Shown: positions 1-64,000 of the stretch, piece after piece
Layout: every line of letters starts with the position of its first letter
How positions within the stretch are numbered: position 1 is the stretch's first letter
Assembly (NCBI GenBank): GCA_017938885.1
Contig: JAGBAS010000093.1
Span: 3,190 to 67,189 of the forward strand
From: Clostridia bacterium
GTDB taxonomy: Bacteria > Bacillota > Clostridia > Oscillospirales > CAG-272
Direction: 5' to 3'
Length of the DNA stretch: 64,000 nt
The notes under the pieces: model-generated
What the model saw: only the letters and a program-made list of their open reading frames with translations
Databases searched by the model: none
What the model was told of the DNA's origin: nothing
Position numbers and translations under genes: made by a program

Positions 1-1250
1 CGACCAGAGGTGAGGTGACTTGACCAAACGGGACGTATCCAGCACTGCGGTCTCCCCCGATGCGAGAGCCTCGGACATGGAGGCCGTCAGGGGATCGTCG
101 GCGAAGAGGTCCTTCCCCGTGTGATCCAGCAGGGCCACGTCCACCCAAAAATCGGCGGGGATCTCGCCCGTGGTCTTGTTCAGAAGATCCACCGAGACGG
201 ACAGGGTGGCGTCGGTGTAGGTCTTGTCCAGATCGGTTTTGACGGTGTAGTCGTACAGCTGGACGCAGGGGGTGGAGTACAGCCAGACGTCACGGAAGAT
301 GCCCGCCAGACGGAGCATATCCTGGTTCTCGAAGTAACTGCCGTCGCACCAGCGCAGGACCATGACGGCCAGGAGATTTTCAGAGCCGTCCTTGTTGAGG
401 TAGGGGGTCAGATCGAACTCGGCCAGGTCGTAGCTGCTCTCGGCGTAGCCCACCTCGTAGCCGTTGACCCATACGTAGTAGCAGCTTTCCACGCCGCCGA
501 AGGCGATGTAGACCGAGCGGTCCGACTCCAACCACCGCTCATCCACCGTAAAGGAGGTGCGGTAGAAGCCCACGGGGTTGAGGGCCGTGGGGGCCTCGGG
601 GGTCTTCTCCTTGTTCTCGTCAAAGGAATGCCAGGGATAGATGGTATTGGAATAGATGGGGAAATCAAAGCCCTGGGTCTGCCAGGAGGCGGGCAGGGTC
701 ACCTCCTTGAAGCCGCCGTAGTAGGCCTTCTTCTCGGTGCCCACGGTGTTATCTCCTGTATACTTTGGTGCGCTTGCCATATCGTAATCGGGCTTATGGA
801 AGGCTCCGTATACGCCCGCCGATTTAGCCTTGTCCAGATTCTTATAGACCGCCAGTTGCCAGGGCTTCCCTTCCCCGGTCAGGAGTTGATAATAATTGGA
901 TTTTGCGTAGTCATAGTTCACAGCCCCCAGTCTCGCGGCCTCTGCGGATTGGTAGAACAGGGTCTCAGAGGAATGGGGGGCCATGCGGTTGGCACAGAAC
1001 ACCTCGGTCTGCCGCACGTTGGTCCCGTCAATGGAGGGAGACAGGGTCCCCGTCCACTCGTTCCCCGTAAAGATTTTGTCCCCTGCCTGATGGGCGGTGG
1101 TGACAGTATAGGGCAGGGCTACCGTTTGGTCGAGCAGCTCCGGAGGCTCTGTATCGGCTTCTGTCTGGGTGTCGGTGATCTCGGTTCTCCCGTCTGTCGC
1201 GGCATCAGTCGTCTCCTGGGGATTCACACCGGGACGGCATCCCGCTAACA
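1..1250 (-). CDS. Glycoside hydrolase family 2 (beta-galactosidase-like), N-terminal part; the 3' end lies beyond the left window edge
   Basis: My own minus-strand translation gives IYPWHSFDENKEKTPEAPTALNPVGFYRTSFTV...VYIAFGGVESCYYVWVNGYEVGYAESSYDLAEFDLTPYL...LLAVMVLRWCDGSYFENQDMLRLAGIFRDVWLYSTP, a typical GH2 sugar-binding-domain signature. It is missing from the ORF track because it runs off the edge. The first in-frame ATG is at 1250. A lipoprotein signal with a GGAG RBS starts at 1296 but is one base out of frame. Confidence 0.8.
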
Positions 1251-1377
1251 TCAGAATCGCCAGCAGGAGAACTCCTATCGTTATACGCTTTTTCATGCTT
1301 TGATTCTTCCTTTCTCCTATCCACGGAGTCCCTACATACATAGTAGGGACCCCGTTTGAATTGCGTCAAGGGAGGCT

Positions 1378-2193
1378 TTACTCGCCGTCCCTCTCCTTAC
1401 TCTTTCTCATAGCAAGGCAGGCTGCAATCACCGTGAGCAGTCCTACGACACGAACACCAAGAACCGAACCACAGCCCTTCTTCTCGCCCACGTTCGGGAC
1501 GGTGTCGCTCTCCTCCACGGAGGTATCCTCGGCAGGTGCGCTTGTGTCGGCAGGAACCGTCACCGCTTCGGTTTCGGTCGTTTCGTCCCAGGGAGTATCT
1601 GTGCCAGGGTCATCCGCACCGGGGACTCCTACCAAGATTTCGGGAGTAGGCGTTCCCTCACCGTCGGTGTAGATCACCACATCAGTGATCTTGGTCACGG
1701 AGTAGGTCTCACCCTGAATGGGGTTGGTCATGGTCTCATAAGAGGCGTTACTGACATTCTGCGGGTTGAGCAACAGTACCTTGACGTAGCGGTAGGTGCC
1801 CGCAAGTGGCTCGTTTCCACTTCCGGGATACGCAGCCTTACGGATTGAAGTATCCGTTATGACAGTCCAATGGATACCATCGTTAGAGCCCGACACACGG
1901 AAGTGTGGAATAACGGTCCCCTTGAGGGGCGAGATGGTGATGTAGGTCAGTTTGTGTGCCGCTCCTAAATCAAAGACGAAGGTCTGATAGACGGTGAAGC
2001 CCTTGGCCACGCGGTCGTTCACCATATGCTCGAACTGACTGCCGCAATCGCAACCGGGATAGTTGCAAATCGTGGTGGAGACATTGGAGAACGCCTGCCA
2101 GTTGGTGTCACCCAGCCAGAAGAAGGGGGTACCGTCGGCGTGCTTATAGTATCGCTCGCCCTTCTCTACAGTAAAAAAGCCGTGTTGGGACAC
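1378..2193 (-). CDS. Mosaic surface-protein remnant: short GH140/DUF4038-like N-terminal stub, F5/8 type C (discoidin)-like module, acidic T/E/P linker, C-terminal GCGS-TM-basic anchor
   Basis: GFFTVEKGERYYKHADGTPFFWLGDTNWQAF...RVAKGFTVYQT resembles the start of DUF4038 enzymes. It switches abruptly to a discoidin-like segment (HFRVSGSNDGIHWTVITD...TYRYVKVLLL). The ORF has a GTG start, no signal peptide and no spaced RBS, with a stop 10 codons upstream. The C-terminus is KKGCGSVLGVRVVGLLTVIAACLAMRKSKE. Confidence 0.5.
   Translation of the reverse strand: MSQHGFFTVEKGERYYKHADGTPFFWLGDTNWQAFSNVSTTICNYPGCDCGSQFEHMVNDRVAKGFTVYQTFVFDLGAAHKLTYITISPLKGTVIPHFRVSGSNDGIHWTVITDTSIRKAAYPGSGNEPLAGTYRYVKVLLLNPQNVSNASYETMTNPIQGETYSVTKITDVVIYTDGEGTPTPEILVGVPGADDPGTDTPWDETTETEAVTVPADTSAPAEDTSVEESDTVPNVGEKKGCGSVLGVRVVGLLTVIAACLAMRKSKERDGE
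1715..1759. repeat. 45-bp direct repeat, copy 1 (partner at 61156-61200, 44/45 identical)
   Basis: tgaatggggttggtcatGgtctcataagaggcgttactgacattc here, against the same string with A at the capitalised position at 61156-61200. Both copies are on the same strand. Confidence 0.9.
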
Positions 2194-2223
2194 CTCCGTG
2201 GTCTTTGGATCAGGAGATACTCA

Positions 2224-2660
2224 AACAGATTTTTACAGCAGGGCTCGTACTCCTCCCGTTCCTCTCTGGATTCACGGTAAATGCTGGATAACACGTCTCC
2301 AAAACCCGGGTTCAGCCCGCCTTTATAGTAAGGCGTATTCAAGAGGACCGATACGAGAGATCTTTCCTGCGCCGAATCCAGAAAAAAGCCTTACACGTAT
2401 CCGCTGCTTTTTGCCACAATACTCTCTTCGTACCACGCATCGGGACCGATCAGCAGCCATTCCCCAGCGGATACCGGGATCGCTCCACCAAAGTTCATGG
2501 TGTAGGACGTGGTTCCTTCGGTTATGTAATGAAACTCGTAGTATGAATGGACGTGATTATCCGTAAATAACTTATTCGAATGATAGATCAAGTGGATAAA
2601 AACAATTTGCGCGTCGGATATGCTGATCGTTTGTTCGGCCTCATAAGCGAATGCTCCCAT
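2224..2660 (-). pseudogene. AraC-family regulator remnant (cupin sensor domain only; in-frame TAA; no HTH domain)
   Basis: MGAFAYEAEQTISISDAQIVFIHLIYHSNKLFTDNHVHSYYEFHYITEGT... is an AraC-type cupin with a GGAAGGA RBS. The frame continues for about 55 codons past an in-frame TAA at 2391-2393, then ends at 2221-2223. No helix-turn-helix follows. Confidence 0.55.
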
Positions 2661-2691
2661 AAACAATTCCTTCCGATCAGTTTGTATATCT

Positions 2692-2720
2692 ATTATAGCA
2701 CAAAAGCCGCAGGAATGCAA
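2692..2720 (-). promoter_or_regulatory. Sigma-70-type promoter for the AraC remnant
   Basis: The minus strand reads TTGCAT-N17-TATAAT with a TGc extended -10, about 30 nt upstream of the ATG at 2660. Confidence 0.5.
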
Positions 2721-3011
2721 CCGTTTTCTGTTTCTTTTGACGGTCGCTCATAAACTTGTAAGGGTTGTCAGCGTTGGTACTGCTATGGGCGATCAGACCG
2801 TGCCTGGCCGTATGCACGCGGAGGTCTGTTTTTCTTTCACGTGGTATCTGGCAGGGCTTCCCCGATAAATACCGTAAACGGCACTGCGCACGGCGAACGC
2901 GATCCTTGACAGGGTCGGGGCGGAGCGGTCCGAATCGGGCAGTAGGAAAGTTGAATTATGAGGAGATAACCTTGTAGTATTTCGACTACGGGGGAAGATA
3001 GTCAACGCAGG

Positions 3012-3132
3012 AGAAAAAGGACCCGAACCGAACAGCAATGTGTTCGATTCAGGTCCTTTTTATGGCGGAGATGGAGGAACGCCGGTCATGTACACGACGG
3101 CTTTTTCTCCCTTAGAGAGCTATATTATAGCA
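3012..3132 (-). repeat. Hairpin+GGCGGAG module, subtype 1, degenerate copy (a)
   Basis: A 16-bp stem (ggacccgaaccgaaca / tgttcgattcaggtcc) is flanked by A- and T-runs. It is followed by tggcggagatggaggaacgccggtcatgtacacgac. A TGcTATAAT box lies on the minus strand at 3124-3132, but there is no -35. The module sits just downstream of the stop of 3152-4570. Confidence 0.6.
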
Positions 3133-3151
3133 TATGGACAGATGCCATAGG

Positions 3152-4570
3152 TTACTGAATCTCGAATTCGATGGCCACAGGATCATCGTAGCCACCGGTG
3201 GGATACCAAAGAATCTTATACTTGCCGGGGACAAAAGAGTACGCGCTTCCCGTGGTATAAACAACGTCTCGCAGATCAAATTCCTCGTCTACAGGGATAT
3301 TCCCTTCACCCACGTAGCACCAGCCATAACCGGCGTAAGCACCGTTCTGCTCAACGTGAAGCTCCAACCATGCCTGGGTGCCGGCGGCTGCCTTCGCGAT
3401 AATCGTCTCGTCGGAAGCAAAGACTGTTTTGTTGAGGGTAAACTGTCCTTCAACGCCGACGATTCCGGCCTCGGGCTCAGGGGTCTCGCCCCCTTCATCC
3501 TCAACGACCGTAAACGTGATCCATACATCGTCCAGCGAGGTGCCGGTTTTGTTAACTACAACGGTATACTCACCGGGAACAATGGCGAAGGTGCCTTGCA
3601 CGACCTGCGTGAGGTCACCGCTGGAATTGGGTCTGGGCAATACGTTCTTGTTCAAGCCGTAAGAGGCATTGCTGCCATCCACCAGGCACCACGCCCAACC
3701 GCCGCCTTGGGGGGCAGTGGGATGCTTGATGTTGAACTGAGCGCCGGCGGGCAGATCGCCAAAGGTGACCATGATCGGCTCGCCGACAACGTATTCTTTT
3801 TTGTCAATGTGGAAAAGCTCGACACCGTTGTAGGTAGGAGCATCAGGCTCGTCATCACCCCCATCATCTTCGCCGCCTTGGGCCTCAACGACCGTAAACG
3901 TGATCCATACATCGTCCAGCGCAGTACCCGTGTGGTTCACTACGATCGTATACTCACCGGGAACAATGGCGAAGGTGCCTTGCACGACCCGAGTGAGGTC
4001 ACCGCTGGCATTGGGTCTGGGCAAAGCATTCTTGTTCAAGCCGTAAGATGCATTGCTGCCATCCACCAGGCACCAGGCCCAACCACCGCCTTGGGGGGCA
4101 GTGGGATGCTTAATGTTGAACTGAGCGCCGACGGGCAGATCGCCAAAGGTGACCATGATCGGTTCACCAACCTCATATTCGGTTTTGTCAATGTGAAAGA
4201 GCTCGACACCGTTGTAGGCAGGAACATCGGGCTCAGGCTCGACGGGATCGGTCTCGGATGCATCGGTATTGACCTCCTCGGTGGTAACCTCCTCGGTGGT
4301 AACCTTTTCGGTGGTAACCTCCTCGGTGGCAACCTCCTCGGTGGCAACCTCCTCTGTGGTCGTTTCCTCGGTCGCGTTATCGTCGGTTGCAGCCTCTGCG
4401 GTAGGCTCCTCCGTAGGCTCCTCAAAAGACGTTTCAGACGAAGCCTCGGTAGGATTTCCGGCACCTGTACTGTCTGCGGTAGTATCAGAACCGACAGGAT
4501 CCTCTGTACACGCTGCGACAGTCAAAGCCACCGCCAGTGCCAAAAGAGTGACTATAAGCAGTTTTTTCAT
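3152..4570 (-). CDS. Lipoprotein of unknown function with a TEEV-type linker and three tandem copies of an uncharacterised beta-rich domain of about 110 aa
   Basis: Lipobox MKKLLIVTLLALAVALTVAAC. There are two near-identical units (YNGVELFHIDK.EY.VGEPIMVTFGDLP.GAQFNIKHPTAPQGGGWAWCLVDGSNASYGLNKN...) and a diverged third unit at the C-terminus. Confidence 0.8.
   Translation of the reverse strand: MKKLLIVTLLALAVALTVAACTEDPVGSDTTADSTGAGNPTEASSETSFEEPTEEPTAEAATDDNATEETTTEEVATEEVATEEVTTEKVTTEEVTTEEVNTDASETDPVEPEPDVPAYNGVELFHIDKTEYEVGEPIMVTFGDLPVGAQFNIKHPTAPQGGGWAWCLVDGSNASYGLNKNALPRPNASGDLTRVVQGTFAIVPGEYTIVVNHTGTALDDVWITFTVVEAQGGEDDGGDDEPDAPTYNGVELFHIDKKEYVVGEPIMVTFGDLPAGAQFNIKHPTAPQGGGWAWCLVDGSNASYGLNKNVLPRPNSSGDLTQVVQGTFAIVPGEYTVVVNKTGTSLDDVWITFTVVEDEGGETPEPEAGIVGVEGQFTLNKTVFASDETIIAKAAAGTQAWLELHVEQNGAYAGYGWCYVGEGNIPVDEEFDLRDVVYTTGSAYSFVPGKYKILWYPTGGYDDPVAIEFEIQ
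3490..4234. repeat. Tandem in-frame duplication inside the lipoprotein gene, period 384 bp
   Basis: accgtaaacgtgatccatacatcgtccagcg occurs at 3507 and again at 3891. The flanking DNA is near-identical by eye over more than 330 bp. Confidence 0.8.
4272..4361. repeat. Coding 15-bp tandem repeat x6 (T-E-E-V-T/A linker)
   Basis: The unit acctcctcggtggta is repeated six times with small variations. Confidence 0.9.
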
Positions 4571-4670
4571 GATTTTTCCTTTCTGTTTTTCTTTTTATAT
4601 CTCACGATCTCTATAACTCAGCAGAATTGGTATCAACGACATTCAATCGAAAAGGATTTTTCGGGACATA

Positions 4671-7600
4671 TCACTCGGTCAGCACGATCTGATCCCCGTC
4701 ATACGTATACCCGAGCTGATACAGCTCAACGTAGTCAATCTTGAAGCTGTTGGCACGCTCAAAGATGGCGCAGTTGCCTTCTACCGGCACAAGAGCGGTA
4801 TGGCCCTCGGTTGTCAGCACGACATTGCCCTCTGCATTCAAAATCTCGGCGTAGCGGTAGGTCTCTGCCTTCCAGCTTTGGACATCATCACGGCCTATGT
4901 CAGAAAGCTTGACGGTAGCAACCAATTCGCCCTCGACATAGATGATAACGGTATCGCCCTTGTCCTCATAGCGGACAGTTGCACCCTCGTCAAAGGACAC
5001 GCTTTCGGGCAGGGTGAAGGTATAGCCTATGGAGGTAGCCTTCCGTATGCGAGATGTATCCTTCACATGGATAGCAACCTCCAGCGAGTTGCCATAGGGA
5101 TAGAGGAAAATGCCGCTGACACCCAAGTAGGAGGAGGTGTCAAGGTCGCCGTTATCGGGCTCGTACATGGCGGCTTCTGTGTTGTTCAGCTCAACAGGGA
5201 TACGCAGACCGATGGCTGTGCGGTATGCATAACCGGTATTCGCATAACCGCCCGTAATCAAGTGAGTCTCGAAGGCATAGTAACGCAACTCGTTGAGGTA
5301 GCGAATACAACGACCCTTGCTCCACGTACCGCAGATCCAGCCATCCTCCATGGTGAGGTACTCAAGGACCTCTAACCCTAAAGCCTTATCCACATCGGAT
5401 ATGGTGCCGTCAAAGTCTTCACGAAGGATCAAACCCTCCTTCACAGGCTTCTTCCCGGTGTCAATGCAGACCAAGGTCCACTCGCCTTTCAAAGACAGGT
5501 GCGGATCTCCGCCCTTGACCTCGGCATATTCCACACGGATGGCGTGGTAGCCCTCGCTGAGGAGGATGCTTCCCTTGGCGGTTTTGATACCGCTCTTTGC
5601 CTCGGGGTCATAGGTGCCATCGACAACCAGACGTCCGTCGATGAAGAGCTTGGCACCATCGTCATAAGAAAGCGCAAACTCATAGCTCTTAGCCTCGGAA
5701 ACCTGTACGTAGCCTTCGTAGAGCAAGCCTATGTTGGCGGTGTATGGCAATCCCTCGGCGGTCAGGGTCTCCACCGCTTGACTGCCCTCACGGAGACCCT
5801 CGATCAAACGGAAATCGGGCTGGGCGGGGTAATTCTTCACCAGCGGATAGTAGGAAACGATCAGACCCGCCTGCAAGAGTGCCTTGTCCTCGTCCGAAAT
5901 GGTCACGGCGGGCATACCATCAATCACGTTGCCATCGCGGGCAGGAAGGATGGTCTCACCCTTACCCGTGTACCGGATAGCCTGCTCGTAGGCATAGTTA
6001 TTGCGGCGTTCGGGGGCGCTGTCGCCCGTGGTGAACCAGGATTCCAGATCATACACGTCGGTGACGTTGTCCATCCAGTGGAAGTTGACGGTAACACTCT
6101 CCCCTGTCAGACCTAGAAGAGAGCGGGGAATGGTCACGGTGAGCTTGTTGCCCGATGCGGCATACGCCACCGTACCGATCTCCTGCCACACGCCGTCCTT
6201 GTAGGCGCAGAGGGTGGTGACGGTGTCGGATACCACCTCGTAGTTGACAAGGTAGTCGTAGCCCTCCCAGCCCGTGGTCTTGTCGGCGTCGGCATCGATG
6301 AAGAGCAGCATCCAGCTCTTGCTATCCTTGTAGGCGGTCATCTCTTTCGCGGTGCGGACGTAGAAATAGATGCTTCCGCCGTCGGCGGTGATGCGGGATT
6401 CCACGATGTCGTTGCGCCCCGTAGTATTGACGTACTGAATGCGTCCCGTGGTGTCGGAGTGGTCGCGGTGGGTCGTGTCGTTTTCAAAGTCGGTGTAGAC
6501 GGGGGAGATCTTTTCCCAGCTCTCAAAGACAGCGGGATCGGTCTCAGCCATGGTGTGGGCACTCGATGTGCCGTCGGCGGGAAGAACGCCCTTGAAGCGG
6601 CGGATGATGGCGCACATCTGGTAGAAGTAGTTGTCGGTAAATCCGCCCTTCATGGGCTCAATGTCGCGGGAGAACTCGGGGTTGAACTGATCCACAAATC
6701 CCGTATCGGTACCCTTGTCATCGGGGTGGGTGAAATTCTGGGCCACCCATTCGTTCCAACGGGAAATGAGCAGGACCGGGCACTCGGGATACATATCCAT
6801 GAGCATATCAAAGCTCTTTTGAAAACGAATGCCCTGGCCCATGGTATCGGTTTCCAGAAAAGCATTCAGATACTTCTGAGCCGACAGGGCCTCGCTTCGA
6901 CCCTGCCCGTAGTTTGCAAAGCCCGCCGTGCTGATACCGGCACACTCCGTAACTCGCTTTCCATCCTGTCGTACAACGCCAACGTTGGGAGCGTGGGGCT
7001 CAAATCCGTTATCGACCCAGTAATTTTCCCATCTTCCGTTCACGACCCACGACTTGCGGAAGGTGAGCTTATCCTTGTAGTATTCGTCCTCCAGAATCGG
7101 AAATGAGTTGTACGGGGCTCCGCCCACGGGCTTAATGAGTGCCAGAGGCTTCCCCTCCCAGTAAAACCACATATCCTTGTACTTCTCATCGGCCATGAAA
7201 AGCTCATAGAATTTTCCGATATCGCCGTTCCCTTCAACAGCAGAGCCATAGCACCACGGCACCACATAGGGGGTCATAAGACCCTCGGCACGCATTTCCA
7301 GAGAAGTTTCCAGAAAGACCTTCATGGCATCCTCGTAGAGATACCCGTTGGTCATGTCGAAGTAGAGGAAATCCACGCCCGCCATGGCGAAGTAATACAG
7401 ATCGCGGCGGATCTGCCAAACGTCATCGGCGCGATGGTAGCCGGTTTCAGGCTCTGACCACCAACAGAACTGCCAGCGAGGGCTGTAATCGGGGTTGAAT
7501 GGATTTTCGGCCAATGACTTGGAGTTATCATACTGACAGCCCCCCGCTGCTGTCCAAAGGGTGTAGAACAGACCGACGTACTTCCCTTCCTTGGGGAGCC

Positions 7601-7937
7601 CCGCTTCTTCAGAGGTAGGCAGGACACGGCCCAGAGCATCAGTAGCGGTTTCGTTGTAGTTCCGGATAATGATCTGGGGGGAGCGTCCCTTCTCGGTCAA
7701 CACCTGACCCTCGGGGGAGGCGGGAGTAAAAGTCAAAAGATCCAAGCTCACACTCGGGGGTGTGGGATCCACCATATCCGTCTCTGTTTCGGGCGGATTC
7801 GTCTCGGAAGTGTCCGTCCCGGATGCCGTACCGGCGTCGGTATCCTCGGGAGGGCGATGGTTCGTACACGCCGTAGCCAGTAGCATCATGCCCGCCAACA
7901 AAACGGCTAAACATCTTTTTACAATACTATCTTTCAT
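4671..7937 (-). CDS. Secreted lipoprotein: family-unassigned TIM-barrel glycosidase-like domain (paralog of 20987-24460) plus a PA14 domain
   Basis: The start is reassigned to MKDSIVKRCLAVLLAGMMLLATAC (lipobox; GGAG 9 nt upstream). Motifs shared with 20987-24460 are EGKYVG.FY..W, FD.TNG, WFYWE.KPL, WNEW, SRDIEP and TGRND.VESR. PA14-like segment: SYYPL...YEFALSYDDGAKLFIDGRLVVDG...GYHAIRVEYAE. Confidence 0.8.
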   Translation of the reverse strand: MKDSIVKRCLAVLLAGMMLLATACTNHRPPEDTDAGTASGTDTSETNPPETETDMVDPTPPSVSLDLLTFTPASPEGQVLTEKGRSPQIIIRNYNETATDALGRVLPTSEEAGLPKEGKYVGLFYTLWTAAGGCQYDNSKSLAENPFNPDYSPRWQFCWWSEPETGYHRADDVWQIRRDLYYFAMAGVDFLYFDMTNGYLYEDAMKVFLETSLEMRAEGLMTPYVVPWCYGSAVEGNGDIGKFYELFMADEKYKDMWFYWEGKPLALIKPVGGAPYNSFPILEDEYYKDKLTFRKSWVVNGRWENYWVDNGFEPHAPNVGVVRQDGKRVTECAGISTAGFANYGQGRSEALSAQKYLNAFLETDTMGQGIRFQKSFDMLMDMYPECPVLLISRWNEWVAQNFTHPDDKGTDTGFVDQFNPEFSRDIEPMKGGFTDNYFYQMCAIIRRFKGVLPADGTSSAHTMAETDPAVFESWEKISPVYTDFENDTTHRDHSDTTGRIQYVNTTGRNDIVESRITADGGSIYFYVRTAKEMTAYKDSKSWMLLFIDADADKTTGWEGYDYLVNYEVVSDTVTTLCAYKDGVWQEIGTVAYAASGNKLTVTIPRSLLGLTGESVTVNFHWMDNVTDVYDLESWFTTGDSAPERRNNYAYEQAIRYTGKGETILPARDGNVIDGMPAVTISDEDKALLQAGLIVSYYPLVKNYPAQPDFRLIEGLREGSQAVETLTAEGLPYTANIGLLYEGYVQVSEAKSYEFALSYDDGAKLFIDGRLVVDGTYDPEAKSGIKTAKGSILLSEGYHAIRVEYAEVKGGDPHLSLKGEWTLVCIDTGKKPVKEGLILREDFDGTISDVDKALGLEVLEYLTMEDGWICGTWSKGRCIRYLNELRYYAFETHLITGGYANTGYAYRTAIGLRIPVELNNTEAAMYEPDNGDLDTSSYLGVSGIFLYPYGNSLEVAIHVKDTSRIRKATSIGYTFTLPESVSFDEGATVRYEDKGDTVIIYVEGELVATVKLSDIGRDDVQSWKAETYRYAEILNAEGNVVLTTEGHTALVPVEGNCAIFERANSFKIDYVELYQLGYTYDGDQIVLTE

Positions 7938-8073
7938 CCTGTGCTTCTCCTTTTTTGATATGTGCTTTATATGGACATCCTTCCTTGATCGACGTTCATA
8001 TACAGGCATCCGTAATGGATATATTCACATCCGATTTGGGCTTGCGAAATATCGGGAGACCATAAAGCTTTCT

Positions 8074-10161
8074 TTAAACGGATGATTTCAAACAGATCTT
8101 GTACTCGGCAAAGGACAATTTGGGCACAACGCAGTTGATCCTTCCGTTCTTCACGTCCAATGAGACAACGTCATTTCGAATTTGCCTGTCATTCAGTCGG
8201 TTCATCGACAAAAGACTGTCCGCCCGCAAGCCTTCTCCCCGCGCTTCTCCGTCAAGTACAGGAAACGCAGACAGATCGAGCTCCATTTCGCCATCCTCCT
8301 CTGAACGATTCAACAGATTCAGGATCAAAGCGTCTGCTTGTTCATTGATGGAAAGCTGTACCTGAATCGCGTCATTACGAGTCGGGTGATAATTCTCCAA
8401 AACAAGGGTCTGATACGCTTGCGTTTTCGAGAACATCCGCATAATCATGCCCGCCGCTGTGGGGAACGCTGCCTCCTTGGGGGTCTCAATAACGGATGCT
8501 GCGTGGGTATTGGCAAAATTGTTATAATTAATAAAGTCGATGTCCTGACCGTATCTTTGCCACATCATCATGATAGCGGCAGCGTCCAGCGCGTAGGACC
8601 ACTTACTGAACATGAAGCTCTTTCTATGGCTCAGCTGAGAACGAGGTACCATGTTGTAAACGTCCGCACCGTTGAGGGGAAGCCACTCGGTGTTGCAGTA
8701 GCGGATGGAGGTACCGTGTGCCTCGTTGAACTTGCGGATGATCGCAAGCTTTCTTTGGAGATCATGCTCCTCAAAGCCTCGGTCGGCCAGAAAATCAATA
8801 TCCATGCCCGCGATCTCCACCATGCGTTCAAGCGCTTCGTACCTCGAGCAGTAGGAGATCATTCCGATCTTGATGGTGGGATCGATCGCCTTCATGGTAC
8901 GGGAATACAGAACGCAGGCCTCGGCATATTCCTCGTCGGTGAACCAGCGGAACATCTCGTTGTCCATTTCCCAATATTTCACGTTGTAGGGCTTGACCCG
9001 ACCGTTGGCGATACGTGCGCGACCTCCCTCGGTGGTTTCGTCACCGTTGCAATATTCCACCCAAGCCGCCGCCTCGCGAGCCCCTTGCTCCAGATCAGCG
9101 AAATGAGGAAGATCTCTGCCGTGCTTGCCGCCGGGAATGTTGGGATCGTTCGGATCCGAATTCAAATGCTGAGCAGGAACAAACTCATAAAAACGCTTGA
9201 AAGGGTGGTGCATATTCACACAGATCATGGACTCCGCGCCCACTGCTTCCGCATACGTGGCCAGCTCATCGGTACCAATGTCGTTATACTGATAACCGCC
9301 CCAGAAGTATGAATAAGCAGGGGGACGATGTTGACCCACGCCGTCGCGCCAGTTATAAAAGGATGCAAAGCATCCGCCCGGCCAACGGATGACCTTGGGG
9401 GAAACGTACTTGCCTGCCTCCACGGCACTCTTCTTAAAGCCTCGGACGGCATCCGAGGGGGTGAGGGTGAAGTCGTCACAGACCACCGCCGTGTGGGGAG
9501 GCAGGAGCAGGGCGAAGGTATAGCGGCCCTCGGCGGGGACCTCAAAGGTGCTCTGCACGTCGGTGTACTCGATCCCGACGGGGTTCAGAGCACAGGTCAC
9601 GACGGGGTTTTCGGTGGTGCCTTCCTCATAGATGGCAACGGTCAGCCGCTCACTGCCCGTGATCCGCTTGATCTTACCCTTGAAGGTATAGGTGACGTCG
9701 GGGAAGCAATACTTGCCGTCTTGGGCAAGACCGCCAAGGACATCGCTGTGATTCGTCACCTTCATGGCATAATCCCCATGGCAGGCGTCGTCGCAGTAGC
9801 CGATCCTCACGTCAGCGGTGGGAGACTGCTCAATGACGAAGGTAGCTTCGTCGGTGATCTGTTGGTAGCCCGCCACGCCGGGGAAGGCGAACCAGGCGTT
9901 GTGCTCGTAGCCCGAGTGACACCAGTCGAACACCCGCCAATCCGTCTCATAGCGGGAGGTACGGTCTTTTTCATCCTCAAAGAGATCGTACCAGATCTTG
10001 TTAATCATGCGGTAGGGGAAAAAGGGCTCGAAGCTGCGGTTAAAAAACATCTCCGCTGCCATACCCTCCACCTGGATACCATAGCCCAATTCGATAAAAT
10101 TGGAGGACAGTTTTTTGCTAATCGGAGTGGAATGATAAAAACGGGTAGCCTTTACATTCAT
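8074..10161 (-). CDS. GH51-like alpha-L-arabinofuranosidase (cytoplasmic; no signal peptide)
   Basis: VIRWPGGCFASFYNWRDGVGQHRPP and KYWEMDNEMF match the GH51 RWPGG...W.DG.G and NE acid/base motifs. I prefer the ATG at 10161 (RBS gaaagagagg) over the RBS-less GTG at 10194. Confidence 0.7.
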   Translation of the reverse strand: MNVKATRFYHSTPISKKLSSNFIELGYGIQVEGMAAEMFFNRSFEPFFPYRMINKIWYDLFEDEKDRTSRYETDWRVFDWCHSGYEHNAWFAFPGVAGYQQITDEATFVIEQSPTADVRIGYCDDACHGDYAMKVTNHSDVLGGLAQDGKYCFPDVTYTFKGKIKRITGSERLTVAIYEEGTTENPVVTCALNPVGIEYTDVQSTFEVPAEGRYTFALLLPPHTAVVCDDFTLTPSDAVRGFKKSAVEAGKYVSPKVIRWPGGCFASFYNWRDGVGQHRPPAYSYFWGGYQYNDIGTDELATYAEAVGAESMICVNMHHPFKRFYEFVPAQHLNSDPNDPNIPGGKHGRDLPHFADLEQGAREAAAWVEYCNGDETTEGGRARIANGRVKPYNVKYWEMDNEMFRWFTDEEYAEACVLYSRTMKAIDPTIKIGMISYCSRYEALERMVEIAGMDIDFLADRGFEEHDLQRKLAIIRKFNEAHGTSIRYCNTEWLPLNGADVYNMVPRSQLSHRKSFMFSKWSYALDAAAIMMMWQRYGQDIDFINYNNFANTHAASVIETPKEAAFPTAAGMIMRMFSKTQAYQTLVLENYHPTRNDAIQVQLSINEQADALILNLLNRSEEDGEMELDLSAFPVLDGEARGEGLRADSLLSMNRLNDRQIRNDVVSLDVKNGRINCVVPKLSFAEYKICLKSSV

Positions 10162-10215
10162 CGTGACGGCCTCTCTTTCGAATAAAATCTGCACTTAAAA
10201 AATTGCTTTATACAG

Positions 10216-11637
10216 TCATTTTTGATTGAACAACCGATCCAACGACCGATTGGCCGTTTTGGTATTCGCTTGGAGGAATGATGCGTATCGGTCGATGCCA
10301 TCCACACAAAGGTTCGGAACCATATACAGGAGCGGATCCATACCGGCCAGATTTGCTGTGATCATACCAACGTCGCTGACGACAGACTCCCAAATAATAT
10401 CCAACATTTCAGCGTCCTGAGGTGCTTGTGCAATTTTCGAACCCAAAAGATCCTCGTAATATGCCGTCTTCACAGGAGCTGAGTAGTAAGCAAACAGCTC
10501 CATGACGTCGCTTACCATCTCCGTATTCTTTATGGATGACGGAATGATGATGACACCATTCCAATTCATAGCCCTGTACTTCTCCTGCGACTCATCATAC
10601 AAAGGATAGGGCAGCACGCCAAATTCAAAGGACGTATCTCGATACTTAGGCAGATCAGACGATGCCAGCAGATAAAACATCGACGTACCATCCCTGAAAT
10701 CCAAGCCCTCCCGAGACAATCTGGGGCTGGATAGGTAGGCATACTCGGAATGGAACATACCGTGTATTCTCTCAAGAAGATCGTATGTTTTTTCTGAATT
10801 ATTCTCGTATGCAATTCTGAAATAGCCATTGCTGTCCTTATCGACGACTTTAATATCACTGCTGGTTACAAAGGATATAAGCTCGATCCAACCATTTCCG
10901 GCGATCCCGTATGCGCCGTTGGATTCGCTGTTCCCTGTTGTTACCGTCGATGCCATGCCGAAAAACCTATCCAACGTCCATGTTTTGTTGATAACCTCGT
11001 CATAGGGATACTGCATCCGATACGTGTCCATCATCTCTTTATTGAACGTAATGCAATGCACGGAGGTTAAGCATAAGTCGTTATAGCCGACCAAATACTG
11101 ATCCTGAATCATCATCTCGCTCATAAATTCCGTGGCCCAATACGGCGCATCCAAATTGACACTTTCTAATTCTGCAAAGTCATACGCCACATCCGAGGTC
11201 AAAAACGATACAACGCCCTGATAGACGTGAGTCGAGACCATCTGGTATTCGTCGTCGCCGGATTGGACAGTCCGAATGACGTTGCTTGCATAGGACTTCC
11301 AATCGCCCGCATCCACGTCTACGATTTCCACACCGAGCTGCTCTTCGATTTTTAAATTCCGCTCATAAATGGTATCCATCAAGGGATCGCCCCTTTCCTC
11401 CTCGGATGCTATGGCGTGATTTCGGATACTATCAACGCCCGTAATGATAAACTCACTCCCGTAGTTTTTGGTATCAATGTCGGGCTTGAAGCTTGTTTCT
11501 GTTTCTTCAATCTCTTCGTGTGTCGCTGCATGGGTGGTTTCCGAGACATTTCCTGTATCATCCGCGCAGGCAACACAGGAAATCAGCAGGATACCCGCCA
11601 GCAGCAGAGCAAAAAATCGAATGAGTGTTACTTTCAT
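10216..11637 (-). CDS. Extracellular solute-binding lipoprotein (ABC-type sugar-binding family), orphan
   Basis: Lipobox MKVTLIRFFALLLAGILLISCVAC and a GGAGG RBS. Its size (473 aa) and N-terminal pattern (FIITG...YERNLKIEEQLGVEI) are typical of clostridial SBPs. There are no permease or ATPase genes in the window. Confidence 0.6.
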   Translation of the reverse strand: MKVTLIRFFALLLAGILLISCVACADDTGNVSETTHAATHEEIEETETSFKPDIDTKNYGSEFIITGVDSIRNHAIASEEERGDPLMDTIYERNLKIEEQLGVEIVDVDAGDWKSYASNVIRTVQSGDDEYQMVSTHVYQGVVSFLTSDVAYDFAELESVNLDAPYWATEFMSEMMIQDQYLVGYNDLCLTSVHCITFNKEMMDTYRMQYPYDEVINKTWTLDRFFGMASTVTTGNSESNGAYGIAGNGWIELISFVTSSDIKVVDKDSNGYFRIAYENNSEKTYDLLERIHGMFHSEYAYLSSPRLSREGLDFRDGTSMFYLLASSDLPKYRDTSFEFGVLPYPLYDESQEKYRAMNWNGVIIIPSSIKNTEMVSDVMELFAYYSAPVKTAYYEDLLGSKIAQAPQDAEMLDIIWESVVSDVGMITANLAGMDPLLYMVPNLCVDGIDRYASFLQANTKTANRSLDRLFNQK

Positions 11638-11706
11638 TTTTTATTCCTCCATTTGTTTTTTATGTATTTTTAAAAACGGCCTTATGATAAAGTATCTGAG
11701 CGCAAA

Positions 11707-12717
11707 TTATCCGAGCTTTTGAAAGCATCTCAGCATAGCCATCATGTTTTCGGTGGGTACATCCTGCGGAATGGCATGGGTAGGCGCGAGAATGAAGCCG
11801 CCTCCCTGCTTCATGATCGCTGCTGTATCCAACACGATGCTTTCGATCTCGGCCGGGGATAAGCACGGAAGTGCCTGCTGGGTGGAAATCGTGCCCCAGA
11901 AGCTCAGTCGGTCTCCGTATTTTGTCTTGATCTCCCGCAGGTTATAGATTTCGGGCTGAACGGTCTGGTAGCAGTCCAGTCCGATCTCAATGAGATCCTC
12001 AAAGACCTCCTGAATGTCACCGCAGGAGTGTTGGAGGACAAATTTCCCATTCTGCTTGGCACGGCGATACATGGCCTCCATGCGGGGCTTGATGAACTCC
12101 CTCCAGAGGGGCGCACCCATAATCATACCCTTCTGCTGACCCCAGTCGTCACCGAAGTAGATGCCGTCGAAGGGATACTCATTGAAGATATCGATGACCT
12201 TGAGATTGAATTCCAGTATCTTATCCAGCAGGGCGTGGACGAATTCAGGCTCCGTAATCATGTAGACCAACGCATTCTCCATACCGAGATAGCTCCACAA
12301 TCGCTCAAACACGGAAAAGCCAATACCCGCAAAGCAAAATTTATCTCCTTTGGTGGCAAGCAACTTCTCGCACTCCTCTCGGATACGTGCCTCGTTGAGG
12401 TAGGGTATCGGATACAGGGAAATGTCCGGCTCGTCTATAACCGGCTCATCCACCACACCGATATCCTTATCCACGCCGTTTCGGTTCCAGGTTACTCCGA
12501 AATCGTCGGTAAAGTAGCCTTTGCGATCCTTCTGCTCGTTGGGATAGCCCCAGTACTGGAAATAGTGGAGATAGCCGCCGTATTGGTTGTAAAACAACTC
12601 TTTGTCGGAGTTTTGCAGTACCTTCTCTTCTTCCTGGGCGGTGAGTTCAAAGTGATAGGGGATGCGGCCGGTCTCTTTATGCTGTAGTGCGCAAATGACG
12701 GTCTCTCTTCGGGTCAT
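11707..12717 (-). CDS. Uroporphyrinogen decarboxylase (URO-D)-family protein (MtaA/CmuA-like)
   Basis: 336 aa. MTRRETVICALQHKETGRIPYHFELT...FGDDWGQQKGMIMGAPLWREFIKP...HSCGDI..VFEDLIE.GLDCYQTVQPE is typical of the URO-D fold family. Confidence 0.65.
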   Translation of the reverse strand: MTRRETVICALQHKETGRIPYHFELTAQEEEKVLQNSDKELFYNQYGGYLHYFQYWGYPNEQKDRKGYFTDDFGVTWNRNGVDKDIGVVDEPVIDEPDISLYPIPYLNEARIREECEKLLATKGDKFCFAGIGFSVFERLWSYLGMENALVYMITEPEFVHALLDKILEFNLKVIDIFNEYPFDGIYFGDDWGQQKGMIMGAPLWREFIKPRMEAMYRRAKQNGKFVLQHSCGDIQEVFEDLIEIGLDCYQTVQPEIYNLREIKTKYGDRLSFWGTISTQQALPCLSPAEIESIVLDTAAIMKQGGGFILAPTHAIPQDVPTENMMAMLRCFQKLG

Positions 12718-12844
12718 GACAGTCGGCTCCTTCGGGTTATAGTAATTAGTTTACAAATCATCAATAGTATTTTAACACACTTCCATAAAAAATGCACTAT
12801 ACTATTATACAAATCAAGCACAATTAAACAGGAGATTGTCGTTT

Positions 12845-13648
12845 ATGCTTATTAGTAAAGACACACTCAACATCTTCCTTCGGAACTTTCATGTCATTGC
12901 GGGGGTACGAATTGGCTTATACGATGAATGGTACCGAGAGATTGCCGTATATCCGACTACCATGTGCGATTATTGCAACACACACAGAAAAGCCCCCGCC
13001 TTTGACCAATTGTGTCAAGCCTCGGATGCCAAAGCCTTTGAAACTGCGACCAACACCCGCCTGCCATACATTTATCAATGCCATGCCGGACTATACGAAA
13101 GCGTTTATCCGATCGTGTCAGACGGTGTGGTCATCGGGTTTCTCATGATCGGTCAATTCCTCGGCGAAGGCGATTCCTCAAAAGACCGTAACGGGGTGGA
13201 TTATGGCAACGAGATTCAAAAGCTTTCGATGGACAAGGTGCGAGCCATCGTATCCATCATGACCATTTGTGCCGAATACCTTTGCTTCAGCAAAACCATA
13301 TCCATCCGCCGAACAAATGATGCCGAGCGAGCCAAAGAATTTATCCGTGAAAATCTGGGCACCGCCCTAACCGTCCAGCACATTGCCGATGCCTTAGGGA
13401 TCTCTCGCACAGCTACACACACCCTGTTTCGCAAAAATTTCGGAAAAAGTGTCACAGAATATATTAATTGTGAAAAGATCGAATTGGCAAAGAAAATGAT
13501 TGCGGAAAGCCACACCACCGCAGAGATCATCGAGGCAACCCACATCTCCGATCCCAACTATTTTTACCGTATGTTCAAAAAGCACACGGGAATGTCTGTT
13601 TCGGAATACAAAGCATTAGAAAGGTCTCGGTTTTCAACCATAGTCTGA
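12845..13648 (+). CDS. PocR-sensor / AraC-HTH transcriptional regulator, divergent from the 12717-3152 gene string
   Basis: N-terminus YIYQCHAGLYESVYPIVSDGVVIGFLMIGQF is PocR-like. C-terminus LTVQHIADALGISRTATHTLFRKNFGKSVTEYI...ISDPNYFYRMFKKHTGMSVSEYK is an AraC HTH pair. The ATG at 12845 lies 11 nt after AGGAG; the ORF track starts at a TTG at 12836. Confidence 0.8.
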   Translation: MLISKDTLNIFLRNFHVIAGVRIGLYDEWYREIAVYPTTMCDYCNTHRKAPAFDQLCQASDAKAFETATNTRLPYIYQCHAGLYESVYPIVSDGVVIGFLMIGQFLGEGDSSKDRNGVDYGNEIQKLSMDKVRAIVSIMTICAEYLCFSKTISIRRTNDAERAKEFIRENLGTALTVQHIADALGISRTATHTLFRKNFGKSVTEYINCEKIELAKKMIAESHTTAEIIEATHISDPNYFYRMFKKHTGMSVSEYKALERSRFSTIV

Positions 13649-13692
13649 GCTGACACCGAGCACACGTCCTGTTGCAATCATTAAAGGCAAAA

Positions 13693-13753
13693 AAGAACCT
13701 AAAACAAACAACAGCCTGTGCCTAATGTTCGTTTTAGGTTCTTACCGGCGGAG
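13693..13753. repeat. Hairpin+GGCGGAG module (f), fused to a recombinase gene fragment
   Basis: Stem aagaacctaaaacaaaca / tgttcgttttaggttctt, then ccggcggag. The sequence after that differs from all other copies and runs into the recombinase fragment. Confidence 0.6.
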
Positions 13754-13799
13754 GGAGTAGGATTCTCATTGAACACCTGTCCAAGCTCCATCCAAACTC

Positions 13800-13988
13800 T
13801 ACAAGGAAGCCTTGGCTCTTGAAGCCCAGATGCTCATCAACTATCTGGTGGATGAGATCGTCATGTATGATGACAAAATAGAGATATTTTTCCATAAGCC
13901 TACGCGGAACAGTCCCGATGAAAGTCGGGGCTGTTTTGTTTATAAGGGGAGGAAGGAAAAATTCGATGTCGAGATATGGATCGTGTGA
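13800..13988 (+). pseudogene. Large serine recombinase, 3'-terminal 62-codon fragment
   Basis: YKEALALEAQMLINYLVDEIVMYDDKIEIFFHKPTRNSPDESRGCFVYKGRKEKFDVEIWIV* is collinear with the C-terminus of 42120-42986. The following 75 nt or so are also shared. Confidence 0.8.
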
Positions 13989-14063
13989 AACAAGCCGTAT
14001 AGACAATTCTGAGGGCGTAGAGCGGCACTTGGAAGCACCTATAAGCCTTACGGGTAAAAAGGG

Positions 14064-14212
14064 CAAAAAAATAAGAACCTAACCCAAACACCGGCTATGC
14101 CATGTGTTCGTTTTAGGTTCTTACCGGCGGAGATGGGGGGATGTCATTCATGTACACAACAGTTTCTTCTCCCCGGCGGGCTGTATTATAGCACAAAAAA
14201 CTATTATGTCAA
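14064..14212 (-). ncRNA. Candidate small transcription unit (b): consensus promoter, conserved box, intrinsic terminator; an sRNA or a proline-rich micro-ORF
   Basis: Minus strand: TTGACA (14207-14212), N16, TGcTATAAT (14185-14193), about 45 nt, ATGAATGACATCCCCCCATCTCCGCCG, a 17-bp hairpin, then a T-run. Same architecture as 43062-43212 and 62518-62650. Confidence 0.4.
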
Positions 14213-14375
14213 TGGTTTTCCATAGTAGCCGCTACAGGAACACACATCTTCACCCCCCGTTGTATATATCAACTCTATAGGTTGACATAAAAATTTTTCC
14301 GTATCATTTGGGCGGGTTCAGCAACAGTTCTCATAATTGACGGATTCGATTGCGGATCGGCTCACCATAAGCAAC

Positions 14376-14798
14376 CTAAATCGAATTATTCGGTTTAGGT
14401 TGTTTTTCTTTTTGTCTCAAAGCGTTTTCAGATGGTGATCGTAAGCCGTATATTCTTCCGTTTAGCTCATACGAGTTCTGGATATGCGCCGGTATGGTCG
14501 TTTCCCTGTCGCAAACAGAAAGGCCCTGACTTGCGTCAGGACCCGTCTGTAAGGGGTTATTGAAATAGATGTGTATTTCGTTGTCGAATACGATGATCTC
14601 GCTTATCAGGAAGTTTATGAGCATCTGAGGCTCCTTCAAGAAGGCAGACTCATAGTAGGCGCTGATTTCCTTTTCACTCACCTTGACCTGCATCTTGCTA
14701 GCCTCGCATGAACAATTTATACTATGCTGAACGTGCATATAGATTACTTGATTTTTTCTTTTACGAAGTGACAAGGCGACACCGCCTGACAGGATCAT
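14376..14798 (-). pseudogene. Diverged large serine recombinase, C-terminal fragment
   Basis: KEISAYYESAFLKEPQMLINFLISEIIVFDNEIHIYFNNPLQTGPDAS aligns with EEIKMYYKEALALEAQMLINYIVKEIVMYDDKIEIFFHKPTRNSPDES of 42120-42986. No catalytic resolvase domain is present. Confidence 0.6.
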
Positions 14799-14825
14799 TC
14801 CGGCACAAGTAACACCTACTATAGA

Positions 14826-17615
14826 TTACGAAATGATGCTTGTTTCGGCATGATTGACCGTCACCACGGTGGTCCCGCCGATGAGAGCGGAGAAGGTGAT
14901 CAGGACCACGCCGTTGTCGCAGGCGGCGGTGTCAAAGGCGAAGGGCAGACCGTCTGCGGCGTAGGCTTCGGCCTTTTGGAGACGGGTGAACTCCACGGTC
15001 TCGCCGTTTACCTCTACGGTGTCCACCGTAAAGCCCTCGGCTTCATGGATGCGGAGCGTGTAGGTACGGGTGGTGAAATCGGTGGCGTAATCGCCCTTGG
15101 CGGGGGAAATACGGAACGCAAGCTTTTGTCCGTCCTGTACCATACGGATGGGGGTGCGGCGGAAGTTGCCGTTCATATAATCCTCGGTGGTGCCATCGTC
15201 CTCATAAAGCTCGTAGGTAAAGTCAGCCTCTTTTGCATCGGGATATACATCCAAAGCCAGCTTGCCCCAATCCGAGGTAGACAGGGTTTCAGCATCGTCA
15301 GCCAGTACTGTAAAGCTACCGGTTCTCACGAAAATGGGGGACGTATAAACGGTATGGCCCACGGTGACGGTTTGCGGCCCCGTGAAGGTCTCACCCGACC
15401 AGACATCCATCCAGGTGCCGTCGGGAATGAAGACATCGCGGAACTCCTTGCCGTCAGACGACAGGACGGGGGCGTAGTACAAGTGTGCCTTTGCCTGCCA
15501 GGCACTCTCGTAGTACTCCACTACGATCTCACAAGTCTGACCGGGTTCGATCTGAAACGCGGTGTTCTCGGTCAAAATCGAATCCGAGTCCGCCCAGTTG
15601 TTGATGATCCACTTACCGTCCACGCTAACGCGGATGCCGTCGTCGGACAGGGTAGCGAGACGGACAGGGAACTCTGCTTTGTTGGTAAAGGTTGCCGTCC
15701 AGCGAATGCTGTAGTTATCGCTTGGGATACCGTTGGCAGGGGATCCGTCGCCCCAGTCAAAATCAATGGTTGGATCCACGCGGGTGAGATAGGGGTTGCC
15801 CGAGAGGTTGGTATTGCAGTAGTATTCGGCGGTAAAGCCTTGGGATCCATCCAAGGCGGTGAGCCATTCGGCGGGGAGTGGTTGGTAGTCGGGATCGACG
15901 GTGATGGGGGCAACCAGAATGTTGTCGCCCAGCAGATACTGGTCGTTGCGGCGAGCCTCCTCATACTGCGGATAGACGAAGTCCAGCCGCTTCATGATGG
16001 GTAGGCCGGTATCGTAATTATCCCGTGCCAGGCTATAATACAGGGGCATGAGGCGGTAGCGCATACGGATGTAGACGCGGGAAATATCCTGGGCGGTCTT
16101 TCCCTTGATCCAAGGGGAACGGTCAGGACCGCAGGCATGGAAGCGCATGATGGAGGACAAAGCGCCGTACTGCACCCAGCGGACGTAGAGATCGGGATCG
16201 GGATCTCCAAAATGGCCGCCGATGTCGCTGATGACGTAGGGCATGGCGGCTGCCGCGCCCGCATAGACTGCGTTCTCCAATTCCCTATGAAGCGCTTGGC
16301 TGTGGCTCTGGATGTCACCTGTCCATTGTAGGCTATAGCGGTGGGAGGAGACATGGGGAGGGGATGAAATTGCGGCGTTGGTAATCCAATAGACATTGGA
16401 AAGCATCCATGTGCGGTTGTTTCCATTGACTGCATCGGTCAGGGTGTAGTACATATCCTGACCCAGAAGATCGCCATGGAAGCCGTGGAAGGGGGAATTC
16501 AGATGGTAGCTCCAGTTTCGGTCGTACCACCAGGCGCTCATGCCCTGATTGAGCTTTTTCCGGAGATTTTCGGTGAACCAATTCAGCTGATCGGCCTCCA
16601 GCATGGAGCCGCCGTAGTCACGGACATGGTCGTTCATGAGGGTCAATACCCCCAGCTCGGCGGCTGTGGCATAGAATTCCTCGATGTCCGGGAAGTATGT
16701 GGTATTAACATCATAGCCTGTGGAGCTTCCCAAGCGCCAATCCGTATCCACCACAAAGACATCCAACGGAAAGTCACGACGATGGTAGGTTTTGATGAGG
16801 GTATAGATGTTCTTATCCGACAAGGCAGTGAAGCGGGAGTACCACAGTCCCAATGTCTTGACGGGCACCATCTCGCAGGCACCTGTCAGTTTGTTGAAGT
16901 CGTAACGGAGTTTGGCGGCATCCCCATGGGGGACGAATATGTAGTGGTCCTGGATCGTATCGGTATAGTCCCAGCCGTTGTTCCGCTCATTGTTGGCGGT
17001 ATAGGGATCCTCAGTCTTGATAAGGCGAGGGGAGTCGTTGAATGACCAAACGGTGGGGGTGGCGTAGGGCTCAGGGAGGTAACATTCTGCCGTATGGTTA
17101 GCCGAACTGGGAGTCCAAATGTTTTCACCGGCGCTGTCCAAAAGCTTCACATCCTGATAAGAGGCGGCACCTTTTTTGATGGATACGGTATAGTACGGGG
17201 TAGAGATGAGCAAGAGACCGTTCTGTTCGGTCTGCTTTACCTGCTCGGGAGGTATCCCTGCAAAGCTGTCCCGTCCTGTGACCGAGAAGGTGGGGCGATC
17301 CTCAAAGTCACCGTCCTTGGCCTCCTCGAGCCGCAAAAGGGAGGGGGAATACAGCACGACCCGCACATTTCCCTCAATCACCGAGATTACCTCGGGCTCT
17401 CCCGTGGTTTCCTCCTCGGTTTCTGGGGGAAGGGGCTCCGCAGGTGACGATCCCTCGGTTGATTCCTTAGTCGGCGTCTCTGTAACAGGGACAACCGTAG
17501 TGGCTTCAGTCAAATTCGGCAACGTGTCCTCGCCGTCGGGCTTGGAGGTACAGGCGGCAACTGCGACGATCAGTAGCAGGCAGAGTATACAGAGCAGAAA
17601 GGTCAGTTTTTTCAT
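14826..17615 (-). CDS. GH31 alpha-glucosidase/alpha-xylosidase-family lipoprotein with an inserted PA14 domain
   Basis: Lipobox LLLIVAVAAC. GH31-like motifs: DFPLDVFVVDTDWR, WTGDIQSHSQAL, ISDIGGHFGDPDPDLYVRWVQYGALSSIMRFH. PA14-like segment: GFTAEYYCNTNLSG...IRWTATF...LSDDGIRVSVDGKWIINNW. Confidence 0.8.
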   Translation of the reverse strand: MKKLTFLLCILCLLLIVAVAACTSKPDGEDTLPNLTEATTVVPVTETPTKESTEGSSPAEPLPPETEEETTGEPEVISVIEGNVRVVLYSPSLLRLEEAKDGDFEDRPTFSVTGRDSFAGIPPEQVKQTEQNGLLLISTPYYTVSIKKGAASYQDVKLLDSAGENIWTPSSANHTAECYLPEPYATPTVWSFNDSPRLIKTEDPYTANNERNNGWDYTDTIQDHYIFVPHGDAAKLRYDFNKLTGACEMVPVKTLGLWYSRFTALSDKNIYTLIKTYHRRDFPLDVFVVDTDWRLGSSTGYDVNTTYFPDIEEFYATAAELGVLTLMNDHVRDYGGSMLEADQLNWFTENLRKKLNQGMSAWWYDRNWSYHLNSPFHGFHGDLLGQDMYYTLTDAVNGNNRTWMLSNVYWITNAAISSPPHVSSHRYSLQWTGDIQSHSQALHRELENAVYAGAAAAMPYVISDIGGHFGDPDPDLYVRWVQYGALSSIMRFHACGPDRSPWIKGKTAQDISRVYIRMRYRLMPLYYSLARDNYDTGLPIMKRLDFVYPQYEEARRNDQYLLGDNILVAPITVDPDYQPLPAEWLTALDGSQGFTAEYYCNTNLSGNPYLTRVDPTIDFDWGDGSPANGIPSDNYSIRWTATFTNKAEFPVRLATLSDDGIRVSVDGKWIINNWADSDSILTENTAFQIEPGQTCEIVVEYYESAWQAKAHLYYAPVLSSDGKEFRDVFIPDGTWMDVWSGETFTGPQTVTVGHTVYTSPIFVRTGSFTVLADDAETLSTSDWGKLALDVYPDAKEADFTYELYEDDGTTEDYMNGNFRRTPIRMVQDGQKLAFRISPAKGDYATDFTTRTYTLRIHEAEGFTVDTVEVNGETVEFTRLQKAEAYAADGLPFAFDTAACDNGVVLITFSALIGGTTVVTVNHAETSIIS

Positions 17616-17703
17616 GGTGGCTATCTCCTTTGAATTGACTTTCTGTTGGGAACCAATTTTTTAGATGTTCCCTTTCTTTTTAATCGTTCCTTTACTATGC
17701 TTA

Positions 17704-17729
17704 CTCCCCCACCCTTACGGGCGGGGGAG
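17704..17729 (-). repeat. 11-bp GC-rich stem-loop with a GNRA loop, copy 1 (intergenic, within about 50 nt of conserved context)
   Basis: The minus strand reads CTCCCCCGCCC-GTAA-GGGTGGGGGAG. The flank gggagc.gctccc is also shared with 20877-20925. Confidence 0.7.
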
Positions 17730-17825
17730 CAGCTCCCATTTGAAAGGAGAGACATGAGCCAAATCAACAGTTCCAAAAGACAACAAAATGGTGCGATGAA
17801 TTTGTTTTATTCATCAAATAAATGA

Positions 17826-20822
17826 CTATTGGGTTTCTTTCTTTTTCCTAAGCGCTACGGCGGCACCTGTCGTCAGAACAATCCCAGTACAGGTAATCCC
17901 TATGGCAGAAGAACAACCGGATTTCGCTACGTTGTCTTCGGTAACCGTTTCCGCTGTTTTCAAAGCTTCCTCGGTAGCAGTCAATCGAGCCACCAGATCA
18001 TTGACTGCGTTCTGGGTCACGGGACCAGTACGACTGAAAGCTTCAGCTTCAGCAAGAATCTGTTCAACAGCATTTCGCGTTTCTTCGCTTATACCCGACA
18101 TATCATATGCCTTAAGAGAAGCAATGGCAACATCCAATGCAGTAAAGTCAATACCCGTGGGATTTAAGGCGTTTATTTTTTCCATTAGGAACACGGCTGC
18201 CACGGTTACGGCATTTTGCGGAACATCGGCATCCATAAGCCCCAAGGCATTTTCATAAGCTTGTTCGGCCTCAGCCCACGTTTCGGGAGAATAATCCTCT
18301 TCTCTGAGGGATGCCATAAGATAAATGGCATCATTTAGCTCAGTACGATCAGGGTTATGGAGAATGATAAGCGTGCAACGGAGAGACAGTTGCAAAGGAT
18401 TTACTGTCAAGCTTCCATCGGGAATGACAGGATAGCCCTTCAGAACATATGTTCCACCCGAAGTTGTATCAAGTTCCTCCATTTCCCATGTCAAGGTATA
18501 TCCCGCCGTTTTTCCTTCCTCATCTGAAAACTTGGCCGTTTCGGGCAGTTTTTCGAGGAGTTCCTCTTTGGAGATACCGCGATTCACAACAAGAGTCAAG
18601 GGATTGTCTTGTACCTTGATCATCGCGATCTGTATCTCGGGAGCGGCAGATGCCAAAGGTGTAAAATAGACCGATTCGGCGGTAAAAACACCGTTCTCCG
18701 TAGCATTGACCCCTACACAACCTTGGATGGCGAACTGATCCGATACGGTTTCGCTGAGCAGTTGTCCGTTGGCTTCAATTCGCAGACGCTTCCCTGCGAG
18801 CGTTACACATAGAGTGAATCCATCCAACACATTTACGGTCTTACCTTGAACATCCGGAAGCTGGATCCGTTTACCGTTGCAATATACGTTAAGATTACCT
18901 CCTCGCGTAATACCGACATAGAGATGACCATCTCCCTCGGAGGCTTTTATGAAAAAGCCGGCAGAGGCATTTGAACCGCATCCCTCGTTAAAGCGGAAAT
19001 GACCTGTAGCATGGAAATTTTCGTAGGTCTCAGACGTGTCTATAAAGAAATTCAACAATGCATCGTCAGCGCCGCCCTTGAGTGTAGTTTTTCCGTCTGA
19101 GGTACTCCAATTACCCACAGAAAGCACCTTATCAAGGGGTACTTTGGCAAGAGAATGTGCCTCTGAACCGTCTGTGGAAATATCGCTGATGACATAGTGG
19201 CGGGTCAAAACCTTACTAATAGAAGCACCTCTGACGGTCGCCACACGGAGCGTGTGGAAGGAAGCTTCACCAGCTTTACCGATGGTGATGGGACCTTCAT
19301 AAAGAGTAGACTCTGCTGTGGGATACGAACCATCCAGCGTATAGTAGACCTTTGCGCCCTCAACAGGTGGAGTGATCGTCACGGTTTGAGGTCCATCGTA
19401 AAGGCCGCTCGCAAGATCAACCGAAGGTACCTCGGGAGGCGTTTCGCTCAATGCGAAGTCACCCTTCAGACGATAAAGCTTACCTTGACCGATCTCAAAA
19501 GAATCGGTGAGCTTTCCCTCCGAAATATCCATGGGAATGTACTCGCCCGTATATGGATCCAGATATTCGATCGCTTCAATCCCCGTAGACAGATCCACAA
19601 AGAACTCCATATCGGCGCCACGTCGCAGGGACTTATTGAAAAGCATCATATAGGGTTCGGTACCGTCTTTGGCCACCATATAACTGATAACAAATTCTGC
19701 TCGGCCGTCGGGGACGATAAAAAAGTCAGCGGGCAAATATTCCACACCTGACACGGCGTTGTCTGTATGATATGCGTGAACTGTATCCAAATTCATGAGC
19801 GCATCGGACAGACCTCGGATCTCCCAGTTCAATTCGCTCCATGCGGCGAAAAGCTCGGGATCTCGAATGGTACCGTCTCTGTAGATCAAACTATCTCGGA
19901 ATCCCTCACCCTCGGTGTCGGAATTTCCGGGGCAGACAAGATTGAACCAAGAAAGCGCCTTGAAGCCATAAGAAAGATAAGCATAAACGTTCCAGCGCAT
20001 TTCATCAATGTTAGGCATTCGCATGCCGTTCCATGCTGTCGATTGCGGAAAAGCATGGGTTTTAAGTTTACCGTTTTCGTAGGCTACCGAGCGAAGCACT
20101 TCCATGTCGGCAAAAATGCCGAGGTTGTTGGCTCTTTCTTGGAAGGGATAATAATCATGGGAGAGGTATGCCAGATTTTCTGCCCCTACCAATTCGACGT
20201 AACGCTCAACGTGCTCTCGATATGATCCTCCTAACCAAGCGCTTCCCGCATAGCTGGGGAGGAGATTGGTATAGGGATAGCGGGCAGGATCTGCTTTGCG
20301 GTACTCACGCATAATATCCGCAACGCTTTGTAAAGCTGCACCGCCCGGCTCATCTACGATATGATAGCCGATACAATGCTCTTTGCCCGCAGCATATTCA
20401 ACGCCTACGGCAATATTGGCCGCATCCATGTTGCCATTCATAAGATAGACCATATTTCGCCTGGCATACTGCTCTTCCACGTTGTTCCAATATTCCGCGT
20501 CATACATAGCCCCCGCGCCAAAATCGCGTGGGAACATATTGAAATTGATACCGGCTGCGGCCATCTGATCCAACTGCTCTTCGTAACTATCCGTTTCAAA
20601 AGAATAGAAGGATACCCATGAACCTATGAGCAGATCATCGGTAGTAACATCATCATTTTTTAGTTTCTCACGATACGCTGCTTTTTTTGCCTCATAATCG
20701 GTTTCTTCCGCAAAACTCTGCAAGGGGGGTAAAATAGCGGGTATTAAAGTAGACACAAGCATAACCCCAGCAACTAGCTTACAGAGGGCTAAAAGCCACC
20801 CGCTTTTATTTGGATGTTTCAT
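17826..20822 (-). CDS. Secreted multidomain glycosidase-like protein (TIM barrel paralogous to 43640-46330; chitobiase-C-like module, LamG-like module, FIVAR-like helices) with a C-terminal GCSS-TM-RKKKE anchor
   Basis: Signal peptide ending SFAEE. GYHIVDEP, YLSHDYYPF and AYLSYGFKALSWF are collinear with GYHLIDEP, YLSFDNYPF and ALAYGFKWVKYWSWF in 43640-46330. KVYYTLDGSYPTAESTLYEGPITI is a chitobiase/FN3-associated motif. The C-terminus is SGCSSAIGITCTGIVLTTGAAVALRKKKETQ. Confidence 0.75.
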   Translation of the reverse strand: MKHPNKSGWLLALCKLVAGVMLVSTLIPAILPPLQSFAEETDYEAKKAAYREKLKNDDVTTDDLLIGSWVSFYSFETDSYEEQLDQMAAAGINFNMFPRDFGAGAMYDAEYWNNVEEQYARRNMVYLMNGNMDAANIAVGVEYAAGKEHCIGYHIVDEPGGAALQSVADIMREYRKADPARYPYTNLLPSYAGSAWLGGSYREHVERYVELVGAENLAYLSHDYYPFQERANNLGIFADMEVLRSVAYENGKLKTHAFPQSTAWNGMRMPNIDEMRWNVYAYLSYGFKALSWFNLVCPGNSDTEGEGFRDSLIYRDGTIRDPELFAAWSELNWEIRGLSDALMNLDTVHAYHTDNAVSGVEYLPADFFIVPDGRAEFVISYMVAKDGTEPYMMLFNKSLRRGADMEFFVDLSTGIEAIEYLDPYTGEYIPMDISEGKLTDSFEIGQGKLYRLKGDFALSETPPEVPSVDLASGLYDGPQTVTITPPVEGAKVYYTLDGSYPTAESTLYEGPITIGKAGEASFHTLRVATVRGASISKVLTRHYVISDISTDGSEAHSLAKVPLDKVLSVGNWSTSDGKTTLKGGADDALLNFFIDTSETYENFHATGHFRFNEGCGSNASAGFFIKASEGDGHLYVGITRGGNLNVYCNGKRIQLPDVQGKTVNVLDGFTLCVTLAGKRLRIEANGQLLSETVSDQFAIQGCVGVNATENGVFTAESVYFTPLASAAPEIQIAMIKVQDNPLTLVVNRGISKEELLEKLPETAKFSDEEGKTAGYTLTWEMEELDTTSGGTYVLKGYPVIPDGSLTVNPLQLSLRCTLIILHNPDRTELNDAIYLMASLREEDYSPETWAEAEQAYENALGLMDADVPQNAVTVAAVFLMEKINALNPTGIDFTALDVAIASLKAYDMSGISEETRNAVEQILAEAEAFSRTGPVTQNAVNDLVARLTATEEALKTAETVTEDNVAKSGCSSAIGITCTGIVLTTGAAVALRKKKETQ

Positions 20823-20876
20823 AATTTTTGATATTCCTTAGTACATATATTCTGATATATCCCCGATTCATGTAGA

Positions 20877-20902
20877 CTCCCCCACCCTTGCGGGCGGGGG
20901 AG
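20877..20902 (-). repeat. 11-bp GC-rich stem-loop with a GNRA loop, copy 2
   Basis: The minus strand reads CTCCCCCGCCC-GCAA-GGGTGGGGGAG. It lies between the stop of 20987-24460 and the start of 17826-20822. Confidence 0.7.
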
Positions 20903-20986
20903 CGGCTCCCTTAAGAAAGGAAGGGTAATTTGTTTGGTTAACAATCCGCCCGTATCCGACGCGGACATCTACCTACCGGTATATCC

Positions 20987-23900
20987 TTACACTTCAGATT
21001 CTTTTTTCTTGCGCAAGGTCAGAGCGGAAGCACCCATAACAGCTACAACTACCAAACCACCAACGGCCACAGACGACTTACAGCCCTTCTTCTTGGGAGG
21101 CTCTGTGGGATCGGTGGGCGCCTCGGTGGGAGTCTCAGTGTCGGGCGTAACGGTAGTATCCGACTCGACGGGCTCCGTCTCGATACCGGGAGCCTGTGCA
21201 CCCAGGGTGGTGAAGCTATACTTGAAACGCTCACCGGGAGCCACGTCACCGCTGACGTAGAACTCCATGATGTCGCCGTCCTTTTGCATATTGTCGCTCC
21301 ACTTGAAATTCACGGTGAAGTCACCCTCACCGATACCAAGTGCGGAACGGGGGATGGTCACCACCATGGTATCGCCGCTGACGGTGTAGGCTACCTCGGC
21401 CGCCTTCTCCCAGTTCCAGCCGCCTGTGGATCTCTCCAGGGTCGCCTTGTCGGCGGTGGGATTTTCGCGGTTGAGCATATACTCAAAGGTCTCCCAGCTC
21501 TTGTCATCTTCCACGCCGACCACGTCGATGAACAGTCTCATCCACGCTTTGTTGGTGTAAGGAGTGATGTCCTCAGCGGTCTTGACCATGAAGTACAGGT
21601 TTTCAGCGTCGTAGGTCACGCGTGACTCCACGAAGTCGTTACGACCCGTGGTGTTGGTGTAGTGGTAATCCTTATAGCCGTCGTAATCGCGGTGGAGGGT
21701 GTTGCCCTCGTAGGCGCGATAGACGGGAGTGACAGCAGACCAGTCGATGGAGGCGGCGGAATCCACCTTGACGGCGCCCGAGGATACGGGCTGGGAATCC
21801 ATGCCCTTGAACTTGCGGATGTAGGATACCATCTGATTGTAGAAGTGATCCTTGAGCATGCCCGTGGAGGGTTCGATATCGCGGGAGTAGCCGTCGGTGG
21901 CGTTGTCGGGCAGGGCGTTAGGATAGCCCCACATATCGGTGGTACGACCCACCTGCCACTCGTTCCAGCCGGTGATGTACACGAAGGTGGGATCAACTTC
22001 AAGTACGTACTCCCATTGCTCGGCAATGTTCAGACCCGCCATCACAGCCTCATCCGAGGTGTTGACGCCGTACTTGTTTGTATATCCGCGGCCAAAGACC
22101 ATGTCACCCGCGTTCATGGGGGTAAGGCCTTGCTTATCCGACCAGTTCTGCGCCACGCAGACGCACATTTCCTCTACATCCTTGGTGCCCCTCAGATACA
22201 TCTTCTCCTGAGGATAGACCGAGATCCACTTCCATTGTGTATATCTGCGGAAGCCTGCGGGAGGAGCAAAGGTGATGCGGTCAGATACGTCACTTTCCTT
22301 GATCAGCTCTTGATTTTCATTGTAAGAGGGATTGATGGGGCGATAGGAGAAAAACTCGTAAGCCTCCTTGCCGCCCTCCAGCTTTTTCAGTTCCTCGGGA
22401 TAGCCCAGCAGCAGAGGCTTATCCTCCCAGTAGAACCACAGATCCTGATAGAGCCCCTTGGAGTAGATCTTGTCGTACAGCTCCTTGATCTGAATGGCCG
22501 TCTCATTGTAGGCATACATATTCAGCATGGCAGAGATCTGCGGAGTCTTGACTCCGTCAGCTCTTGCCTCTGCCCAGACCTCGCAGAGGGTGAGAATGGC
22601 GTCGATGAAGTTCATGGTACCGTTGGTGTTATCGAAGAACACCACATCCACGCCCGCGTCGGCCAGAAGCTCGGCTTGCTTACGGAGTACCCAACGATCG
22701 ATGCCGTTGTTGTAGTAGCCCCACAGGGGCTCATTCCAGAAGCAGTTGGTCTGGCCATTCCATGCGGGATGATAAAAATCGTTCTTTGCCTCGGGGTACT
22801 GCTTGAGCAGCTCGGTGACGTTGATAACGTCGCGGTAGGCGAAGGCAGAGTGCCAGGTGTGGTAGAAAATACCTACATACTTCCCTTCGCGCTTCTCGCC
22901 CGTTTCTGAGGCATTGGGTAGCACACGGTCAAGACCGTCGGTACCCACCCAGTAAACAGAATCATCGGTGATGAAATCCTGGGCGGTGGGGGCGGTGGGG
23001 ACTGTGACCTCCGCGTTACCCACAGTACGGGCAACAAGGCTGATGCCAGCTTTGGAAGTGTAGAGATAATGGTTGGCCTTGTCGGAGGCCTGCTCCACCA
23101 TGGCGACCGTCATGCCCTCGGTGCCGCCGCTGACCACGAACAGATATTCGCCCGCGGCAAATTCACCGCTGAGGGTCGCCCAGCTGCTACGCGACACATT
23201 GCTCAGGGCTGCCTTAGCCAAAGGCTGTCCCTTGACGCTTTGGCTGTAGTTGCCGTCCCACTTGTAGAGGGATAGGGTCAGGGTGTTATCTCCCGTGGGA
23301 ACGGTGGGGATGAACACCTCACAGCCGCCGAAAGCCTTGGTAGCCTTGAACTGTACGCCGTATTTAGCGTCGGCGTTCATCTTGTATTCCACCGTGTCTC
23401 CCCAAGGATAGAAATCGGACTCGGAGGGAGCCAGTTCTACGGCATTGGGATCCACGTCGCTGATGGGACCGAAGGGTGCTTCCGCGTCGGATCTGTACTT
23501 CAGCCACACAGCGGGGCAGAAATCCGAGATCGCGTCGGCGTGGTAGCTTCTGACGTTCTCACGGGGCTTTTCATTACCCCAAGAGCCCACCTCCTCGGCG
23601 GAATTTACGGAAATATTCTTGATGTACAACAGATATTCACCTGCTTCCATATCGTCAAAACTGAAAGTCAAGACTGTATTATCGGGGAAATCTATATAGT
23701 CCTTGGAGGCGAGAGGCTCGCCCTTCAGGGTCTTGTCATAGGAAGTGTCCCACTTATACAGGGATAAACGGAGAGAGCCGATATTGTTGTTCCAGCTGGC
23801 GGAGGCAAGATCCAACGCGAAAAATGTAGCGGTGCAATTGAACTGGATGGCCGCGTTGGAGGAGATCACCTTGGCTCCGGCAGAAGAATTCTCATCCTGC

Positions 23901-24460
23901 AAAGCGGCGTCATGAACTGTGTTGGTATTGTTACCGCCGGATACGCTGCCTGCAGGCATGATCTTCATAGAATACAGATTGGGACCATCGCATCCCATGG
24001 TGACGCGGATCGTATGCTTGCCTTGGGAAAAATTAACTTGCGCATGCGACGAATCGCACCAGGTTCGCCAGCCGCGACCTGCGATTGTATTTTGCAAACG
24101 GATCGGCTCGCCGCCGTCCACGGAAATGTTATAGGTGCCTGTCTTATCAAGCCACCCGAAGGAGAAGCACAGATCATAATCCCCTGCCATCTCCACATTG
24201 ATTTCAAATTCAAAAAAGTCCCCATTGCGTACACCGTCAAAATATGCGGGGCCCATGGATTTTTCAAGATAAAGATTGCCGCCGAAAGCGGTGCCCTTAT
24301 CGTCATCGGTAAAAATCTCACCGAAGACGATTTCGGTAGTTTGTGAGCCGCTGACCGAAGTCGCGTCTTCCGCGATGACGGGCAGAACGGCGAAATTGCT
24401 CATGATGAGCAAAACGGCCAGAGTTGCTGCCAGAATTCGTTTAAAATTTAGCTTTTTCAT
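20987..24460 (-). CDS. Secreted multidomain glycosidase-like protein: CBM6/35-like module, repeated beta-sandwich modules, TIM-barrel-like domain paralogous to 4671-7937, C-terminal GCKS-TM-RKKKE anchor
   Basis: Signal peptide MKKLNFKRILAATLAVLLIMSNFAVLPVIAED. CBM-like segment: FGEIFTDDDKGTAFGGNLYLEKSMGPAYFDGVRNGDFFEFEINVEMAGDYDLCFSFGW...GKHTIRV. The paralog motifs are listed under 4671-7937. The C-terminus is KKKGCKSSVAVGGLVVVAVMGASALTLRKKKESEV. Confidence 0.8.
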   Translation of the reverse strand: MKKLNFKRILAATLAVLLIMSNFAVLPVIAEDATSVSGSQTTEIVFGEIFTDDDKGTAFGGNLYLEKSMGPAYFDGVRNGDFFEFEINVEMAGDYDLCFSFGWLDKTGTYNISVDGGEPIRLQNTIAGRGWRTWCDSSHAQVNFSQGKHTIRVTMGCDGPNLYSMKIMPAGSVSGGNNTNTVHDAALQDENSSAGAKVISSNAAIQFNCTATFFALDLASASWNNNIGSLRLSLYKWDTSYDKTLKGEPLASKDYIDFPDNTVLTFSFDDMEAGEYLLYIKNISVNSAEEVGSWGNEKPRENVRSYHADAISDFCPAVWLKYRSDAEAPFGPISDVDPNAVELAPSESDFYPWGDTVEYKMNADAKYGVQFKATKAFGGCEVFIPTVPTGDNTLTLSLYKWDGNYSQSVKGQPLAKAALSNVSRSSWATLSGEFAAGEYLFVVSGGTEGMTVAMVEQASDKANHYLYTSKAGISLVARTVGNAEVTVPTAPTAQDFITDDSVYWVGTDGLDRVLPNASETGEKREGKYVGIFYHTWHSAFAYRDVINVTELLKQYPEAKNDFYHPAWNGQTNCFWNEPLWGYYNNGIDRWVLRKQAELLADAGVDVVFFDNTNGTMNFIDAILTLCEVWAEARADGVKTPQISAMLNMYAYNETAIQIKELYDKIYSKGLYQDLWFYWEDKPLLLGYPEELKKLEGGKEAYEFFSYRPINPSYNENQELIKESDVSDRITFAPPAGFRRYTQWKWISVYPQEKMYLRGTKDVEEMCVCVAQNWSDKQGLTPMNAGDMVFGRGYTNKYGVNTSDEAVMAGLNIAEQWEYVLEVDPTFVYITGWNEWQVGRTTDMWGYPNALPDNATDGYSRDIEPSTGMLKDHFYNQMVSYIRKFKGMDSQPVSSGAVKVDSAASIDWSAVTPVYRAYEGNTLHRDYDGYKDYHYTNTTGRNDFVESRVTYDAENLYFMVKTAEDITPYTNKAWMRLFIDVVGVEDDKSWETFEYMLNRENPTADKATLERSTGGWNWEKAAEVAYTVSGDTMVVTIPRSALGIGEGDFTVNFKWSDNMQKDGDIMEFYVSGDVAPGERFKYSFTTLGAQAPGIETEPVESDTTVTPDTETPTEAPTDPTEPPKKKGCKSSVAVGGLVVVAVMGASALTLRKKKESEV

Positions 24461-24516
24461 ATGCGCTCCTTATGATGAAAGACAACCTTGAGCGTACAAG
24501 GTATGGAAGATGCGGC

Positions 24517-24553
24517 AAAAAAATGCAAAGGAGGGGGACAAGCGTCCCCCTCC
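24517..24553 (-). terminator. Intrinsic terminator after 24624-27194
   Basis: The minus strand reads GGAGGGGGAC-gctt-GTCCCCCTCC followed by tttgcattttttt. Confidence 0.75.
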
Positions 24554-24623
24554 GAAAATGAATGTCATATGGAGTGTCAGAAGAAACAAATTCTCCAAAC
24601 GTTTCCATTTAAGGAGATAGACG

Positions 24624-27194
24624 TTACTGAACGGGATATACGTACAATTCGTAAATGGAGAACCAGTAGTCAACGTTATCGTCGACGGCACTGCGAGTAA
24701 TCTTGATATAGCGGCCGGTAGCACCGTTCATATCAAATTCCAGCGTGAACGCAACAGGAGACATAGGCTTGCCCTCGCAGGCGCAAACCTCGGTATAATC
24801 CTCACCGTTTTCAGAAACGGAAATCGTGAAATCGCCCATAGCGTTCTCCAGCAGGAGATAAATTTTATCCAGTGTATAAACCGCCTCAAGGTCAAGAATC
24901 AGATTTGCTTCACCCTTAGGCAGAGCGCACCAACGGGTGTTCTCATCACCGTCGTTTGCGTAAATCGCCTCGTGCTGGGGCTTCTCAACGCTGTCGGCGG
25001 AAATGGGCTTATTCAAAGCAATGCTTTCGGGCATGGGTTCAACGTATGTAAACTTGATGCCATACACGTTGGGACCGTCGGAGCCCATGACCACACGAAC
25101 GGTATGCTCGCCCTCTGTCAAATTGATCTTGACAGGGCTGGAATCGCCCCATGCTCTCCAGTCTGTGCCGGGAATGGTGTTCACAATTTTGCCTGCCTCT
25201 GCGCCGTCCACGAGGATGGTGTACACACCGGTGTGATCCAGCCAACCGAAGACCATGCAAACGTTGTAGTCGCCTGCTGTCTTTACGTTGATCTTAAACT
25301 CCATCCAGTCATTGGTGCGTACTCCGTCGAAGTATGCGGGACCAAGGTTCTTCTCAATGTGCAGGTTGCCGTCAAAGAGAGTACCCTTGTCAGCATCCTC
25401 GTAGATCTCACCGAATACGACCTGAGTGGATTCCTCACCACTCACATCAATAATCGTTTCCTCGTCGGGATTCTCGGGTCTCTCAGCCTTTACTCCAACG
25501 GTAATAGTGGCAGCGAAAGCACCTTCCTTCAACTGACCATTGACGTAGGTCTCCAAACCGGCAACAACATCGGTCGCAGGCCAAGCCGTAAAGCAACCGC
25601 TACCTGTCAGATACTCAATCTCATAATAAATGTCGCCGCCGATAAAGAGCTCAACGGGAATATCCATCACAAAGGTAGCGTTATCCTGATGGTTTTCGCC
25701 GGTGATTGCAAACAAAGGTTCGCCCGCAACAGTGGTTGCGTAGTCGGTGTTCCACTGCCAAACCTTGAAGGACCAGGTGTTGGTATTACCATCGGTGTAA
25801 GTAGCCAGATCCATGATGGTGACCTTTTTCAGGATATTCTCACCAATCTGACCTCTCTGACCAAACTTCATGTCGGGGGCACCGCTGAAGGGCGCGCCGG
25901 CGGGATCACGGAGGCCAAGAATCAAGGTCTCATCCTTATGGTAAGGAACAATGACCACCTTCAATTCTTCACGGAGACGAACCACAGTACCGTCCTCCAA
26001 CATAGCCACGAAGCCAACGGTATGTACGCCGCTTTCCAGCTCTGACAGGGGAACCAGAATCTCAAAACGAGAAGCGTGCTCACCGCCGGCGGCCTTAACA
26101 TCGTCTCCGGTATCAGCTGCAAAATCCTTGTAGATCATCTTGTAGCTATCAATGTAATAGCCAAAGCTCGCAATGGACTGAGTAAATCCAATCCATCCGC
26201 GAAGCATCATAGAATCGCAAAGATCGTCCATACCGAAGGTGACTGTATTGTTCTGAGCGGTCAGCTTATCGCCCGCACCGCCGTCCTCGGGGAAATACAT
26301 CTGGCCGTTCACATAGAAAGTGTCGAAGGAAAGATTGACCTTCCCTGCTGCATCGGGCTCAACGTAAGGAGGATTGACCTTCAACTCATACGCTTCAGCT
26401 GCCTCGATCGAATGGAAGAAAGCGACATAGCTCACGTCTACGGAGCAGCCCTCAGGAAGCTCGTAGCGAGCGTAGGCAAGACCGTCAGGCTTATAGGGCT
26501 GACCGTTCTCGTCTAATTTGTAACCAGCCTCAATAGGATCAAGTCGGAAGAAGGAAACGTGCTGGCCGTTATAAATGCCTGCATCGATCAGAGATTGGGT
26601 ATCAAAAATTGCAAGATGCCATTCACCGTCAACAATCGCGGGCTGACGGAGCATAGAACCGTCATCAACAGGAGCAGTTCCGTGAGAACCAATGTAGAGC
26701 TGTACGTCTGCGCCAACTGCATCTGCGGTCCGATAACGGATCACCACGTAGCGCGCACCCTTTACATTCGCAAAGGGATACCAATAGGGATCGGGTCCCT
26801 TGGGAACTACATGCAGGTATCCGTTGACAACCTCGGTAGCCTCAATCTCATTTGCGCCGGTCAGCGTATTCAAAGCTTCGGCATCAAATACGTTCACAGG
26901 CTCCATAGGATCCGCCGTGGTTTGCTCCTCGGTGGGATCCTCAGGCTTATCGGTAGGAGTCTCAGGCTTGTCTGTAGGCGCCTCTGTGGGATCCTCAGGC
27001 TCAACAGTAGGAGCCTCGGTGGGATCGTCGGGCTCAGCAGTAGGAGCCTCGGTGGGATCGTCAGGCTCTACGGTAGGAGTCTCGACGGTGGTATCGCCAA
27101 TCGTGGTGTCTTCGGGGTTCTTATCACCGGTACAAGCCACAGCGGTAATCACCAGAGCGAGCATGAGAATTGCGATCAAAAGCAGTTTCTTCAT
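24624..27194 (-). CDS. Lipoprotein with carbohydrate-binding-type modules (CBM6/35-like, F5/8 type C discoidin) and no recognisable catalytic domain
   Basis: Lipobox LALVITAVAC, with a repeated EPDDPTEAPT linker. The CBM segment is close to that of 20987-24460 (FGEIYEDADKGTLFDGNLHIEKNLGPAYFDGVRTNDWMEFKINVKTAGDYNVCMVFGW). C-terminal discoidin: ANDGDENTRWCA...GRYIKITR...WFSIYELYVY. Confidence 0.75.
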   Translation of the reverse strand: MKKLLLIAILMLALVITAVACTGDKNPEDTTIGDTTVETPTVEPDDPTEAPTAEPDDPTEAPTVEPEDPTEAPTDKPETPTDKPEDPTEEQTTADPMEPVNVFDAEALNTLTGANEIEATEVVNGYLHVVPKGPDPYWYPFANVKGARYVVIRYRTADAVGADVQLYIGSHGTAPVDDGSMLRQPAIVDGEWHLAIFDTQSLIDAGIYNGQHVSFFRLDPIEAGYKLDENGQPYKPDGLAYARYELPEGCSVDVSYVAFFHSIEAAEAYELKVNPPYVEPDAAGKVNLSFDTFYVNGQMYFPEDGGAGDKLTAQNNTVTFGMDDLCDSMMLRGWIGFTQSIASFGYYIDSYKMIYKDFAADTGDDVKAAGGEHASRFEILVPLSELESGVHTVGFVAMLEDGTVVRLREELKVVIVPYHKDETLILGLRDPAGAPFSGAPDMKFGQRGQIGENILKKVTIMDLATYTDGNTNTWSFKVWQWNTDYATTVAGEPLFAITGENHQDNATFVMDIPVELFIGGDIYYEIEYLTGSGCFTAWPATDVVAGLETYVNGQLKEGAFAATITVGVKAERPENPDEETIIDVSGEESTQVVFGEIYEDADKGTLFDGNLHIEKNLGPAYFDGVRTNDWMEFKINVKTAGDYNVCMVFGWLDHTGVYTILVDGAEAGKIVNTIPGTDWRAWGDSSPVKINLTEGEHTVRVVMGSDGPNVYGIKFTYVEPMPESIALNKPISADSVEKPQHEAIYANDGDENTRWCALPKGEANLILDLEAVYTLDKIYLLLENAMGDFTISVSENGEDYTEVCACEGKPMSPVAFTLEFDMNGATGRYIKITRSAVDDNVDYWFSIYELYVYPVQ

Positions 27195-27312
27195 GGGGGG
27201 ATTTCCTTTCTTGATTTTTTTAGCTTCAGCTTACGCCGACCGCTTATAGTGTCGCTTCCTTTGATCAAAAAACTTTTGCGATATACGGCATGCAAAGCTT
27301 TAGCGTATATAT

Positions 27313-27385
27313 ATTATATCACGACATAATTTGCCCGTCAATCCAGTTTTTCTTGCCATTATTGTGTCGCCATTTTACTTTTTTA
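27313..27385 (-). promoter_or_regulatory. Promoter plus conserved upstream operator of 24624-27194
   Basis: Minus strand: TTGACG (27336-27341), N17, TGaTATAAT (27313-27321). It is preceded by GTAAAATggCGACACaATaaTgGCAAgAaAAACtGGA, which recurs at 30077-30118. Confidence 0.65.
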
Positions 27386-27536
27386 CAGATTTATCTGTTA
27401 CCCTTCGTGTATGTATAAAAAAGAAGGCTCCCGCCTCTTTCTCCGACGAGTTCGGAGTGTTGAAGCGAGAGTCTCTTCGTTTTCTTTTTTTATTTCAGGG
27501 ACATAACTTTTGACTTCTTTCCATAATGATTTTGCA

Positions 27537-28325
27537 TCAGATTTGGTTACGTTGACGGTACTCGGTAGGACTGCATCCAATCAACTCCTTAAAATTATGA
27601 TGGAAGGTAGCCAAGGAAGTGTATCCGCATTGAGTCACAATATCCGCTATCTTGCTGTTGGTATTCTTCAAAAGATAGCAAGCGCGGTTGACCTTCGCGT
27701 TTCGGACGTAAGCCGTGTAAGGGATCCCAACCATGGTGCTGAATGCCCGTGATAAGTAAGAGGCGGAGTATCCAAGCTCCTCTGCCACGATCGTCAAGGC
27801 GCACGGCGTGTGAATGTTTTGCTCTACATAATACAGGACTTCCCGAAGCATACGGTCTCGTCCCATCAGCTTCTCCTCTTGGGTAGGATCCAATTTCTCG
27901 TAGAAAAGAGCGCAAACACTGTACAGGAAACCCTTGATCTTACTGATTGATGAGGATCTATCAATCCCTTTGAGGAGTTCCCAGTACACCGACGGAACAT
28001 CATGGATCACGGGTGAGGTCAAGGGATACTGCTTGAAACGAGAGGAAACCGTTCCGATCAGTTCAGGAGAAAAAATGCAAACTCCGGCAAGGCTTGTTTC
28101 GTCGGTTGATATACTGTGCAAAAAATTTGACTTCACAAGAAGCATATCTCCCTCTTTCAGCTCGTACTCCTCCTTTTCAACGCGCATCTTTATAGTACCC
28201 TCGTAAACAAGAATGAGTTCAAAGGTACGGTGCATATGCATAGGAAAACTTAAACCATAGTAATACTCAAGCGAGAAATACTCCGGTCCGATATCATGAT
28301 CCCAATCGTAAAAGAAATTATGCAT
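27537..28325 (-). CDS. AraC-family transcriptional regulator (cupin + HTH), last gene of the 29897-27537 pair
   Basis: FPMHMHRTFELILVYEGTIKM is the cupin. TIVAEELGYSASYLSRAFSTMVGIPYTAYVRNAKVNRACYLLKNTNSKIADIVTQCGYTSLATFHHNFKELIGCSPTEYR is the AraC HTH pair. Confidence 0.85.
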   Translation of the reverse strand: MHNFFYDWDHDIGPEYFSLEYYYGLSFPMHMHRTFELILVYEGTIKMRVEKEEYELKEGDMLLVKSNFLHSISTDETSLAGVCIFSPELIGTVSSRFKQYPLTSPVIHDVPSVYWELLKGIDRSSSISKIKGFLYSVCALFYEKLDPTQEEKLMGRDRMLREVLYYVEQNIHTPCALTIVAEELGYSASYLSRAFSTMVGIPYTAYVRNAKVNRACYLLKNTNSKIADIVTQCGYTSLATFHHNFKELIGCSPTEYRQRNQI

Positions 28326-28340
28326 GGTATCCTCCTTTCC

Positions 28341-29897
28341 TCAGCCAATGGCCTCCAGCAACTCTTGGCGGACGCTGTCCAGCGTCTCGGAGGAAAATTC
28401 ATAATCATCGAAGGTGCGGCAGACCTTGTCGATGAGTGCCAGAGCCTGGGCCTTGTCTCGCTTACCCAGGATGTGGAGCAGCTCGTAGTCAATTGCACCT
28501 GCTCGTTGCAGGTGAGCACGGACGCCGTACCAGACCGTATCCCCCATGGGGTAAACCACGTGGCCGTTGCCTGCGGGGTAATTAAGCCCATCGGGATGGT
28601 AGTTGGTGTCGTAGCGGCCCTCGGGGTTGTGGACATGGTAACCCCAATGGAGGAAGCCGGGGGCATCGTACTTATAGCACATCCACATGGGCAGACGGCT
28701 GGCCGTCAGGGGCAGGTCGATGATGCGGTTCATACAGTAGCCTCCGGGGAAGCCGCAGGTGTAGATCCACATGGTCTCGCCGCAGGCCTGGAGACGCTTG
28801 TAGTCCTCGATGTACTTCTCAAACACCGCCTGCTTGACCACCCAGACGTCGCAGGCACCCGCCAGCTCGGAGGATTCCACCGGATCGTTAATGATGACAC
28901 CGGGGATGCATTTGCGGCAGATGCCCGACAGGGCGCGGTAGGTCAGGCTGTTGGGGAACTGGGGCTCGTCCACCAGGCACTGCATATAGTTCTTCTCCCA
29001 ACCGTTGCGCTTGATGCACTCATAGGCGCGGGTGAAGTAGATCTTGAGCTGGCGGTAGCCCTCGATGGAGGAGGCGGTGATATTTCTGTCCCACAGAAGG
29101 AAGTGATCGGGGTCGTCCCAAACCTTGAAGCGGGCCACGAAGCCGCCCATGATATATTTGAAGCCATGAGACAGAGCGCGGTTGCCAACCAATTCGGCGG
29201 CGGTGAAGTCGAAATCCACTACCTTCCCTTCCCCGTCGCGGATGGGTGAACCCGAGGGGATCATGAGGTAATCGTTGCGCATATCGATCTGGTTGTCCAG
29301 ATAGCGATCCAATATCTCCATGTACTTATCGGAATAGGCCTCCACCTTGTGGTCGTTTGCCAAACGGCCGTAGTAGATCCAGTTGACCATATGGAACTCC
29401 GACTCCGGGAGGGCGGGGACACGGACGTTGTAGATCTTGACCGAAACGGGCACGGTCAGGGTCTCGTCACCCATACGGATGGTGAGGTCACTTGCAAACA
29501 CACCAACGGGAGCATTGGCGGCCACGTTGATACGGACATAGAAAGCGGCTCTGCCCTCCTCTGTTTCCCCTTCGTCCAAAGGGCGGGTGATCTCGTAGAC
29601 GTCGAAGGGTGCCTTGCGGGTGACGAAATGCTTGACCGATTCGTAATCGGTGGTGCAGAGCATCTTGGCGTCGCTGTTCAGGGGGACTGTGGCGGTCAGG
29701 AGTTGGTAGACCACGGCCTCACAGCCCTCCATGGCAAAGTCAGCGGTGATGGTCTCGCCGCCTTTCAGCGCGCAGTCGGTCAGCACCTGAAAGCAGACGT
29801 CAGCCCCACGGGGAGCATACAACTCGGCTCTATTGGGGCAAGTCAGCTCAGTGTCGGGATAAATCCATTGATTTTCAGAGAATACTTGGTATTTCAT
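28341..29897 (-). CDS. DUF4091-domain protein (GH123-related glycosidase-like), cytoplasmic
   Basis: Start at MKYQVFSENQWIYPDTEL (RBS aaagga). The length and the W.YPD N-terminus are typical of the DUF4091 family as I remember it. This has not been confirmed by a search. Confidence 0.55.
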   Translation of the reverse strand: MKYQVFSENQWIYPDTELTCPNRAELYAPRGADVCFQVLTDCALKGGETITADFAMEGCEAVVYQLLTATVPLNSDAKMLCTTDYESVKHFVTRKAPFDVYEITRPLDEGETEEGRAAFYVRINVAANAPVGVFASDLTIRMGDETLTVPVSVKIYNVRVPALPESEFHMVNWIYYGRLANDHKVEAYSDKYMEILDRYLDNQIDMRNDYLMIPSGSPIRDGEGKVVDFDFTAAELVGNRALSHGFKYIMGGFVARFKVWDDPDHFLLWDRNITASSIEGYRQLKIYFTRAYECIKRNGWEKNYMQCLVDEPQFPNSLTYRALSGICRKCIPGVIINDPVESSELAGACDVWVVKQAVFEKYIEDYKRLQACGETMWIYTCGFPGGYCMNRIIDLPLTASRLPMWMCYKYDAPGFLHWGYHVHNPEGRYDTNYHPDGLNYPAGNGHVVYPMGDTVWYGVRAHLQRAGAIDYELLHILGKRDKAQALALIDKVCRTFDDYEFSSETLDSVRQELLEAIG

Positions 29898-30047
29898 AGG
29901 CTGAATCCTTTCGTAGTGGATTTGTTGAAAAAATATCAAACGTATTGCTGTACAAATCAAGCTTCTTCTTACACATTGTAACATACTTTCGACTTGATTT
30001 CAAGATGTATCTTGTAAATGAAGCATTAGAATGACAAATATATTTGT

Positions 30048-30120
30048 ATTATACCATGGCCAACATTGCTCGTCAATCCGGTTTATTTTGCAAAAATCGT
30101 GTCGATATTTTACCTTTTCA
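30048..30120 (-). promoter_or_regulatory. Promoter plus conserved upstream operator of 28341-29897
   Basis: Minus strand: TTGACG (30071-30076), N17, TATAAT (30048-30053). It is preceded by GTAAAATatCGACACgATttTtGCAAaAtAAACcGGA, which matches 27342-27385. Confidence 0.65.
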
Positions 30121-30377
30121 AAATTATATGCCATTCTTAATTTCATGCATAAATTGATAATTGATTGTATCAGAACGCCCCCGCCCCCGTCAAGCGTTAC
30201 AGGGGGAAAAAGTATCGCTGAAAATTCATAGAGCCGATTTGGTTGACAGAAAAACTGTCTTTCAAATCAGCTCTTTTTTCATGACATGACTGCAATACTT
30301 TTTCCTTTTTCCCTTGACGGCTTCGGTGGGTTTTGATGGTGGGAAGGTGTAAAGAGAGAATGGAGGAAAAGAATAGG

Positions 30378-30446
30378 TTGTGAAAAAGTTGTAATAGATT
30401 GTAAAAATTGTGAAAACTTGGAATTGGTTGAAAAGATGTGAAAGTG
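30378..30446 (+). repeat. Seven helically phased repeats of about 10 bp (TTGTRAAAAN), an A-tract array
   Basis: ttgtgaaaaag ttgtaataga ttgtaaaaa ttgtgaaaac ttggaattgg ttgaaaaga tgtgaaagtg, ending about 15 bp upstream of the -35 at 30462. Confidence 0.7.
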
Positions 30447-30461
30447 TTTAGGCTGGGTTGC

Positions 30462-30599
30462 TTGTTTTCGCTTTTAGAATCTGTTATAATGCAAGCACAT
30501 AGAAAATCGTGTAGCAGTGACAAGCCGCGATTTCCGCATAGGGACAGAGGTTGCACCAAGGGCGTAGTACGAATCCATCAGCCGTACTATGCCTTTTTT
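30462..30599 (+). promoter_or_regulatory. Promoter plus a leader of about 100 nt ending in an intrinsic terminator (candidate attenuator, riboswitch or sRNA)
   Basis: TTGTTT (30462-30467), N17, TGtTATAAT (30482-30490). Terminator GGCGTAGTAC (30561-70) / GTACTATGCC (30584-93) plus TTTTTT. A strong RBS and an ATG at 30632 follow. Confidence 0.55.
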
Positions 30600-30631
30600 C
30601 TATGCTCAAAAAAGAAAAAGAAAGGAGAAGA

Positions 30632-31138
30632 ATGACCACATTCGATCATAAAACATTGGTGAGCGGAGAAGTCAACCTACCATAACAGAATAAGCTGATC
30701 GATTTTTCCCGCGGCCCGTGTATTCCCGAAATCAAGAAGGCAGGCGCCGACGAATGGGTGCGGTTTCCCAAGGAAAGTGACATAGATATTTTGGGATTGG
30801 TTCATACCGATCTCTGTGGCGTAACCTTCGCGCTTTGCTCCGAGTGGATTACCGAGACCGAAGAAAAGATACGGGAGCTTCCCACCGAAAACCCATCGTT
30901 TTTTGAAGTTGAGGAGTATGAGGAGATAGCGGACGAGTATTTGGAGTATTCCTTTTTACTCCTCTATAAAAACGGCTGGATCGCGACACACGCGAAGCGA
31001 ACCCTCGCCGAACTTTACGCGGAAATTCCTTCCATAACGAAAAAGCATACGTTGCATGAGTCAGAGACAAGCCGCAACGACAAATCATCCTATAGACTTC
31101 GCTGTGAATACAAAAAGAGACGCGAGATATGGGACTGA
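30632..31138 (+). pseudogene. Hypothetical acidic protein interrupted by an in-frame TAA
   Basis: aaaggagaagaATG gives MTTFDHKTLVSGEVNLP, then TAA (30683-30685). The same frame continues QNKLIDFSRGPCIPEIKKAGADEW into the 30758-31138 ORF of the track. Confidence 0.4.
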
Positions 31139-31232
31139 ACCGGCGAATACAAGACAGGATAGCCAAGAACATTGTGTAAGCTCTTTCCCCTTTATTCTTA
31201 CGAACGGTATTATTGTTTTTCGGAGGTAACCA

Positions 31233-31550
31233 ATGAAAGTAAAGATTTATTCAAGAAGCGTAATGGAAAAGCTGCTTGCGGCAGGTAGGATTGAAAATGC
31301 CGCCATCATCAGCTTTCACGATCCCGTCGGTTGCGGGCGCAGACGGCTCGAAGACTACAGTCCCATTGACTTTTCGGGTAAGTGCGACCGTGTGATGCAG
31401 ATCGCCATTCACGATCTTGATCCCGAGGCACTTTCGGATTTCGGTCTGACGGTAGAGTCCTATTTTCCCGAAGCCGAGGGATTGCGGTTTTCACGGATTA
31501 CCGATACTATCCCAATCAGCTTGTGTATCATAAGGTATTTGACGCCTTAG
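31233..31550 (+). CDS. Hypothetical protein
   Basis: GGAGG RBS 7 nt upstream. 105 aa, with no family recognised with confidence. Confidence 0.45.
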   Translation: MKVKIYSRSVMEKLLAAGRIENAAIISFHDPVGCGRRRLEDYSPIDFSGKCDRVMQIAIHDLDPEALSDFGLTVESYFPEAEGLRFSRITDTIPISLCIIRYLTP

Positions 31551-31853
31551 AGAAATACAGGGCAGACCATATTGGGCACAAAGAACAAAGTTCCAAGTAA
31601 AGAGCATCATCTGTCACGCGTGAAAATCTTTGACCAAACGCAAGGCAACGTCGGCGATCTGCTGAACCGTACTACGGTGAATTGAAGTAACGCACAATGT
31701 GGGTGGGCAAAGGCGGTCTTATTGAAATCTTGTGATGTGCTCAACAGTCTTGAGGATCTTTGTCAAAATGATTTTGCGGAAATTATGATGAAGGTCAACG
31801 CGGTTGTGTGGGCACATGTGGAGTTAACTAATGTTTGTTACGGCGATCCATAG

Positions 31854-31906
31854 AAAAAGGCCCGAACCGAACAAATCACGTTCGATTCGTGTCCTTTGTG
31901 GCGGAG
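31854..31906. repeat. Hairpin+GGCGGAG module (g)
   Basis: ggcccgaaccgaaca / cgttcgattcgtgtcc hairpin with A/T-run flanks, then tggcggagatggag. Confidence 0.6.
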
Positions 31907-32014
31907 ATGGAGAGATATTGAACCTCCTCGCTCCGCTCGGGGCAAGCCGCCCCGGGGCTTATCTTCAACCGATTTCTCTTGCGGCTTGCAGAGATTTCAA
32001 GCGGCTCCCCAGCC

Positions 32015-32100
32015 CCGCCAATAAAAAAGACACCGACGAGCGGTGTCTTTTTTATTGGCGGAGGGAGTGAAACGTAAAACGACCCTTTTTGAATCATCTA
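32015..32100 (-). repeat. Hairpin+GGCGGAG module, subtype 2 (h): perfect 21-bp inverted repeat plus conserved 3'-UTR box
   Basis: ccgccaataaaaaagacaccg-acgag-cggtgtcttttttattggcgg (32015-32061), then agggagtgaaacgtaaaacgaccctttttgaatca. It lies about 70 nt downstream of the stop of 32171-38854 and works as a bidirectional terminator. Confidence 0.7.
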
Positions 32101-32170
32101 CATTCCACACCTCCGCTCAAACCCGCAGGGACAAGCCTCACAGGTCATACCGGCATTCGGAAGCCTTGCG

Positions 32171-35100
32171 TCAGGCTCGTTTCAAATAATAACCCTTGTA
32201 GGTGGTGACCATAGCCGTCGCTGCGCTTGCAGGATCGGACAACAGCGCGCTATCAATGGCCGTACCGCTCGTCGCGGTGGAGGAGGAGGTATACCACCAG
32301 CCCTCGGTGGTCTCAAAGCGGATCTCGGTCAACGCCGAGCAGTTGGCAAAGACGTTATAGCCAAACTTGACCACGCTGGCGGGAATGGTGATCGAAGTCA
32401 GCGCCTTGCAGTTGTAGAAGGTGCCGTTCTCCAGTGCCGTCACGCCCGCAGGGATATTCACCGTGGTCAGGGATGTACAGCCCGAGAAGGCACTCTCGCC
32501 AATGCTCACGAGTCCTTCGGGGAGGGTGATCTCGGTGAGGGATGTACAGTTTCTGAACGCATGCTTTCCGATGGAGGTAACGGTACTCGGGATGGACACC
32601 ATTGCGAGGGACTGGCAGTTGTCGAATACGCCCTCGGCAATACTCGTGACTCCCTCGGGGATGAGAATGGCGGTCAGCTTTCGACAGTCGTACAAGAGGT
32701 TGTATTCCAGAGCCGTCAGACTTGCGCTGAGCTTGACAGACTCCAGGGACCGACAGGTCGCAAAGGCGGAGGAGCCGATGGAGGTGACCGAATCGGGGAT
32801 CACGATCTCTCGGAGCTTGGTGTTGTTGAACGCCGAGGATCCGATGGTGAGAAGCCCCTCGGGGAGCGTCACCCGCTCCAGAGCGGTGCAGACATAGAAT
32901 GCGTTACCTCCCACAGAGGTCACACCGACGGGAATGGCGATCTCGGTCAGGCTCGTACAACTGTCAAAGGCGTTATTGCCGATGGAGGTCACCCCGTCGG
33001 GAATGATGATGGACGTCAAGGCCTTACAGGATCTGAAGGCGCTCGCGCTGATGGCCGTGATGTTTTTGCTGAGGGTAACGTTTGCCAGCTTTTCGCAGTA
33101 AGCGAAGGCGTGCTCGTCGATCAGGGTCACGCTGTCGGGGATCACGATGGCGGTGAGGGACTTACAGCTATTGAACGCGCTGTAGCCGATCTTGATCAAG
33201 CCATCGGGCAGGTCGATGGAGGTGAAGGGACAGTTGTTGAAGGCGTACCGTTCAATGCTGATAAGGGTGCTCGGCAATGTGACCGAGGTAAGATCATAGC
33301 AGTATTGGAAGGCGTTTTCGGGGATGACGGTGACACCCTCGGGAATGGCGATGGAGGTAAGGGCATTGCACTTGTAAAACGCATATTTCCCGATGGTCCT
33401 GAGGGTACAGGGCAGGGTGATATCCGAAAGCAGGGTACACTCGGAGAACGCTTTCTCGCCGATGGTCACGAGTCCTTCGTGCAGGGTCAGGTCGGTGAGC
33501 TTGACACACTTTTCGAATGCGGCCTGTCCGATCTCGGTGACGTTCGCGGGGATCTCCAGAGAGGCAAGAGCGGAGCAGTTGGAGAATGCCCACGTGGGAA
33601 GCACTTTGACACCCGAGCCAATGGTAACACTCGTTAAAGCGTTGCAATCGCTGAATACACTTTGTCCTAGGGAGGTCACACTGTTGGGAATGACGATGGA
33701 AGAAAGTGCCTTACAGTAACGGAAGGCGTCCTTACCAATGGCAGTCACGCCCGCAGGGATCTGAATGCTCGCGAGGGCATGACAGCTGTTAAAGGCGGAT
33801 TCGTCAATGCTCGTCAGGGTCGCGGGGAGAGTCACCGAAGTCAACGCCTTACAGTTTTGGAAGGTGCTGCGCTGAATACTCGTAACTCCCTCGGGGATAA
33901 CGATCTCGGTCAGCACCGAGCAGTTGTTGAAGGCGTATGACCCAATGGAGGTAAGGGTGTCGGGGAGCCGGACGCTCGCGAGCTTGCTACAGCCGTTGAA
34001 GACCGATTGACCGAGGCTGACGAGACCATTGGGAAGGATTACGGCGGTCAGCGCGGAGCAGTTGGAGAAGGCTTCATAGCCGATGCTTTCAAGACCCTCG
34101 TTGAACACGATGGATCCCAACGCGCGGCAATCCGTGAAGGCCCTTTGACCGATACTGCGCACGCTTGCGGGGACGGTGACGGTCGTCAGCGCCCTTGCGC
34201 TACTGAACGCGTAGTCCGAGATGATCGTGAGGCTTTCGGAGAGGGTGATCCTCTCCAGAGCGGTACAGCCGTAGAAGGCGTAGGCATCCATAGAGGTAAT
34301 GCTGTCGGGAAGGATGATCTCGGTGATGCGGGAGCAGCCCGAGAAGGCGGAATAAGACAGATTGGTGAGATTTTCGGAGAGGGTGATCTTCTCCAGCGCG
34401 CTACAGCCGTTGAAGGCGTGGCCCTCCATGAAGGTAATGCTGTCGGGAAGGATGACCTCGGTGATGAGAGTACAGCCATAGAACGCGTGGTATGCCAGAG
34501 TGGTCACCGCCGCTCCATTGTAGGTGGCGGGGAGCAGGATCCTCGACGGCATATCGTTCTTGCTCTTCATCTTGATGGAGTAGGTGCCGTCGGCAAGCTC
34601 TGTAAAGGTGAAGTAATCCGAGTGAGTCAGTCCACAGTATACGCAGTTGCCGCCCTCGTATTCGTGATCCCTGACCTCCACAAAGCTGTCCACGCGCACG
34701 TCGCCGCAAAGGTTACAGGTGTGGGTGGTGTAGCCTCGCTCACCGCAGGAGGCAGGAGTGACAACGGCCGTATAAGTGTGCCCCGTGGCAGGGATCGTCT
34801 GCTGAGCGGCGAGGACTTCGCCGCAGACCGAGCATTTCTTGCCGGCGGTCAGACCGGAGGCGGTACAGGTAGCGTTCACGGCGGGGATGATCTCTTCGGT
34901 GTGGCCAAGAGCCAATACGGTGTGCTGTGTTTCAAGAACCGCATGGCAAACCGAGCATTTCACGCCCTCGGTCAGTCCCTCCTCAGTACAGGTAGGCGCG
35001 ACGGCGGGGATGGTTTCATGGGTATGACCCGTTGCAGGGACGGTCTGCTGCGCGGTGATGATCTCGTCGCACACCGAGCATTTCGTGCCCTCGGTCAATC

Positions 35101-38100
35101 CCTCCTCGGTGCAGGTGGAGGCTACGGCGGGGATAACAACCTCGGTGTGACCCGTGGCGGTCACCTCGCTGTCGGTGTAGGCATGACCGCAGACCGAGCA
35201 GGTATGGGTGGTGTAGCCGCCCGTGGTACAGGTGGGAGACATCACGACAGAGCCGTAGCTGTGTCCCGTGGCGGGGATCCGTCCCTGGGAGGTGAGGATC
35301 TCACCGCAGACCGCGCACTTCACGCCCTCGGCAAAGCCGTCCTCGGTACAGGTGGGGGGAACGGCGGTCAGGGTCTGCTCGGTGTGTCCCTTGGCGGCGG
35401 TTTGCCCGTCGGTGTACATATGGCCGCATACGGAGCAGGTATGGGTGGTATAGCCGCCCGCCGTACAGGTGGGTGCGGTTACAACGCTTTGGTAATCGTG
35501 CCCCTTAGCGGGAACGGATTGCTGAGCCGTAAGAATCTCGCCGCAAACAGCGCATTTTTCGCCCTTGGTAAGACCCGCTTCGGTACAGGTAGCGTCAGCA
35601 GCGGGGAGGACTGCGGGAGTATGCCCCTTGGCGGGTACGATCTGTTGTGCGGTGATGATCTCATCGCATACCGAGCATTTGATGCCCTCGGTTAGTCCCG
35701 TTTCGGTACAGGTCGCCTCCATAGCGGGAAGCGTCTCGTGTGTGTGTCCCGTAGCATTCACACGGTCATCCGTGTAACGATCGCCGCAGGTACAGGTATA
35801 TGTGGTATACCCTTCAGCCATACAGGTGGGGGCGGTGATCGCGGCTTCGTAGGTGTGCGCAAGCTTAGGGATCTCTTTGGCTTCAACGTGTCCGCAATGC
35901 TCGCAGTCTCGTTTGCTTTGACCGAGCTCTGTGCAGGAGGGAGCTTTGAACTCATACCATTCCCCAAACTCATGGGGAATTCTATCTACGTAATTACCTA
36001 TGTACGAGTCACCGCATTCGCTACAGGTGTAGGTAGTATAGCCCCGTTCCGTACAGGTAGGAGGTGTTATGACAGCGTCGTAGGTATGGCTCAGCATACC
36101 GATGATCTCGGTCTCAAAGTAATCGCAATAGGCGCAATCGCGTCTCTTTTCGCCGTTTGAATCATAGGTAGGCGCAACCGTTTCTCTCCATTCACCCATG
36201 GCATGGGGAACGGTATTCGTATAATCCGCCACATAATGGTAGCCACAGGCACAGGTGTAGGTGGTATAGCCCTGCGCGGTACAGGTGGGAGCGGTCACAA
36301 CGGCGGCATAGCTGTGTCCCGTTGCGGGCGTATGCTCGCCAACGTAACTGTCGCCGCAAGCACAGGTATAGGTAGTATAGCCATCTGCCGTACAGGTGGG
36401 GGCGGTCACCACGGAATCATAGCTGTGTCCCGTGGCGGAAACCATCGTCTGCGCGGCGAGAATCGCGTGACAAACGGAGCAGTGCTTGCCCTCGGTCAGT
36501 CCCGTCTCGGTGCAGGTGGGAGCCACGGCGGCGTCGATCACCTCGGTGTGACCCGTAGCGGCTACCGTCTGCTGTGCCGCAAGGACTTCGCCGCAGACCG
36601 AGCATTTTTCGCCCTCGGTCAAGCCCGTCTCGGTACAAGTGGGCAGAACGGCAGGGATGGTCACCTCGGTGTGACCCTTGGCGGGTGTCTGTCCGTCGCT
36701 GTAGGCATGGTCGCACTTGGTACAGGTGTGGGTGGTGTAGCCATTCGTGGTACAGGTGGGGGCGGTCACCACGGAATCATAGCTGTGTCCCGTGGCGGAG
36801 ATGGCCCGGAGCTCGGTCTTTCCGCACTTATTGCAGGAACGAACTCTGGTTCCTTCTTCGGTGCAGGTTGCTTCCTGAACGGTTTTCCATTTTCCGAACG
36901 CATGGCTACATTCAGGCTCGGACACTCCCGAAAAGTGCATGGTGGCGTTCAGGAGCGGATCATTATACAGCCCGATGTCGATTTGATTCCACTCTGCTTG
37001 GGTGCCGTCATAGTACACGTCGGTGAGGTGATCGGTGTTGAAGAAGGCGGCCTCTCCGATAGCCGTTACGCCGGCGGGAACAGAGATCTCAGTCATGGCA
37101 GGACAGTTCGAGAAGGCGTACTCGTCAATGAAAGTCAGGCTGTCGGGAAGGGTGACGGTTGCGAGGAGACTGCAATCCATGAAGGCATCATGACCGATGG
37201 AGGTCACGCCCTCGGGGATCGTGACGGACACTATGCGATCGCAATCGTAGAAGGCGTATTCCGGAATGGCGGTCAAGCCCTTGGACAGCTTGACGAATGA
37301 CATAGAGTAGCAAGCGTAGAACGCGTAGGCTCCGAGAGACGTGACGCTGTCGGGAAGGGTGATGAGGGGAAGGGCTTCACAATTCTGGAAAGCACCCTGT
37401 CCGACGTGGGTGAGGGTATCGGGGAGGATCACTCTGGTCAGGCTCGTGCAGAGGAAGAAGGCATTATATCCGATGGAGGTGATGCCCCTCGGGATCATGA
37501 CGGTTTTGATGCTCGCACAAACCGCGAAGGCCTGATCGCCGATGGCCGTCACGGTATCCCCCTTGGGGCTGACCGTGGGAATCACCACGACAGTATCCCT
37601 GCAAGTACCCATGCCGCTGACATAGCAGGTACCGTCGCCGTTGGAGGTGAATGCCAATCCGACCGAGGGAGACAGACTGAACTCCCCGCACAAATAGCAA
37701 ACGCCCTCAATAAATACGTGGTCAATGGCCGCGATCTGGCGGATCTCTATGGAACCGCAGGCAAGGCAGGAACGGGACGCCGAGCCCTCCTGACCGCAGG
37801 AGGGGGCCTTGACCTCGTGCCACTTGCCCATCTCGTGCCCCAGAGCGTCCACGTAGTTGCCCACGGTGGTCAAGCCGCAAACGCAGCTTCGGGTGGTGTA
37901 GCCCTGCTCGGTACAGGTGGGGGGCGTGACTACACTGGTGTATTTATGCCTGATACGGGGGGTAAAGTTACTCTCATAGGTATGCCCGCAGGTACAGGTA
38001 TAGGTGGTGTAGCCCACCGAGCTGCAGGTAGCGGGAGTTACCTCGGTTTGATACTGATGTTCTGTGGTCGGGGTGTAATCATCCCGATAGGTGTGTCCGC

Positions 38101-38854
38101 AGGCGCAGGTGTAGGTAGTATAGCCCTCGGTGGCGCAGGTGGGCTCTGTGACCGCCGTCTCGTACTGATGCCCTTCGGCGATGACGAAATCATCCCGATA
38201 GGTGTGTCCGCAGGCGCAGGTATAGGTGGTGTAGCCGTCCAGGGCGCAGGCGGGCGGGGTGACGGCGGTCTCGTACCGGTGCCCCGTGGCGGGGATGTAA
38301 TCACCCCGATAGGTATCCCCGCAGGCGCAGGTATAGGTAGTGTAGCCGTCCTGCGCACAGGTGGGCGGTGTGACCTCGGTTTCATACTGATGCCCCGTGG
38401 CGGGGATATAATCCTCCCGATACAGATCCCAGCAGTGGCATATGTAGGTGGTGTAGCCATCTTCGGTACAGGTGGGAGGCACCACCTGGGCGGTGTAGGT
38501 GTGTCCCGTAGCGGGCACGGAACGGGTCTCGGCCAGGTTACAAACCTGACAAACCGAGGACTCCTCTCCCGCCTCGGTGCAGGTGGCGGGCTTGGTCTCC
38601 GTCCACTCCCCCATGGTATGCCCGAGCCTGTCGATCAGCTCCAGCTCAAACTGCTGACAGCCCTCCACGGTGCACAGCTTGGCCCGCACGCCCTGGGTGG
38701 AGCAGGTCGGAGCCAGCACCTCCTGCCATTCGCCGAGGATATGCTCGTGCTCGGGAACTTCTACGTTGGGATCCGTCTCGTCACAAGCTGTAAGCGTGCA
38801 TAAGAAAAGCAACGCCGTCAGGATCATGCACAGCATCAAAAATTTCTTTTTCAT
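32171..38854 (-). CDS. Giant (2227 aa) lipoprotein: two blocks of about 33-aa His/Cys repeats alternating with two BspA-type leucine-rich-repeat blocks
   Basis: Lipobox LFLCTLTAC. About 28 repeats of two types: ATGH.Y..VVT.PTCT..GYTTYTC.CG and ATGHTE.I.AV.PTCTE.GLTEG.KCSVC. LRR units: IPEGVTSIG..AF..C..LTSVTLP..L. The C-terminal 80 aa or so are non-repetitive. Confidence 0.85.
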   Translation of the reverse strand: MKKKFLMLCMILTALLFLCTLTACDETDPNVEVPEHEHILGEWQEVLAPTCSTQGVRAKLCTVEGCQQFELELIDRLGHTMGEWTETKPATCTEAGEESSVCQVCNLAETRSVPATGHTYTAQVVPPTCTEDGYTTYICHCWDLYREDYIPATGHQYETEVTPPTCAQDGYTTYTCACGDTYRGDYIPATGHRYETAVTPPACALDGYTTYTCACGHTYRDDFVIAEGHQYETAVTEPTCATEGYTTYTCACGHTYRDDYTPTTEHQYQTEVTPATCSSVGYTTYTCTCGHTYESNFTPRIRHKYTSVVTPPTCTEQGYTTRSCVCGLTTVGNYVDALGHEMGKWHEVKAPSCGQEGSASRSCLACGSIEIRQIAAIDHVFIEGVCYLCGEFSLSPSVGLAFTSNGDGTCYVSGMGTCRDTVVVIPTVSPKGDTVTAIGDQAFAVCASIKTVMIPRGITSIGYNAFFLCTSLTRVILPDTLTHVGQGAFQNCEALPLITLPDSVTSLGAYAFYACYSMSFVKLSKGLTAIPEYAFYDCDRIVSVTIPEGVTSIGHDAFMDCSLLATVTLPDSLTFIDEYAFSNCPAMTEISVPAGVTAIGEAAFFNTDHLTDVYYDGTQAEWNQIDIGLYNDPLLNATMHFSGVSEPECSHAFGKWKTVQEATCTEEGTRVRSCNKCGKTELRAISATGHSYDSVVTAPTCTTNGYTTHTCTKCDHAYSDGQTPAKGHTEVTIPAVLPTCTETGLTEGEKCSVCGEVLAAQQTVAATGHTEVIDAAVAPTCTETGLTEGKHCSVCHAILAAQTMVSATGHSYDSVVTAPTCTADGYTTYTCACGDSYVGEHTPATGHSYAAVVTAPTCTAQGYTTYTCACGYHYVADYTNTVPHAMGEWRETVAPTYDSNGEKRRDCAYCDYFETEIIGMLSHTYDAVITPPTCTERGYTTYTCSECGDSYIGNYVDRIPHEFGEWYEFKAPSCTELGQSKRDCEHCGHVEAKEIPKLAHTYEAAITAPTCMAEGYTTYTCTCGDRYTDDRVNATGHTHETLPAMEATCTETGLTEGIKCSVCDEIITAQQIVPAKGHTPAVLPAADATCTEAGLTKGEKCAVCGEILTAQQSVPAKGHDYQSVVTAPTCTAGGYTTHTCSVCGHMYTDGQTAAKGHTEQTLTAVPPTCTEDGFAEGVKCAVCGEILTSQGRIPATGHSYGSVVMSPTCTTGGYTTHTCSVCGHAYTDSEVTATGHTEVVIPAVASTCTEEGLTEGTKCSVCDEIITAQQTVPATGHTHETIPAVAPTCTEEGLTEGVKCSVCHAVLETQHTVLALGHTEEIIPAVNATCTASGLTAGKKCSVCGEVLAAQQTIPATGHTYTAVVTPASCGERGYTTHTCNLCGDVRVDSFVEVRDHEYEGGNCVYCGLTHSDYFTFTELADGTYSIKMKSKNDMPSRILLPATYNGAAVTTLAYHAFYGCTLITEVILPDSITFMEGHAFNGCSALEKITLSENLTNLSYSAFSGCSRITEIILPDSITSMDAYAFYGCTALERITLSESLTIISDYAFSSARALTTVTVPASVRSIGQRAFTDCRALGSIVFNEGLESIGYEAFSNCSALTAVILPNGLVSLGQSVFNGCSKLASVRLPDTLTSIGSYAFNNCSVLTEIVIPEGVTSIQRSTFQNCKALTSVTLPATLTSIDESAFNSCHALASIQIPAGVTAIGKDAFRYCKALSSIVIPNSVTSLGQSVFSDCNALTSVTIGSGVKVLPTWAFSNCSALASLEIPANVTEIGQAAFEKCVKLTDLTLHEGLVTIGEKAFSECTLLSDITLPCTLRTIGKYAFYKCNALTSIAIPEGVTVIPENAFQYCYDLTSVTLPSTLISIERYAFNNCPFTSIDLPDGLIKIGYSAFNSCKSLTAIVIPDSVTLIDEHAFAYCEKLANVTLSKNITAISASAFRSCKALTSIIIPDGVTSIGNNAFDSCTSLTEIAIPVGVTSVGGNAFYVCTALERVTLPEGLLTIGSSAFNNTKLREIVIPDSVTSIGSSAFATCRSLESVKLSASLTALEYNLLYDCRKLTAILIPEGVTSIAEGVFDNCQSLAMVSIPSTVTSIGKHAFRNCTSLTEITLPEGLVSIGESAFSGCTSLTTVNIPAGVTALENGTFYNCKALTSITIPASVVKFGYNVFANCSALTEIRFETTEGWWYTSSSTATSGTAIDSALLSDPASAATAMVTTYKGYYLKRA

Positions 38855-38882
38855 ATCTGTTTCTCCATAAAATCAAAGTATA

Positions 38883-39209
38883 TCAGGTTTTGCTCATACA
38901 TTCGATGCATAAGCCGTCCGTGTCGTGATAGCAGTCATCACATACCCGCCTTTGGCAGACGGGACAGCGGTTGACGTGCAGCAGGACCTCCTTGTTCGCC
39001 CGATCATACGCGCTTGCGTGGTCGCTCTGCCAGATCAACTCTCTTGCTTTTTGCTCCGACCTTGAGATAAAGACTTTCGCTTTGAACGGCGGCTTGTACG
39101 GATAGGTGATCCGGGAGACCTCACGCCCGCACAGGTCGCAAAAAAAAGTAAATCTGAATACCTCAAGCGTGGAGCCGTCCTCATACTTTTTCGTTACGGG
39201 TTCCAGCAT
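38883..39209 (-). CDS. Small cytoplasmic protein with four CxxC motifs (zinc-ribbon-like), 28 nt upstream of the giant LRR gene
   Basis: Start at MLEPVTKKYEDG (RBS aaagggggg). Motifs: CDLC, CPVC, CDDC, CIEC. No signal peptide. Confidence 0.6.
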   Translation of the reverse strand: MLEPVTKKYEDGSTLEVFRFTFFCDLCGREVSRITYPYKPPFKAKVFISRSEQKARELIWQSDHASAYDRANKEVLLHVNRCPVCQRRVCDDCYHDTDGLCIECMSKT

Positions 39210-39356
39210 TCTTTTCCCCCCTTTCATTACGGACATCATACTGTTCTCCCATTATATAGGATCTTGACGGTTCTGTGACCCTCCCGACGGGGGGGTAAGT
39301 GGGGGGGAGCAGGTTTTTTTCGCCGAAACGGGAGAAATATGATCGACTTCAGGCAG

Positions 39357-39387
39357 ACAAAAAGAGCAGCCGATCACTCGACTGCTC
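39357..39387 (-). terminator. Intrinsic terminator after 39400-41793
   Basis: The minus strand reads GAGCAGtCGAgtgaTCGgCTGCTC followed by TTTTT. Confidence 0.65.
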
Positions 39388-39399
39388 TGTGTGTATGCC

Positions 39400-41793
39400 T
39401 TAGGGATCCTTGCGATGCCTTCCGTCGATCCGCTCGAACAGCTCGTTCTTGCTTCCGACACCCAGCTTCCCGTAGACCTTTCGTGTGTATTCCTTGACGG
39501 TGTTGACCGTGATACCGAGATAGTAGGCGATCTCGCTCTGCTTTCTGCCCTTGAGCAGCTCGCGCAGCACGTCCAGCTCGCGGTCTGTCAGAAGATTGAC
39601 CTCCTCCGTATCCCGCAGGATGCGGTCGATCTCTTCATCCGTGTAGCGCATGCGAACAATGATGGGAGGCGGGACGGTTGCCGTGCCCTCGGCGGGGACT
39701 GCGTCAGAGACGGCAGGGATGGGCTCGCGCTCCTTGCGGTTGCGTCTGAAAAGGAGCAGAACGCAGACGACACCAAGCACCGACACGGCAACCGACAGGA
39801 GCACAATGGGAAGGAGAGGAAAGCGGGGAGGCTCCTCGCCGGGAGGTGCCGTCGAAGGCGTGACAGGCTCGGTGGCGGGAGTTGAAGTCACTTCGGTATC
39901 AGGCAATATGACAGGCTCCGTATCCGGCGTTGTGACAGGCTCAGTTACCGGCGTTGTGACAGGCTCCGTTACCGGCGGCTCGGGGGGAGCCGTCACGGGC
40001 GGCACTTCGGTCTCGTTAAGACGGTAGCAGGCGTAATAGGTGACGTCGCCTGCGGTACTGTGCACCGCACCCTCCGCGATAGGCTCTCCCTCACCGTCAG
40101 CCGTGGCGAACCATCCCGAGAAGGTATAGCCCTCCTTGGCCTCTGATTCAGGGAAGAGGATCGGTGCGCCGAAGTCGCAGGACACCCTCGTTTCCGTCTC
40201 TCCCATCACAAAGGTGATCTTGTAGGTGTTGGGTGTCCAGACCGCGTACAGATCGACGTACTCGGTGCCGCCTCCTACGGAGAGCCGCGTATCGGGGGCG
40301 TAGTCCCCTCCGTCACCGAATTGCCAACGGTCGAAGGTATAGCCGTCCTTTTGGTATTCGGGAAGGGTGGGTATCTCGCCATAGCAGACCGTGACGGTAT
40401 CCTTTACCTCTCCGTCCACAAGGAAACGGTAGGTCATATCGGAACGGGCATTGTTGCCTGCGTGGAAAACGCCGTGGCGGTTATCAAAGCGGTTACCCGA
40501 GACGCCCTCCAAAGCATCGCCGTCGATCTCCACGCTGCCCTCCATATGCTTATAAGGATCGCCCAAGTGATTGGTTTCGGTCATGTAACAGTATTGATTT
40601 GCTTCGCTCGGCATCGCTTCTGTGCGACCTTCGCCGTGAAGGGCACATCCGAACAAGGAAAGGCGTTCCGCATCGTATTCCTTCATAGCAGGCGTGTTGC
40701 CCGACAAGGTGGAGAGAACCAGGAAGGTCTTGCCCACACCTCCGCTACCGAGCTCCGCTTGGTTTTCGGATATGTAAAGCGCGCCGCCGGATGCGGCAGT
40801 ATTGTTTGCGATCGTGCCGTTGACAACGGTAACGAGGTTATTGCCGTAATTCTCGTTCCAGATACCGCCTCCGTTCTCGGTTGCACGATTGCCCGAGATC
40901 ACACAGCCGTCCAGTACGCTTTCGGTGTAAGAAAGCGCAATGCCTCCGCCGTTTCTGGCTTGGTTATCGAAAACGTAACAGTTCTTCATATGGAGCGTTC
41001 CGCGCCCCACGTAGACACCGCCGCCCTTGGTCAGCGTGTCGGGATAGAAATTCTCAAAGCGGTTTCCGCTGATCTTGCAGCTTTCAAGGGTAACGGTCGC
41101 CTGATCTGCCCATATCGCGCCGCCGTAACCCGATACGTTGCGGGAAAGCTCGCAGTTTTTCATATCAAGAAAGATATTGCCCGCGCCGGAAAGATAAATC
41201 GCGCCGCCATAGCCGCCTGCGTTGGCGTTCAGCGAACAGTCCTCAAAAGAGACGGACAAACGGTGACCTACGCTGTCGGCAGAAGAATAAATGCCGTAGA
41301 CCGCGCCGCCGTTTGCCATACTGTAACCCGAAAAATCACAGTTTACAAAGGCTGCATCGACACAGCGGGAGAAAAATACCGCCGGGCGGATCTTGGTCGC
41401 CGTCATGATCTGTTTCCCCGTAAAGTCGGTTTTGTCGATGTCATTCACGCCCGCAAAGGTGATATTTTCAAAACGGATATGTATGGTATCCTGCTCGGAC
41501 GCGCCGCCCATCACAGCAAACGCGCCGCCCGAAAAGACAGCAGGCGTATTCTTACCGCTTTTAATGGTCACTCCCTTAGAAAGTGTCATCCCCATCGGGG
41601 AGTAGGCAAATTCGATATCGCCGACAAGGATCGTATCGCCCTCACTTGCATGATGAAGTGCCTCCTTCAGCTCTGACTCTGTGGTGATCAGCTTGGGCTC
41701 GGCGGCGAACGCTCCCGTGCTCATCGCCGCAAGCACTGCCGCGACTGCCCAGATCGTCAAAAAAACGCATATGACTGTTTTTTTACGGTTCAT
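39400..41793 (-). CDS. Type I membrane protein: signal peptide, beta-helix with GGA[IV][YW] (Pmp-like) repeats, two Listeria-Bacteroides (Flg_new) repeats, P/T linker, one TM helix, C-terminal cytoplasmic LuxR/GerE HTH
   Basis: Signal peptide ...STGAFA/AE. Seven NGGA/YGGAI-type motifs. GYTFDRWQF and GYTFSGWF. TM FPLLPIVLLSVAVSVLGVVCVLLLF followed by RRNRKER. The C-terminus is LTDRELDVLRELLKGRKQSEIAYYLGITVNTVKEYTRKVYGKLGVGSKNELF. Confidence 0.8.
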   Translation of the reverse strand: MNRKKTVICVFLTIWAVAAVLAAMSTGAFAAEPKLITTESELKEALHHASEGDTILVGDIEFAYSPMGMTLSKGVTIKSGKNTPAVFSGGAFAVMGGASEQDTIHIRFENITFAGVNDIDKTDFTGKQIMTATKIRPAVFFSRCVDAAFVNCDFSGYSMANGGAVYGIYSSADSVGHRLSVSFEDCSLNANAGGYGGAIYLSGAGNIFLDMKNCELSRNVSGYGGAIWADQATVTLESCKISGNRFENFYPDTLTKGGGVYVGRGTLHMKNCYVFDNQARNGGGIALSYTESVLDGCVISGNRATENGGGIWNENYGNNLVTVVNGTIANNTAASGGALYISENQAELGSGGVGKTFLVLSTLSGNTPAMKEYDAERLSLFGCALHGEGRTEAMPSEANQYCYMTETNHLGDPYKHMEGSVEIDGDALEGVSGNRFDNRHGVFHAGNNARSDMTYRFLVDGEVKDTVTVCYGEIPTLPEYQKDGYTFDRWQFGDGGDYAPDTRLSVGGGTEYVDLYAVWTPNTYKITFVMGETETRVSCDFGAPILFPESEAKEGYTFSGWFATADGEGEPIAEGAVHSTAGDVTYYACYRLNETEVPPVTAPPEPPVTEPVTTPVTEPVTTPDTEPVILPDTEVTSTPATEPVTPSTAPPGEEPPRFPLLPIVLLSVAVSVLGVVCVLLLFRRNRKEREPIPAVSDAVPAEGTATVPPPIIVRMRYTDEEIDRILRDTEEVNLLTDRELDVLRELLKGRKQSEIAYYLGITVNTVKEYTRKVYGKLGVGSKNELFERIDGRHRKDP

Positions 41794-41832
41794 GTATACA
41801 CCTCGTCTTTCACAAACATCATCATTGGCTTA

Positions 41833-41861
41833 ATTATAACATAATACATGCTTTTTTTCAA
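41833..41861 (-). promoter_or_regulatory. Promoter of 39400-41793
   Basis: The minus strand reads TTGAAA-N17-TGtTATAAT, about 40 nt upstream of the ATG at 41793. Confidence 0.6.
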
Positions 41862-42119
41862 TATGTTTGAAAGGAAATGTTGTGTAAATCCAAATCAGGA
41901 AGAATCATTTTGCTTTAGTCCCCGATTTTTGCCTTTCGTCCGTGTCCGGTGTAGCATAGCTCTCGCAGCTGTCAACGTGAAAAATTATCGCTGAAAAATG
42001 AAATATCATTGAGAAAGTCAAGTAGCCATATTTGACTTTTTCTTTATCTCCACGCACTATTTTTTCGTGTACTGAAAACTGACCATACCTCTCGTTGACA
42101 TCTGCACACTATACCTCAA

Positions 42120-42986
42120 ATGAGCATACCCAACACCCGACCTATGCTCCCCCGACCCTGCCGAAATGGCTCGCGAACAGCGAAGCTGTTCAGAAAATCG
42201 GGAGGTATAGAAGAGGTATTTGAGAATATGTATCCGCAAATCGTGCCCCGGGAGATTTTCGACCGCGTGCGAAGCAAGATCACCGCCAACAAGTACGGCA
42301 AGCTAAGCGTGGAGGTGGTCTACCTACTCCGTCACAAGCTCAAATGCGGTTACTGTGGCCAGCCCATCAGCGCAGAAACGGGTACATCCAAGACAGGAGC
42401 CAAAAAGCGCTACTACAAATGCTACGGTCGCAAAAATCACAACGGATGCCAAAAGTCCATGATGCGGAAGGATCAGCTTGAAAATCTGGTGGTATCCACC
42501 ATCATCGACGAGTTATCCAAGCCCAAGACCCTTGACCAGATCGTAGCCGGGCTTCTGGAGGAACAGGAACGGTACATCAAGGAACACTACATGCTGAACG
42601 TACTACTCCGCGAGCAGCGGCAAGTCGAAACCTCCATTGAGAACGTCATGGAGGCCATCGAGCGAGGTGTGATCACCAACACGACCACCAAGCGTTTGAA
42701 GGATTTGGAGGCGAGACAGGAAGAGCTTGACAGGCAGATCCTCATAGAGAGAAGCAAAAACGCAGTGAGGGTATCCGTCGAGGAAATCAAGATGTACTAC
42801 AAGGAAGCCTTGGCTTTGGAGGCCCAGATGCTCATTAACTATATCGTGAAGGAGATCGTCATGTACGATGACAAGATCGAAATCTTTTTCCATAAACCTA
42901 CACGGAACAGTCCCGATGAAAGTCGGGGCTGTTTTGTTTATAAGGGGCGGAATGAAAATTTCGATGTCCAGATATGGATCGTGTGA
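42120..42986 (+). pseudogene. Large serine recombinase lacking the N-terminal catalytic (resolvase) domain
   Basis: VFENMYPQIVPREIFDRVRSKI is the end of the recombinase domain. KCGYCGQPISAETGTSKTGAKKRYYKCYGRKNHNGC is the zinc ribbon, followed by a coiled coil. The first 25 codons or so look unrelated, and there is no Ser-nucleophile domain. Confidence 0.75.
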
Positions 42987-43061
42987 AACAAGCCGTATAG
43001 ACGATTCTGAGGGCGTAGAGCGGCACTTGGAAACGCCTATAAGCCTTACGGGTAAAAAGGG

Positions 43062-43212
43062 CAAAAAAGAAGAACCTAAGACAAACAACAGGCTATGCCT
43101 AGTGTTCGTTTTAGGTTCTTACTGGCGGAGATGGGGGAATGCCATTCATGTACACAACACCCTGTACTCCTTAAGGTGGCAATATTATAGCATAAAAGGG
43201 ATTTTATGTCAA
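43062..43212 (-). ncRNA. Candidate small transcription unit (c): consensus promoter, conserved box, intrinsic terminator
   Basis: Minus strand: TTGACA (43207-43212), N17, TGcTATAAT (43184-43192), ccttaaggag..., ATGAATGGCATTCCCCCATCTCCGCCA, a 17-bp hairpin, then a T-run. It is convergent with the recombinase fragment. Confidence 0.45.
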
Positions 43213-43271
43213 CAAAATTTTCCTCTCGTTATCGTAGAGGAACAATCATCAAACTTCAATATTTCGAAAGA

Positions 43272-43313
43272 ACAAAGGGCTGTTATTTCCATCAAGAAAT
43301 AACAGCCCTTTGT
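43272..43313. repeat. Perfect 18-bp inverted repeat with a 6-nt loop
   Basis: acaaagggctgttatttc-catcaa-gaaataacagccctttgt. Confidence 0.85.
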
Positions 43314-43508
43314 CATTCAACACTTCGAATGCGTTTTTCGATTTCAGCTCCAGGCAGCCTTAGCGACTGTTTTTCAATCCAATGTTTACGTTGCTTCTTG
43401 GCAGTCTCATGGACCTTTATCAAAACACCCTTACTGAAATTATGATGAAAGTAAATACAAATGTGTGAGCACACCTAGCGTTAAGCTAATCTTTTTTTTA
43501 AGTTTAGC

Positions 43509-43600
43509 AAAAAAAGAACCCGAACCAAACAACAATGTGTTCGATTCAGGTCCTTTTTGTGGCGGAGGGTGTGAGACGTAAAACGACCCTTTTGAATCGT
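43509..43600 (-). repeat. Hairpin+GGCGGAG module, subtype 2 (i), in the 3' UTR of 43640-46330
   Basis: gaacccgaaccaaaca / tgttcgattcaggtcc hairpin with A/T-runs, then tggcggagggtgtgagacgtaaaacgacccttttgaatcg. Confidence 0.7.
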
Positions 43601-43639
43601 TTCCGTTTCCCGTCTCCTCATCCACCTCAACCGAGCGGA

Positions 43640-46330
43640 TCAGTTCCAGTAGACCTCGATCTCGGAGACCTGCATGAGGTATCCGCCCAGATTGGCCTCA
43701 TAGTTGCCTGTCAGCTTACGGGCGACGATGCGGACGAAGCGTGCCTGCTTGTCGCTATCCAGCTTAATGAAGCGGCCGACGCCCTTTGTCTCGGTGTCGT
43801 TGTCGATGGAGTAGACCGTCTCCCAGGTGTCGCCGTCCGAGGAGATCTGGATCTCGTAGGCAGAGGGGAAATAGCCGCCGTTCTGGCGAGGGTAGATATG
43901 GACTTCATTGACGGTATAGGTTGCGCCCAGATCCACACCGCCCCAGCAGGTATCGGGCTCGCACTCTCTCTTGGGCATACCCTGGGCCATCCAGCCGTTG
44001 GTGCCGCCGTCCTTGCCTGTCAAAAGCTTCTTGCCGTCGGTGAGGTAAGCCAGCCCCCAGGCGTCAATGGTATGCTCGTAGGCCGAGCCGCTGGCGATGG
44101 GGGTCTTGCCCAGGGCGTAGTTGACACCCTTCTCCTGCACCAACTCCTCATAGGAAGTAGCGGGAGGGGCGGGGATCGAGCCGTCGTCGTTGTAGATCTC
44201 GATCTCGCAAAGCTCCACGGACAGACTGCCGCCAGAGATCTCGATTCTGACGCGGGATGCGGTGACGGCGTCAAAGCGGAGGACGGGCACCTCGGTGGTG
44301 GGTCGGGCGATTCCGCTCTGCTCATAGATCACCGTCCACTCGTCGGGCGTTTCGGCGGAGGCCACCGAGATCTTGATCTCCGTGGGGAACTGCGCCGCGA
44401 AGCTCACGCCCTCTCCCGTGGGGTAGAGATCCATGCGGTTGAAGGTCACCGGGGTATTGAAAATAAAGGTCATCTCCCCTGTCTGCCCGGCGGGCACCCT
44501 CCAGCCCTGTCTTTCGTCGGTGGAGGTGCGCTGACCGTCCAAAGCGCAGGCGATGAAATAGCCGTTCGAGCCGTGAGAGGTAGTGGCGGTGACTTTACCT
44601 GCCGAGGCGGCCAAATTGGCGGTAGGCTCGGCGGGGGTGCGGTGATCTCCCGCGGGGAGCTTGTAGAAGGCGTAGTCGCCGGCCTTGAGGGTCACCGACA
44701 GGAGCCCGCCCGCAAGGGTCACTTCCTTGCCCACCCCCGTGCGGGTGTCGATCTCCACCACCGAGGCCACGTCCTTCAGGATGAATTCAAGGGTAGACTC
44801 GGATTTCATGTTCTTGTTGACAAGCATGAGGTACTGCTCCCCCGTCTCGCCGTTGTGGAGCAGAGAGACAATGGCATACTCGTTGCCCTTGGGCTGGGCA
44901 AAGAAGGAGGCGGGCACCTTCTCGTAGACTACGCTGGTGGAGCGGTTGCCGCTGTGGTAGACCTCCACGGCCTCGCAGTCCACCAGAATGGGGCCGATGG
45001 TGTGGGCGCGGAGATGGAGATCCGTGGCTATGGGATAGAGGTCGGTGGGTTTGCCGTCTTTTCCGATGATGGCGTCGGTGTAGTCGTTGTAGGTGGTGTT
45101 CTCGGGGTCAGCGCCGTAATCGGGCACGAACCACGACCAGTACTTCACCCACTTGAAGCCGTAGGCCAGAGCCGAGGCCATGTGATAGGTGAGCTGCGCC
45201 TCATCGGGACGGCGGTAGGAGTTTCCGAAGCCGCCCACGGCCTGAATGTAGAAAGCGGTGGGCACGCGGTTGCGGAGTCCCGCACGGCGGCAGGCCTCAA
45301 GGTTGCCGAACAGGGCTGCCTCATCCACCGAGCCGTCCACAGGGCCGAAGGGGTAGTTGTCAAAGGAAAGGTAGGTCACACTCTCCTCACCCAGCAGCTT
45401 GCAGTAGTCATCCATGCGCAGCTCGTACTCCAGCATGGAGGGGTAAGCACCGCCGGGGAGGAAGTTGACGTCGGTGATGGCATCGGGATCCAGCACACCC
45501 AGCTTTCTCTGGATAGCGGCGTAGGGAGAGCAATCGTAGGGCTCGTCAATGAGGTGGTAACCCGCCATAGCGGGGTGGCCGTCAAAGCGGCTCACCAGGC
45601 GTTCCAAATCACGGTCGGTATCGTCCAGAATATTGCCCAGCATGTCGTTGGTGGAATGGACCAGCACGCGGATGCCGTTTCCTCCCGACCAGGTGTTCAG
45701 GGCGGTCTTCAGCATATTGTTGCTGACGGTATAGTCGGCGGTCTCAATGCCCGAGACAGCCACCACCATGTCCACGCCCGCGTCCTTCATGTAGCCGAGC
45801 TGCTCGTCGTTGACCCATTTTCCGCGCCAGACGGGAACGGAAATGATAATGTTATCCCGCAAATCACCCACGATATGCAGGGTCGCTTGTGCCTCGGTGC
45901 CGTACTTCTCCTCGCGGACGGTCAGAGTATAGTCACCCGCCTTGAGCGCGGTGATCCTTCCGTCCTCGGCCACCGAAATAACACCTTCCTCCTCCACGCG
46001 AGGGGTCAGGGCAACGGTATCGGGCTCGTTGAAGCTGAACTTGCCCTCGGGCATGAAGGAACCGCCCACCACGAGGTAGTAGGTATCCTGCGTCAGAGAA
46101 AAGCTGCCGTCACCGATATCGGCGTATTCCTTGTCGGGGGTGGTATCGCTCTCACCCTCGTTAACGGTGGGGGCTTCTGTGACGCTGTCGGCGTCAGGCG
46201 TGTCGCTCTCGGGAGCGGGCGTGTCACTCTCGCCGGGGGTATCGCCGTTACAGGCGGTGATACACAGGAGCAGGGCCAGCAGCAGGCCCATCACCCCAAG
46301 GGCGCGCTTCAGAATACGGGTGCGTTTCAT
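43640..46330 (-). CDS. Lipoprotein: Big_2-like module, TIM-barrel glycosidase-like domain (paralog of 17826-20822), two C-terminal F5/8 type C discoidin domains
   Basis: Lipobox LLLCITAC. The paralog motifs are listed under 17826-20822. The discoidin ends are VRIEISGGSLSVELCEIEIY and FVRIVARKL...YLMQVSEIEVYWN. Confidence 0.8.
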   Translation of the reverse strand: MKRTRILKRALGVMGLLLALLLCITACNGDTPGESDTPAPESDTPDADSVTEAPTVNEGESDTTPDKEYADIGDGSFSLTQDTYYLVVGGSFMPEGKFSFNEPDTVALTPRVEEEGVISVAEDGRITALKAGDYTLTVREEKYGTEAQATLHIVGDLRDNIIISVPVWRGKWVNDEQLGYMKDAGVDMVVAVSGIETADYTVSNNMLKTALNTWSGGNGIRVLVHSTNDMLGNILDDTDRDLERLVSRFDGHPAMAGYHLIDEPYDCSPYAAIQRKLGVLDPDAITDVNFLPGGAYPSMLEYELRMDDYCKLLGEESVTYLSFDNYPFGPVDGSVDEAALFGNLEACRRAGLRNRVPTAFYIQAVGGFGNSYRRPDEAQLTYHMASALAYGFKWVKYWSWFVPDYGADPENTTYNDYTDAIIGKDGKPTDLYPIATDLHLRAHTIGPILVDCEAVEVYHSGNRSTSVVYEKVPASFFAQPKGNEYAIVSLLHNGETGEQYLMLVNKNMKSESTLEFILKDVASVVEIDTRTGVGKEVTLAGGLLSVTLKAGDYAFYKLPAGDHRTPAEPTANLAASAGKVTATTSHGSNGYFIACALDGQRTSTDERQGWRVPAGQTGEMTFIFNTPVTFNRMDLYPTGEGVSFAAQFPTEIKISVASAETPDEWTVIYEQSGIARPTTEVPVLRFDAVTASRVRIEISGGSLSVELCEIEIYNDDGSIPAPPATSYEELVQEKGVNYALGKTPIASGSAYEHTIDAWGLAYLTDGKKLLTGKDGGTNGWMAQGMPKRECEPDTCWGGVDLGATYTVNEVHIYPRQNGGYFPSAYEIQISSDGDTWETVYSIDNDTETKGVGRFIKLDSDKQARFVRIVARKLTGNYEANLGGYLMQVSEIEVYWN

Positions 46331-46375
46331 ACAGGATCCTTTCCCGCCGCGAGGGCGTGGGGATTTTTCTTGTCC

Positions 46376-46404
46376 ATTATATCAAATCATACCACGATTG
46401 TCAA
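46376..46404 (-). promoter_or_regulatory. Perfect-consensus sigma-70 promoter of 43640-46330
   Basis: The minus strand reads TTGACA-N17-TATAAT, about 45 nt upstream of the ATG at 46330. Confidence 0.7.
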
Positions 46405-46455
46405 GAGCAGCTCTGTTTTTTTGGTCACTTCCACCAGGAATTCTTTGGAAATCCC

Positions 46456-46484
46456 TTGACAAATCCCCCGTCTGTCGGTATAAT
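46456..46484 (+). promoter_or_regulatory. Perfect-consensus sigma-70 promoter of 46515-48662
   Basis: TTGACA (46456-61), N17 (aatcccccgtctgtcgg), TATAAT (46479-84). RBS gaaaggag at 46501. Confidence 0.7.
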
Positions 46485-46514
46485 GAAATCACCACTCCGA
46501 GAAAGGAGCTTTCT

Positions 46515-48662
46515 ATGAACCGTACCGTTACACGCCGCGCCCTGCCGTGGCTTCTTGCTCTGCTCATCCTCTGCCCGCTCACCGCCTGCGACAGAGGCAT
46601 TGATCCTGCCGAAACCGCGTCGCCTACCGATGAGGTGACTTCAACCGTCGGAGACCCTGTGGAAACGCCCGAGGACTCCGAAAGCGGCGCCGAGTCCCCC
46701 ACCGAATCCCCCACCGAGACACCCACCGAGACCCCCACCGAGGACGAGACCCAACCGCCCGAGGCCGACGACGGCACCATCCGCTTTGCCGTCCTCAGCG
46801 ACGTGCACATCGGCAAGTCCAACCTCCCCACCGATCCCGCCGATAAATTCGCCGCCGCGCTGGACACCGTCCACCGTGTGATGGGGACTCCCGATGCCAT
46901 CGTCATTGCAGGAGATCTCACCGATCTGGGCACCGATGCCCAGTATCAGGCGTTCAATACCGTTCTGTGGGATCACGTCCCCGGGGACACGGCGGTCTGT
47001 ACCGTCATGGGCAACCACGAGTATTTCCGTGACGGCGTGGTGCGCTTCGGCGGTGAGAGCGCGGCATTCATCAAGGAATGTCAGGATGCCTACCGCGGGG
47101 TTTTGGGTGAGCTGCACACCGATACCGTTGTGGACGGGATGCACATCATCGGCGTCTCCCCTTTGAGCAGCGCAGCTGACTATACCGCCGCCACCGACTT
47201 TCTCTGCGAGCACGTCCGCGCCGCCGCCGAGGAGGATCCCGTCATGCCCATCATCGTCTTCTCCCACGAGGGCTTCGGCTCCCTCCACGCCACGGGAGGC
47301 GGCCGCTTCGGAGCGGAGCTGGACAAGCTCATGCGGGAATACCCTCAAATCATCGCTTTTTCGGGGCATACCCACTACGCGCTGAACGATCCCCGCATGA
47401 TCCGTCAAAGCCTTATCACCTCCATCCAGACCTCTACCGTGGGCGCGGATTTCTGGAACTACAGCGGCATGGATCCCGCCCAGCCCGAGGGACGGGAGAC
47501 CGCCTCCCAGGGTCTTTTCGTAGAGGTCAGTCCCGACAAGGTGGTGACCGTCACCCGCTATGATTTCACCAACGATACCGCTATCGGGGAGGCGTGGGTG
47601 ATCGATGTCCCCGCCGTGGTGGAGTCCCGCGAGTCCTTTGCCTACACCGATGCCCGCAAGGATGCCGCAGAGGCTCCCTTATTCCCCGCGAACGCCAAGG
47701 CCGAGGTGAGGGGGATCACCTCCTATACCGCCACCCTCACCTTCCCCGCCGCTACGGTGGAGGATACGGTCTCAGACGGCTGTATCACCGCTTACTGCGT
47801 CGAGGTCAAGGATAGGGAAAGCGGCGCGGTCTACTTCTCCAAGTCCTTCCCTGCCGACAGCCACATGGGCAATGCCGCCAAAGAGCAGCTTACCGTTGAG
47901 TTGACAGGGCTGGAGCACGGGGTTGACTATACCCTCACGGTCACGGCCGAGAGCGCGTGGGGCAAGGTCTCCCGGCCCTTGACGGTGAACTTCTCCACCC
48001 CCAAGGATGAGAGCGCGGCTCCCGAACAGATGCCCGACAGGCTTCTCCACGTGGATTACACCACGGGTTCCCCCGCCGACACCGTCTCAGGGCTGACTAT
48101 GGAAACCTTTGGCACCCCCGTTCTGAAGGACGGCATGGCTGTTCTGGATAAGGAGAGCGTCTACGGCTACCACCTCACCGATAAAGAATACGCTGCCCTG
48201 ACGAATCAAGTCTCCATCGAGGCCACCGTCTACATTGACCGCGATCAGACCTACCCCTGGGGTTACGTCATGATCGTGGGCAACGCCGAGGCCGGGGGCT
48301 ATGACATCGCCGTGGTCAATGGCAAGGGAATGCAGTTCGAGGTCAATATCGGCGGCACCTACAAGCAGGTCGTCGTCCCCACGCCCTTCGGCCGCTGGGT
48401 TCACATCATCGCCTCCTACGATGGGCAGAACCTTCGTATCTACCTGGATGGTGAACTGGCCGCCTCCACCCCCTGCTCGGGAAGCATCAAGCACGTGGGA
48501 GAGAAGTCCCGCAAGCTCATGGTGGGTGCCGACGTCAACCAGGACGGTGTTCCCCAGTGCATCTCCAACATCAAGATCACCAAGGTCTCCCTCTACGCGG
48601 GCGGGATCTCGGCGGAGCAGGCAGCGGTTCTCTTTGCGGAGGCCGAGGTACCTACCGCATAA
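46515..48662 (+). CDS. Secreted lipoprotein: calcineurin-like metallophosphoesterase with C-terminal LamG/concanavalin-like domain
   Basis: Start at MNRTVTRRALPWLLALLILCPLTAC (lipobox); the 128-codon upstream extension in the ORF track is rejected. FAVLSDVHIG, IVIAGDLTD, VMGNHEY and FSGHTHY are phosphoesterase motifs. C-terminal LamG-like segment: WVHIIASYDGQNLRIYLDGEL. Confidence 0.8.
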   Translation: MNRTVTRRALPWLLALLILCPLTACDRGIDPAETASPTDEVTSTVGDPVETPEDSESGAESPTESPTETPTETPTEDETQPPEADDGTIRFAVLSDVHIGKSNLPTDPADKFAAALDTVHRVMGTPDAIVIAGDLTDLGTDAQYQAFNTVLWDHVPGDTAVCTVMGNHEYFRDGVVRFGGESAAFIKECQDAYRGVLGELHTDTVVDGMHIIGVSPLSSAADYTAATDFLCEHVRAAAEEDPVMPIIVFSHEGFGSLHATGGGRFGAELDKLMREYPQIIAFSGHTHYALNDPRMIRQSLITSIQTSTVGADFWNYSGMDPAQPEGRETASQGLFVEVSPDKVVTVTRYDFTNDTAIGEAWVIDVPAVVESRESFAYTDARKDAAEAPLFPANAKAEVRGITSYTATLTFPAATVEDTVSDGCITAYCVEVKDRESGAVYFSKSFPADSHMGNAAKEQLTVELTGLEHGVDYTLTVTAESAWGKVSRPLTVNFSTPKDESAAPEQMPDRLLHVDYTTGSPADTVSGLTMETFGTPVLKDGMAVLDKESVYGYHLTDKEYAALTNQVSIEATVYIDRDQTYPWGYVMIVGNAEAGGYDIAVVNGKGMQFEVNIGGTYKQVVVPTPFGRWVHIIASYDGQNLRIYLDGELAASTPCSGSIKHVGEKSRKLMVGADVNQDGVPQCISNIKITKVSLYAGGISAEQAAVLFAEAEVPTA

Positions 48663-48684
48663 TGGTTCCCAATCGTTCATATAG

Positions 48685-48722
48685 AAAGAACCTCCCACGG
48701 CAATCGTCGTGGGAGGTTCTTT
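48685..48722 (+). terminator. Intrinsic terminator after 46515-48662
   Basis: gaacctcccacg-gcaatcgt-cgtgggaggttc followed by ttt. Confidence 0.65.
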
Positions 48723-48975
48723 GGGGAGGTTAGCGAACAAAAACGGAACCGTTTGTTTAAAGCAAAACACAGCCTCACCATCGCGGTGGGGCTGTGGTTT
48801 TTGTTGTAGAGATCACTTATAATTACACCGATAACAAAGAAGATCCCGACGACGATCGCCGGGATTTTTTATTATGCGAAACAACTTTTGAAACGCCATT
48901 GTATGAGAACAAAACGGCAAGGACGTTTACACAGACCATGCAGGTGTTTATTTATTTCTAAAAAGCAAAAAAGGC

Positions 48976-49062
48976 GCAAAAAAAGAGCGAGTCGGACACT
49001 TTTTAGGTGTTCAACTCGCTCTGACTTGGCGGAGATGGGGGAATGCCATTCATGTACACAAC
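48976..49062 (-). repeat. Hairpin+GGCGGAG module, subtype 1 (d), without an intact promoter
   Basis: gagcgagtcggacac / gtgttcaactcgctc hairpin, then tggcggagatgggggaatgccattcatgtacacaac, identical to the box in copy c. Confidence 0.65.
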
Positions 49063-49206
49063 ATTCTTTCCCCCTCAGATGTCCATACGAGCATCCGATG
49101 CCCCCCTTGTTCTCGTCAACCCTCAGCTCGAAAACTCATGCGACCGAATATACTCGATAAAAGCCCTCAGACTCTTTGACATCCATTTATTCTTATGATG
49201 GATCAA

Positions 49207-49497
49207 CTACTTCCAGATGTCGATATTCACGTCCGCAACGTCCAGGTAGCAGAGCGTTCCCGCCTCGACCTGCTCTCGGGCCACGAAATCGGGAAGGAAC
49301 GAGATCATGTCGCTGTGCGCCAATATGCTCGTAATGATACCGGTCCGCCCGATCTCCAGAACGGGTGTGATCTCCAAAGACTTTTTCACAAGCTCCTTAT
49401 CGAACACATGGAGATCCCCTTGACTGTACTCGGTCAGGATGAAGGGCTCGCCCGCTATATCATTCACAACTGAATCGTAACAAAGACTATGATGAAG
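49207..49497 (-). pseudogene. LysR-family regulator, C-terminal substrate-binding fragment
   Basis: GEPFILTEYSQGDLHVFDKELVKKSLEITPVLEIGRTGIITSILAHSDMISFLPDFVAREQVEAGTLCYLDV. The upstream part of the tracked ORF is antisense nonsense. Confidence 0.5.
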
Positions 49498-49722
49498 ACG
49501 GAAGCCGCAACGATTTTCACAGAGAGTCGGGGACGGTGCGATCCCGATAAAGGACTGCGGATTTCCTATCCCTTCTGAGCCGGAAGCCCCAAAGGTTTGG
49601 CCCTCGGGCCGGGCACCCGGCAGACGCTTCCCGTGCATGCTGCGTGAATGCATAGAGGTTATACGACCTCGAAGAGGTGGCGGAGCATTTGTATCCACAA
49701 TTTGAATGGTACCGCGAGTAAG

Positions 49723-49948
49723 GAGGCGCTGATGAATGCCTTGATCGTGGATATGGCCCTGGGGTGCTCCACCAACAGTATGCTCCATTTGCCCGCCATC
49801 TCCCACAAGTGCGGTGTGGAGCTGAATACGGATATCGCCAACGGGATCAGCGCGGTCACGCCCAATCTTTTCCATCTTACGCCCGCGGGCCATACCTACA
49901 TGGAGGATCTGAACAAGGCGGGCGATGTCTATGCGGTCATGGACACAT
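49723..49948 (+). pseudogene. ilvD: Dihydroxy-acid dehydratase internal fragment
   Basis: EALMNALIVDMALGCSTNSMLHLPAISHKCGVELNTDIANGISAVTPNLFHLTPAGHTYMEDLNKAGDVYAVM matches the conserved IlvD core (DMALGGSTN..LHL.AIA...G). The flanks are unrelated. Confidence 0.6.
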
Positions 49949-50288
49949 CACTCCGGCTCCTTCAGATAACCATATCGGCTGTCTTGTGAGGAGGTGCCGG
50001 GCCGTTAACGGCACCGTCCCACGCACCGTCGGGCACAGAGTAACGGCCATTTTTCATTGGTCAGCAGTCCTCGCCTTCTCTGCGCTTCACGGCAAACCCG
50101 GAGCAGCCCTTCCCCGAAGGCTCAGTGTCTGCGACCCAATCACTCGCAGTGTGTCCCTTGGATGGTCTCCGTGTAAGATAAACGGAAAGAGCAAGCCGGG
50201 CGCGATGACCGTGCCGGACTTGCTCTGCGTTGGCTGAGACCGCGTCACGCGGTACCCGGCTCACTCCTTCGGGCTGAGTCCTCTCGGT

Positions 50289-50558
50289 TCAGTCCTCGAT
50301 GATAAGCCCCAGGGCCTTGAGCTTTTCAATGATCGCCGCGACGTCCGCCCGGATGACCGCGGGATCCTCCCCGTAGTCCTCGCTCATGATGCTCACGATG
50401 TCTTCGACGTCCTTACCTTCGGCCAGCATATCCCAGATCTCCCCTCCGGTCGGTGTCAGGACGTACAGTCCGTTCATTTCGCCGGCGGCCTCGCCAACGG
50501 GCACCAGCATATCCTCGTCTGCGACACAGCGATGGATCACGTTTTCATTCACCTTCAT
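50289..50558 (-). CDS. PqqD-family protein (RiPP recognition element)
   Basis: MKVNENVIHRCVADEDMLVPVGEAAGEMNGLYVLTPTGGEIWDMLAEGKDVEDIVSIMSEDYGEDPAVIRADVAAIIEKLKALGLI is a typical PqqD pattern. The start overlaps the rSAM stop by 14 nt. Confidence 0.8.
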   Translation of the reverse strand: MKVNENVIHRCVADEDMLVPVGEAAGEMNGLYVLTPTGGEIWDMLAEGKDVEDIVSIMSEDYGEDPAVIRADVAAIIEKLKALGLIIED

Positions 50559-51681
50559 AACAATCCTCCTTGAGGGGGTATTTTTTCCGAATGGCCTCGG
50601 CCAGCTCATGGGTCATGCGGCAGACGTACTCGGGGCGGATATCGGTCCTCCCCGTTTCGGACAGGCAGGCCGCCGCGCAGAGGGGGCATTGTGCTCGAAG
50701 GGCGCACTCGCGGCAGGCGGCAGGTAGCAGGATCGCGGCGGTATCCCGTCGGGTAGCCTCCCAGGCCTCCGCGAAGCTCATGTGCTTCAAATCATACCCG
50801 TCGGTGGGGAACATCCCGCAGGGGAGCATACGGCCGTCCCACGTGACCCAGAAATTGGTCTTGCCCGCCCGACAGCTCATCCGTTCCCCCTGCCCGTCGG
50901 TACAGTCCTCCGTGGGGTCGTGGGGCTCCGTCGGAACCATATCTCGGATCTGCTCGGGATCCATGTATTGCTCGCGGCAGAGCAGTGTATGAGCGGCGGC
51001 CTCCTCCGCCGTAAAGCGACACGCCGCCTCTCCGTACGCGCCGCCGTTGATCCGGGACGGAGGGAACATATAGGCAGTCCCCTTGACCACCAGGTCATTC
51101 TCCCGCGCGAAGCGGTAAATCTCCGGGACGTCCTTGGCATTGATCGGAGTCACGGAAGCATTCAGGCGGACCTGGATCCCCGCCTCCCGCAGCATACGGA
51201 TATTGGCCGCAACGGTATGAAAGCTTCCCTGCCCGCACAGCGCTCGGTAGGTCTCGTCCGAGGCGCCGTACAAGGAGATGTTCATTCGCAAGGGAGGGTC
51301 CTTTTTGAAGAACGCCACCCAATCGGGATCGATCAGGGAAGCGTTGGTATTGATGGAGATGAGCAGGCCCAGCCTCTTGAGCCCGCTGTAGATCTCCCGA
51401 AAGTCCTTTCGGATCAAGGGCTCCCCTCCCGTCAAAAGGAGGAACACCATGCCGGCGTCACGGGCCACCCGCCCCAGCTCCAGCCATTCCCGGGCCGTCC
51501 ATTCCTCCTCGGCTCGCACGGTCTGGTGAACGTAGCACATACGGCAGTTGAAATTGCATCGGGGCGTCAGCTCAAAATTGCCCGAAAGGGGGATGCCCCT
51601 CGCGGAAGCCTTCGCGTGGATGTATTGGTTCCACAGGGGCTCGATCCCGCGGGGCGTTTTCATTTTTTCATTCATATCCAT
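50545..51681 (-). CDS. Radical SAM / SPASM-domain peptide-modifying enzyme
   Basis: CNFNCRMC (CX3CX2C, residues 42-49). LLLTGGEPLIR. SPASM region: CRAGKTNFWVTWDGRMLPC (C-x12-G-x4-C) and CRECALRAQCPLCAAAC. The start overlaps the stop of the upstream gene. Confidence 0.85.
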   Translation of the reverse strand: MDMNEKMKTPRGIEPLWNQYIHAKASARGIPLSGNFELTPRCNFNCRMCYVHQTVRAEEEWTAREWLELGRVARDAGMVFLLLTGGEPLIRKDFREIYSGLKRLGLLISINTNASLIDPDWVAFFKKDPPLRMNISLYGASDETYRALCGQGSFHTVAANIRMLREAGIQVRLNASVTPINAKDVPEIYRFARENDLVVKGTAYMFPPSRINGGAYGEAACRFTAEEAAAHTLLCREQYMDPEQIRDMVPTEPHDPTEDCTDGQGERMSCRAGKTNFWVTWDGRMLPCGMFPTDGYDLKHMSFAEAWEATRRDTAAILLPAACRECALRAQCPLCAAACLSETGRTDIRPEYVCRMTHELAEAIRKKYPLKEDCYEGE

Positions 51682-52445
51682 TTTTCCAGATCCTCTACGG
51701 CGGAGGGATGGTCGATACAGTCGTAGGAGAAGATCGGCACGTGAGCGATCAGATCCATCAGGAGGGAGAACATACGGTCCACGCTCCTCCCGTCGGTCTC
51801 GTCATAGGAGCACTGGGGCATGAGCCGCGTCAAGGCTTGGGACGGCCTGCACCGCTCCACACAGTTTTCCGCGCCCTGTCCCAGCAGGATGATGGCGCGG
51901 ATCGGAGCGGTAACATTCGCCGTCAGATGGGCGCTTCCCGTTGCCCATGCGCCCGACGCCATATAGATCCCGTCCTTCTTATGGATCATCACCCGATCCT
52001 CGTTGACCACGGTGCTTCCCCGTTCCCTTTCCCAGTAGCGGGCCTGGGTCGATTTCCCCGTCCCGCTGGGCGCGGAAAACAGGATGGCCTTGCCCTCGTG
52101 CAACACGTAGGAGGCATGGAGCAGGCAGGCACCGTGCTCCGGGAGCAGATCCGCCACGCGGGCGGCGATGAACAGGTTGGCCACCGTGATCTCGGGGAGC
52201 AGCTCGGTCCTCATATATACGGTGATCTCGCGTCCGTTCCTTTCGGTGATCACGGGCCAGGCATCCACGGGATGTCGATCGGGACCAAGGGGACGGACGA
52301 GCAGGACGTGATCGGGCAGCTCCGAGGGCTCCGAGGAAAACGCCTCGAAGCGGGCATCCTCCCGCATGGGGACAGGCGTCTCCACCCGAAAGGTCAGATC
52401 TCCGAAGGTATACTGCTTAATGATGGGGGGATGTCTCTCGTTCAT
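51672..52445 (-). CDS. HPr-kinase-C-terminal-like P-loop protein (HprK-related)
   Basis: CLLHASYVLHEGKAILFSAPSGTGKSTQARYWE...VVNEDRVMI has the HprK-like fold pattern with a P-loop. Confidence 0.65.
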   Translation of the reverse strand: MNERHPPIIKQYTFGDLTFRVETPVPMREDARFEAFSSEPSELPDHVLLVRPLGPDRHPVDAWPVITERNGREITVYMRTELLPEITVANLFIAARVADLLPEHGACLLHASYVLHEGKAILFSAPSGTGKSTQARYWERERGSTVVNEDRVMIHKKDGIYMASGAWATGSAHLTANVTAPIRAIILLGQGAENCVERCRPSQALTRLMPQCSYDETDGRSVDRMFSLLMDLIAHVPIFSYDCIDHPSAVEDLEKWI

Positions 52446-52460
52446 AGTTCCATATGGGCG

Positions 52461-52495
52461 AAAAGCACCTCCCCTCTACGTGGGGGAGGGCTTTT
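52461..52495 (-). terminator. Stem-loop with a short U-run between precursor and maturase genes (candidate leaky terminator or attenuator)
   Basis: The minus strand reads AAAAGC-CCTCCCC-cacgtaga-GGGGAGG-t-GC-TTTT. The core is 7 bp of perfect GC-rich stem, extended by 2 bp and A-U pairs. Confidence 0.55.
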
Positions 52496-52506
52496 CTCAG
52501 GTATCA

Positions 52507-52746
52507 TTATGATTCGAATACGTTGTTATCCGCGGTGGGAACATGATAGCAGAACTCGCTGTCAGATGTGATGTCACAGCCTTTCATGAAAATGATGAAA
52601 CCGTTATCGTCATATCCGCAGCTTTGCCCGTCAGAAAAGGTTCCCACGTGACGGCAGCCGGACGATGCGTTGGAACTCAAAGAAAATTCAACGGCCATGA
52701 CGTCAGGCTTGGTATAAACTTTCGTCTTCTTACTGTTGTTCTTCAT
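52507..52746 (-). CDS. Candidate RiPP precursor peptide (79 aa; Lys-rich leader; core with 4 Cys and many Asp/Glu/Ser/Thr)
   Basis: MKNNSKKTKVYTKPDVMAVEFSLSSNASSGCRHVGTFSDGQSCGYDDNGFIIFMKGCDITSDSEFCYHVPTADNNVFES, with Cys at residues 31, 43, 57 and 66. RBS gaggaaagga. It is the first gene of the cassette. Confidence 0.6.
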   Translation of the reverse strand: MKNNSKKTKVYTKPDVMAVEFSLSSNASSGCRHVGTFSDGQSCGYDDNGFIIFMKGCDITSDSEFCYHVPTADNNVFES

Positions 52747-52780
52747 AGTGTTCTTATCCTTTCCTCAAAGGTCGTACCGA

Positions 52781-55700
52781 TCAAGAGCGCTTACGGCCTA
52801 CGAAAACGTAGGCTGCAAGCATGGCAATCGCAACCAGAGATCCCGTGCCGATCACGGAGCCGCATCCGGCCAGATCCTCGGTCGGTTCCTCCGTCAGGCC
52901 TTCGGTTTCACGCGCACCGTCAGTTTCGACAGGCGCAGGATCCGTATCTGTCACAGGCGCGTTTCCATCGGCAGGTTCGGTCTCGTCCGCGGTCTCGTCC
53001 TCAGCGGTCTGTTCCCCGTCGGGCTGACCCAGGTTGTCAACGGGAGGCTGACCGTCTCCGTCGTCGGGCAGGGGCTCGACTGCGGGGGGAGCGATCTCGG
53101 TCTCATCGCCGTCCACAGGCTTATCCCCGTCGGAAGCACCGCCGTCCGCCTCGGGAGCGCCGGAGCTGTACAGCAGGGCCATGACCTCGATACCCTCCGA
53201 AAGAGTCTCGGGATCCACCACGGGCCGGACCATGACGCCGTCCTGCTCAAAGGTGAACTTGAAGCCCGTGAAGGAGATCACGGAGGAGGTGTCGTGGAAG
53301 TACTCCCGATCGCTGTGGGAGAAGGTGATGACAGGGGTCTCGTAGTAGGCCACCTCACCGTTCTCGTCGGTCACGGGGGTCCAGGTGATGTGGTTCATAG
53401 GATAGAACATATTGGCTGCGCCATGGACGTGGAGGAAGTCGTGGGCACCGTGCTTGATGACGCCGTCGGTACCGACGGCCATCTTCACGCCGATGTGGGT
53501 GGCAGTCGGAATGGCCGTAGCGGTGAGCTTGAAGGAGATGCCCTGGCCCTTGGCGAGATAAAGCTCATTGTTGGGGCCGGGATTCTCGTAATCCTTGATG
53601 CTGACCGTAGCGTCCTTACCGTCGATGAAAACCACACCGGGGAGGGTCTCCTGATCCCGGATCTCACCGATCCCCAGGACCAGATCCTTCATGGTCATGT
53701 AGAAGGGAGCATACTCCTTATCGGCCTTATGGGCATTGTCCGCGGTCTCGTTGCCCTTGGCGGGATCGTAAATGCGGATGGAGTCCAGCACGAAGGTACT
53801 GGTGCCGTCGGGATACAGGTAGTCCACACTCTCCAGGAAGATCACGCTGATCTTCACGGTGTAGGCGGCCTGCTCCAGTCCGCTGAGCTTGATCACAGGG
53901 ACCTGCCATACCGTATCCTCGGAGGAAGCGTTGGGCTGCCAGCCCTCTTCCTCGGAGTAGGTATAGCCGTAGTAGTTGTTGACCGACTTGGAGGCGACCT
54001 TATGGCCATCCTTGTCGTATACCGTCACCAGGATGGTGGCGCCCACGTTATCAGTCAGGGAGATGATATCGAAGCCGGTCCCCGTGAAGGTAAAGGTAGC
54101 GGTGGGAGCGGTCCGGGGATTACCCAGATCGAGGTTCACGGTGACGGCCTTGGCACCGCCGTTACTGAAGGTGGCGCAGGAGGTGTAGGAGGGATCGAAG
54201 CCGTAGACGTTATTGGCGTCGAGGCTGGCGAGATTATTGAAGCCGGGACGGTCCACGCTCTGAGGAGCGTTGGGATCGGCCGTACCCACGTCGGTCCACA
54301 CGCCCAGGGTATCGGTGGCGGCGGAGGAATCCTCAAAGGTGAGGAAGTCCTCCTCAAAGTACATATTGGCGGCGGGGATGACCGTGATGGTACCGTAGTA
54401 GTAGCGACTCTCGTACAGCACCGCATAGGAGAAGATCTCCGGCTCGGTCATGTTGGTGCCCACGCCCTGTCGGAGGGCGTAGCGGATCCCGTTCGGGGTG
54501 ATGGTGGCGGTGCCGAACTTGCCCTCATAGACGGTGCGCAGAGTACCATCCGCGACGAAGGAGGCGGACAGATGAGCCTCGCCGTTGACGCTGGCCGACG
54601 TGGTGTGGGGACCGACGGCGACGATACCGCCCTTGTTGTAGAACATATCGTTCAGAAGGGCCTGGATGTTCACGGGCTGACCGTAGTCGATGACTACCAC
54701 GTCGCTGACGGGCTTGACGGTGTAGACCACGGCGAACCACACGATGGTGTGGGTGTAATCGTAGGCGGGATCGTCCTCCTCCAGCTCGTTGGTGAACTGG
54801 TAGCTGTCGTGACCCGTTACGTAGGTAGAGGAGGTGGGGACGTTGCCCTTACCGATGGTCCAGGCGCTGGCACCCAGAGCGGATCTGACGTGGACGGTAT
54901 AGGTCGCGTCCTTATCGTAGAGCTCGTAGCCCTCGGGCAGATCCTGCGCGGCCAGCTCGGCGGCGTTCAAGGACACCGTGGAGTTGAGCAGGGCATAGAA
55001 GGTGGGGGTGGTGATATTCAGGCGGTTGGCGAAGGAGCCGGTCATGCCCATCTCCTGATTGACCAGGGACAGACCGTTCTCATCTACCAGGTAGAAGGCA
55101 TAGCGGACGGACGCGGCCTGCCACGGGATCTGGGGAGACACGGTCTCGCGGTAGGCATCGTTACCCAGCCAGTTGGTGTAGTACAGGATCGCGCTCTGGT
55201 TGGTATTGTAGGTGCCGGGCTCCAGCTCGCCCTCCATGGAGCCGTCCAGATAGACGTAGTAGGACAGCACCATGTCATGCTGGTTGATGGTACCCATATC
55301 CCAGTAGAAGGACTCGTTGGCCAGCAGGTAGTCCTCGGTGCCGTCCAGATCCGAGTCGATCATCACGGAGTAGTCGTTGGTGTTGTACCAGAAGTGACGG
55401 GCATAGATAACGCCGTTTTGCATGATGTTTCCGCCGAAGATGCTGGAGTATGCCTCGGTACCGTCGGCGTTGAAGGTGACGGTCTCCACCACGGTGCTCA
55501 TTCCGTTACGGGTACCGATCTTATCGTGGGGGATGATACCCGCCTCCACGTCGGCGTGGGTGTACAGACCGTACAGGGTGAACTTGATCTCGGGCAGGAT
55601 GCTGCGGTTCTCGAAGCGGCCCTCGCTGTTCAGGAACCTGTAATCCACCCGGGACATCTGAAGGTCGAACTGCTTGCCCATGGTGTCCACGAAGTAGGCA

Positions 55701-58700
55701 TCGGTGGCGGCGTAGTTGATCTCCTGACCGATCATGTGGAAGGCATTGTGGAGATCGTCGGCGGTGTTGGCCTCGTAGTACAGAAGATCCTTGTTGGAGG
55801 AGATATTGCGAAGGACAGTCCGCATGGTCTCCAGCTCGATCCTGTTATCCTTGGCCAAGCAGAAGCCGATGGAGAACATGGTCGCGCCCAGACCGGGCAA
55901 GGTATAGATGTTCTGCTTGTCGGTAGCCTCCAAATAGCCCTCCAAGCCATTGGTATTCTTACGGACAACGGTGTAGCGCTGCGCGGGATCGCCCTTGATG
56001 GCCTCGGCCATCCAGTGCTTGCCCTCGGGGTTGTAGTAATTCTTGTTGGCGTTCCGATCGAACATGGAGTCGGTCACGGTACCCGTGAGCCAGTTGTTCC
56101 AGTTGGAATTGGAGGACGAGCCGCTGAAGTAGTTGTACTGGTAGGGCGCACCGTCGGACATGAAGATCACGAAGAGGTCGCGGTCCTCATGGGCCTCCTC
56201 ATTCGCCTGCTTCACAGAGGAAGTGATCTGGTAGACCACATCAAAGGCGTAGTCATAGTTGGTACCCGAATGGGTCGTCTGCAGGCGGATGGGCGTTTTG
56301 CCCTCGTCCTTATACAGAACACCGTTGCGCACGTCCAGATCGTGCACGCTGACCAGCGAGTCCGCGGTCATAGTGCCTTTTCCGGTATACACGTTACCGC
56401 CCACGCTGCTCGACGTACCCTGCGTAGAGGCATTCACAAGGTGATCCTTGCTCTCCAGGTAGTAGGGGTAGCCGGAGCCGAGGTAGTTGTTGAAGTCGGC
56501 GATGGAAACACGGATATCCATGGGCTCGCCGTCCTCACCATCTCTTTGCAGCTCGGCGATCAGCTCGGACAAGGACTCGGTGAGGACCTCCTGACGGGAG
56601 ACACCGTTCAGGTAATTGTTTCTCATGGAGCTGGAGGTATCCAGCATGATAATGACGTCAGCGCCTCGCTTCACGGGAACGCCCGTGGCGGACAGCTCGA
56701 CTCTGGCCACGCCCGTGTTGTTGAAGTCGATGGCGGTCGTGCCCTTGTTGACGCGGATGGAGCCCTCGTGGGGGAACTCGGGGTAGTTGTTGACGTAGAC
56801 GTTCAGGGTGTAGCCGGGGATGCGCTGATCGGCGTAGACGATGGTCAGATCCTCATAGACACCGGGCTTGCGGAGGTTGAAGTCACCCTCCAGCATATCC
56901 GTCGTAACGTGCTGACGGGCGGAGGTGCCGTCGGAATAGGTCACGTGCAGGATGGAGCCGGTGTTGGTGTTGTCACTGGAGGCAGAGCCCACCATAGGAT
57001 CGCAGGTGATGGAAGAGATGGCGCGGGCCTTGACGGTGACCACGTACTTGGTGATCTCCACACCGTTGTACCGAATGGACAAGGTGTAGTTTCCTGCCGT
57101 AGTGGGATCCGCGGTGCCCTCGATGGTGTAATCGTGGACGATCTTCTTGTTCGTGCCCTTAGTATCAGTAGCGGTGAAGATGGAGAAGGACTCGCGGATG
57201 ACGTGCTTGAGGGCATCGTAGCTGCCGTATACCCCCGCAGGGATGGTCACGCCCGAGGAGCCCAGGAAGCTGGCGTACAGGGAGGGGGTGGAGGTCGTCT
57301 CCTCAGCCATCAGGTACACGCGGTTGGTTCGGCTTCCGCCGCCCATCACAAAGGTATTGCGGATATAATACTTTTGGTTGCCGGAACCCGTGTACAGACC
57401 GTATTTACTGTCGAGCTTCCAGGTCGTATAATTATCGTTCTTGTTCGTCGTGAAGCTCAGTGCCTGCTTCCTGTCATTTCCCATGAGGTAGTACACGGTG
57501 CCGTCTTCAGCGGTGTGGGTGAATCTGCTGCCGTCGTACGTCCAGATCATGCTGTCCGTAGCCGACTCAATGTAGTTACCGTCGTGGTTGTTCTGAAGAA
57601 CGGTGACGGTCTCCTGCGTCAGCTTATTCTCGCCGAAGGCAATGACCTTGCGGTCGCCCCGGCTGTAGCTGTTCGAGATCAGGTAGCGCTCACCTTTGGT
57701 CAGCGACTGCGAATACCGCCAGATGGAGGTCTCCGAGGAATCCACGTGGATCCAACCGTGATCCACGGTCTCGGGGCCGTACTCGGGAGACTGTACGTTG
57801 TTGCTTACCTTCAGCGAAATGGTCTCGCTATTCTCGTAGATGCGGGCGGAGGGATCGTACATGGTGCGCTCCACCTCGTCCAGACCGTAGTCCGCGCCGT
57901 AGTTGCCCTTGGCCTTCAGATTATGAAGGCCGCTCGCATCGAAGCGGTTGATCTCCACGCGATCCTCATAAATGGCAAAGGTGGTCATGGTCAGGGCAGT
58001 ATCGACACCACTGCCCATGTCCTCGTAGTAGCCGGTAAAGCCGGCGTTCATGTAGGTGAACTTCAGGGTATAGCGATCGTAGCCCGTCTTGGTGCCGTCG
58101 GCAACGGGGAGGACGTTACCGGGGCGCAGGAACACGGAGGAGCCGCCCAGGTAATCATCCCAGCCGTGGGAGTGATCGTGACCGTACAGGTAGATGATAT
58201 CCAGGCCATCCCCTGCCGCGTGGTTGTTGAGCACCTTGATCAGCTTGTCCGCATAGCGGGCATCACCGTCGCGGTAGGTACGCATGGAGTAATGCAGGGG
58301 CAGGTGGGACACCACGAAAATGGGCTTCTTGTAGCCCTCGGCGGCCTTGGCGGACAGGTACTTGTCTAGAGCCTCGGCGGTGGCGGCGACCGTCGCCTCG
58401 TCGGTGTTCTGGTGCATATAGTCCTTCTCGTTGATGACGAACACGCCGTAGTGGTCCGTATCGTTGTTCCCGCTGGGGGACAGGACACCGCTCGACACCA
58501 GTTCGTCGGGGTCGTGGTTGCCCTGAGTGAAGACGTAATCCTCAATGCCCAGTCCGCTTCCCTCCACGGTCTGGGCTAAGGTATCCTTGCCCTGCTCAGA
58601 GGTGTCGTAGTCATAGTCATAGTCGCCCGCGAACAGAAGGCCGTACGCCGAGGGATACTTCTGGCGTATGGCGATCAGGATGGCGTTCACGTTGGCAGAG

Positions 58701-58876
58701 CTCTGCCCGTGACCGTTGGGGCTCTGGAAGTCCGAGCCGGCCACGACGACAATGGGCTCCTCTGCGGCGGAAAGGGCCGCAGAAAGTCCCTCCGCGAAAA
58801 CGCCGAGGGGCAGGACGCCCACGATCATAACGATGGCGAGCATGGCGGATGCGTATCGTAGGAATCTCTTTTTCAT
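52781..58876 (-). CDS. Giant (2031 aa) surface protein: N-terminal metallophosphoesterase, long beta-rich region, vWA domain with MIDAS, acidic tail, C-terminal GCGS-TM-RKRS anchor
   Basis: Signal peptide ...GVFAEG. GSDFQ, FAGDYDY, QGNHD and YGHDHSHGW. vWA: VIIMLDTSSSM (DTSSS at 56627-56641) ...VIFMSDGAPY. The C-terminus is LAGCGSVIGTGSLVAIAMLAAYVFVGRKRS. Confidence 0.85.
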   Translation of the reverse strand: MKKRFLRYASAMLAIVMIVGVLPLGVFAEGLSAALSAAEEPIVVVAGSDFQSPNGHGQSSANVNAILIAIRQKYPSAYGLLFAGDYDYDYDTSEQGKDTLAQTVEGSGLGIEDYVFTQGNHDPDELVSSGVLSPSGNNDTDHYGVFVINEKDYMHQNTDEATVAATAEALDKYLSAKAAEGYKKPIFVVSHLPLHYSMRTYRDGDARYADKLIKVLNNHAAGDGLDIIYLYGHDHSHGWDDYLGGSSVFLRPGNVLPVADGTKTGYDRYTLKFTYMNAGFTGYYEDMGSGVDTALTMTTFAIYEDRVEINRFDASGLHNLKAKGNYGADYGLDEVERTMYDPSARIYENSETISLKVSNNVQSPEYGPETVDHGWIHVDSSETSIWRYSQSLTKGERYLISNSYSRGDRKVIAFGENKLTQETVTVLQNNHDGNYIESATDSMIWTYDGSRFTHTAEDGTVYYLMGNDRKQALSFTTNKNDNYTTWKLDSKYGLYTGSGNQKYYIRNTFVMGGGSRTNRVYLMAEETTSTPSLYASFLGSSGVTIPAGVYGSYDALKHVIRESFSIFTATDTKGTNKKIVHDYTIEGTADPTTAGNYTLSIRYNGVEITKYVVTVKARAISSITCDPMVGSASSDNTNTGSILHVTYSDGTSARQHVTTDMLEGDFNLRKPGVYEDLTIVYADQRIPGYTLNVYVNNYPEFPHEGSIRVNKGTTAIDFNNTGVARVELSATGVPVKRGADVIIMLDTSSSMRNNYLNGVSRQEVLTESLSELIAELQRDGEDGEPMDIRVSIADFNNYLGSGYPYYLESKDHLVNASTQGTSSSVGGNVYTGKGTMTADSLVSVHDLDVRNGVLYKDEGKTPIRLQTTHSGTNYDYAFDVVYQITSSVKQANEEAHEDRDLFVIFMSDGAPYQYNYFSGSSSNSNWNNWLTGTVTDSMFDRNANKNYYNPEGKHWMAEAIKGDPAQRYTVVRKNTNGLEGYLEATDKQNIYTLPGLGATMFSIGFCLAKDNRIELETMRTVLRNISSNKDLLYYEANTADDLHNAFHMIGQEINYAATDAYFVDTMGKQFDLQMSRVDYRFLNSEGRFENRSILPEIKFTLYGLYTHADVEAGIIPHDKIGTRNGMSTVVETVTFNADGTEAYSSIFGGNIMQNGVIYARHFWYNTNDYSVMIDSDLDGTEDYLLANESFYWDMGTINQHDMVLSYYVYLDGSMEGELEPGTYNTNQSAILYYTNWLGNDAYRETVSPQIPWQAASVRYAFYLVDENGLSLVNQEMGMTGSFANRLNITTPTFYALLNSTVSLNAAELAAQDLPEGYELYDKDATYTVHVRSALGASAWTIGKGNVPTSSTYVTGHDSYQFTNELEEDDPAYDYTHTIVWFAVVYTVKPVSDVVVIDYGQPVNIQALLNDMFYNKGGIVAVGPHTTSASVNGEAHLSASFVADGTLRTVYEGKFGTATITPNGIRYALRQGVGTNMTEPEIFSYAVLYESRYYYGTITVIPAANMYFEEDFLTFEDSSAATDTLGVWTDVGTADPNAPQSVDRPGFNNLASLDANNVYGFDPSYTSCATFSNGGAKAVTVNLDLGNPRTAPTATFTFTGTGFDIISLTDNVGATILVTVYDKDGHKVASKSVNNYYGYTYSEEEGWQPNASSEDTVWQVPVIKLSGLEQAAYTVKISVIFLESVDYLYPDGTSTFVLDSIRIYDPAKGNETADNAHKADKEYAPFYMTMKDLVLGIGEIRDQETLPGVVFIDGKDATVSIKDYENPGPNNELYLAKGQGISFKLTATAIPTATHIGVKMAVGTDGVIKHGAHDFLHVHGAANMFYPMNHITWTPVTDENGEVAYYETPVITFSHSDREYFHDTSSVISFTGFKFTFEQDGVMVRPVVDPETLSEGIEVMALLYSSGAPEADGGASDGDKPVDGDETEIAPPAVEPLPDDGDGQPPVDNLGQPDGEQTAEDETADETEPADGNAPVTDTDPAPVETDGARETEGLTEEPTEDLAGCGSVIGTGSLVAIAMLAAYVFVGRKRS

Positions 58877-59044
58877 CGTACACTCCTTATATTGTCAAAC
58901 TATATGGACATTGATCGATAGAGGCAGAAAAGCACTTAGATATGAATAGGAGGCAACGAAGCATGGGCAAGCCGCACCTGCGTACCGCCGACGGCCCATC
59001 CCTTGTATCACAATGCCGTTTCATGCTCTTCTTCTGCGAAAAGG

Positions 59045-59073
59045 ATTATACCACGAATAGACGGATTTGTCAA
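59045..59073 (-). promoter_or_regulatory. Perfect-consensus sigma-70 promoter of 52781-58876, with a 5' UTR of about 160 nt
   Basis: The minus strand reads TTGACA (59068-73), N17 (aatccgtctattcgtgg), TATAAT (59045-50). Confidence 0.65.
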
Positions 59074-59314
59074 TAACATTCCCAAAAAAACGCATAAATC
59101 ATCTATATGAACAGATCGGTCTCCACAACGCAACCGATCCGCCTCCGCTGGAGAGGAGCAGGTGACCGGGCATCCAAAAGGGCGCAGCCAAATGCTTTTC
59201 AGAAAAGCAAACGGCAGAGCCCTTGGTTTGACAAAAGAAACAGATGCAAAGTAACGATTCCAGTTATCATCGCTTAAGACGGCTTTCGGCGGAACACCGT
59301 CCGATGCGCTTCTC

Positions 59315-60216
59315 TCAGAGCTTTTCCTTTTTGCTATATGCGGAAGGAGAGATCCCGTGCGCTTTGGTAAAGGAATTGATGAAGAAAAAGTAATCCTCAA
59401 AGCCGCAGTCGCGGGCGGTATCCTGTACCGACCTCCCCAGGCTGAGCAGCTGCGCCGCGTGATCCATGCGGATACGCATATGATACTGCTTGGCTGTACA
59501 GCCGAATTGGGTTTTAAAGACCTGGTTGATATGGTGATAGCTCCGATCCAAAGCCTGCTCATAGTCCTGCACCCGTAATGGGGCACAGGCATTTTTTTGT
59601 ATAAAAAACAACGTCTGCTCAGCCAGGGTGCCGTGCTTCTCCAGCTTCGGATTCTTTTGACAGCTCAGGCTGATCAGCGACAGCAGGGCCCGAAGCTGCT
59701 GTGTCAGAAAGCCGCGGTCGGCATAGGGACTGAGGTAAAGGCTGTACAGGATCTCTGCGTAGGCCAAGCAGTCGATCTCGCAGGGGAGCGATCCGATCAT
59801 GGGGAGAAGCAGTCGGGAGGCATCGACCCGCATCGGCGCTTCGACTGCTTTGCCTTGCATAGAAAAATGGAAAAAAACGCCGCATGATCGTCGTACTCCA
59901 ACGGATCGACTTGTGTATGGGGAGGAAGAAGGAAGAATTCATTCATTCCGATGCGGAGCTTTTCTCCGTTCAGCAACAATGTCCTCTGTCCTTTTTTCAC
60001 GATCACGAAGATCCAGAAAGGAAGCTCCTTACAGGAAGGATGTCGGGAAACCGTATCGACGAATCCCATATCCCGAAGGTTCAGATCGCCCTCCAACAAA
60101 TGCCATGTACTGTGATGCACCGTGTTTGCCTCCCGTTTTCCTATAGATACGTTTTCCGCGGATGCGCTTTTTTGTGAAACAGAAAGAAATATTTCATGTC
60201 TTTCGGAAACCGACAT
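59315..60216 (-). pseudogene. AraC-family regulator split by a frameshift at a homopolymer
   Basis: The cupin half (59797-60216) and the HTH half (59315-59860; ...HINQVFKTQFGCTAKQYHMRIRMDHAAQLL...DCGFEDYFFFINSFTKAHGISPSAY) overlap in different frames. One extra T in the T7 run (59871-59877 on the plus strand) would join them as ...DDHAAFFFHFSMQGKAVE... Confidence 0.75.
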
Positions 60217-60335
60217 CCAATTTTTCTATAAATATTAGACACAATTTCCATATGAATGTCAAGGGGAATGTGTTATTATGAAAACGATCCTTCAGATCTT
60301 GATCCGCGAGAAACCACAAAAAGGAGATACCCAAA

Positions 60336-61205
60336 ATGAACAGAGCAGAAGCGGTTCGCCGTGGCAATATCATCTCAACTTGTTGGAACGGTGAGCATAC
60401 CGTCGGATGTTATCTGGGTAACGGGCGATTCGGGGCGATCTTGTCCGGCTTGGGATTGAATCTGCATCCGGAATTTCAGAAGGACCGTTCCTTTGGCCCC
60501 TCCCACTTCAAGCACATGGACCATTGGGGAAGATTCCGCTTTTTTTCCAACCACGTGCAACAGGAAAGCAGTGCGGATTACCTGCTCCCGCTGTTTCGCC
60601 TCCACTGGGAAAGGAATTTTGACCGGATCGGTGCGTACAGGCAATGCCACGATCTGTATGACGGCTTGCTGGATACGGCATTTCAGACCGATCCTTTGCA
60701 CAGCATCCACACGACCGCATGGTTCGACGGGGTAAAACGGAATATCTTCGGTGTGACGGTCGAGGTGGGGGAAAACGACGGGTTTTCCGAACGGATCTGC
60801 CTGTCGTCCCTGACACCCATTTCTCCGTATTGGGTCTGCGGCGGCTCCTATGTCCAGCATACGGTGGTGGAGCGGGTCGGAGAGGAATGGCGGATGGCCA
60901 TTACCTGTGAAGGAACCGAAAATGACAACACGGTAAGCCTGTATATCGCCACCAATATGGAGGCGGAGGTAGCTGAAGCAGGGTTGATCTTTCGTCCTTT
61001 ACCCGGCCGAAGCTATCTGCTGCTCTCTGTCGATGCGCCGATCGACGGCGACACGCCCGACGCGTCCTTGGAGCGTACGAAAGCGTGGTGGCACAAGACC
61101 TGGCAGGAGATCGGCTGGATCGAGTATCCCGATGACCAGATGCAGAAGGTACTGGTGAATGGGGTTGGTCATAGTCTCATAAGAGGCGTTACTGACATTC
61201 CGTAA
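60336..61205 (+). CDS. N-terminal part of a glycoside-hydrolase-like protein, truncated at the 45-bp repeat
   Basis: CYLGNGRFGAILSG is the N-terminal motif type seen in GH95/GH65-like enzymes. The last 16 codons or so (NGVGHSLIRGVTDIP*) are encoded by the 45-bp repeat, and an IS66 remnant follows. Confidence 0.5.
   Translation: MNRAEAVRRGNIISTCWNGEHTVGCYLGNGRFGAILSGLGLNLHPEFQKDRSFGPSHFKHMDHWGRFRFFSNHVQQESSADYLLPLFRLHWERNFDRIGAYRQCHDLYDGLLDTAFQTDPLHSIHTTAWFDGVKRNIFGVTVEVGENDGFSERICLSSLTPISPYWVCGGSYVQHTVVERVGEEWRMAITCEGTENDNTVSLYIATNMEAEVAEAGLIFRPLPGRSYLLLSVDAPIDGDTPDASLERTKAWWHKTWQEIGWIEYPDDQMQKVLVNGVGHSLIRGVTDIP
61156..61200. repeat. 45-bp direct repeat, copy 2 (partner at 1715-1759)
   Basis: tgaatggggttggtcatAgtctcataagaggcgttactgacattc. 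Confidence 0.9.
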
Positions 61206-61236
61206 CTGGGTGTTAACTTTCGATTGAGCTTTGATT

Positions 61237-61593
61237 TCAGTATAATACTCCGGGTTTGCTTTCCCGTATAGCTTTGGGCTGTTCGATCTCCAGCCCCTCC
61301 AAAAGCAAGCGGATCTCCTACTCGGTGAGGAGTCTTGCCTCGGTCTCGTTTCGAGACCAGCGGAAGGCACCGTTATCCAGCCGTATATACAGGAGCAGGA
61401 ACCCGTCTCCTTCCCAGAGTAGACCTTTGATGCGGTCCCGTCTGCGACCACAGAACAAATACAGACTCTTGTTGAAGGGATCCAAAGACAAACTGCCTTG
61501 CACTACAGCGGCAAATCCCTCGATCCCCTTCCTCAAGTCGCTGTAGCCTGTGACAAGGTACACGGCGGTGGATTGCGTTAATTCCCTCAGCAT
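61237..61593 (-). pseudogene. tnpB: IS66 Orf2 (TnpB) with an in-frame TAG
   Basis: LVTGYSDLRKGIEGFAAVVQGSLSLDPFNKSLYLFCGRRRDRIKGLLWEGDGFLLLYIRLDNGAFRW is the IS66 Orf2 signature. After the TAG at 61318-61320 the frame continues EIRLLLEGLEIEQP, the conserved LLEG tail of the family. Confidence 0.75.
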
Positions 61594-61979
61594 GACCGCA
61601 ACGCCTCAATAACTGCTCTCAGCGCCGATGGAAACGTTTCTCCGACAAACGAGATCCGAAGATCTCCGCTGACGATCTCAACGCGGCTTTCGGAGACGAT
61701 CTCTGCGCCCATGCGTATGGGCACGACCTGTTGTTTGCTCGATGATCCCGACGGCAATTCGGGTAATAGCCCCGCGCTCCGGCACAGATGCTCCCGAACC
61801 TTTCTCAATCTGTAGTAATACGTAGTTTTGCTGATCCCCTGCTGCTCGCAATAGGCGGCTATACTGAGTCCGGCTGCTTGTCTGTTTTCAATATCCTTTT
61901 TCCACCGATCTAACTGAACCCGTTCCTTGATTTCCGCAATGGCCTTAGTGGCAGGAGTCTGCTCTTTCTTGTTATTCAT
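61587..61979 (-). CDS. tnpA: IS66 Orf1 (TnpA-like HTH protein)
   Basis: MNNKKEQTPATKAIAEIKERVQLDRWKKDIENRQAAGLSIAAYCEQQGISKTTYYYRLRKV. GGAGG RBS 7 nt upstream of the ATG at 61979. Confidence 0.65.
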   Translation of the reverse strand: MNNKKEQTPATKAIAEIKERVQLDRWKKDIENRQAAGLSIAAYCEQQGISKTTYYYRLRKVREHLCRSAGLLPELPSGSSSKQQVVPIRMGAEIVSESRVEIVSGDLRISFVGETFPSALRAVIEALRSC

Positions 61980-62021
61980 GTACGTTCCCTCCGATATTTT
62001 TGTATGGTACAATCCGCTCTG

Positions 62022-62064
62022 ATTGGAGCAGTTTGAAGTACAGGTTACTTCAAACTGCTCCAAT
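62022..62064. repeat. Perfect 19-bp inverted repeat with a 5-nt loop, upstream of IS66 orf1
   Basis: attggagcagtttgaagta-caggt-tacttcaaactgctccaat. Confidence 0.85.
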
Positions 62065-62241
62065 TGGACGGTTTTGTACTATTATACCTGAGGTTGACGC
62101 GTAAGAGTAGACGGGGGGTTATTTGGAGCTTACGATATGTGGTCATGCAAGGCTGATTTGATTTATACATAAACACAAAAGGGAGCTTTACGACTCCCTA
62201 ATGTTATGTCATACTGTAAGAACGCGCTGGCGGGGCATTAT

Positions 62242-62496
62242 TTACTTGCCTTCATTCTCTAAAAAAGCTAATAGTGCTTGGCCTTCTATAGACAGCGATA
62301 GTGCTTGAGCCGCTGTTTTTATATATTTAATGATTGGTGTTTTTAGGGACATTATTTGACACACAAGCCCCTGCTTCAAATGTACATCATCATGTTTACC
62401 ATTAACATTAATAACAGCCGCTAGCATCTTTATATTATTATTCACGCCCATGTATCTTTCTATTACTAAAAGGTTAGTAATAGTGTTCCCTTGCAT
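62242..62496 (-). CDS. Hypothetical small protein in an AT-rich insert
   Basis: 84-aa ORF in a segment visibly more AT-rich than its surroundings. It starts about 20 nt after the terminator of unit e. The RBS is weak. Confidence 0.3.
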   Translation of the reverse strand: MQGNTITNLLVIERYMGVNNNIKMLAAVINVNGKHDDVHLKQGLVCQIMSLKTPIIKYIKTAAQALSLSIEGQALLAFLENEGK

Positions 62497-62517
62497 ATAT
62501 TCGGATACCCCAACACG

Positions 62518-62650
62518 AGAAAAGGACCGAACAACAACGTGTTCAATTTAGGTCCTTTTGTGGCGGAAATGGGGGAATGCCATTCATGTACACAACATCC
62601 CATACTCCTTAAGATGGCTATATTATATCACAGAAATCCTTCCCTGTCAA
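62518..62650 (-). ncRNA. Candidate small transcription unit (e): consensus promoter, conserved box, intrinsic terminator
   Basis: Minus strand: TTGACA (62645-50), N17, TGaTATAAT (62622-30), ccttaaggag..., ATGAATGGCATTCCCCCATTTCCGCCA, a hairpin (ggaccgaacaaca / tgttcaatttaggtcc), then a T-run. Confidence 0.45.
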
Positions 62651-62885
62651 CAGATTCTTCCCACCGTCGCCCCGCGGGGAATCACTCTTCCGCTTGCCTT
62701 TTCTTCCACATCGCCGCCGCGATCACATCGTTCACATTGTCTTGCTTGATGGTAGCAGGATACTTCTTGATCATTTCAGCAAGCGCTGCCCTCGCAGCCC
62801 GTTCATCCTCGCTGAGCTCCACGAACAGGGCAGAGAGATCCTCGCAGGCAAGGATCCTCTGCCATTATTTTAACTTAATGGCATT

Positions 62886-62950
62886 GCCGACGAGCGGTGT
62901 CTTTTTTATTGGCGGAGGGTGTGGGACGTAAAACGACTCATTCGAATCAT
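62886..62950 (-). repeat. Hairpin+GGCGGAG module, subtype 2 (j), with the left hairpin arm truncated
   Basis: gccgacgagcggtgtcttttttattggcggagggtgtgggacgtaaaacgactcattcgaatcat is collinear with 32033-32098 but lacks the aagacac left arm. It lies in the 3' UTR of 63004-64000. Confidence 0.65.
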
Positions 62951-63003
62951 TCATATTCTACAATTCTGACCTAAACCCCAAGACAAGCTGTATAAGGGAA
63001 CCT

Positions 63004-64000
63004 CTAATCTTGAATTGAATCATTAGTCAGCACCAAATTCAGCCTCACATCCCGAATGTCTACACGATCTCGAATTGCCTTTGCAATGTAATATCCTGCG
63101 TTTTCTCCCATTTGTGCACAGTTTCCCGTGACGCGGTAAGATGCCATTGCTTCTCGAGAACCTGAAATACATCTGCCTGCCACAACGATTCCGTCGTATC
63201 CCTTCGGAATCAAAGCTCGCATCGGGATGTCATAAGGTTTTACATTGAAACATTTTTGCCCCTTATTGGCTTTCGTATGAAAATCTACGTTAAATGTTAC
63301 ACGAGCCACGGGATCGTGAAACCGTGATCCATTCAATATATCGTCAAGCGTCATATAGTATTCGCCGATGATCCGTCTGGATTCTCTGACTCCCAGCATG
63401 GCAGACGATGTAATTAACTCCAGATCATGAAATTCTTCATCGTATGCTTTCAAAAATTCAAAAGCGTCGATGATCTGCGCTCTGCCCTCCATGGTTGCCT
63501 CCGTTAGGGCTTTGGCACACAAGGGATCATAATCATACATATGTGTAAATTGGACGACGCCAAAATGGGAGTGAGGCACGGGGATCAGGTACGGAACTTT
63601 GAAAGGGATCTGCTTGCCGGCTTTCTCGTAGGCCGCCCCCAATTTTTCATAGAGCATCAAGCCGTTTCTGTATTTTTCGGGGATGTTGCCGACCAAAAAC
63701 ATTAAGGTCATTGCCTGGCAGGCGGTGTAATCCCCGTTTTCACCCAATTCAAACGAACAGCCCGCATTGGCCGCCACGTTTCCGTCTCCCGTACAGTCCA
63801 CGATCATTTTTGCCATGACAGCGAAACGTCCACTGATATTTTCTGCAATGATCCCATAAACTCTTTTTTGTTCGACCAGCGTTCGAGAATACGTTGTATT
63901 ATATAAAACCTCCACATTGGCTTCCTGCATTTTTCGTTCCAGAATTCTCTTCATATACTCGTAATTAAAACTCATATTGCCAAAGCCGCCAAACTGATTG
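63004..64000 (-). CDS. FAD-dependent oxidoreductase (FAD_oxidored-type), C-terminal part; the 5' end lies beyond the right window edge
   Basis: IVDCTGDGNVAANAGCSFELGENGDYTACQAMTLMF... The frame stays open upstream of the tracked Met to the window end (NQFGGFGN-MSF), and no GxGxxG is seen yet. The GC content is lower than in the main region. Confidence 0.65.
   Translation of the reverse strand, partial: NQFGGFGNMSFNYEYMKRILERKMQEANVEVLYNTTYSRTLVEQKRVYGIIAENISGRFAVMAKMIVDCTGDGNVAANAGCSFELGENGDYTACQAMTLMFLVGNIPEKYRNGLMLYEKLGAAYEKAGKQIPFKVPYLIPVPHSHFGVVQFTHMYDYDPLCAKALTEATMEGRAQIIDAFEFLKAYDEEFHDLELITSSAMLGVRESRRIIGEYYMTLDDILNGSRFHDPVARVTFNVDFHTKANKGQKCFNVKPYDIPMRALIPKGYDGIVVAGRCISGSREAMASYRVTGNCAQMGENAGYYIAKAIRDRVDIRDVRLNLVLTNDSIQD

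Follow-up and report, generated by a model that had tools for sequence, protein, structure and literature searches.

A Gly-Cys C-terminal tail on exported proteins of gut Clostridia looks like a relative of myxobacterial cysteine-containing sorting signals

C-terminal sorting signals that are tripartite and contain an invariant Cys form a defined class, every previously studied member of which has been linked to a protease (10.1101/2023.06.07.544157). For MrtX, a CPBP protease, Cys-dependent cleavage has been demonstrated (PMC11980579); for three other known Cys-type signals, such cleavage was inferred (10.1101/2023.06.07.544157). The myxosortase MrtX acts on MYXO-CTERM (TIGR03901 and TIGR03382 'GC_trans_RRR'), in which surface proteins with a signal peptide carry Gly-Cys, a transmembrane helix and a basic cluster at their extreme C-terminus; its targets are many and unrelated, and the enzyme is encoded away from them. 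In Synerg-CTERM (TIGR04564, MrtS) a single invariant Cys lies within a small signature rich in Ser and Gly, and the helix follows with practically no spacer. JDVT-CTERM (NF033191, MrtJ) and CGP-CTERM of Thermococcales (MrtA) are likewise tripartite C-terminal signals in which the Cys is invariant, and their inferred partner is a protease of the CPBP family. The tails described here share these features of signature, layout and targets, and a protease of this family, encoded elsewhere, would be their putative partner.

Four such tails occur in the 64,000-nucleotide stretch of DNA that was analysed (the window). A preliminary description of the window had located them correctly; all lie on the minus strand, where each ends a long open reading frame (ORF) and is translated to exactly the peptide quoted, and the plus strand at the same four ranges gives nonsense on translation. 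Tail 1, EKKGCGSVLGVRVVGLLTVIAACLAMRKSKERDGE (1381-1485, minus strand; Gly-Cys codons 1471-1476; 40.8 bits against the tail profile described below), ends a 271-aa ORF (1378-2193, minus strand) in which an apiosidase N-terminal stub (profile residues 2-54) is followed by part of an F5/8 type C domain and a P/T/E linker. This ORF has no signal peptide and has stop codons upstream, and it is probably a truncated deletion remnant. Tail 2, AKSGCSSAIGITCTGIVLTTGAAVALRKKKETQ (17829-17927, minus strand; Gly-Cys codons 17913-17918; 47.9 bits), belongs to a 998-aa exported protein (17826-20822, minus strand) with a type I signal peptide (..LQSFA/EE), a conserved N-terminal domain and CHB_HEX_C_1/Fn3_assoc domains. 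Tail 3, KKKGCKSSVAVGGLVVVAVMGASALTLRKKKESEV (20990-21094, minus strand; Gly-Cys codons 21080-21085; 39.7 bits), ends a 1157-aa exported protein (20987-24460, minus strand) with a type I signal peptide (..LPVIA/ED) and no Pfam domain. Tail 4, LAGCGSVIGTGSLVAIAMLAAYVFVGRKRS (52784-52873, minus strand; Gly-Cys codons 52862-52867; 30.3 bits), follows a long acidic linker in a 2031-aa exported protein (52781-58876, minus strand; type I signal peptide ..LGVFA/EG). The carriers, which represent four families, had been introduced as four surface proteins; the set comprises three intact ones and one relic. The linkers had been called acidic or P/T-rich, which describes those before three tails, and that of the 998-aa protein is acidic without being P/T-rich. 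In a six-frame scan of ORFs of at least 100 aa, no real gene apart from the four carriers ended in a hydrophobic helix followed by K/R, and the other four matches were antisense ORFs. Eight other exported proteins in the window carry a lipobox Cys and no tail, and a ninth lipoprotein gene crosses the left edge of the window, its C-terminus lying outside the view. Exported proteins in the window carry either the Gly-Cys tail or an N-terminal lipoprotein anchor, as alternatives.

The tails share the consensus K-[KSG]-G-C-[GSR]-S-x-[LIV]-G, followed by a hydrophobic stretch of about 21 residues, many of them Ala, Gly or Ser, and by RKKKE/D. Position statistics were taken from 62 non-redundant tails that had been chosen for containing Gly-Cys, at positions not used in that choice. 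Positions -3 and -2 were mostly K, S, G or E, position +1 was G, S or R (Gly in 50%), and Ser occupied +2 in 77% and Pro in 0%, with L, V or I at +4 and Gly at +5. The basic cluster stood 17-27 residues (median 21) after the Cys; Pro made up 2% of helix residues, and no DP motif was present. The Cys was kept in orthologues while the linker and helix drifted: in an orthologue pair of the 1157-aa protein, 86% identical overall, the linker and helix had been rewritten with indels, and G-C-[KR]-S and LRKKKE were retained.

As the preliminary description had proposed, a profile was built from the tails (37 positions). It matched 660 protein clusters at E ≤ 0.001 among 1.84 billion proteins; among the best 148 of the 660, 145 matched at the extreme C-terminus and 146 contained Gly-Cys. 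In 572 kb of related loci, 41 ORFs had a match at E ≤ 1e-3 that ended at the ORF terminus, and reversed decoys gave no match to the tail profile at E ≤ 10. The carriers belong to many unrelated families, with LamG, BspA-LRR, Flg_new, CHB_HEX, NAGPA, rhamnosidase, F5/8C, Big_2, LTD and GH30 domains, and their named sources were all metagenome-assembled genomes of uncultured gut Clostridia (Clostridia, Eubacteriales or Oscillospiraceae). A signal peptide was present in 43 of 120 listed homologues of the 998-aa protein; 38 of these 43 carried the Gly-Cys tail, three a helix without Cys and two no tail, and the Gly-Cys tail was absent from all 77 homologues that lack a signal peptide (Fisher's p = 2e-21, on uncorrected automatic counts from homologues that are not phylogenetically independent). 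The 41 ORFs against zero decoys, the 660 clusters and this strict association together exclude chance, and the four tails represent one conserved, portable tripartite module with an invariant Gly-Cys, carried by many unrelated exported proteins.

No NCBIfam or Pfam model reached its cut-off on the tails, and repeated near-threshold matches covering the Cys itself came only from the Cys-type models (Synerg-CTERM, JDVT-CTERM and MYXO/GC_trans_RRR). Synerg-CTERM was the best-scoring curated model, matching 5 of 42 tails with up to 20.7 bits (cut-off 22.5); however, the tails lack the invariant Pro in the Leu-rich helix, and the system of Synergistota, a different phylum, is linked to a specialised type II secretion apparatus. 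JDVT-CTERM, which scored at best 22 bits (cut-off 27), is marked by a DP motif and by one target encoded next to its protease, whereas many targets and no adjacent protease were seen here. Membership in CGP-CTERM, which requires Cys-Gly-Pro, was rejected from the residues at +2. For MYXO-CTERM, TIGR03901.2 reached 13.9 bits (cut-off 20), and TIGR03901.2 and TIGR03382 each matched one of 42 tails (E 0.03-0.05); an orthologous fragment of tail 4 (P0308) bears the JGI label 'TIGR03382 family'. The tails nevertheless differ from this signal in having a single Cys followed by G/S/R and then Ser rather than GCGC, in a Lys-rich rather than Arg-rich basic cluster, and in their hosts, which are Clostridia and not Myxococcota or Bradymonadales with type II secretion to the outer membrane. 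The parallel with MYXO-CTERM and its CPBP protease drawn in the preliminary description is accurate (10.1101/2023.06.07.544157; PMC11980579), and the weak, sub-threshold matches to the Synerg-, JDVT- and MYXO-CTERM models are in keeping with it. The Firmicutes-specific domain that it also mentioned did not hold up, with Firmicu-CTERM (TIGR04145) listed for none of 46 tails at E ≤ 10 among all but one of the 26 weakly matched families; the remaining family matched at most one tail. No tail matched NF058595 ('lipo-invert putative C-terminal anchoring domain', cut-off 37 bits), whose sole match, at 15.9 bits, was the N-terminal lipoprotein signal of the mini-protein P0131.

The tails consist of an invariant-Cys signature, a transmembrane segment and a basic cluster at the extreme C-terminus, and within the same organisms they are found on several unrelated exported proteins, as in the class of tripartite signals with invariant Cys (10.1101/2023.06.07.544157). 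We see an even chance that the Gly-Cys tail is a new Firmicute variant of this class; it has no existing curated model and looks like a relative of the myxobacterial signals. The carriers would be exported by Sec through their N-terminal type I signal peptides, a step evident from the sequence. The C-terminal helix and K/R cluster would then act as a stop-transfer element that holds the protein in the cytoplasmic membrane, so that Gly-Cys lies at its outer face and the basic cluster on its inner side; topology rules and the strict link to signal peptides point to this, and membrane retention by the tail is well supported. By analogy with the known systems, the Cys thiol may next be lipid-modified and an intramembrane endopeptidase may cut just after the Cys, leaving a C-terminal lipid anchor in place of the helix. 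The enzyme would be a relative of the CPBP/Rce1-type myxosortase (the CaaX protease and bacteriocin-processing family), encoded elsewhere: the window contains no multi-pass membrane protein, and neither a myxosortase nor any other CPBP (PF02517), rhomboid or sortase-like gene was found there or beside the tail genes in related loci totalling about 0.6 Mb. In Myxococcus and Synergistota, helix removal has its purpose in a type II secretion step; the hosts of the tails, presumably monoderm, would lack this step, so the gain from exchanging a helix for a lipid is not evident.

The presumed absence of an outer membrane to cross and the lack of a processing enzyme in the neighbourhoods examined favour another explanation, in which the tail is a plain, unprocessed transmembrane anchor spread among paralogues by domain shuffling. 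The Gly-Cys would then be kept for a reason other than cleavage, such as interfacial helix capping, GxxxG-like packing through G(+1)xxxG(+5) or S-acylation without proteolysis. Tails of neighbouring paralogues look alike, which fits shuffling or gene conversion, and the three signal-peptide homologues with a Cys-less helix indicate that anchoring alone is viable and can substitute. However, Gly-Cys and Ser(+2) are retained across hundreds of clusters and unrelated families despite the drift of the helix sequence. Moreover, the tail helix is unusually rich in small residues, with an A+G+S+T content of 52% compared with 29% in helices of polytopic membrane proteins from the same loci; other cleaved sorting signals also have small-residue-rich helices. 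Given these features and the protease link of all previously studied invariant-Cys signals (10.1101/2023.06.07.544157), we regard the plain anchor as a serious but rather unlikely explanation.

Processing by the ordinary lipoprotein machinery is improbable. In this case diacylglycerol would be added to the Cys by Lgt and the bond between Gly and Cys cut by signal peptidase II, which would release the protein (regulated shedding) rather than anchor it by a lipid. The pathway is clearly present, with at least nine lipobox proteins encoded in the window, and Gly(-1)-Cys(+1) with a small residue at +2 resembles the lipobox core; tail 4 even reads L-A-G-C, a perfect lipobox. The tail is in this respect a mirror image of the N-terminal lipoprotein signal, with Gly-Cys at the outer membrane interface, a hydrophobic helix and a cytoplasmic basic cluster. 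In contrast to a true lipobox ([LVI]-[ASTVI]-[GAS]-Cys, N-terminal), the order is inverted, with the hydrophobic segment after the Cys, a reversed geometry for both Lgt and Lsp, and the carriers have type I, not type II, signal peptides. Positions -3 and -2 are mostly polar rather than L and A/S/T, and +2 is T, A, D or N in the window lipoproteins, as opposed to the G/S/R then Ser of the tails. Accordingly, the earlier picture of a lipobox placed at the C-terminus survives only for the Gly-Cys pair.

A divergent sortase signal, cut near Gly-Cys by a sortase-like transpeptidase that attaches the protein to peptidoglycan, is very improbable. Like the LPXTG signal of sortase A and its NPXTG variant in Ruminococcus, the tails occur in a Gram-positive host and place a helix and a basic tail at the C-terminus after a P/T/E-rich linker; they match LPXTG_anchor (13/42 tails) and Rumino_NPXTG (12/42) weakly over helix and basic cluster, and JGI named one fragment 'LPXTG-motif cell wall-anchored protein'. 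But their Cys-based signature stands directly at the helix start, none of the four contains an LPXTG/NPXTG-like pentapeptide (the absence of LPXTG had been pointed out in the preliminary description), the LPXTG model (TIGR01167) stayed below cut-off (13.2 versus 15.9 bits) and missed the Cys, no exported protein in the loci examined has an LPXTG-type tail, and no sortase gene was seen nearby.

Returning to the Cys-type sorting signal, we tentatively propose that monoderm gut Clostridia might possess a dedicated 'C-terminal lipoprotein' pathway, in which a myxosortase-like CPBP protease and a thiol lipid transferase would turn the Gly-Cys tails of glycan-degrading enzymes and adhesins, hundreds of them, into C-terminal lipid anchors. 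Some mini-proteins bear both an N-terminal lipobox and a Gly-Cys tail; from these, the same pathway would yield tiny disordered peptides with lipids at both ends. If true, the pathway would bring Cys-type C-terminal sorting to Firmicutes for the first time and would be the first such system to work without type II secretion.

The four peptides, each combining a Gly-Cys motif, a hydrophobic helix and a cluster of basic residues, were recovered exactly by translation of the minus strand of the window at 1381-1485, 17829-17927, 20990-21094 and 52784-52873. Plus-strand translation of the same four ranges gave nonsense, the features being on the minus strand. Each peptide forms the final 30-35 residues of a long minus-strand ORF, located at 1378-2193 (271 aa), 17826-20822 (998 aa), 20987-24460 (1157 aa) and 52781-58876 (2031 aa), and the last three begin with type I signal peptides (..SFA/EE, ..VIA/ED and ..VFA/EG, respectively). 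A six-frame scan of the window for ORFs of at least 100 aa with a hydrophobic helix and K/R residues inside the last 45 residues returned these four, four obviously antisense ORFs and nothing else; beyond these four, the window therefore holds no C-terminally anchored protein. The shared C-terminal pattern reported in the preliminary description was thus confirmed in sequence and position and is highly non-random. Its designation of the carriers as four surface proteins holds for the three with signal peptides, but not for 1378-2193, which is truncated. Pfam aligned this 271-aa ORF to positions 2-54 of the apiosidase catalytic domain (320 positions), with a partial F5/8 type C domain following at once; a signal peptide is absent and in-frame stop codons lie upstream. 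With its Gly-Cys tail intact, it is probably a deletion remnant or pseudogene that retained the tail.

The window is a glycan-utilisation region with a G+C content of 54%, matching contigs from ruminant-gut metagenomes as well as the MAG GCA_017626655.1. Another eight complete exported proteins begin with a lipobox Cys lipoprotein signal, and none of the eight has a C-terminal tail. Seven are encoded on the minus strand (3152-4570, 4671-8009, 10216-11637, 14826-17615, 24624-27194, 32171-38854 and 43640-46330) and one on the plus strand (46131-48662, with the signal at an internal start). A further lipoprotein gene, the ninth, crosses the left edge of the window, its C-terminus lying outside the view. 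Since the lipobox proteins lack the tail and the tail proteins carry type I signals, the exported proteins of the window are tethered by one means or the other. The sole exception is a membrane-spanning LuxR-type regulator at 39400-41793 (minus strand). This 797-aa protein combines a signal peptide with PMP-type repeats, a Listeria-Bacteroides repeat, a single transmembrane helix and a LuxR-type HTH; it looks like a one-component regulator that spans the membrane, with a large domain outside the cell and the HTH in the cytoplasm. The lipoprotein at 32171-38854 (2227 aa) consists of dozens of Cys-rich 'TCT..GYTTYTC.CG'-type repeats together with BspA-type leucine-rich repeats. A serine-recombinase C-terminal fragment at 42120-42986 (plus strand) and IS66 TnpB-like remnants, annotated in the matching contigs L064 and L065 at positions corresponding to about 61.3-62 kb of the window, point to past mobile-element activity between glycan loci.

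To survey the distribution of the tail, a 37-position profile built from 41 tails was run against 1.84 billion representative proteins. As a result, at least 660 clusters (50% identity) were matched at E ≤ 0.001. Among the best 148 of the 660 matches, Gly-Cys was present in 146 and the match lay at the extreme C-terminus in 145, the dominant form being K-x-G-C-G-S-V-I-G-F-[GS]-A-x-A-I-L-A-A-A-A-A-A-V-A-L-K-K-K-D. Many complete matched proteins start with signal peptides, and the 55 longest matches carry unrelated domains, including Laminin_G_3, Flg_new, BspA-type LRR, CHB_HEX_C_1, NAGPA, rhamnosidase C, F5/8 type C, Big_2, LTD and GH30 C. Among six-frame ORFs from 572 kb of related loci, 41 had a profile match at E ≤ 1e-3 that ended at the ORF terminus, and reversed decoys gave none at E ≤ 10. 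In about 0.5 Mb of loci, ORFs of 150 aa or more carried 41 C-terminal helix-plus-basic tails, 32 of them with Gly-Cys; at least four of the remaining nine are last helices of polytopic transporters, and the others are single C-terminal helices on unassigned proteins. Word-indexed protein searches with tail alignments produced just two small sets of short fragments (4 and 49), none from a cultured organism, a metagenome scan with a second tail alignment matched 600 stretches of which none passed tblastn, and a degenerate DNA pattern for KGCGSVIGF hit 17 metagenomic loci with only two real tails. The best 148 matches also include 19 clusters of complete mini-proteins of 62-112 aa (for example P0124, P0126, P0131, P0144, P0158, P0216 and P0237), composed solely of an N-terminal lipobox signal, a disordered T/P/E/A linker and the Gly-Cys tail. 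If both ends were processed, these would become short peptides with a lipid at both termini.

The conservation of Gly-Cys was analyzed in homologues of the 998-aa protein, of which 142 were found at E ≤ 1e-10; the counts cover 120 of them. After by-eye correction of three weak signal peptides, the 43 homologues with a signal peptide comprised 38 with a Gly-Cys tail, three with a Cys-less helix tail and two with no tail, whereas the 77 without one comprised none, 76 and one, respectively. Fisher's exact test on the uncorrected automatic counts gave p = 2e-21, a value in which independence is overstated, the groups being clades. The 76 Cys-less tails of the group without a signal peptide (among proteins P0035-P0120) end in KGI(L/V)PAAVATLAGAVAG..KKKK. 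Gly-Cys therefore accompanies export, which fits a Cys that works at the outer face of the membrane. The 77 homologues without a signal peptide begin straight at the conserved domain, and their membrane topology is puzzling.

Sixty-two non-redundant tails were compared, chosen for containing Gly-Cys, so that these two positions are fixed by construction. Around them, positions -2 and -3 are K, S or G, position +1 is G, S or R, position +2 is Ser in 77%, position +4 is L, V or I, and position +5 is Gly. The Cys lies 17-27 residues (median 21) from the basic cluster, and the terminal segment of 4-13 residues contains about four K/R. Conservation of the Cys among orthologues is borne out by the 1157-aa protein and its orthologue in the related locus L007, which share 86% identity overall: their linker and helix have diverged, indels included, and G-C-[KR]-S and LRKKKE are retained.

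The 33 genome loci belong to MAGs assigned to Clostridia, Eubacteriales, Oscillospiraceae or Clostridiales, with one stray bin labelled Erysipelotrichaceae; the gut samples came from deer, goat, sheep, horse and human (UMGS285). All cluster members that have a name are entered as 'MAG: hypothetical protein [Clostridia/Clostridiales bacterium]', and no cultured carrier turned up among the tail matches. In the UMGS285 locus (L036, 5832-19348), Gly-Cys-tail proteins of 1383, 1081 and 946 aa lie beside sugar ABC permeases; the signal therefore occurs in human-gut Clostridiales as well.

Known Cys-type C-terminal signals have each been tied by comparative genomics to a CPBP/Rce1-type intramembrane protease (10.1101/2023.06.07.544157). 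With their CPBP myxosortases they have so far been described only in Myxococcota/Bradymonadales, JDVT-CTERM hosts, Synergistota and Thermococcales, the bacterial cases studied being linked to type II secretion across an outer membrane. For the myxosortase MrtX, Cys-dependent cleavage was shown experimentally (PMC11980579). The literature searched contained no report of a Cys-type signal in Firmicutes, and nothing relevant on this Clostridial tail or on a 'lipo-invert' or C-terminal lipobox concept. The comparison with NCBIfam release 20 covered the four window tails, 42 tails of homologues, ten tail-bearing proteins or fragments from the profile matches and ten selected tails, and no model reached its cut-off on any of them. 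The best scores were 20.7 bits for Synerg-CTERM (TIGR04564; cut-off 22.5), 22 bits for JDVT-CTERM (NF033191; cut-off 27) and 13.9 bits for MYXO-CTERM (TIGR03901.2; cut-off 20). Firmicu-CTERM was absent among the matches listed for the tails, the recent model NF058595 ('lipo-invert putative C-terminal anchoring domain') matched only an N-terminal lipoprotein signal and no tail, and Pfam placed no domain over the tail in full-length carriers. JGI labels an orthologous fragment of the fourth tail (52784-52873) 'TIGR03382 family', an old Gly-Cys/transmembrane/Arg-Arg-Arg model, which shows a close resemblance. The proposal of a dedicated signal is thus partly supported: the tail is a portable, dedicated module at the C-terminus and belongs to the Cys-containing class, but it falls outside every curated family, probably because its named carriers are all uncultured. 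Neither its host range nor its type of envelope has a precedent in this class.

By sequence, the carriers have a signal peptide at one end and Gly-Cys, helix and basic cluster at the other. We infer, with good support, that the helix and K/R cluster would retain the protein in the membrane after export and place the Cys at the outer interface. By analogy, the Cys may further be lipid-modified and the helix removed by an intramembrane protease, leaving a C-terminal lipid anchor; we put the chances of such processing at about even. It is favoured because Gly-Cys-x-Ser is invariant while the helix drifts, because the helix is rich in small residues (52% A+G+S+T vs 29% in polytopic helices of the same loci), and because a protease partners every known Cys-type tripartite signal. 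An anchor that conserves Gly-Cys and stays unprocessed, to which these features run counter, seems somewhat unlikely; it would accord with the Cys-less helices that replace the tail in a few homologues, with hosts that presumably have neither an outer membrane nor a type II secretion step to give helix removal a purpose, and with the outcome of the enzyme search in the window and related loci. The window contains no multi-pass membrane ORF, so no processing enzyme is encoded there. Near tail genes in the 33 genome loci, multi-pass ORFs encoded transporters, a YidC fusion, a histidine kinase or small proteins of no assigned family, with no CPBP, rhomboid or sortase among them, and Pfam-annotated contigs around four further tail genes contained no PF02517, rhomboid or sortase. 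For MYXO-CTERM, Haft reports a housekeeping sorting enzyme that serves many targets and is not encoded beside them (10.1101/2023.06.07.544157), and the neighbourhood result is therefore weak evidence either way. Smaller probabilities still fall to cleavage between Gly and Cys by Lgt/Lsp, with release of the protein as the outcome, and to a divergent sortase signal; LPXTG_anchor (TIGR01167) reached 13.2 bits (cut-off 15.9) on helix and basic cluster only, and no LPXTG-type tail occurred among the 41 helix-plus-basic tails.

A widespread Clostridial version, if true, would extend Cys-type sorting logic to Gram-positive gut bacteria and account for large polysaccharide-degrading enzymes being kept on the cell surface. 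Firmicutes possess many orphan CPBP proteases, and the tail offers a comparative-genomics route to the function of one of them. Furthermore, it is a potential annotation marker for surface proteins of rumen and gut MAGs now labelled 'hypothetical'.

Radical SAM genes adjoin tail genes in the window and in the related locus L040. The two share no homology, and the association was dismissed as coincidence, the window gene being part of an ScmC/PqqD peptide-maturation cassette. Situated at 50289-52746 (minus strand), immediately downstream of the gene for the 2031-aa tail protein, this cassette comprises a 79-aa Cys-rich ORF (52507-52746), an ScmC-like protein (51672-52445), the radical SAM enzyme (50545-51681) and a PqqD-like protein (50289-50609). 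It is probably unrelated to the tail and looks like a SynChlorMet-type RiPP (modified-peptide) locus, with a gene order conserved in the matching contigs L064-L067.

Follow-up and report, generated by a model that had tools for sequence, protein, structure and literature searches.

A His-Cys3 repeat related to IgA protease domains may form metal-joined stalks in an LRR lipoprotein of a Clostridia bacterium

Background

The closest described systems include the following two. The Periscope Proteins SasG, Aap, Rib and Sgo0707 have repeat units of 50-165 amino acids (reviewed in PMC9704523). The M64 IgA protease of Thomasclavelia ramosa (UniProt Q9AES2, PDB 9qa6) has two domains that were named ZBD1 and ZBD2 in one study (Ramirez-Larrota et al., PLoS Pathog 2025, PMC12237041) and CTD2 and CTD4, or 'metal-associated periscope domains', in another (PNAS 2025, PMC12415215). 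For ZBD1 and ZBD2, AlphaFold3 predicted His/Cys zinc sites and no disulfides (PMC12237041); in CTD2 and CTD4 the predicted zinc sites join the sheets, and CTD2 was a fully extended rod in SAXS (PMC12415215). The zinc-linked rods are predictions in both papers (PMC12237041, PMC12415215).

Here, we analysed a window of 64,000 nucleotides from a Clostridia bacterium (GenBank assembly GCA_017938885.1, contig JAGBAS010000093.1), which encodes an LRR lipoprotein with a His-Cys3 repeat.

Results and discussion

Anatomy of the lipoprotein

The translated open frame (Table 1) contains 28 full His-Cys3 units, as the original prediction had estimated, and in addition two half units ('caps'); they are arranged in two arrays, and after each array comes an LRR block of the BspA type. 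The signal peptide runs from MKKK through a hydrophobic stretch to L-T-A-C24 and satisfies the lipobox pattern [LVI][ASTVI][GAS]C; it is 100% identical in the orthologues L008 and L011 and has one residue changed in L013. The lipobox (LTAC, residues 21-24) is the sole anchor of the protein: other anchors are absent and no C-terminal anchor was found in the tail after LRR head 2. Cys24 is probably lipidated.

Table 1. Features of the lipoprotein gene and its flanks (window coordinates)
Feature	Position	Strand	Details
Promoter-like site	39279-39251		
Small upstream ORF	38883..39239	-	118 amino acids, or 108 from the ATG at 39209
Lipoprotein ORF	32171..38854	-	2227 amino acids
Signal peptide and lipobox	38783..38854	-	residues 1-24, MKKKFLMLCMILTALLFLCTLTAC; Cys24 is the predicted lipidated residue; from translation
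Stalk 1 (predicted)	37682..38755	-	residues 34-391; 9 units and half-unit cap (H379, C386, C389)
LRR head 1	36914..37681	-	residues 392-647; about 8 BspA-type (LRR_5) repeats of 23 amino acids
Stalk 2 (predicted)	34628..36913	-	residues 648-1409; 19 units and half-unit cap (H1397, C1404, C1407)
Variant joint	36014..36205	-	residues 884-947; stalk 2 unit 7 with Tyr897 in place of Cys1
LRR head 2 and C-terminal tail	32171..34627	-	residues 1410-2227 and stop; about 29 LRR_5 repeats of 23 amino acids
Terminator-like hairpin	31863..31889	-	about 280 nt past the stop codon; consensus match only, such sites being no more numerous than in shuffled sequence

The units come in three flavours (A, B and C, see below) in the order C C A A A A A A C in the first array (His at 38, 79, 118 and so on to 340) and C A B B A A C A C A B B A B A B B B A in the second (His from 651 to 1359). 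A half unit with the pattern H-x6-C-x2-C-G closes each of the two arrays. Ten metal joints are predicted for stalk 1 and 20 for stalk 2. The second array, thought earlier to end at residue 1290, extends to 1409, so that the second LRR block begins near 1430 instead of 1300.

The assignment of the LRR blocks to the BspA type was borne out: LRR_5 (PF13306) matched with an E-value of 1.1e-291 (950 bits, cut-off 27.7, nine stretches), and the 23-amino-acid spacing recurs about eight times in head 1 and about 29 times in head 2. Head 1 has capping segments at its N- and C-terminal sides, while head 2 closes in a PARCEL-like W-rich cap.

The small ORF upstream ends 28 nucleotides ahead of the start codon of the lipoprotein and encodes a protein with four CxxC pairs, no signal peptide and no Pfam family at threshold. 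Orthologous loci have it at the same place, with 97-98% identity, and it may be co-transcribed with the lipoprotein from the promoter-like site.

The His-Cys3 unit is conserved, common and uncatalogued

The period of the unit is 37 amino acids in type A, 39 in type C and 41 in type B, longer than the 33 or so initially given. Within the lipoprotein, all 28 units keep His, Gly, Cys2 and Cys3, and 27 of 28 keep Cys1, the exception being Tyr897. One His and three Cys per unit are thus correct, but the spacing is not fixed as had been claimed: Cys2 and Cys3 are arranged as CxC in ten type-A units, as CxxC in most others and as Cx4C in unit 1. Conservation is also high among 3,936 units of 120 homologues (His 95%, Cys1 96%, Gly 100%, Cys2 100%, Cys3 99%). 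A hidden Markov model of the unit scores 1164 bits on the lipoprotein ORF; because of this score and the 95-100% conservation of the His and Cys columns, chance is excluded.

The repeat had been described as two flavours plus a third variant. All three recur across the whole family with set lengths: type B always has 41 amino acids and CxxC, type A 37-38 and type C 39. Type A has a Tyr/Thr-rich face (GYTTYTC..Y..Y) and type B an acidic one. At the DNA level the units are less alike than anticipated: identity is moderate, the best pair reaching 82% and pairs of the same length having a median of 62%, and Tandem Repeats Finder (TRF) reports 76-85% matches over sub-arrays only.

Neither Pfam-A nor NCBIfam has a model that covers the unit, in line with the statement that it could not be given a domain name, and no solved structure matches it (best Foldseek E-value against the PDB 0.18, TM 0.21 or less). 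A relative does exist: among PDB sequences, a four-unit profile matched 9qa6_A, the T. ramosa IgA protease, with an E-value of 2.9e-8 at residues 852-982 and 1091-1143, and a single-unit profile matched it with 3.5e-4. These residues correspond to ZBD1/ZBD2 (CTD2/CTD4), and the profile matches identify the unit as homologous to these domains, its only described relative. As ZBD1 and ZBD2 are themselves only predicted, this does not match the repeat to a well-characterised family. The unit is very common but without an entry in domain databases, and the published record of it is confined to one enzyme. A classical zinc ribbon or rubredoxin, with two CxxC knuckles in one domain, was rejected: the unit has a single knuckle, none of the zinc-ribbon families of Pfam or NCBIfam reached threshold and Foldseek found no match.

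Predicted ligands covary across the joints between units

Ligand covariation was examined in about 7,900 homologous units altogether, in a first set of 120 homologues and a replication set of 115 additional cluster representatives (50% identity). In the first set, array-terminal units without a following H..C..C have lost Cys1 in 58 of 81 cases, against 1/114 where a cap follows and 80/3615 for non-terminal units (Fisher 2e-29). An additional His or Cys beside the His is found in 53 of 140 first units and in 133 of 3461 later array units (1e-34). Internal units without Cys1, mostly with Glu instead, are followed by a unit of the H-x-H type in 43 of 52 cases, against 49/3130 (2e-62; 26 proteins). 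The replication set gave p = 8e-25, 2e-44 and 1e-27 for the three tests; the sets consist of related proteins and the p-values overstate independence, yet the effect was replicated in the second set. Exceptions exist: about 28-36% of the cap-less terminal units retain Cys1, and some internal losses of Cys1 (to Tyr or Phe, including Tyr897) have no compensating ligand, thus not every joint obeys the rule. The lipoprotein itself does, with H36-x-H38 and C649-x-H651 in the first units of stalk 1 and stalk 2, respectively, and both caps present.

The covariation shows a putative site that spans neighbours: Cys1 comes from one unit, and the following unit contributes His, Cys2 and Cys3. This is indirect evidence for tetrahedral His/Cys sites that would bridge consecutive sheets. 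The initial suggestion of a mini zinc-knuckle was right in that a Cys3-His metal site is the best reading, but the site appears to lie across the joint rather than inside each unit.

The shared site also favours metal binding over disulfides. Disulfide-stapled beads, the other initial suggestion, would have disulfides within or between units that stiffen the rod with no metal, and the His in another role. The protein is extracellular and Cys-rich, and the Pfam family EGF_LMN_ATRN has cumulative weak matches on homologues; none of the matching stretches passes individually, however, and each unit combines an invariant His with three Cys, which is an odd number. Moreover, where Cys1 is lost the following unit offers a His in compensation, and either Cys or His serves as the first-unit ligand, which fits metal ligation; a His cannot stand in for a disulfide partner. 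The hosts are strict gut anaerobes. In the IgA protease no disulfides were seen, and a reducing agent was needed for monodispersity (PMC12237041). We therefore regard disulfide beads as very improbable, and an EGF-like or other disulfide-rich repeat was rejected on the Cys count, the lack of self-passing EGF_LMN_ATRN stretches and the His/Cys interchange.

Predicted structure and proposed stalks

AlphaFold2 models of two four-unit segments have mean pLDDT values of 95.1 (residues 958-1115) and 95.0. A pTM of 0.55 beside such high pLDDT would be compatible with a rod, and DSSP assigns three strands to each unit; such a check of a multi-repeat segment had been proposed with the original prediction. 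Confidence does not drop across the variant joint at Tyr897, where the unit that follows (H923) has no compensating His or Cys; this joint alone is left with three predicted ligands. The variant is kept in the orthologues L008, L009, L010 and L013.

We consider it probable that the protein is a two-storey lipid-anchored adhesin, with LRR heads on rods of metal-joined units. Its parts would follow each other from lipidated Cys24 over stalk 1 (nine units and cap), head 1 and stalk 2 (19 units and cap) to the large head 2. Each unit of 37-41 amino acids would be a small antiparallel beta-sheet of three strands that has little hydrophobic core, and a tetrahedral site for a metal, most likely Zn2+, would join successive sheets end to end: one unit would offer Cys1 from its PTC motif, which lies at the far end, and the next would offer the His of its GH start together with Cys2 and Cys3 of its C-x(1,2)-C knuckle. 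The first unit of each array would bring its own fourth ligand two residues before its His, and the half unit behind the last full unit would consume the last Cys1. On this scheme there would be 30 sites, of which 29 would have four ligands. Both the presence of a metal and its identity are presumed from the ligands; CxC knuckles, present in ten units of the lipoprotein, are atypical of zinc sites.

The thin rods would be spacers, about 35 nm (stalk 1) and about 70 nm (stalk 2) long if a unit measures about 3.7 nm, a value scaled from the T. ramosa IgA protease, whose ZBD1, with three subdomains, is about 110 Å long in the model. Head 1 would be brought through the wall on stalk 1, and stalk 2 would place head 2 far beyond it. 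The rigid-stalk role first proposed remains the best reading, although rigidity and lengths are themselves presumed; that the LRR heads act as adhesins is suggested by analogy.

An iron or other redox-active metal in rubredoxin-like Cys3His sites, serving surface electron transfer, metal storage or buffering and not structure, appears very unlikely. The unit profile weakly matches rubredoxin knuckles (E-values 0.06-0.1), but over the 12 residues of the CxxCG knuckle only, and while Fe2+ is present in anoxic gut contents and each molecule has 30 predicted sites, neighbouring sites would be separated by about 3.7 nm (on the scale of the same ZBD1 model), too distant for electron hopping. No redox partner gene adjoins the lipoprotein gene (Pfam, ORF list), and both IgA protease papers favour structural zinc (PMC12237041, PMC12415215).

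Distribution and evolution of the arrays

Orthologues in MAGs of the same genus, with matched segments 82-98% identical and a virtually identical signal peptide, have 28, 25 and 20 units (9+19, 8+17 and 9+11); such a comparison of repeat numbers had been recommended. They always differ by whole units, and keep the flavour order. Stalk length would evolve by gain and loss of whole units.

The source genome has 13 repeat-bearing ORFs, and in the seven with a readable layout the array adjoins the membrane anchor (for example lipobox-stalk-GH25, cohesin-stalk-TM, LRR-stalk-TM and lipobox-stalk-LRR). Across the family, arrays are combined with cohesin, dockerin, SLH, GDSL lipase, GH123, transglutaminase and LRR_5 domains.

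The arrays could be more than spacers: flavour-specific faces might bind a ligand, such as a glycan, or mediate metal-dependent self-association between cells, the stalk being secondary. The G5-E repeats of Aap show zinc-dependent self-association. That A, B and C recur family-wide at set lengths suggests selection beyond length alone, and the conserved flavour order of the orthologues points the same way. The many unrelated heads, and the position of the array on the anchor side wherever layouts are readable, are instead as expected for a generic spacer. Further roles of CTD2 and CTD4, likened to SasG and Aap, were left open (PMC12415215), but the ZBDs of the IgA protease are dispensable for substrate binding and catalysis (PMC12237041). 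A function beyond that of a spacer is rather unlikely in our view.

The module is present in 65 of 121 genomes of this order and in 6 of 300 others in the phylum sample. Metal-joined spacer stalks might even be zinc- and redox-gated: if each joint of the core-less sheets depended on one thiolate-bound metal, a shortage of zinc (imposed by host calprotectin, for instance) or oxidation would make the stalks of about 100 nm soften or collapse and so draw back the LRR heads, and adhesin display would respond to the environment among the strict anaerobes of this order. Such gating is speculative and we doubt it, but it would account for a module that is common in this order and rare elsewhere in the sample.

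Comparison with known systems

Like the Periscope Proteins, the lipoprotein is one chain, surface-anchored at one end, with a predicted rod of small all-beta units in tandem and a distal head; the sheets would be single-layered without a classical core, as in G5-E, and the repeat number varies among relatives. Its units are shorter (37-41 amino acids), however, and their stability is presumably metal-dependent. The variation in unit number was seen between species-level MAGs, and the units are 62-82% identical in DNA, unlike the 'highly identical repeats' of Periscope Proteins, which does not support rapid length switching at the strain level.

Both head blocks are canonical 23-amino-acid LRR_5 arrays as in BspA-type proteins (Pfam LRR_5, PF13306; NCBIfam HupY/LrrG-like), with a HupY/LrrG equivalog match far under the cut-off (375 versus 1250 bits). 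Unlike in those proteins, the heads sit on His/Cys stalks, two per chain.

With zinc ribbons, rubredoxin knuckles and C2H2 fingers the unit shares the CxxC(G) knuckle at a beta-turn and, presumably, a tetrahedral Cys/His site. It differs in having one knuckle per unit, with the site probably completed by the neighbour, and in forming long extracellular tandem arrays; profile matches to these families are short and weak (E-values 0.0025-1).

The closest likeness is to the ZBDs of the IgA protease, which are AlphaFold models, with SAXS for CTD2, and not solved structures: they have subdomains of about 35-40 amino acids, each an up-and-down beta-sheet of three strands, predicted His/Cys sites that would connect these sheets, a first subdomain that begins with H-T-H, as the first-unit rule predicts, and a position between functional head and cell anchor. 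The repeat of the lipoprotein is of this already noted but uncatalogued kind. The sortase-anchored protease, however, has only 3 + 2 subdomains, mostly His2Cys2, whereas the lipoprotein carries LRR heads and has 28 units and two caps, almost all Cys3His, in three flavours.

Architecture of the repeat arrays

The lipoprotein starts with a typical signal peptide, MKKKFLMLCMILTALLFLCTLTAC, and the lipobox L-T-A-C24 (both read from the translation). The presence of a His-Cys3 repeat array in this leucine-rich repeat (LRR) protein was the main claim of the original prediction and holds up after a few small corrections: 28 complete units, nine in residues 34-377 and 19 in residues 648-1393, are recovered alike by regex parsing, by MAFFT and by a unit-derived HMM. 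The unit has the pattern [A]-x-G-H - x(10-12) - P-T-C-T-x-x-G - x(5-6) - C - x(1,2) - C - G - x(8-11) and comes in three flavours: A (37-38 aa, GYTT[YH]TC(x)xCG..Y), B (41 aa, GLTEGxKCSVC..IL) and C (39 aa, H..GEW). The period is 37-41 aa rather than about 33 aa, and the coordinates proposed for array 2 and LRR block 2 were about 120 residues off. All 28 units of the lipoprotein keep the His, the Gly, Cys2 and Cys3, and 27 of them keep Cys1; the remaining one has Tyr897 instead. Right behind its final full unit, each array is closed by a half unit H-x6-C-x2-C-G, here called a cap (H379/C386/C389 and H1397/C1404/C1407); these half units had not been split out initially. The DNA identity between units, supposed to be high, is moderate (at most 82%, median 62%).

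Pfam detects LRR_5 alone in the lipoprotein (E 1.1e-291, nine stretches), and NCBIfam only LRR adhesin-like families far under their cut-offs, plus a C-terminal PARCEL repeat. The LRR repeats are 23 aa long and number about 8 in the first block and about 29 in the second; these heads are assigned from Pfam, and the AF2 models described below cover stalk segments. Other proteins have a comparable two-storey plan (stalk, head, stalk, head), the library homologs P0003 and P0135 alternating similarly. P0135 also has 2227 aa; at 34% identity, it was ruled out as being the window lipoprotein itself. The gene is an ordinary member of the His-Cys3 repeat family and its product is among the clearest long arrays of the unit.

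Features of the window around the lipoprotein gene
Feature	Positions	Strand	Description
Lipoprotein ORF	32171..38854	minus	2227 codons, open in translation
Tyr897 joint	36014-36205	minus	lipoprotein residues 884-947
Small upstream ORF	38883-39239	minus	118 aa (108 aa from ATG at 39209), 28 nt upstream of the lipoprotein gene
797-aa ORF	39400-41793	minus	farther upstream; Flg_new, Chlamydia PMP repeat, C-terminal GerE/LuxR helix-turn-helix
AT-rich stretch, ~2 kb	30000-32170		downstream, short ORFs only; GC 0.44 versus 0.56-0.59 in the lipoprotein gene
288-aa ORF	42120-42986	plus	~3 kb from the lipoprotein gene; recombinase zinc beta-ribbon as sole domain
1157-aa ORF	20987-24460	minus	no Pfam match at E<=0.001
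974-aa ORF	43535-46459	plus	no Pfam match at E<=0.001; overlapped by an opposite-strand 896-aa ORF, either may be the real gene

Family size and distribution

The His-Cys3 unit is a protein building block on a very large scale. A word-seeded homolog search with residues 640-1400 was saturated (7,981 of 8,000 scored candidates). A HMMER scan of all 1.84 billion cluster representatives with a 39-position unit profile found the unit in 59,512 proteins at E<=1e-3, in 34,472 at E<=1e-10 and in 10,745 at E<=1e-30, some of them with more than 70 units. At E<=1e-5 it is present in 65 of 121 genomes in an even sample of the window's order and in 7 of 301 in an even sample of the phylum; both counts are lower bounds because a single-unit search has limited sensitivity. 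MAGs filed as Eubacteriales or Clostridia bacterium are nearest to the genome, and two of these were recovered from roe deer rectum and goat colon.

The His and Cys positions are conserved among homologs: across 3,936 units of the 120 best homologs, the His is conserved to 95%, Cys1 to 96%, the Gly and Cys2 to 100% and Cys3 to 99%, and flavours A, B and C reappear with unchanged lengths. The homologs combine the unit with cohesin, dockerin, SLH, Flg_new, Big_2, GDSL lipase, GH123, transglutaminase-like and LRR_5 domains, a partner set typical of surface or secreted proteins. Neither Pfam-A nor NCBIfam has a model over the units. The Pfam labels that do appear on homologs (Auto_anti-p27, zf-Vps39_C, EGF_LMN_ATRN and DUF4907) add up tiny fragments, none of which passes alone, and were rejected as the family.

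A putative metal site across each joint

AlphaFold modelling of a multi-unit segment, also suggested at the outset, was done for four units (C, A, B, B; residues 958-1115), with an alignment made solely of four-unit segments from proteins of the same genome. The model has a mean pLDDT of 95.1, a pTM of 0.55 and three short predicted strands per unit. In such a three-stranded up-and-down sheet, His, Cys2 and Cys3 would lie at one end of the unit and Cys1 at the opposite end, near the His of the following unit. These positions suggest a shared site to which unit i gives Cys1 and unit i+1 the His, Cys2 and Cys3.

Three predictions of a cross-joint site were tested on the 120 homologs. First, a terminal unit should require its Cys1 only when a pairing element stands behind it: of 81 terminal units that no H..C..C element follows, 58 have lost Cys1, compared with 1 of 114 with a cap and 80 of 3,615 non-terminal units (Fisher 2e-29 for the terminal-unit test). 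For this test, arrays were merged and caps defined more loosely; a strict regex on fragmented arrays gave a weak signal (88/500). Second, the first unit has no upstream Cys1 and should supply a ligand of its own: an extra His or Cys beside the His, typically as C-x-H or H-x-H, occurs in 53 of 140 first units and in 133 of 3,461 later array units (1e-34). Third, Cys1 loss in an internal unit should be compensated by the next unit: an H-x-H-type unit comes next after 43 of 52 internal losses, which are mostly to Glu, versus 49 of 3,130 cases otherwise (2e-62; 26 different proteins). Each effect was seen again in a second set, 115 other representatives of 50%-identity clusters (p = 8e-25, 2e-44 and 1e-27). 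The p-values are inflated because the proteins are related; despite this kinship, the effect sizes are large and present in many separate architectures.

The rule would thus read as follows: Cys1 of one unit pairs with the His/Cys/Cys of the next, a C/H-x-H start would furnish the fourth ligand of the first site, the half-unit cap would consume the final Cys1, and a lost Cys1 (mostly Glu) would be made good by the H-x-H start of the next unit. The arrays of the lipoprotein start with H36-E-H38 and C649-S-H651 and both end with a cap; the protein follows the rule throughout, with the exception of the Tyr897 joint. Its predicted metal sites number 30, of which 29 would have four ligands.

Two natures had been proposed for the unit, a C3H zinc knuckle or a disulfide-stapled bead. 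Metal ligands can be interchanged and can be rescued from another position; disulfide partners cannot. Disulfide beads, in which the cysteines would staple each unit, are unlikely: Cys and His interchange in one structural role, which is incompatible with disulfides, and a lost Cys is rescued by a His from a different position. A metal clasp at each joint is therefore preferred. Of the zinc-knuckle proposal, the Cys3His metal site fits, but the covariation argues for sites common to neighbouring units instead of one within each unit. The metal is most likely zinc, judging from comparable structural Cys3His sites and from two papers on an IgA protease (PMC12237041, PMC12415215).

At the Tyr897 joint, Cys1 is replaced with no compensating ligand. 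This state is kept in four orthologs, and analogous P-T-[YF] units are present in unrelated homologs; such joints may represent a distinct, metal-poor type. A second AF2 model, across this joint, has equal confidence with no dip at the joint. AF2 hence does not predict a flexible hinge here, and the model neither supports nor refutes that idea.

Probable stalk role and paralogs in the same genome

The unit profile identified 13 unit-bearing ORFs in the genome. In seven, all those whose layout was readable, the array stands between membrane anchor and functional part, which fits the proposed role as a rigid stalk. The layouts include lipobox, stalk and GH25 muramidase; lipobox, stalk and LRR; cohesin, stalk, acidic linker and C-terminal helix; and, in two cases, LRR, stalk, linker and C-terminal helix. 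Scaled from about 110 A per three subdomains (PMC12237041), the two stalks of the lipoprotein would measure about 35 nm (stalk 1) and about 70 nm (stalk 2), and the distal head could, with the LRR solenoids included, stand about 125 nm off the membrane.

Contigs C127, C47, C57, C65 and C74 of the genome encode a fourth, shorter flavour of about 24-25 aa (G-H-x-P-G-x-x-A-D-C-x-x-x-Q-x-C-x-x-C-G-x-x-L). In several paralogs it alternates one-to-one with type-A units; the window lipoprotein lacks it. Repeat-bearing paralogs on C127, C47 and C74 end with an acidic Pro/Thr/Glu linker, G-C-x-[GS], a hydrophobic helix and a basic tail.

Orthologs differ by whole units

Comparing unit numbers across relatives, a further check suggested originally, revealed differences. 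Orthologs with a virtually identical signal peptide are present in MAGs of the same genus, with matched segments 82-98% identical. Written as array 1 / array 2, the window lipoprotein has CCAAAAAAC / CABBAACACABBABABBBA (28 units), the ortholog G005/L008 has CCxAAAAC / CABBAACABBABABBBA (25 units) and L011 has CACAAAAAC / CABBABABBBA (20 units); a fourth has 4 units plus at least 19 up to the contig end. All differences are whole units, so that every joint stays intact.

Neighbouring genes

The small upstream ORF has four CxxC pairs, looks cytoplasmic, is single-copy in the genome and has no Pfam family at threshold. A promoter-like site precedes it. Five orthologous loci have it at an unchanged position with 97-98% identity, which exceeds the conservation of the lipoprotein. 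The 797-aa ORF, with its odd domain mix, is possibly a membrane-spanning regulator, and the 288-aa ORF may be a serine recombinase remnant. Downstream, the AT-rich gap is followed by a GH123 gene, an AraC regulator and a CBM-bearing protein; these and the 797-aa protein are not evidently linked to the lipoprotein. Rfam has no match within the window, the AT-rich stretch included.

Comparison with known systems

A phmmer search of residues 640-1400 against all PDB sequences returned nothing relevant. Profiles did: the single-unit profile matches the Thomasclavelia ramosa IgA protease (9qa6_A) best, at E 3.5e-4, and with the four-unit profile the match reaches E 2.9e-8 and spans chain residues 852-982 and 1091-1143. 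The IgA protease was reached by profiles only, not by phmmer. Foldseek with the four-unit model found no match in the PDB at E<=0.001 (best E 0.18, TM <=0.21), so that 9qa6 apparently lacks a model of the zinc-binding domains (ZBDs).

The absence of a named domain, as first stated, holds for Pfam-A, NCBIfam and solved structures; the module was, however, noticed in 2025 in one IgA protease. Both papers on this enzyme present the zinc sites of ZBD1/ZBD2 (CTD2/CTD4) as predictions and do not describe the family beyond it (PMC12237041, PMC12415215). Literature searches found no general account of the repeat beyond this short appendage; the Periscope Proteins review (PMC9704523) is silent on the His-Cys3 repeat and the ZBD/CTD domains are not taken up in an EMBO J 2025 paper on M64 proteases. 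What our analysis contributes is the replicated covariation case for the cross-joint site, the start and cap rules and the ortholog unit counts.

About half of the order's sampled genomes carry the unit. It is missing from Pfam-A and NCBIfam and from solved structures. The cross-joint ligand rule offers a concrete, testable model of an extracellular metal-stapled rod, as well as a recipe for the domain boundaries of a family model, and helps with annotating the thousands of giant surface proteins in gut and rumen Clostridia that are labelled "hypothetical".

One criterion for Periscope Proteins is "highly identical repeats" (PMC9704523); the lipoprotein differs, since its unit DNA is only 62-82% identical, and fast strain-level switching is therefore not supported. 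The CTD2 of the IgA protease is a fully extended rod by SAXS and zinc pockets are predicted to join the sheets of its domains (PMC12415215). Its ZBD1 opens with H-T-H, like the H-x-H start of array 1 in the lipoprotein. Its array likewise sits between anchor and functional part (PMC12237041, PMC12415215). This anchor-side placement, here and in the IgA protease, supports a spacer or "periscope" role of the repeat.

Follow-up and report, generated by a model that had tools for sequence, protein, structure and literature searches.

A probable membrane-tethered one-component regulator with a beta-helix ectodomain and, at its C-terminus, a GerE domain in gut Clostridia

Introduction

To date, single-pass sensors with a GerE DNA-binding domain of their own are known from Bacteroidota only. 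SusR was described in 1996, with a mechanism that is not yet settled, and BguR in a 2026 preprint. SusR, which regulates starch utilization in Bacteroides thetaiotaomicron, has an SPase I signal, a periplasmic N-terminus, one internal transmembrane (TM) segment and, in the cytoplasm, a helix-turn-helix (HTH) at the C-terminus, and it activates adjacent operons without a phosphorelay (PMC2757170). Its HTH was reported to have no significant similarity to known transcription factor families and its family to be restricted to Bacteroidetes. The predicted SusR sites are direct repeats 67-77 bp apart (PMC3878776). BguR, a regulator of beta-glucan utilization found in Formosa agariphila and other marine Bacteroidota, is an activator that consists of a signal peptide, a beta-propeller, a TM helix and a GerE domain, and it lacks phosphorelay domains; its gene lies beside the controlled locus, where a conserved intergenic motif is found (bioRxiv 10.64898/2026.01.10.698779). 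BguR senses through a double beta-propeller with a Y_Y_Y domain, homologous to HTCS sensors, and the locus under its control is a SusC/D PUL (bioRxiv 10.64898/2026.01.10.698779). Another group of membrane-bound regulators occurs in Coriobacteriia, which encode, per genome, dozens of LuxR activators with 10-12 TM helices; DadR, CadR and HcdR of Eggerthella lenta are one-component activators of neighboring genes and respond to small molecules, for example catechols (PMC9734109).

In this work we analyzed a gene on a 64-kb stretch of DNA (64,000 nt, referred to as the window) from an organism known solely from uncultured metagenome-assembled genomes (MAGs). Its product is probably a membrane-tethered one-component transcription regulator, which would control the adjacent operon through a triad of sequence boxes next to its own gene. 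No literature on this regulator family was found, and the family in gut Clostridia is previously undescribed. In the NCBI records one family member is named 'hypothetical protein'.

Results

The regulator CDS (39400..41793; this and all other features given here are on the minus strand) encodes 797 aa plus stop from an ATG start, as supported by the ORF list, Pfam, hydropathy and an AlphaFold2 (AF2) model. It is preceded by a sigma-70-like promoter with 11/12 matches (TTGAAA-17-TATAAT with a TG, 41833..41861) and followed by an intrinsic terminator, a hairpin (39363..39388) and then a T-run, which is kept in related loci. An earlier note made from the sequence of this DNA had assigned the gene its own promoter at 41833-41861 and a terminator at 39357-39387, and both assignments were confirmed. 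Neither reading of the sequence nor a box scan of the 64-kb window detected operator boxes upstream of the regulator's own promoter, which rules out autoregulation. Other copies of the regulator tail or of the small downstream gene (Zn108, see below) were not found within the window.

The hydropathy scan of the regulator revealed two hydrophobic segments only, at residues 4-31 and 655-685. The first belongs to a predicted signal peptide (residues 1-30, 41704..41793) with an MNRKK n-region, a hydrophobic core and an AFA/AE motif, modeled as a helix at residues 3-25; the second belongs to a single TM helix (residues 661-687, 39733..39813) that contains Pro and Gly and is followed by RRNRKER. Across the family the K/R count around the TM helix is about 4 on the C-terminal side vs about 1 on the N-terminal side. 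Pfam, sequence motifs, AF2 and Foldseek all point to an extracytoplasmic right-handed parallel beta-helix at residues about 35-450 (40444..41691), whose N-cap bears the motif ILVGDIEF; it has seven GGx[IVL]x turns, and its pLDDT values are mostly >90. Seven GG[AG][IVL]x motifs lie at residues 162, 196, 224, 257, 282, 308, and 336, and the GGx[IVL]x motifs span about 175 aa of the roughly 400-aa beta-helix. Two Flg_new (Listeria-Bacteroides repeat) domains follow at residues 452-592 (40018..40440); the Pfam match is above the gathering score in two stretches (E 7e-13), and the domains resemble the InlB B-repeat 2y5p (TM 0.86, rmsd 1.5 A by Foldseek). A disordered Pro/Thr-rich linker (residues 598-659, 39817..40002, pLDDT <50), which is missing in 740-aa homologs, leads to the TM helix, and a disordered juxtamembrane spacer (residues 688-718, 39640..39732, pLDDT <50 for 687-713) lies on the cytoplasmic side.

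The cytoplasmic helical domain (residues 719-797, 39403..39639) was recognized by Pfam, NCBIfam, AF2, and PDB sequence matches. It consists of an extra N-terminal helix (RYTDEEIDRIL) and a four-helix GerE/LuxR HTH with the recognition helix TVNTVKEYTRKVYGKL. The GerE match (PF00196) covers residues 734-785 with an E value of 5e-12 and 45.8 bits vs the 23.5 gathering cut-off; the bundle helices are modeled at residues 737-747, 752-759, 763-777, and 782-794 with pLDDT >87, and the tail has sequence matches to the DNA-binding domains of 3clo, VraR, DesR, ComA and NarL. Phosphorelay domains (HisKA, HATPase_c, REC) are absent from the regulator in Pfam and NCBIfam searches, and the NCBIfam response-regulator matches are confined to the HTH. 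The topology was assigned by hydropathy, the positive-inside rule, the AxA motif and the fold types, those of the ectodomain being typical of secreted proteins, with the signal peptide called heuristically. The combined data strongly support a single-pass, N-out/C-in protein with the beta-helix and Flg_new domains outside and the GerE HTH at the inner membrane face.

This is the arrangement that the earlier note had proposed, and it holds in the window protein as well as across 37 homologs. The signal peptide with AFA/AE, the two GYTF..W Listeria-Bacteroides repeats, the PVTEPVTT linker and the one TM helix before RRNRKER were all found where expected; the AF2 model (pLDDT 85) has the expected fold and domain order, and GerE, Flg_new and Chlam_PMP all score above the Pfam gathering cut-off, Chlam_PMP marginally so (22.0 bits vs 20.6). 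Two of the note's estimates needed adjustment: seven beta-helix motifs are indeed present, but they do not extend over the roughly 430 aa suggested, and the GerE HTH does end the cytoplasmic tail, which is about 114 aa long rather than about 100.

In Foldseek the beta-helix matched Pel9A, PL6 lyases, AlgE4 and tailspikes (E 1e-4 to 1e-2, TM 0.2-0.5), and it shares the right-handed parallel beta-helix of the PL6, PL9 and AlgE4 enzymes (1ru4, 7o7t, 2pyg; E 1e-4 to 3e-3, TMt up to 0.5). The likeness to lyases is a generic fold similarity. The protein differs from a chlamydial Pmp in that its C-terminus is a TM helix plus HTH, without an autotransporter beta-barrel. Most of the invariant beta-helix columns in the family alignment are ladder positions of Gly, Asn and Phe; D59 of the N-cap is invariant as well. 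From this fold, the ectodomain may act as a glycan or surface-contact sensor.

In gut/rumen Clostridia MAGs the full regulator layout is kept, down to about 27% identity, in no fewer than 37 protein clusters and 70 loci. PF00196 is present in 37/37 homologs and the N-terminal hydrophobic segment in 33, the remaining four being N-truncated calls. In family members with short tails, some 20-30 aa separate the TM helix from the HTH. An assembly or frameshift artefact might have joined a surface-protein gene to a separate LuxR gene, as the earlier note had allowed. Nothing was found that speaks for this explanation, and we give it next to no credence: the same continuous ORF recurs in 37 clusters at 27-99% identity and in 70 loci, from independent assemblies and many MAG projects, and since the TM+HTH fusion is conserved across homologs, a fusion or frameshift artefact is ruled out. 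A word-based search that started from the tail alignment yielded, for the most part, fragments and NarL/FixJ response regulators. In an exhaustive tail search every single-pass TM-to-HTH match carried the same VGDIDF-type beta-helix, which excludes a generic TM+GerE tail on many ectodomain types and defines one family. Polytopic GerE proteins similar to the Coriobacteriia regulators were also among the tail matches.

The gene directly downstream encodes Zn108, a 108-aa cytoplasmic protein (38883..39209) with eight invariant Cys and one invariant His, which could be a partner or the first target of the regulator. Its start is most likely the ATG at 39209, with a conserved RBS, rather than 39239. 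A Zn108 gene lies directly downstream on the same strand, 160-250 bp away, in 27/27 informative loci with closer regulators, and in the reverse search Zn108 homologs adjoin such regulators; some distant family members are without Zn108. Zn108 has no significant match in Pfam (two hits far below threshold, E about 0.05-0.07), no family in NCBIfam and no match among PDB folds (best E 0.5 for a pLDDT-80 model), and its profile hit only the DksA zinc finger among PDB sequences, not significantly (E 0.28). It represents a new small Cys8 protein family without annotation. PHROGs returned a weak family of unknown function for Zn108 and generic regulator and sigma matches for the HTH, and PADLOC found nothing meaningful; a phage or defense-system affiliation is ruled out by these results. 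The next gene, which begins 25 nt past the Zn108 stop and is probably co-transcribed with it, encodes a 2227-aa lipoprotein (lipobox LTAC, 32171..38854; ORF list and Pfam) with Cys-rich repeats and BspA-type LRR_5 repeats.

The predicted sigma-70-like promoter of the Zn108-LRR operon is GTCACA-17-TATAAT at 39251..39279, rather than in the 39210-39260 region proposed in the earlier note; its -10 is kept in related loci. Directly upstream of it is a candidate operator, CCCCCCC-ACT-TACCCCCCC-GTC-GGGAGGGT (39278..39307), with two direct boxes and one inverted box, the latter overlapping the -35 by two bases. This triad, of class A, occurs once in the 64-kb window, with 0 expected by chance. Its position relative to -35/-10 is the same in several lineages, and the terminator, triad and -10 layout is retained even in distant members without Zn108. 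The Zn108 promoter has no flanking inverted repeats, so that a phase-variable inverton is ruled out, and a structured RNA is ruled out by the lack of any Rfam match at E <= 0.1 in the intergenic regions.

When the boxes were compared with the recognition helices we observed that they co-vary across lineages. Under box classes that were set by eye after data inspection, and of which C and D are not strictly separated by the four residues after TVK (locus L046), the helix TVKEYTR pairs with the box ACCCCCC, TVKD[NY]A[GR] or TVKDYYR with TACCTACC, and TVKKNIS with GTACCCG. The 30-100x enrichment of the boxes is partly circular because the classes were defined post hoc. The automatic triad statistic with 8-mers (9/17 loci vs a 6.9% background) is not a clean test because its seeds frequently fell on terminator stems or A-tracts, and with 7-mers and one mismatch the background rises to 36%. 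A 7TM-GerE protein with a class-C-like helix is followed by a class-C palindrome and a Zn108 gene. This comparative evidence supports the proposed binding of the HTH to the 8-bp box triad at 39278-39307. The zinc-ribbon and LRR genes, suggested earlier as targets, gain credence as well: the unique, operator-like triad borders on their promoter, and its sequence varies together with the HTH.

Alternatively, the protein could be mainly a surface adhesin or polysaccharide-active enzyme whose HTH no longer binds DNA, and the boxes could be elements of another kind, for example parts of terminators or sites of recombination. The beta-helix is similar to lyases, epimerases and tailspikes, repeats of the PMP and Flg_new types are a typical feature of adhesins, and in class B loci the outer boxes are followed by a T-run and could double as the regulator's terminator. 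We consider this very improbable. Within the tail, conservation is highest in the HTH (R738, E739, G749 and T765 are invariant, K767, Y774 and K776 nearly so), and the boxes track the recognition helix even under the unrelated 7TM sensor. In loci of classes A and C, the boxes are preceded by a separate terminator, and inverton-type repeats are lacking around the promoter.

As to the direction of control, an operator overlapping the -35 is compatible with repression and with activation alike. With the same architecture and operator, the tethered HTH might block the -35 until a ligand, or loss of clustering, releases it. In addition to the overlap of the inverted box with the -35 hexamer, some family promoters are near-consensus at both -35 and -10 and should not need an activator; the promoter of locus L049, for example, has a good -35 hexamer (TTGAAA). 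We regard a repressor as rather unlikely, because the -35 in the window has only 4/6 matches (GTCACA), the palindrome center near -43 is a classic class II activator position, as for LuxR at the lux box, and each of the characterized membrane-bound comparators (SusR, BguR and DadR/CadR/HcdR) is an activator.

Next to the boxes, the sensors also differ among loci. Identity of the tail co-varies with that of Zn108 with a rho of 0.89, and that of the ectodomain with a rho of 0.60. The ectodomain recombines independently of the module of tail, operator and Zn gene, and this output module is likewise found after the 7TM-GerE protein. A bolder reading, possible but on balance doubtful, takes the conserved unit to be a portable output module of two proteins (anchored GerE tail, cognate triad and Zn108) that recombination joins to interchangeable sensors, among them two or more types of beta-helix ectodomain and a 7TM domain. 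Zn108 would then be an obligate partner, which might bridge the tethered HTH and RNA polymerase or relay the signal away from the membrane by diffusion. If true, this would be a previously unrecognized type of transmembrane signaling in gut Firmicutes, with orthogonal channels within one genome. More generally, Zn108 may belong to the output module as a cofactor, feedback element or diffusible relay.

Discussion

We propose that the signal peptide exports the beta-helix and the two Flg_new domains to the outer face of the membrane, with the GerE/LuxR HTH kept at the inner face by the single TM helix and a flexible, roughly 30-aa spacer. There the HTH would occupy the triad directly downstream of its own gene, abutting the next -35, and thereby control the operon with the Zn108 gene and that of the giant BspA-like LRR lipoprotein. 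At the beta-helix, a ligand or contact with a surface might alter oligomerization or clustering; this is favored over a rigid conformational relay because the linkers on both sides of the TM helix are disordered. A dimeric or trimeric HTH on the triad may then recruit RNA polymerase in the style of a class II activator, the palindrome center being near -43 provided that the -10 has been predicted correctly. Through co-translational membrane insertion the regulator gene would stay near the membrane, and the tethering of the factor may be the reason that the operator sits beside that gene.

Regulated proteolysis, put forward in the earlier note, would instead involve a signal-triggered cut in or near the TM helix, releasing a soluble HTH fragment that acts here and possibly at distant promoters. 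It would suit the disordered linkers on both TM sides and the Pro and Gly within the TM segment. We find it improbable, as no protease gene is conserved beside the cassette in the family loci, the class A triad is unique in the window, the short-tail members leave only about 20-30 aa from TM helix to HTH, and the operator always adjoins the regulator gene, as a permanently tethered factor would need.

The proposed regulator family would extend the single-pass principle to Gram-positive gut/rumen Clostridia, with an unrelated beta-helix sensor. It would also single out clusters of zinc-ribbon membrane proteins, and likewise giant BspA-like adhesins, as outputs that are regulated in uncultured bacteria of the herbivore gut. 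Several features make the family convenient for experiments: a very short signaling path, an operator adjoining the gene, natural specificity variants of helix and box, and natural sensor swaps. It might be used to study how a signal crosses through one helix flanked by disordered linkers, and to build orthogonal extracellular-input biosensors for anaerobes.

The earlier note, which regarded LuxR HTH domains as normally soluble, had set the topology against established knowledge. That contrast is not supported: SusR and BguR already have the same layout, and from SusR, BguR and the Coriobacteriia proteins it follows that membrane-bound LuxR/GerE regulators with a C-terminal DNA-binding domain are known. 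Judged by analogy with SusR, BguR and the Coriobacteriia TM-LuxRs, which already show the membrane-tethered design, the predicted topology is not unprecedented. Like SusR, the regulator described here has a signal peptide, one TM helix, an N-out orientation, a C-terminal cytoplasmic HTH and no phosphorelay; it differs in having a clear GerE domain and closely spaced boxes. It shares with SusR and BguR the combination of signal peptide and sensor, one TM helix with a C-terminal cytoplasmic HTH, no phosphorelay, and an adjacent locus with a conserved intergenic motif. Sensor homology to either protein was not detected by Pfam, AF2 or Foldseek, so that what is shared is the mode and not the sequence family. 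Compared with BguR, the sensor is a beta-helix plus Flg_new without Y_Y_Y or propeller, the predicted targets are the genes of a Zn-ribbon protein and of a giant LRR lipoprotein, and the sensor faces a Clostridia envelope rather than a Gram-negative periplasm; a Zn108-like partner was not reported for BguR.

The Coriobacteriia LuxRs are likewise membrane-bound with a C-terminal cytoplasmic LuxR/GerE HTH, and they form a much-expanded family with divergent sensors in Gram-positive gut bacteria. They use a polytopic sensor of 10-12 TM helices without a large ectodomain or signal peptide, whereas the regulator here has a signal peptide and one TM helix. ToxR, CadC and TcpP resemble it as single-pass proteins with tethered DNA binding, no phosphorelay and one or few promoters (for CadC, see PMC6320335). 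In these proteins an OmpR-type winged helix lies in the cytoplasm at the N-terminus, and the sensor lies in the periplasm at the C-terminus; by Pfam and AF2 the regulator has the opposite orientation and a different DNA-binding fold, GerE. The RsgI/SigI anti-sigma sensors of cellulolytic Clostridia are also single-pass, with many paralogs per genome, and they use carbohydrate-binding modules outside the cell to signal polysaccharides to the transcription machinery. RsgI does so through an N-terminal cytoplasmic anti-sigma domain and a separate sigma factor, whereas the regulator described here carries its own C-terminal DNA-binding domain.

Domain architecture of the regulator

The regulator is a 797-aa protein encoded on the minus strand (39400..41793). 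An earlier note had described it as a signal peptide, beta-helix and Listeria-Bacteroides repeats, a single TM helix and a C-terminal GerE-type HTH, and this gene and its architecture are real: the ORF, the Pfam domains, the two hydrophobic segments and the seven GG motifs were all found, and the positions of its promoter (41861..41833, minus strand, TTGAAA-17-TATAAT with TG) and terminator (39388..39363, minus strand) agree as well. Pfam detected Flg_new in two stretches (E 7e-13), GerE at residues 734-785 (45.8 bits against a cut-off of 23.5) and a marginal Chlam_PMP repeat, while NCBIfam matches, all far short of family thresholds, were limited to the Flg_new region (internalins) and to the HTH (NarL, FixJ, CsgD and similar). 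Hydropathy gave only two hydrophobic segments, residues 4-31 (after MNRKK, ending AFA/AE) and residues 655-685 (followed by RRNRKER), and the GG[AG][IVL]x motifs fall within residues 162-336.

The AlphaFold2 model built from the family alignment (mean pLDDT 85.4, pTM 0.69) comprises a signal helix (residues 3-25), a beta-helix (about 50-450), two beta domains (452-592), a disordered Pro/Thr linker (598-659), a TM helix (661-687), a disordered spacer (687-713) and a helical bundle of one extra helix plus four GerE helices (719-794). In a Foldseek comparison with PDB structures, the beta-helix aligned with Pel9A, PL6 alginate lyases, the epimerase AlgE4, tailspikes and Rhombotarget A (E 1e-4 to 1e-2, TMt up to 0.5), and a Flg_new domain aligned with the InlB B-repeat (TM 0.86, rmsd 1.5 A); the tail matches solved GerE domains (3clo, VraR, DesR, ComA, NarL). 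Folds like those predicted for the ectodomain belong to secreted proteins that bind or act on carbohydrates and to adhesins. Compared with the 740-aa homolog P0002 (84% identity in the family alignment, 78% by BLASTP), the Pro/Thr-rich linker (PVTEPVTT repeats; 39817-40002, minus strand) is an insertion. Its repeat content varies even against the 99%-identical homolog P0001, so the length between sensor and membrane is hypervariable.

Family and distribution

A full-length search returned 37 clusters of homologous proteins (634-815 aa, 99% to 27% identity), all 37 with GerE plus beta-helix, PMP or Flg_new domains; the next-ranked matches were ordinary beta-helix proteins without an HTH. Every homolog (37/37) has exactly one C-proximal TM segment with K/R enriched on its C-terminal side (about 4 vs about 1), and the HTH begins 28-64 aa past the TM helix in all but one case (113 aa). 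Only four lack the N-terminal hydrophobic segment, apparently as N-truncated gene calls. A fusion artefact as the origin of the C-terminal HTH was ruled out, since the layout is conserved across the 37 clusters.

Scanning species-representative genomes, we found 70 regulator loci, nearly all from gut or rumen Clostridia MAGs, with sheep, goat, roe deer and horse among the hosts. The lineages are Eubacteriales, Oscillospiraceae, Acutalibacteraceae, Christensenellaceae, Ca. Scatosoma, Faecousia and Vescimonas; several MAGs hold two or three paralogs, and loci L001, L002 and L004 show 99% identity to the window gene. NCBI names one family member 'hypothetical protein', and a literature search found no paper describing the family. 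The single-pass relatives from an exhaustive tail search form one beta-helix family. LuxR-type HTH domains in tandem arrays are unusual; giant proteins of 2800-7700 aa with 6-10 separate GerE-like stretches, and others of 300-450 aa with four, occur among P0269, P0270, P0272, P0273, P0278 and P0284.

Candidate operator and co-variation with the recognition helix

Between the regulator terminator and the promoter of Zn108, the next gene (39279..39251, minus strand, GTCACA-17-TATAAT), lies a candidate operator triad at 39307..39278, CCCCCCC-ACT-TACCCCCCC-GTC-GGGAGGGT. It consists of two direct boxes and one inverted box, the last sharing two bases with the -35, and it occurs only once in the 64-kb window (0 chance matches expected). 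No boxes of this type were found 5' of the regulator's own promoter. In related loci the triad geometry is the same while the box sequence varies, following the recognition helix. Helix TVKEY[TV]RKVY (class A) goes with ACCCCCC / GGGAGGGT in the window, L001-5, L008, L009, L011/12/15/31 and L017; the class B helices TVKDNAGRIY, TVKDYAGRVY, TVKDYYRKIY and TVKDNARRIY with TACCTACC / GGTAGGTA in the L024 group, L021, L049 and L051; TVKKNISSIY (class C) with GTACCCG / CGGGTA in L032, L034, L035 and L038-41; T[IV]KKH[ST][AT]S (class D) with GTAG[AC]CC in L045, L047 and L048; and TVKTHIKNIY with TATCCCCC / GGGGGATA in L063. The variable residues come directly after the invariant T-V-K, positions that we take to be base-contacting, as in NarL-DNA complexes. 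Class-specific boxes, the classes being defined after the data were seen, are 30-100x denser in their own intergenic region than elsewhere in the locus and scarcely cross-occur. L046 is an exception, with a class D helix and class C-like boxes, and an automatic triad statistic was enriched, not clean. The class B outer boxes with their T-run may double as a terminator. Distant beta-helix members lacking Zn108 keep the order terminator, triad, -10 and next operon.

Zn108 and downstream genes

Zn108 (38883..39209, minus strand) most likely starts at ATG 39209, giving 108 aa, and this start and its RBS (GAAAGGrGG) are kept across loci. A same-strand homolog lies 160-250 bp 3' of the regulator in 27/27 informative loci among L001-L041, L067 and L068, namely those whose regulator match extends to the HTH and whose flank suffices to show at least part of Zn108. 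Reciprocally, Zn108 homologs P0138 and P0141 lie directly 3' of beta-helix/Flg_new/GerE genes. The family is small (25 clusters), with no Pfam domain found; eight Cys (four CxxC pairs) and one His are invariant. Its AF2 model (pLDDT 80) combines a beta-sheet and a long helix with zinc knuckles at the C-terminus and has no PDB fold match (best E 0.5), and the one profile match, at E 0.28 to the DksA zinc finger, was not significant. In the distant members L046 and L045, the first gene 3' of the regulator encodes another small protein (..ELNPVYMEICDQLGYDTALEIYRLF.. / ..MLNSVYKEISEHCGF..), which replaces Zn108 and may be an alternative partner.

In the window, the gene of a 2227-aa protein (32171-38854, minus strand) starts 25 nt past the Zn108 stop. 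It encodes a lipoprotein signal with lipobox (LTAC), dozens of Cys-rich repeats of ~33 aa (consensus ..TGHxY..V..PTCT..GYTTYTCxCG..Y..) and BspA-type LRR_5 repeats in two interspersed blocks. With only 84-87% identity between strains that otherwise match at 99% (L001, L004), this is a fast-evolving surface protein. In many other loci Zn108 precedes a conserved run of zinc-ribbon/DZR genes, an operon that is possibly the regulators' ancestral target. In L026:8325-14413, L071:6423-9008 and L073:6344-11139 the run encodes zinc-ribbon/DZR proteins of about 250-280, 360-380, 260 and 170 aa, together with two proteins of about 249 and about 675 aa without a Pfam domain.

Judged by sequence identity, ectodomain type and tail type assort independently. 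L007 has an 88% ectodomain, a 54% class B tail and 67% Zn108, and L031 a 39% ectodomain with 74% for both tail and Zn108; L017 combines a full-length regulator match of about 35% with 94% Zn108 (partial match) and a class A tail and boxes. Zn108 identity is still 66-77% where ectodomain identity is down to about 40%. Over locus pairs, Zn108 identity correlates with the tail at Spearman 0.89 vs 0.60 for the ectodomain, values to be read as descriptive, since locus pairs are not independent of one another. P0145, which is the most divergent of the Zn108 homologs, lies 3' of a 330-aa HisKA_7TM+GerE protein without a kinase domain (L072:4178-5673, Logan SRR28895809; helix ETVKKHISSLY), and the intergenic region between them holds TACCCCG-AA-CGGGGTA and GTACCCG. 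Since these class-C-type boxes and P0145 adjoin it, the HTH/operator/Zn108 output module also serves a second, unrelated type of sensor.

Genes surrounding the regulator

Many secreted glycan-active proteins are encoded in the window (GH31 with PA14, GH123, CBM6, F5/8 type C), a content compatible with a glycan cue for the regulator, and the source organism appears to forage on glycans. A dense cluster at 4671-29984 encodes a PA14 protein, an ASD1-like arabinofuranosidase domain, GH31 with PA14, a chitobiase-C/Fn3-associated protein, an F5/8-type-C + CBM6 protein, GH123 and an AraC regulator (27537-28325). Just upstream of the regulator (42120-42986, plus strand) is a truncated large serine recombinase that retains the end of the Recombinase domain and Zn_ribbon_recom and lacks the catalytic N-terminal domain; it is probably a decayed mobile-element remnant, since L001, L003 and L004 carry fragments of it in the same position. 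A 2031-aa ORF (52781-58876, minus strand) has no Pfam match at E <= 1e-5, and an ORF of 1877 aa mirrors it on the other strand; nearby are a radical SAM gene (50545-51681) and, at 49207-49893, a LysR fragment.

Proposed mechanism

All functional statements here are based on comparative sequence evidence from uncultured organisms. It strongly supports a single-pass, N-out/C-in regulator whose output is the GerE domain with no phosphorelay, and a conserved operator-like triad adjoining its gene. The membrane-tethered HTH would bind the triad as a dimer accompanied by a third protomer, or in a higher oligomeric state, and place the Zn108 operon under its control. Because both TM-flanking linkers are disordered and length-variable, we infer that the signal would be ligand-driven clustering or oligomerisation. 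By precedent, and from a palindrome centre near -43 if the predicted -10 is used, the regulator would be an activator. An operator beside its own gene could answer the search problem of a membrane-bound factor.

Comparison with known systems

The earlier note had proposed a surface sensor tethering a DNA-binding domain in an unusual topology. This interpretation is partly supported, and the topology was overstated as unusual, since BguR and SusR are already alike. BguR has a signal peptide, a sensor, one TM helix, a linker and GerE (bioRxiv 10.64898/2026.01.10.698779), the same domain logic. SusR shares the topology, although its HTH is reported to be unclassifiable and its family to be restricted to Bacteroidetes (PMC2757170, PMC3878776). 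From this common domain logic and topology we infer that the regulator works like BguR/SusR; by sequence it belongs to the family of neither, its beta-helix/Flg_new sensor module being unrelated to theirs. The 10-12-TM LuxRs of Coriobacteriia are membrane-bound GerE activators of Gram-positive gut bacteria (PMC9734109), whereas ToxR and CadC have the opposite orientation. What is new in the present system is the phylum, the sensor fold, the tight co-variation of operator and HTH, and the Zn108 partner.
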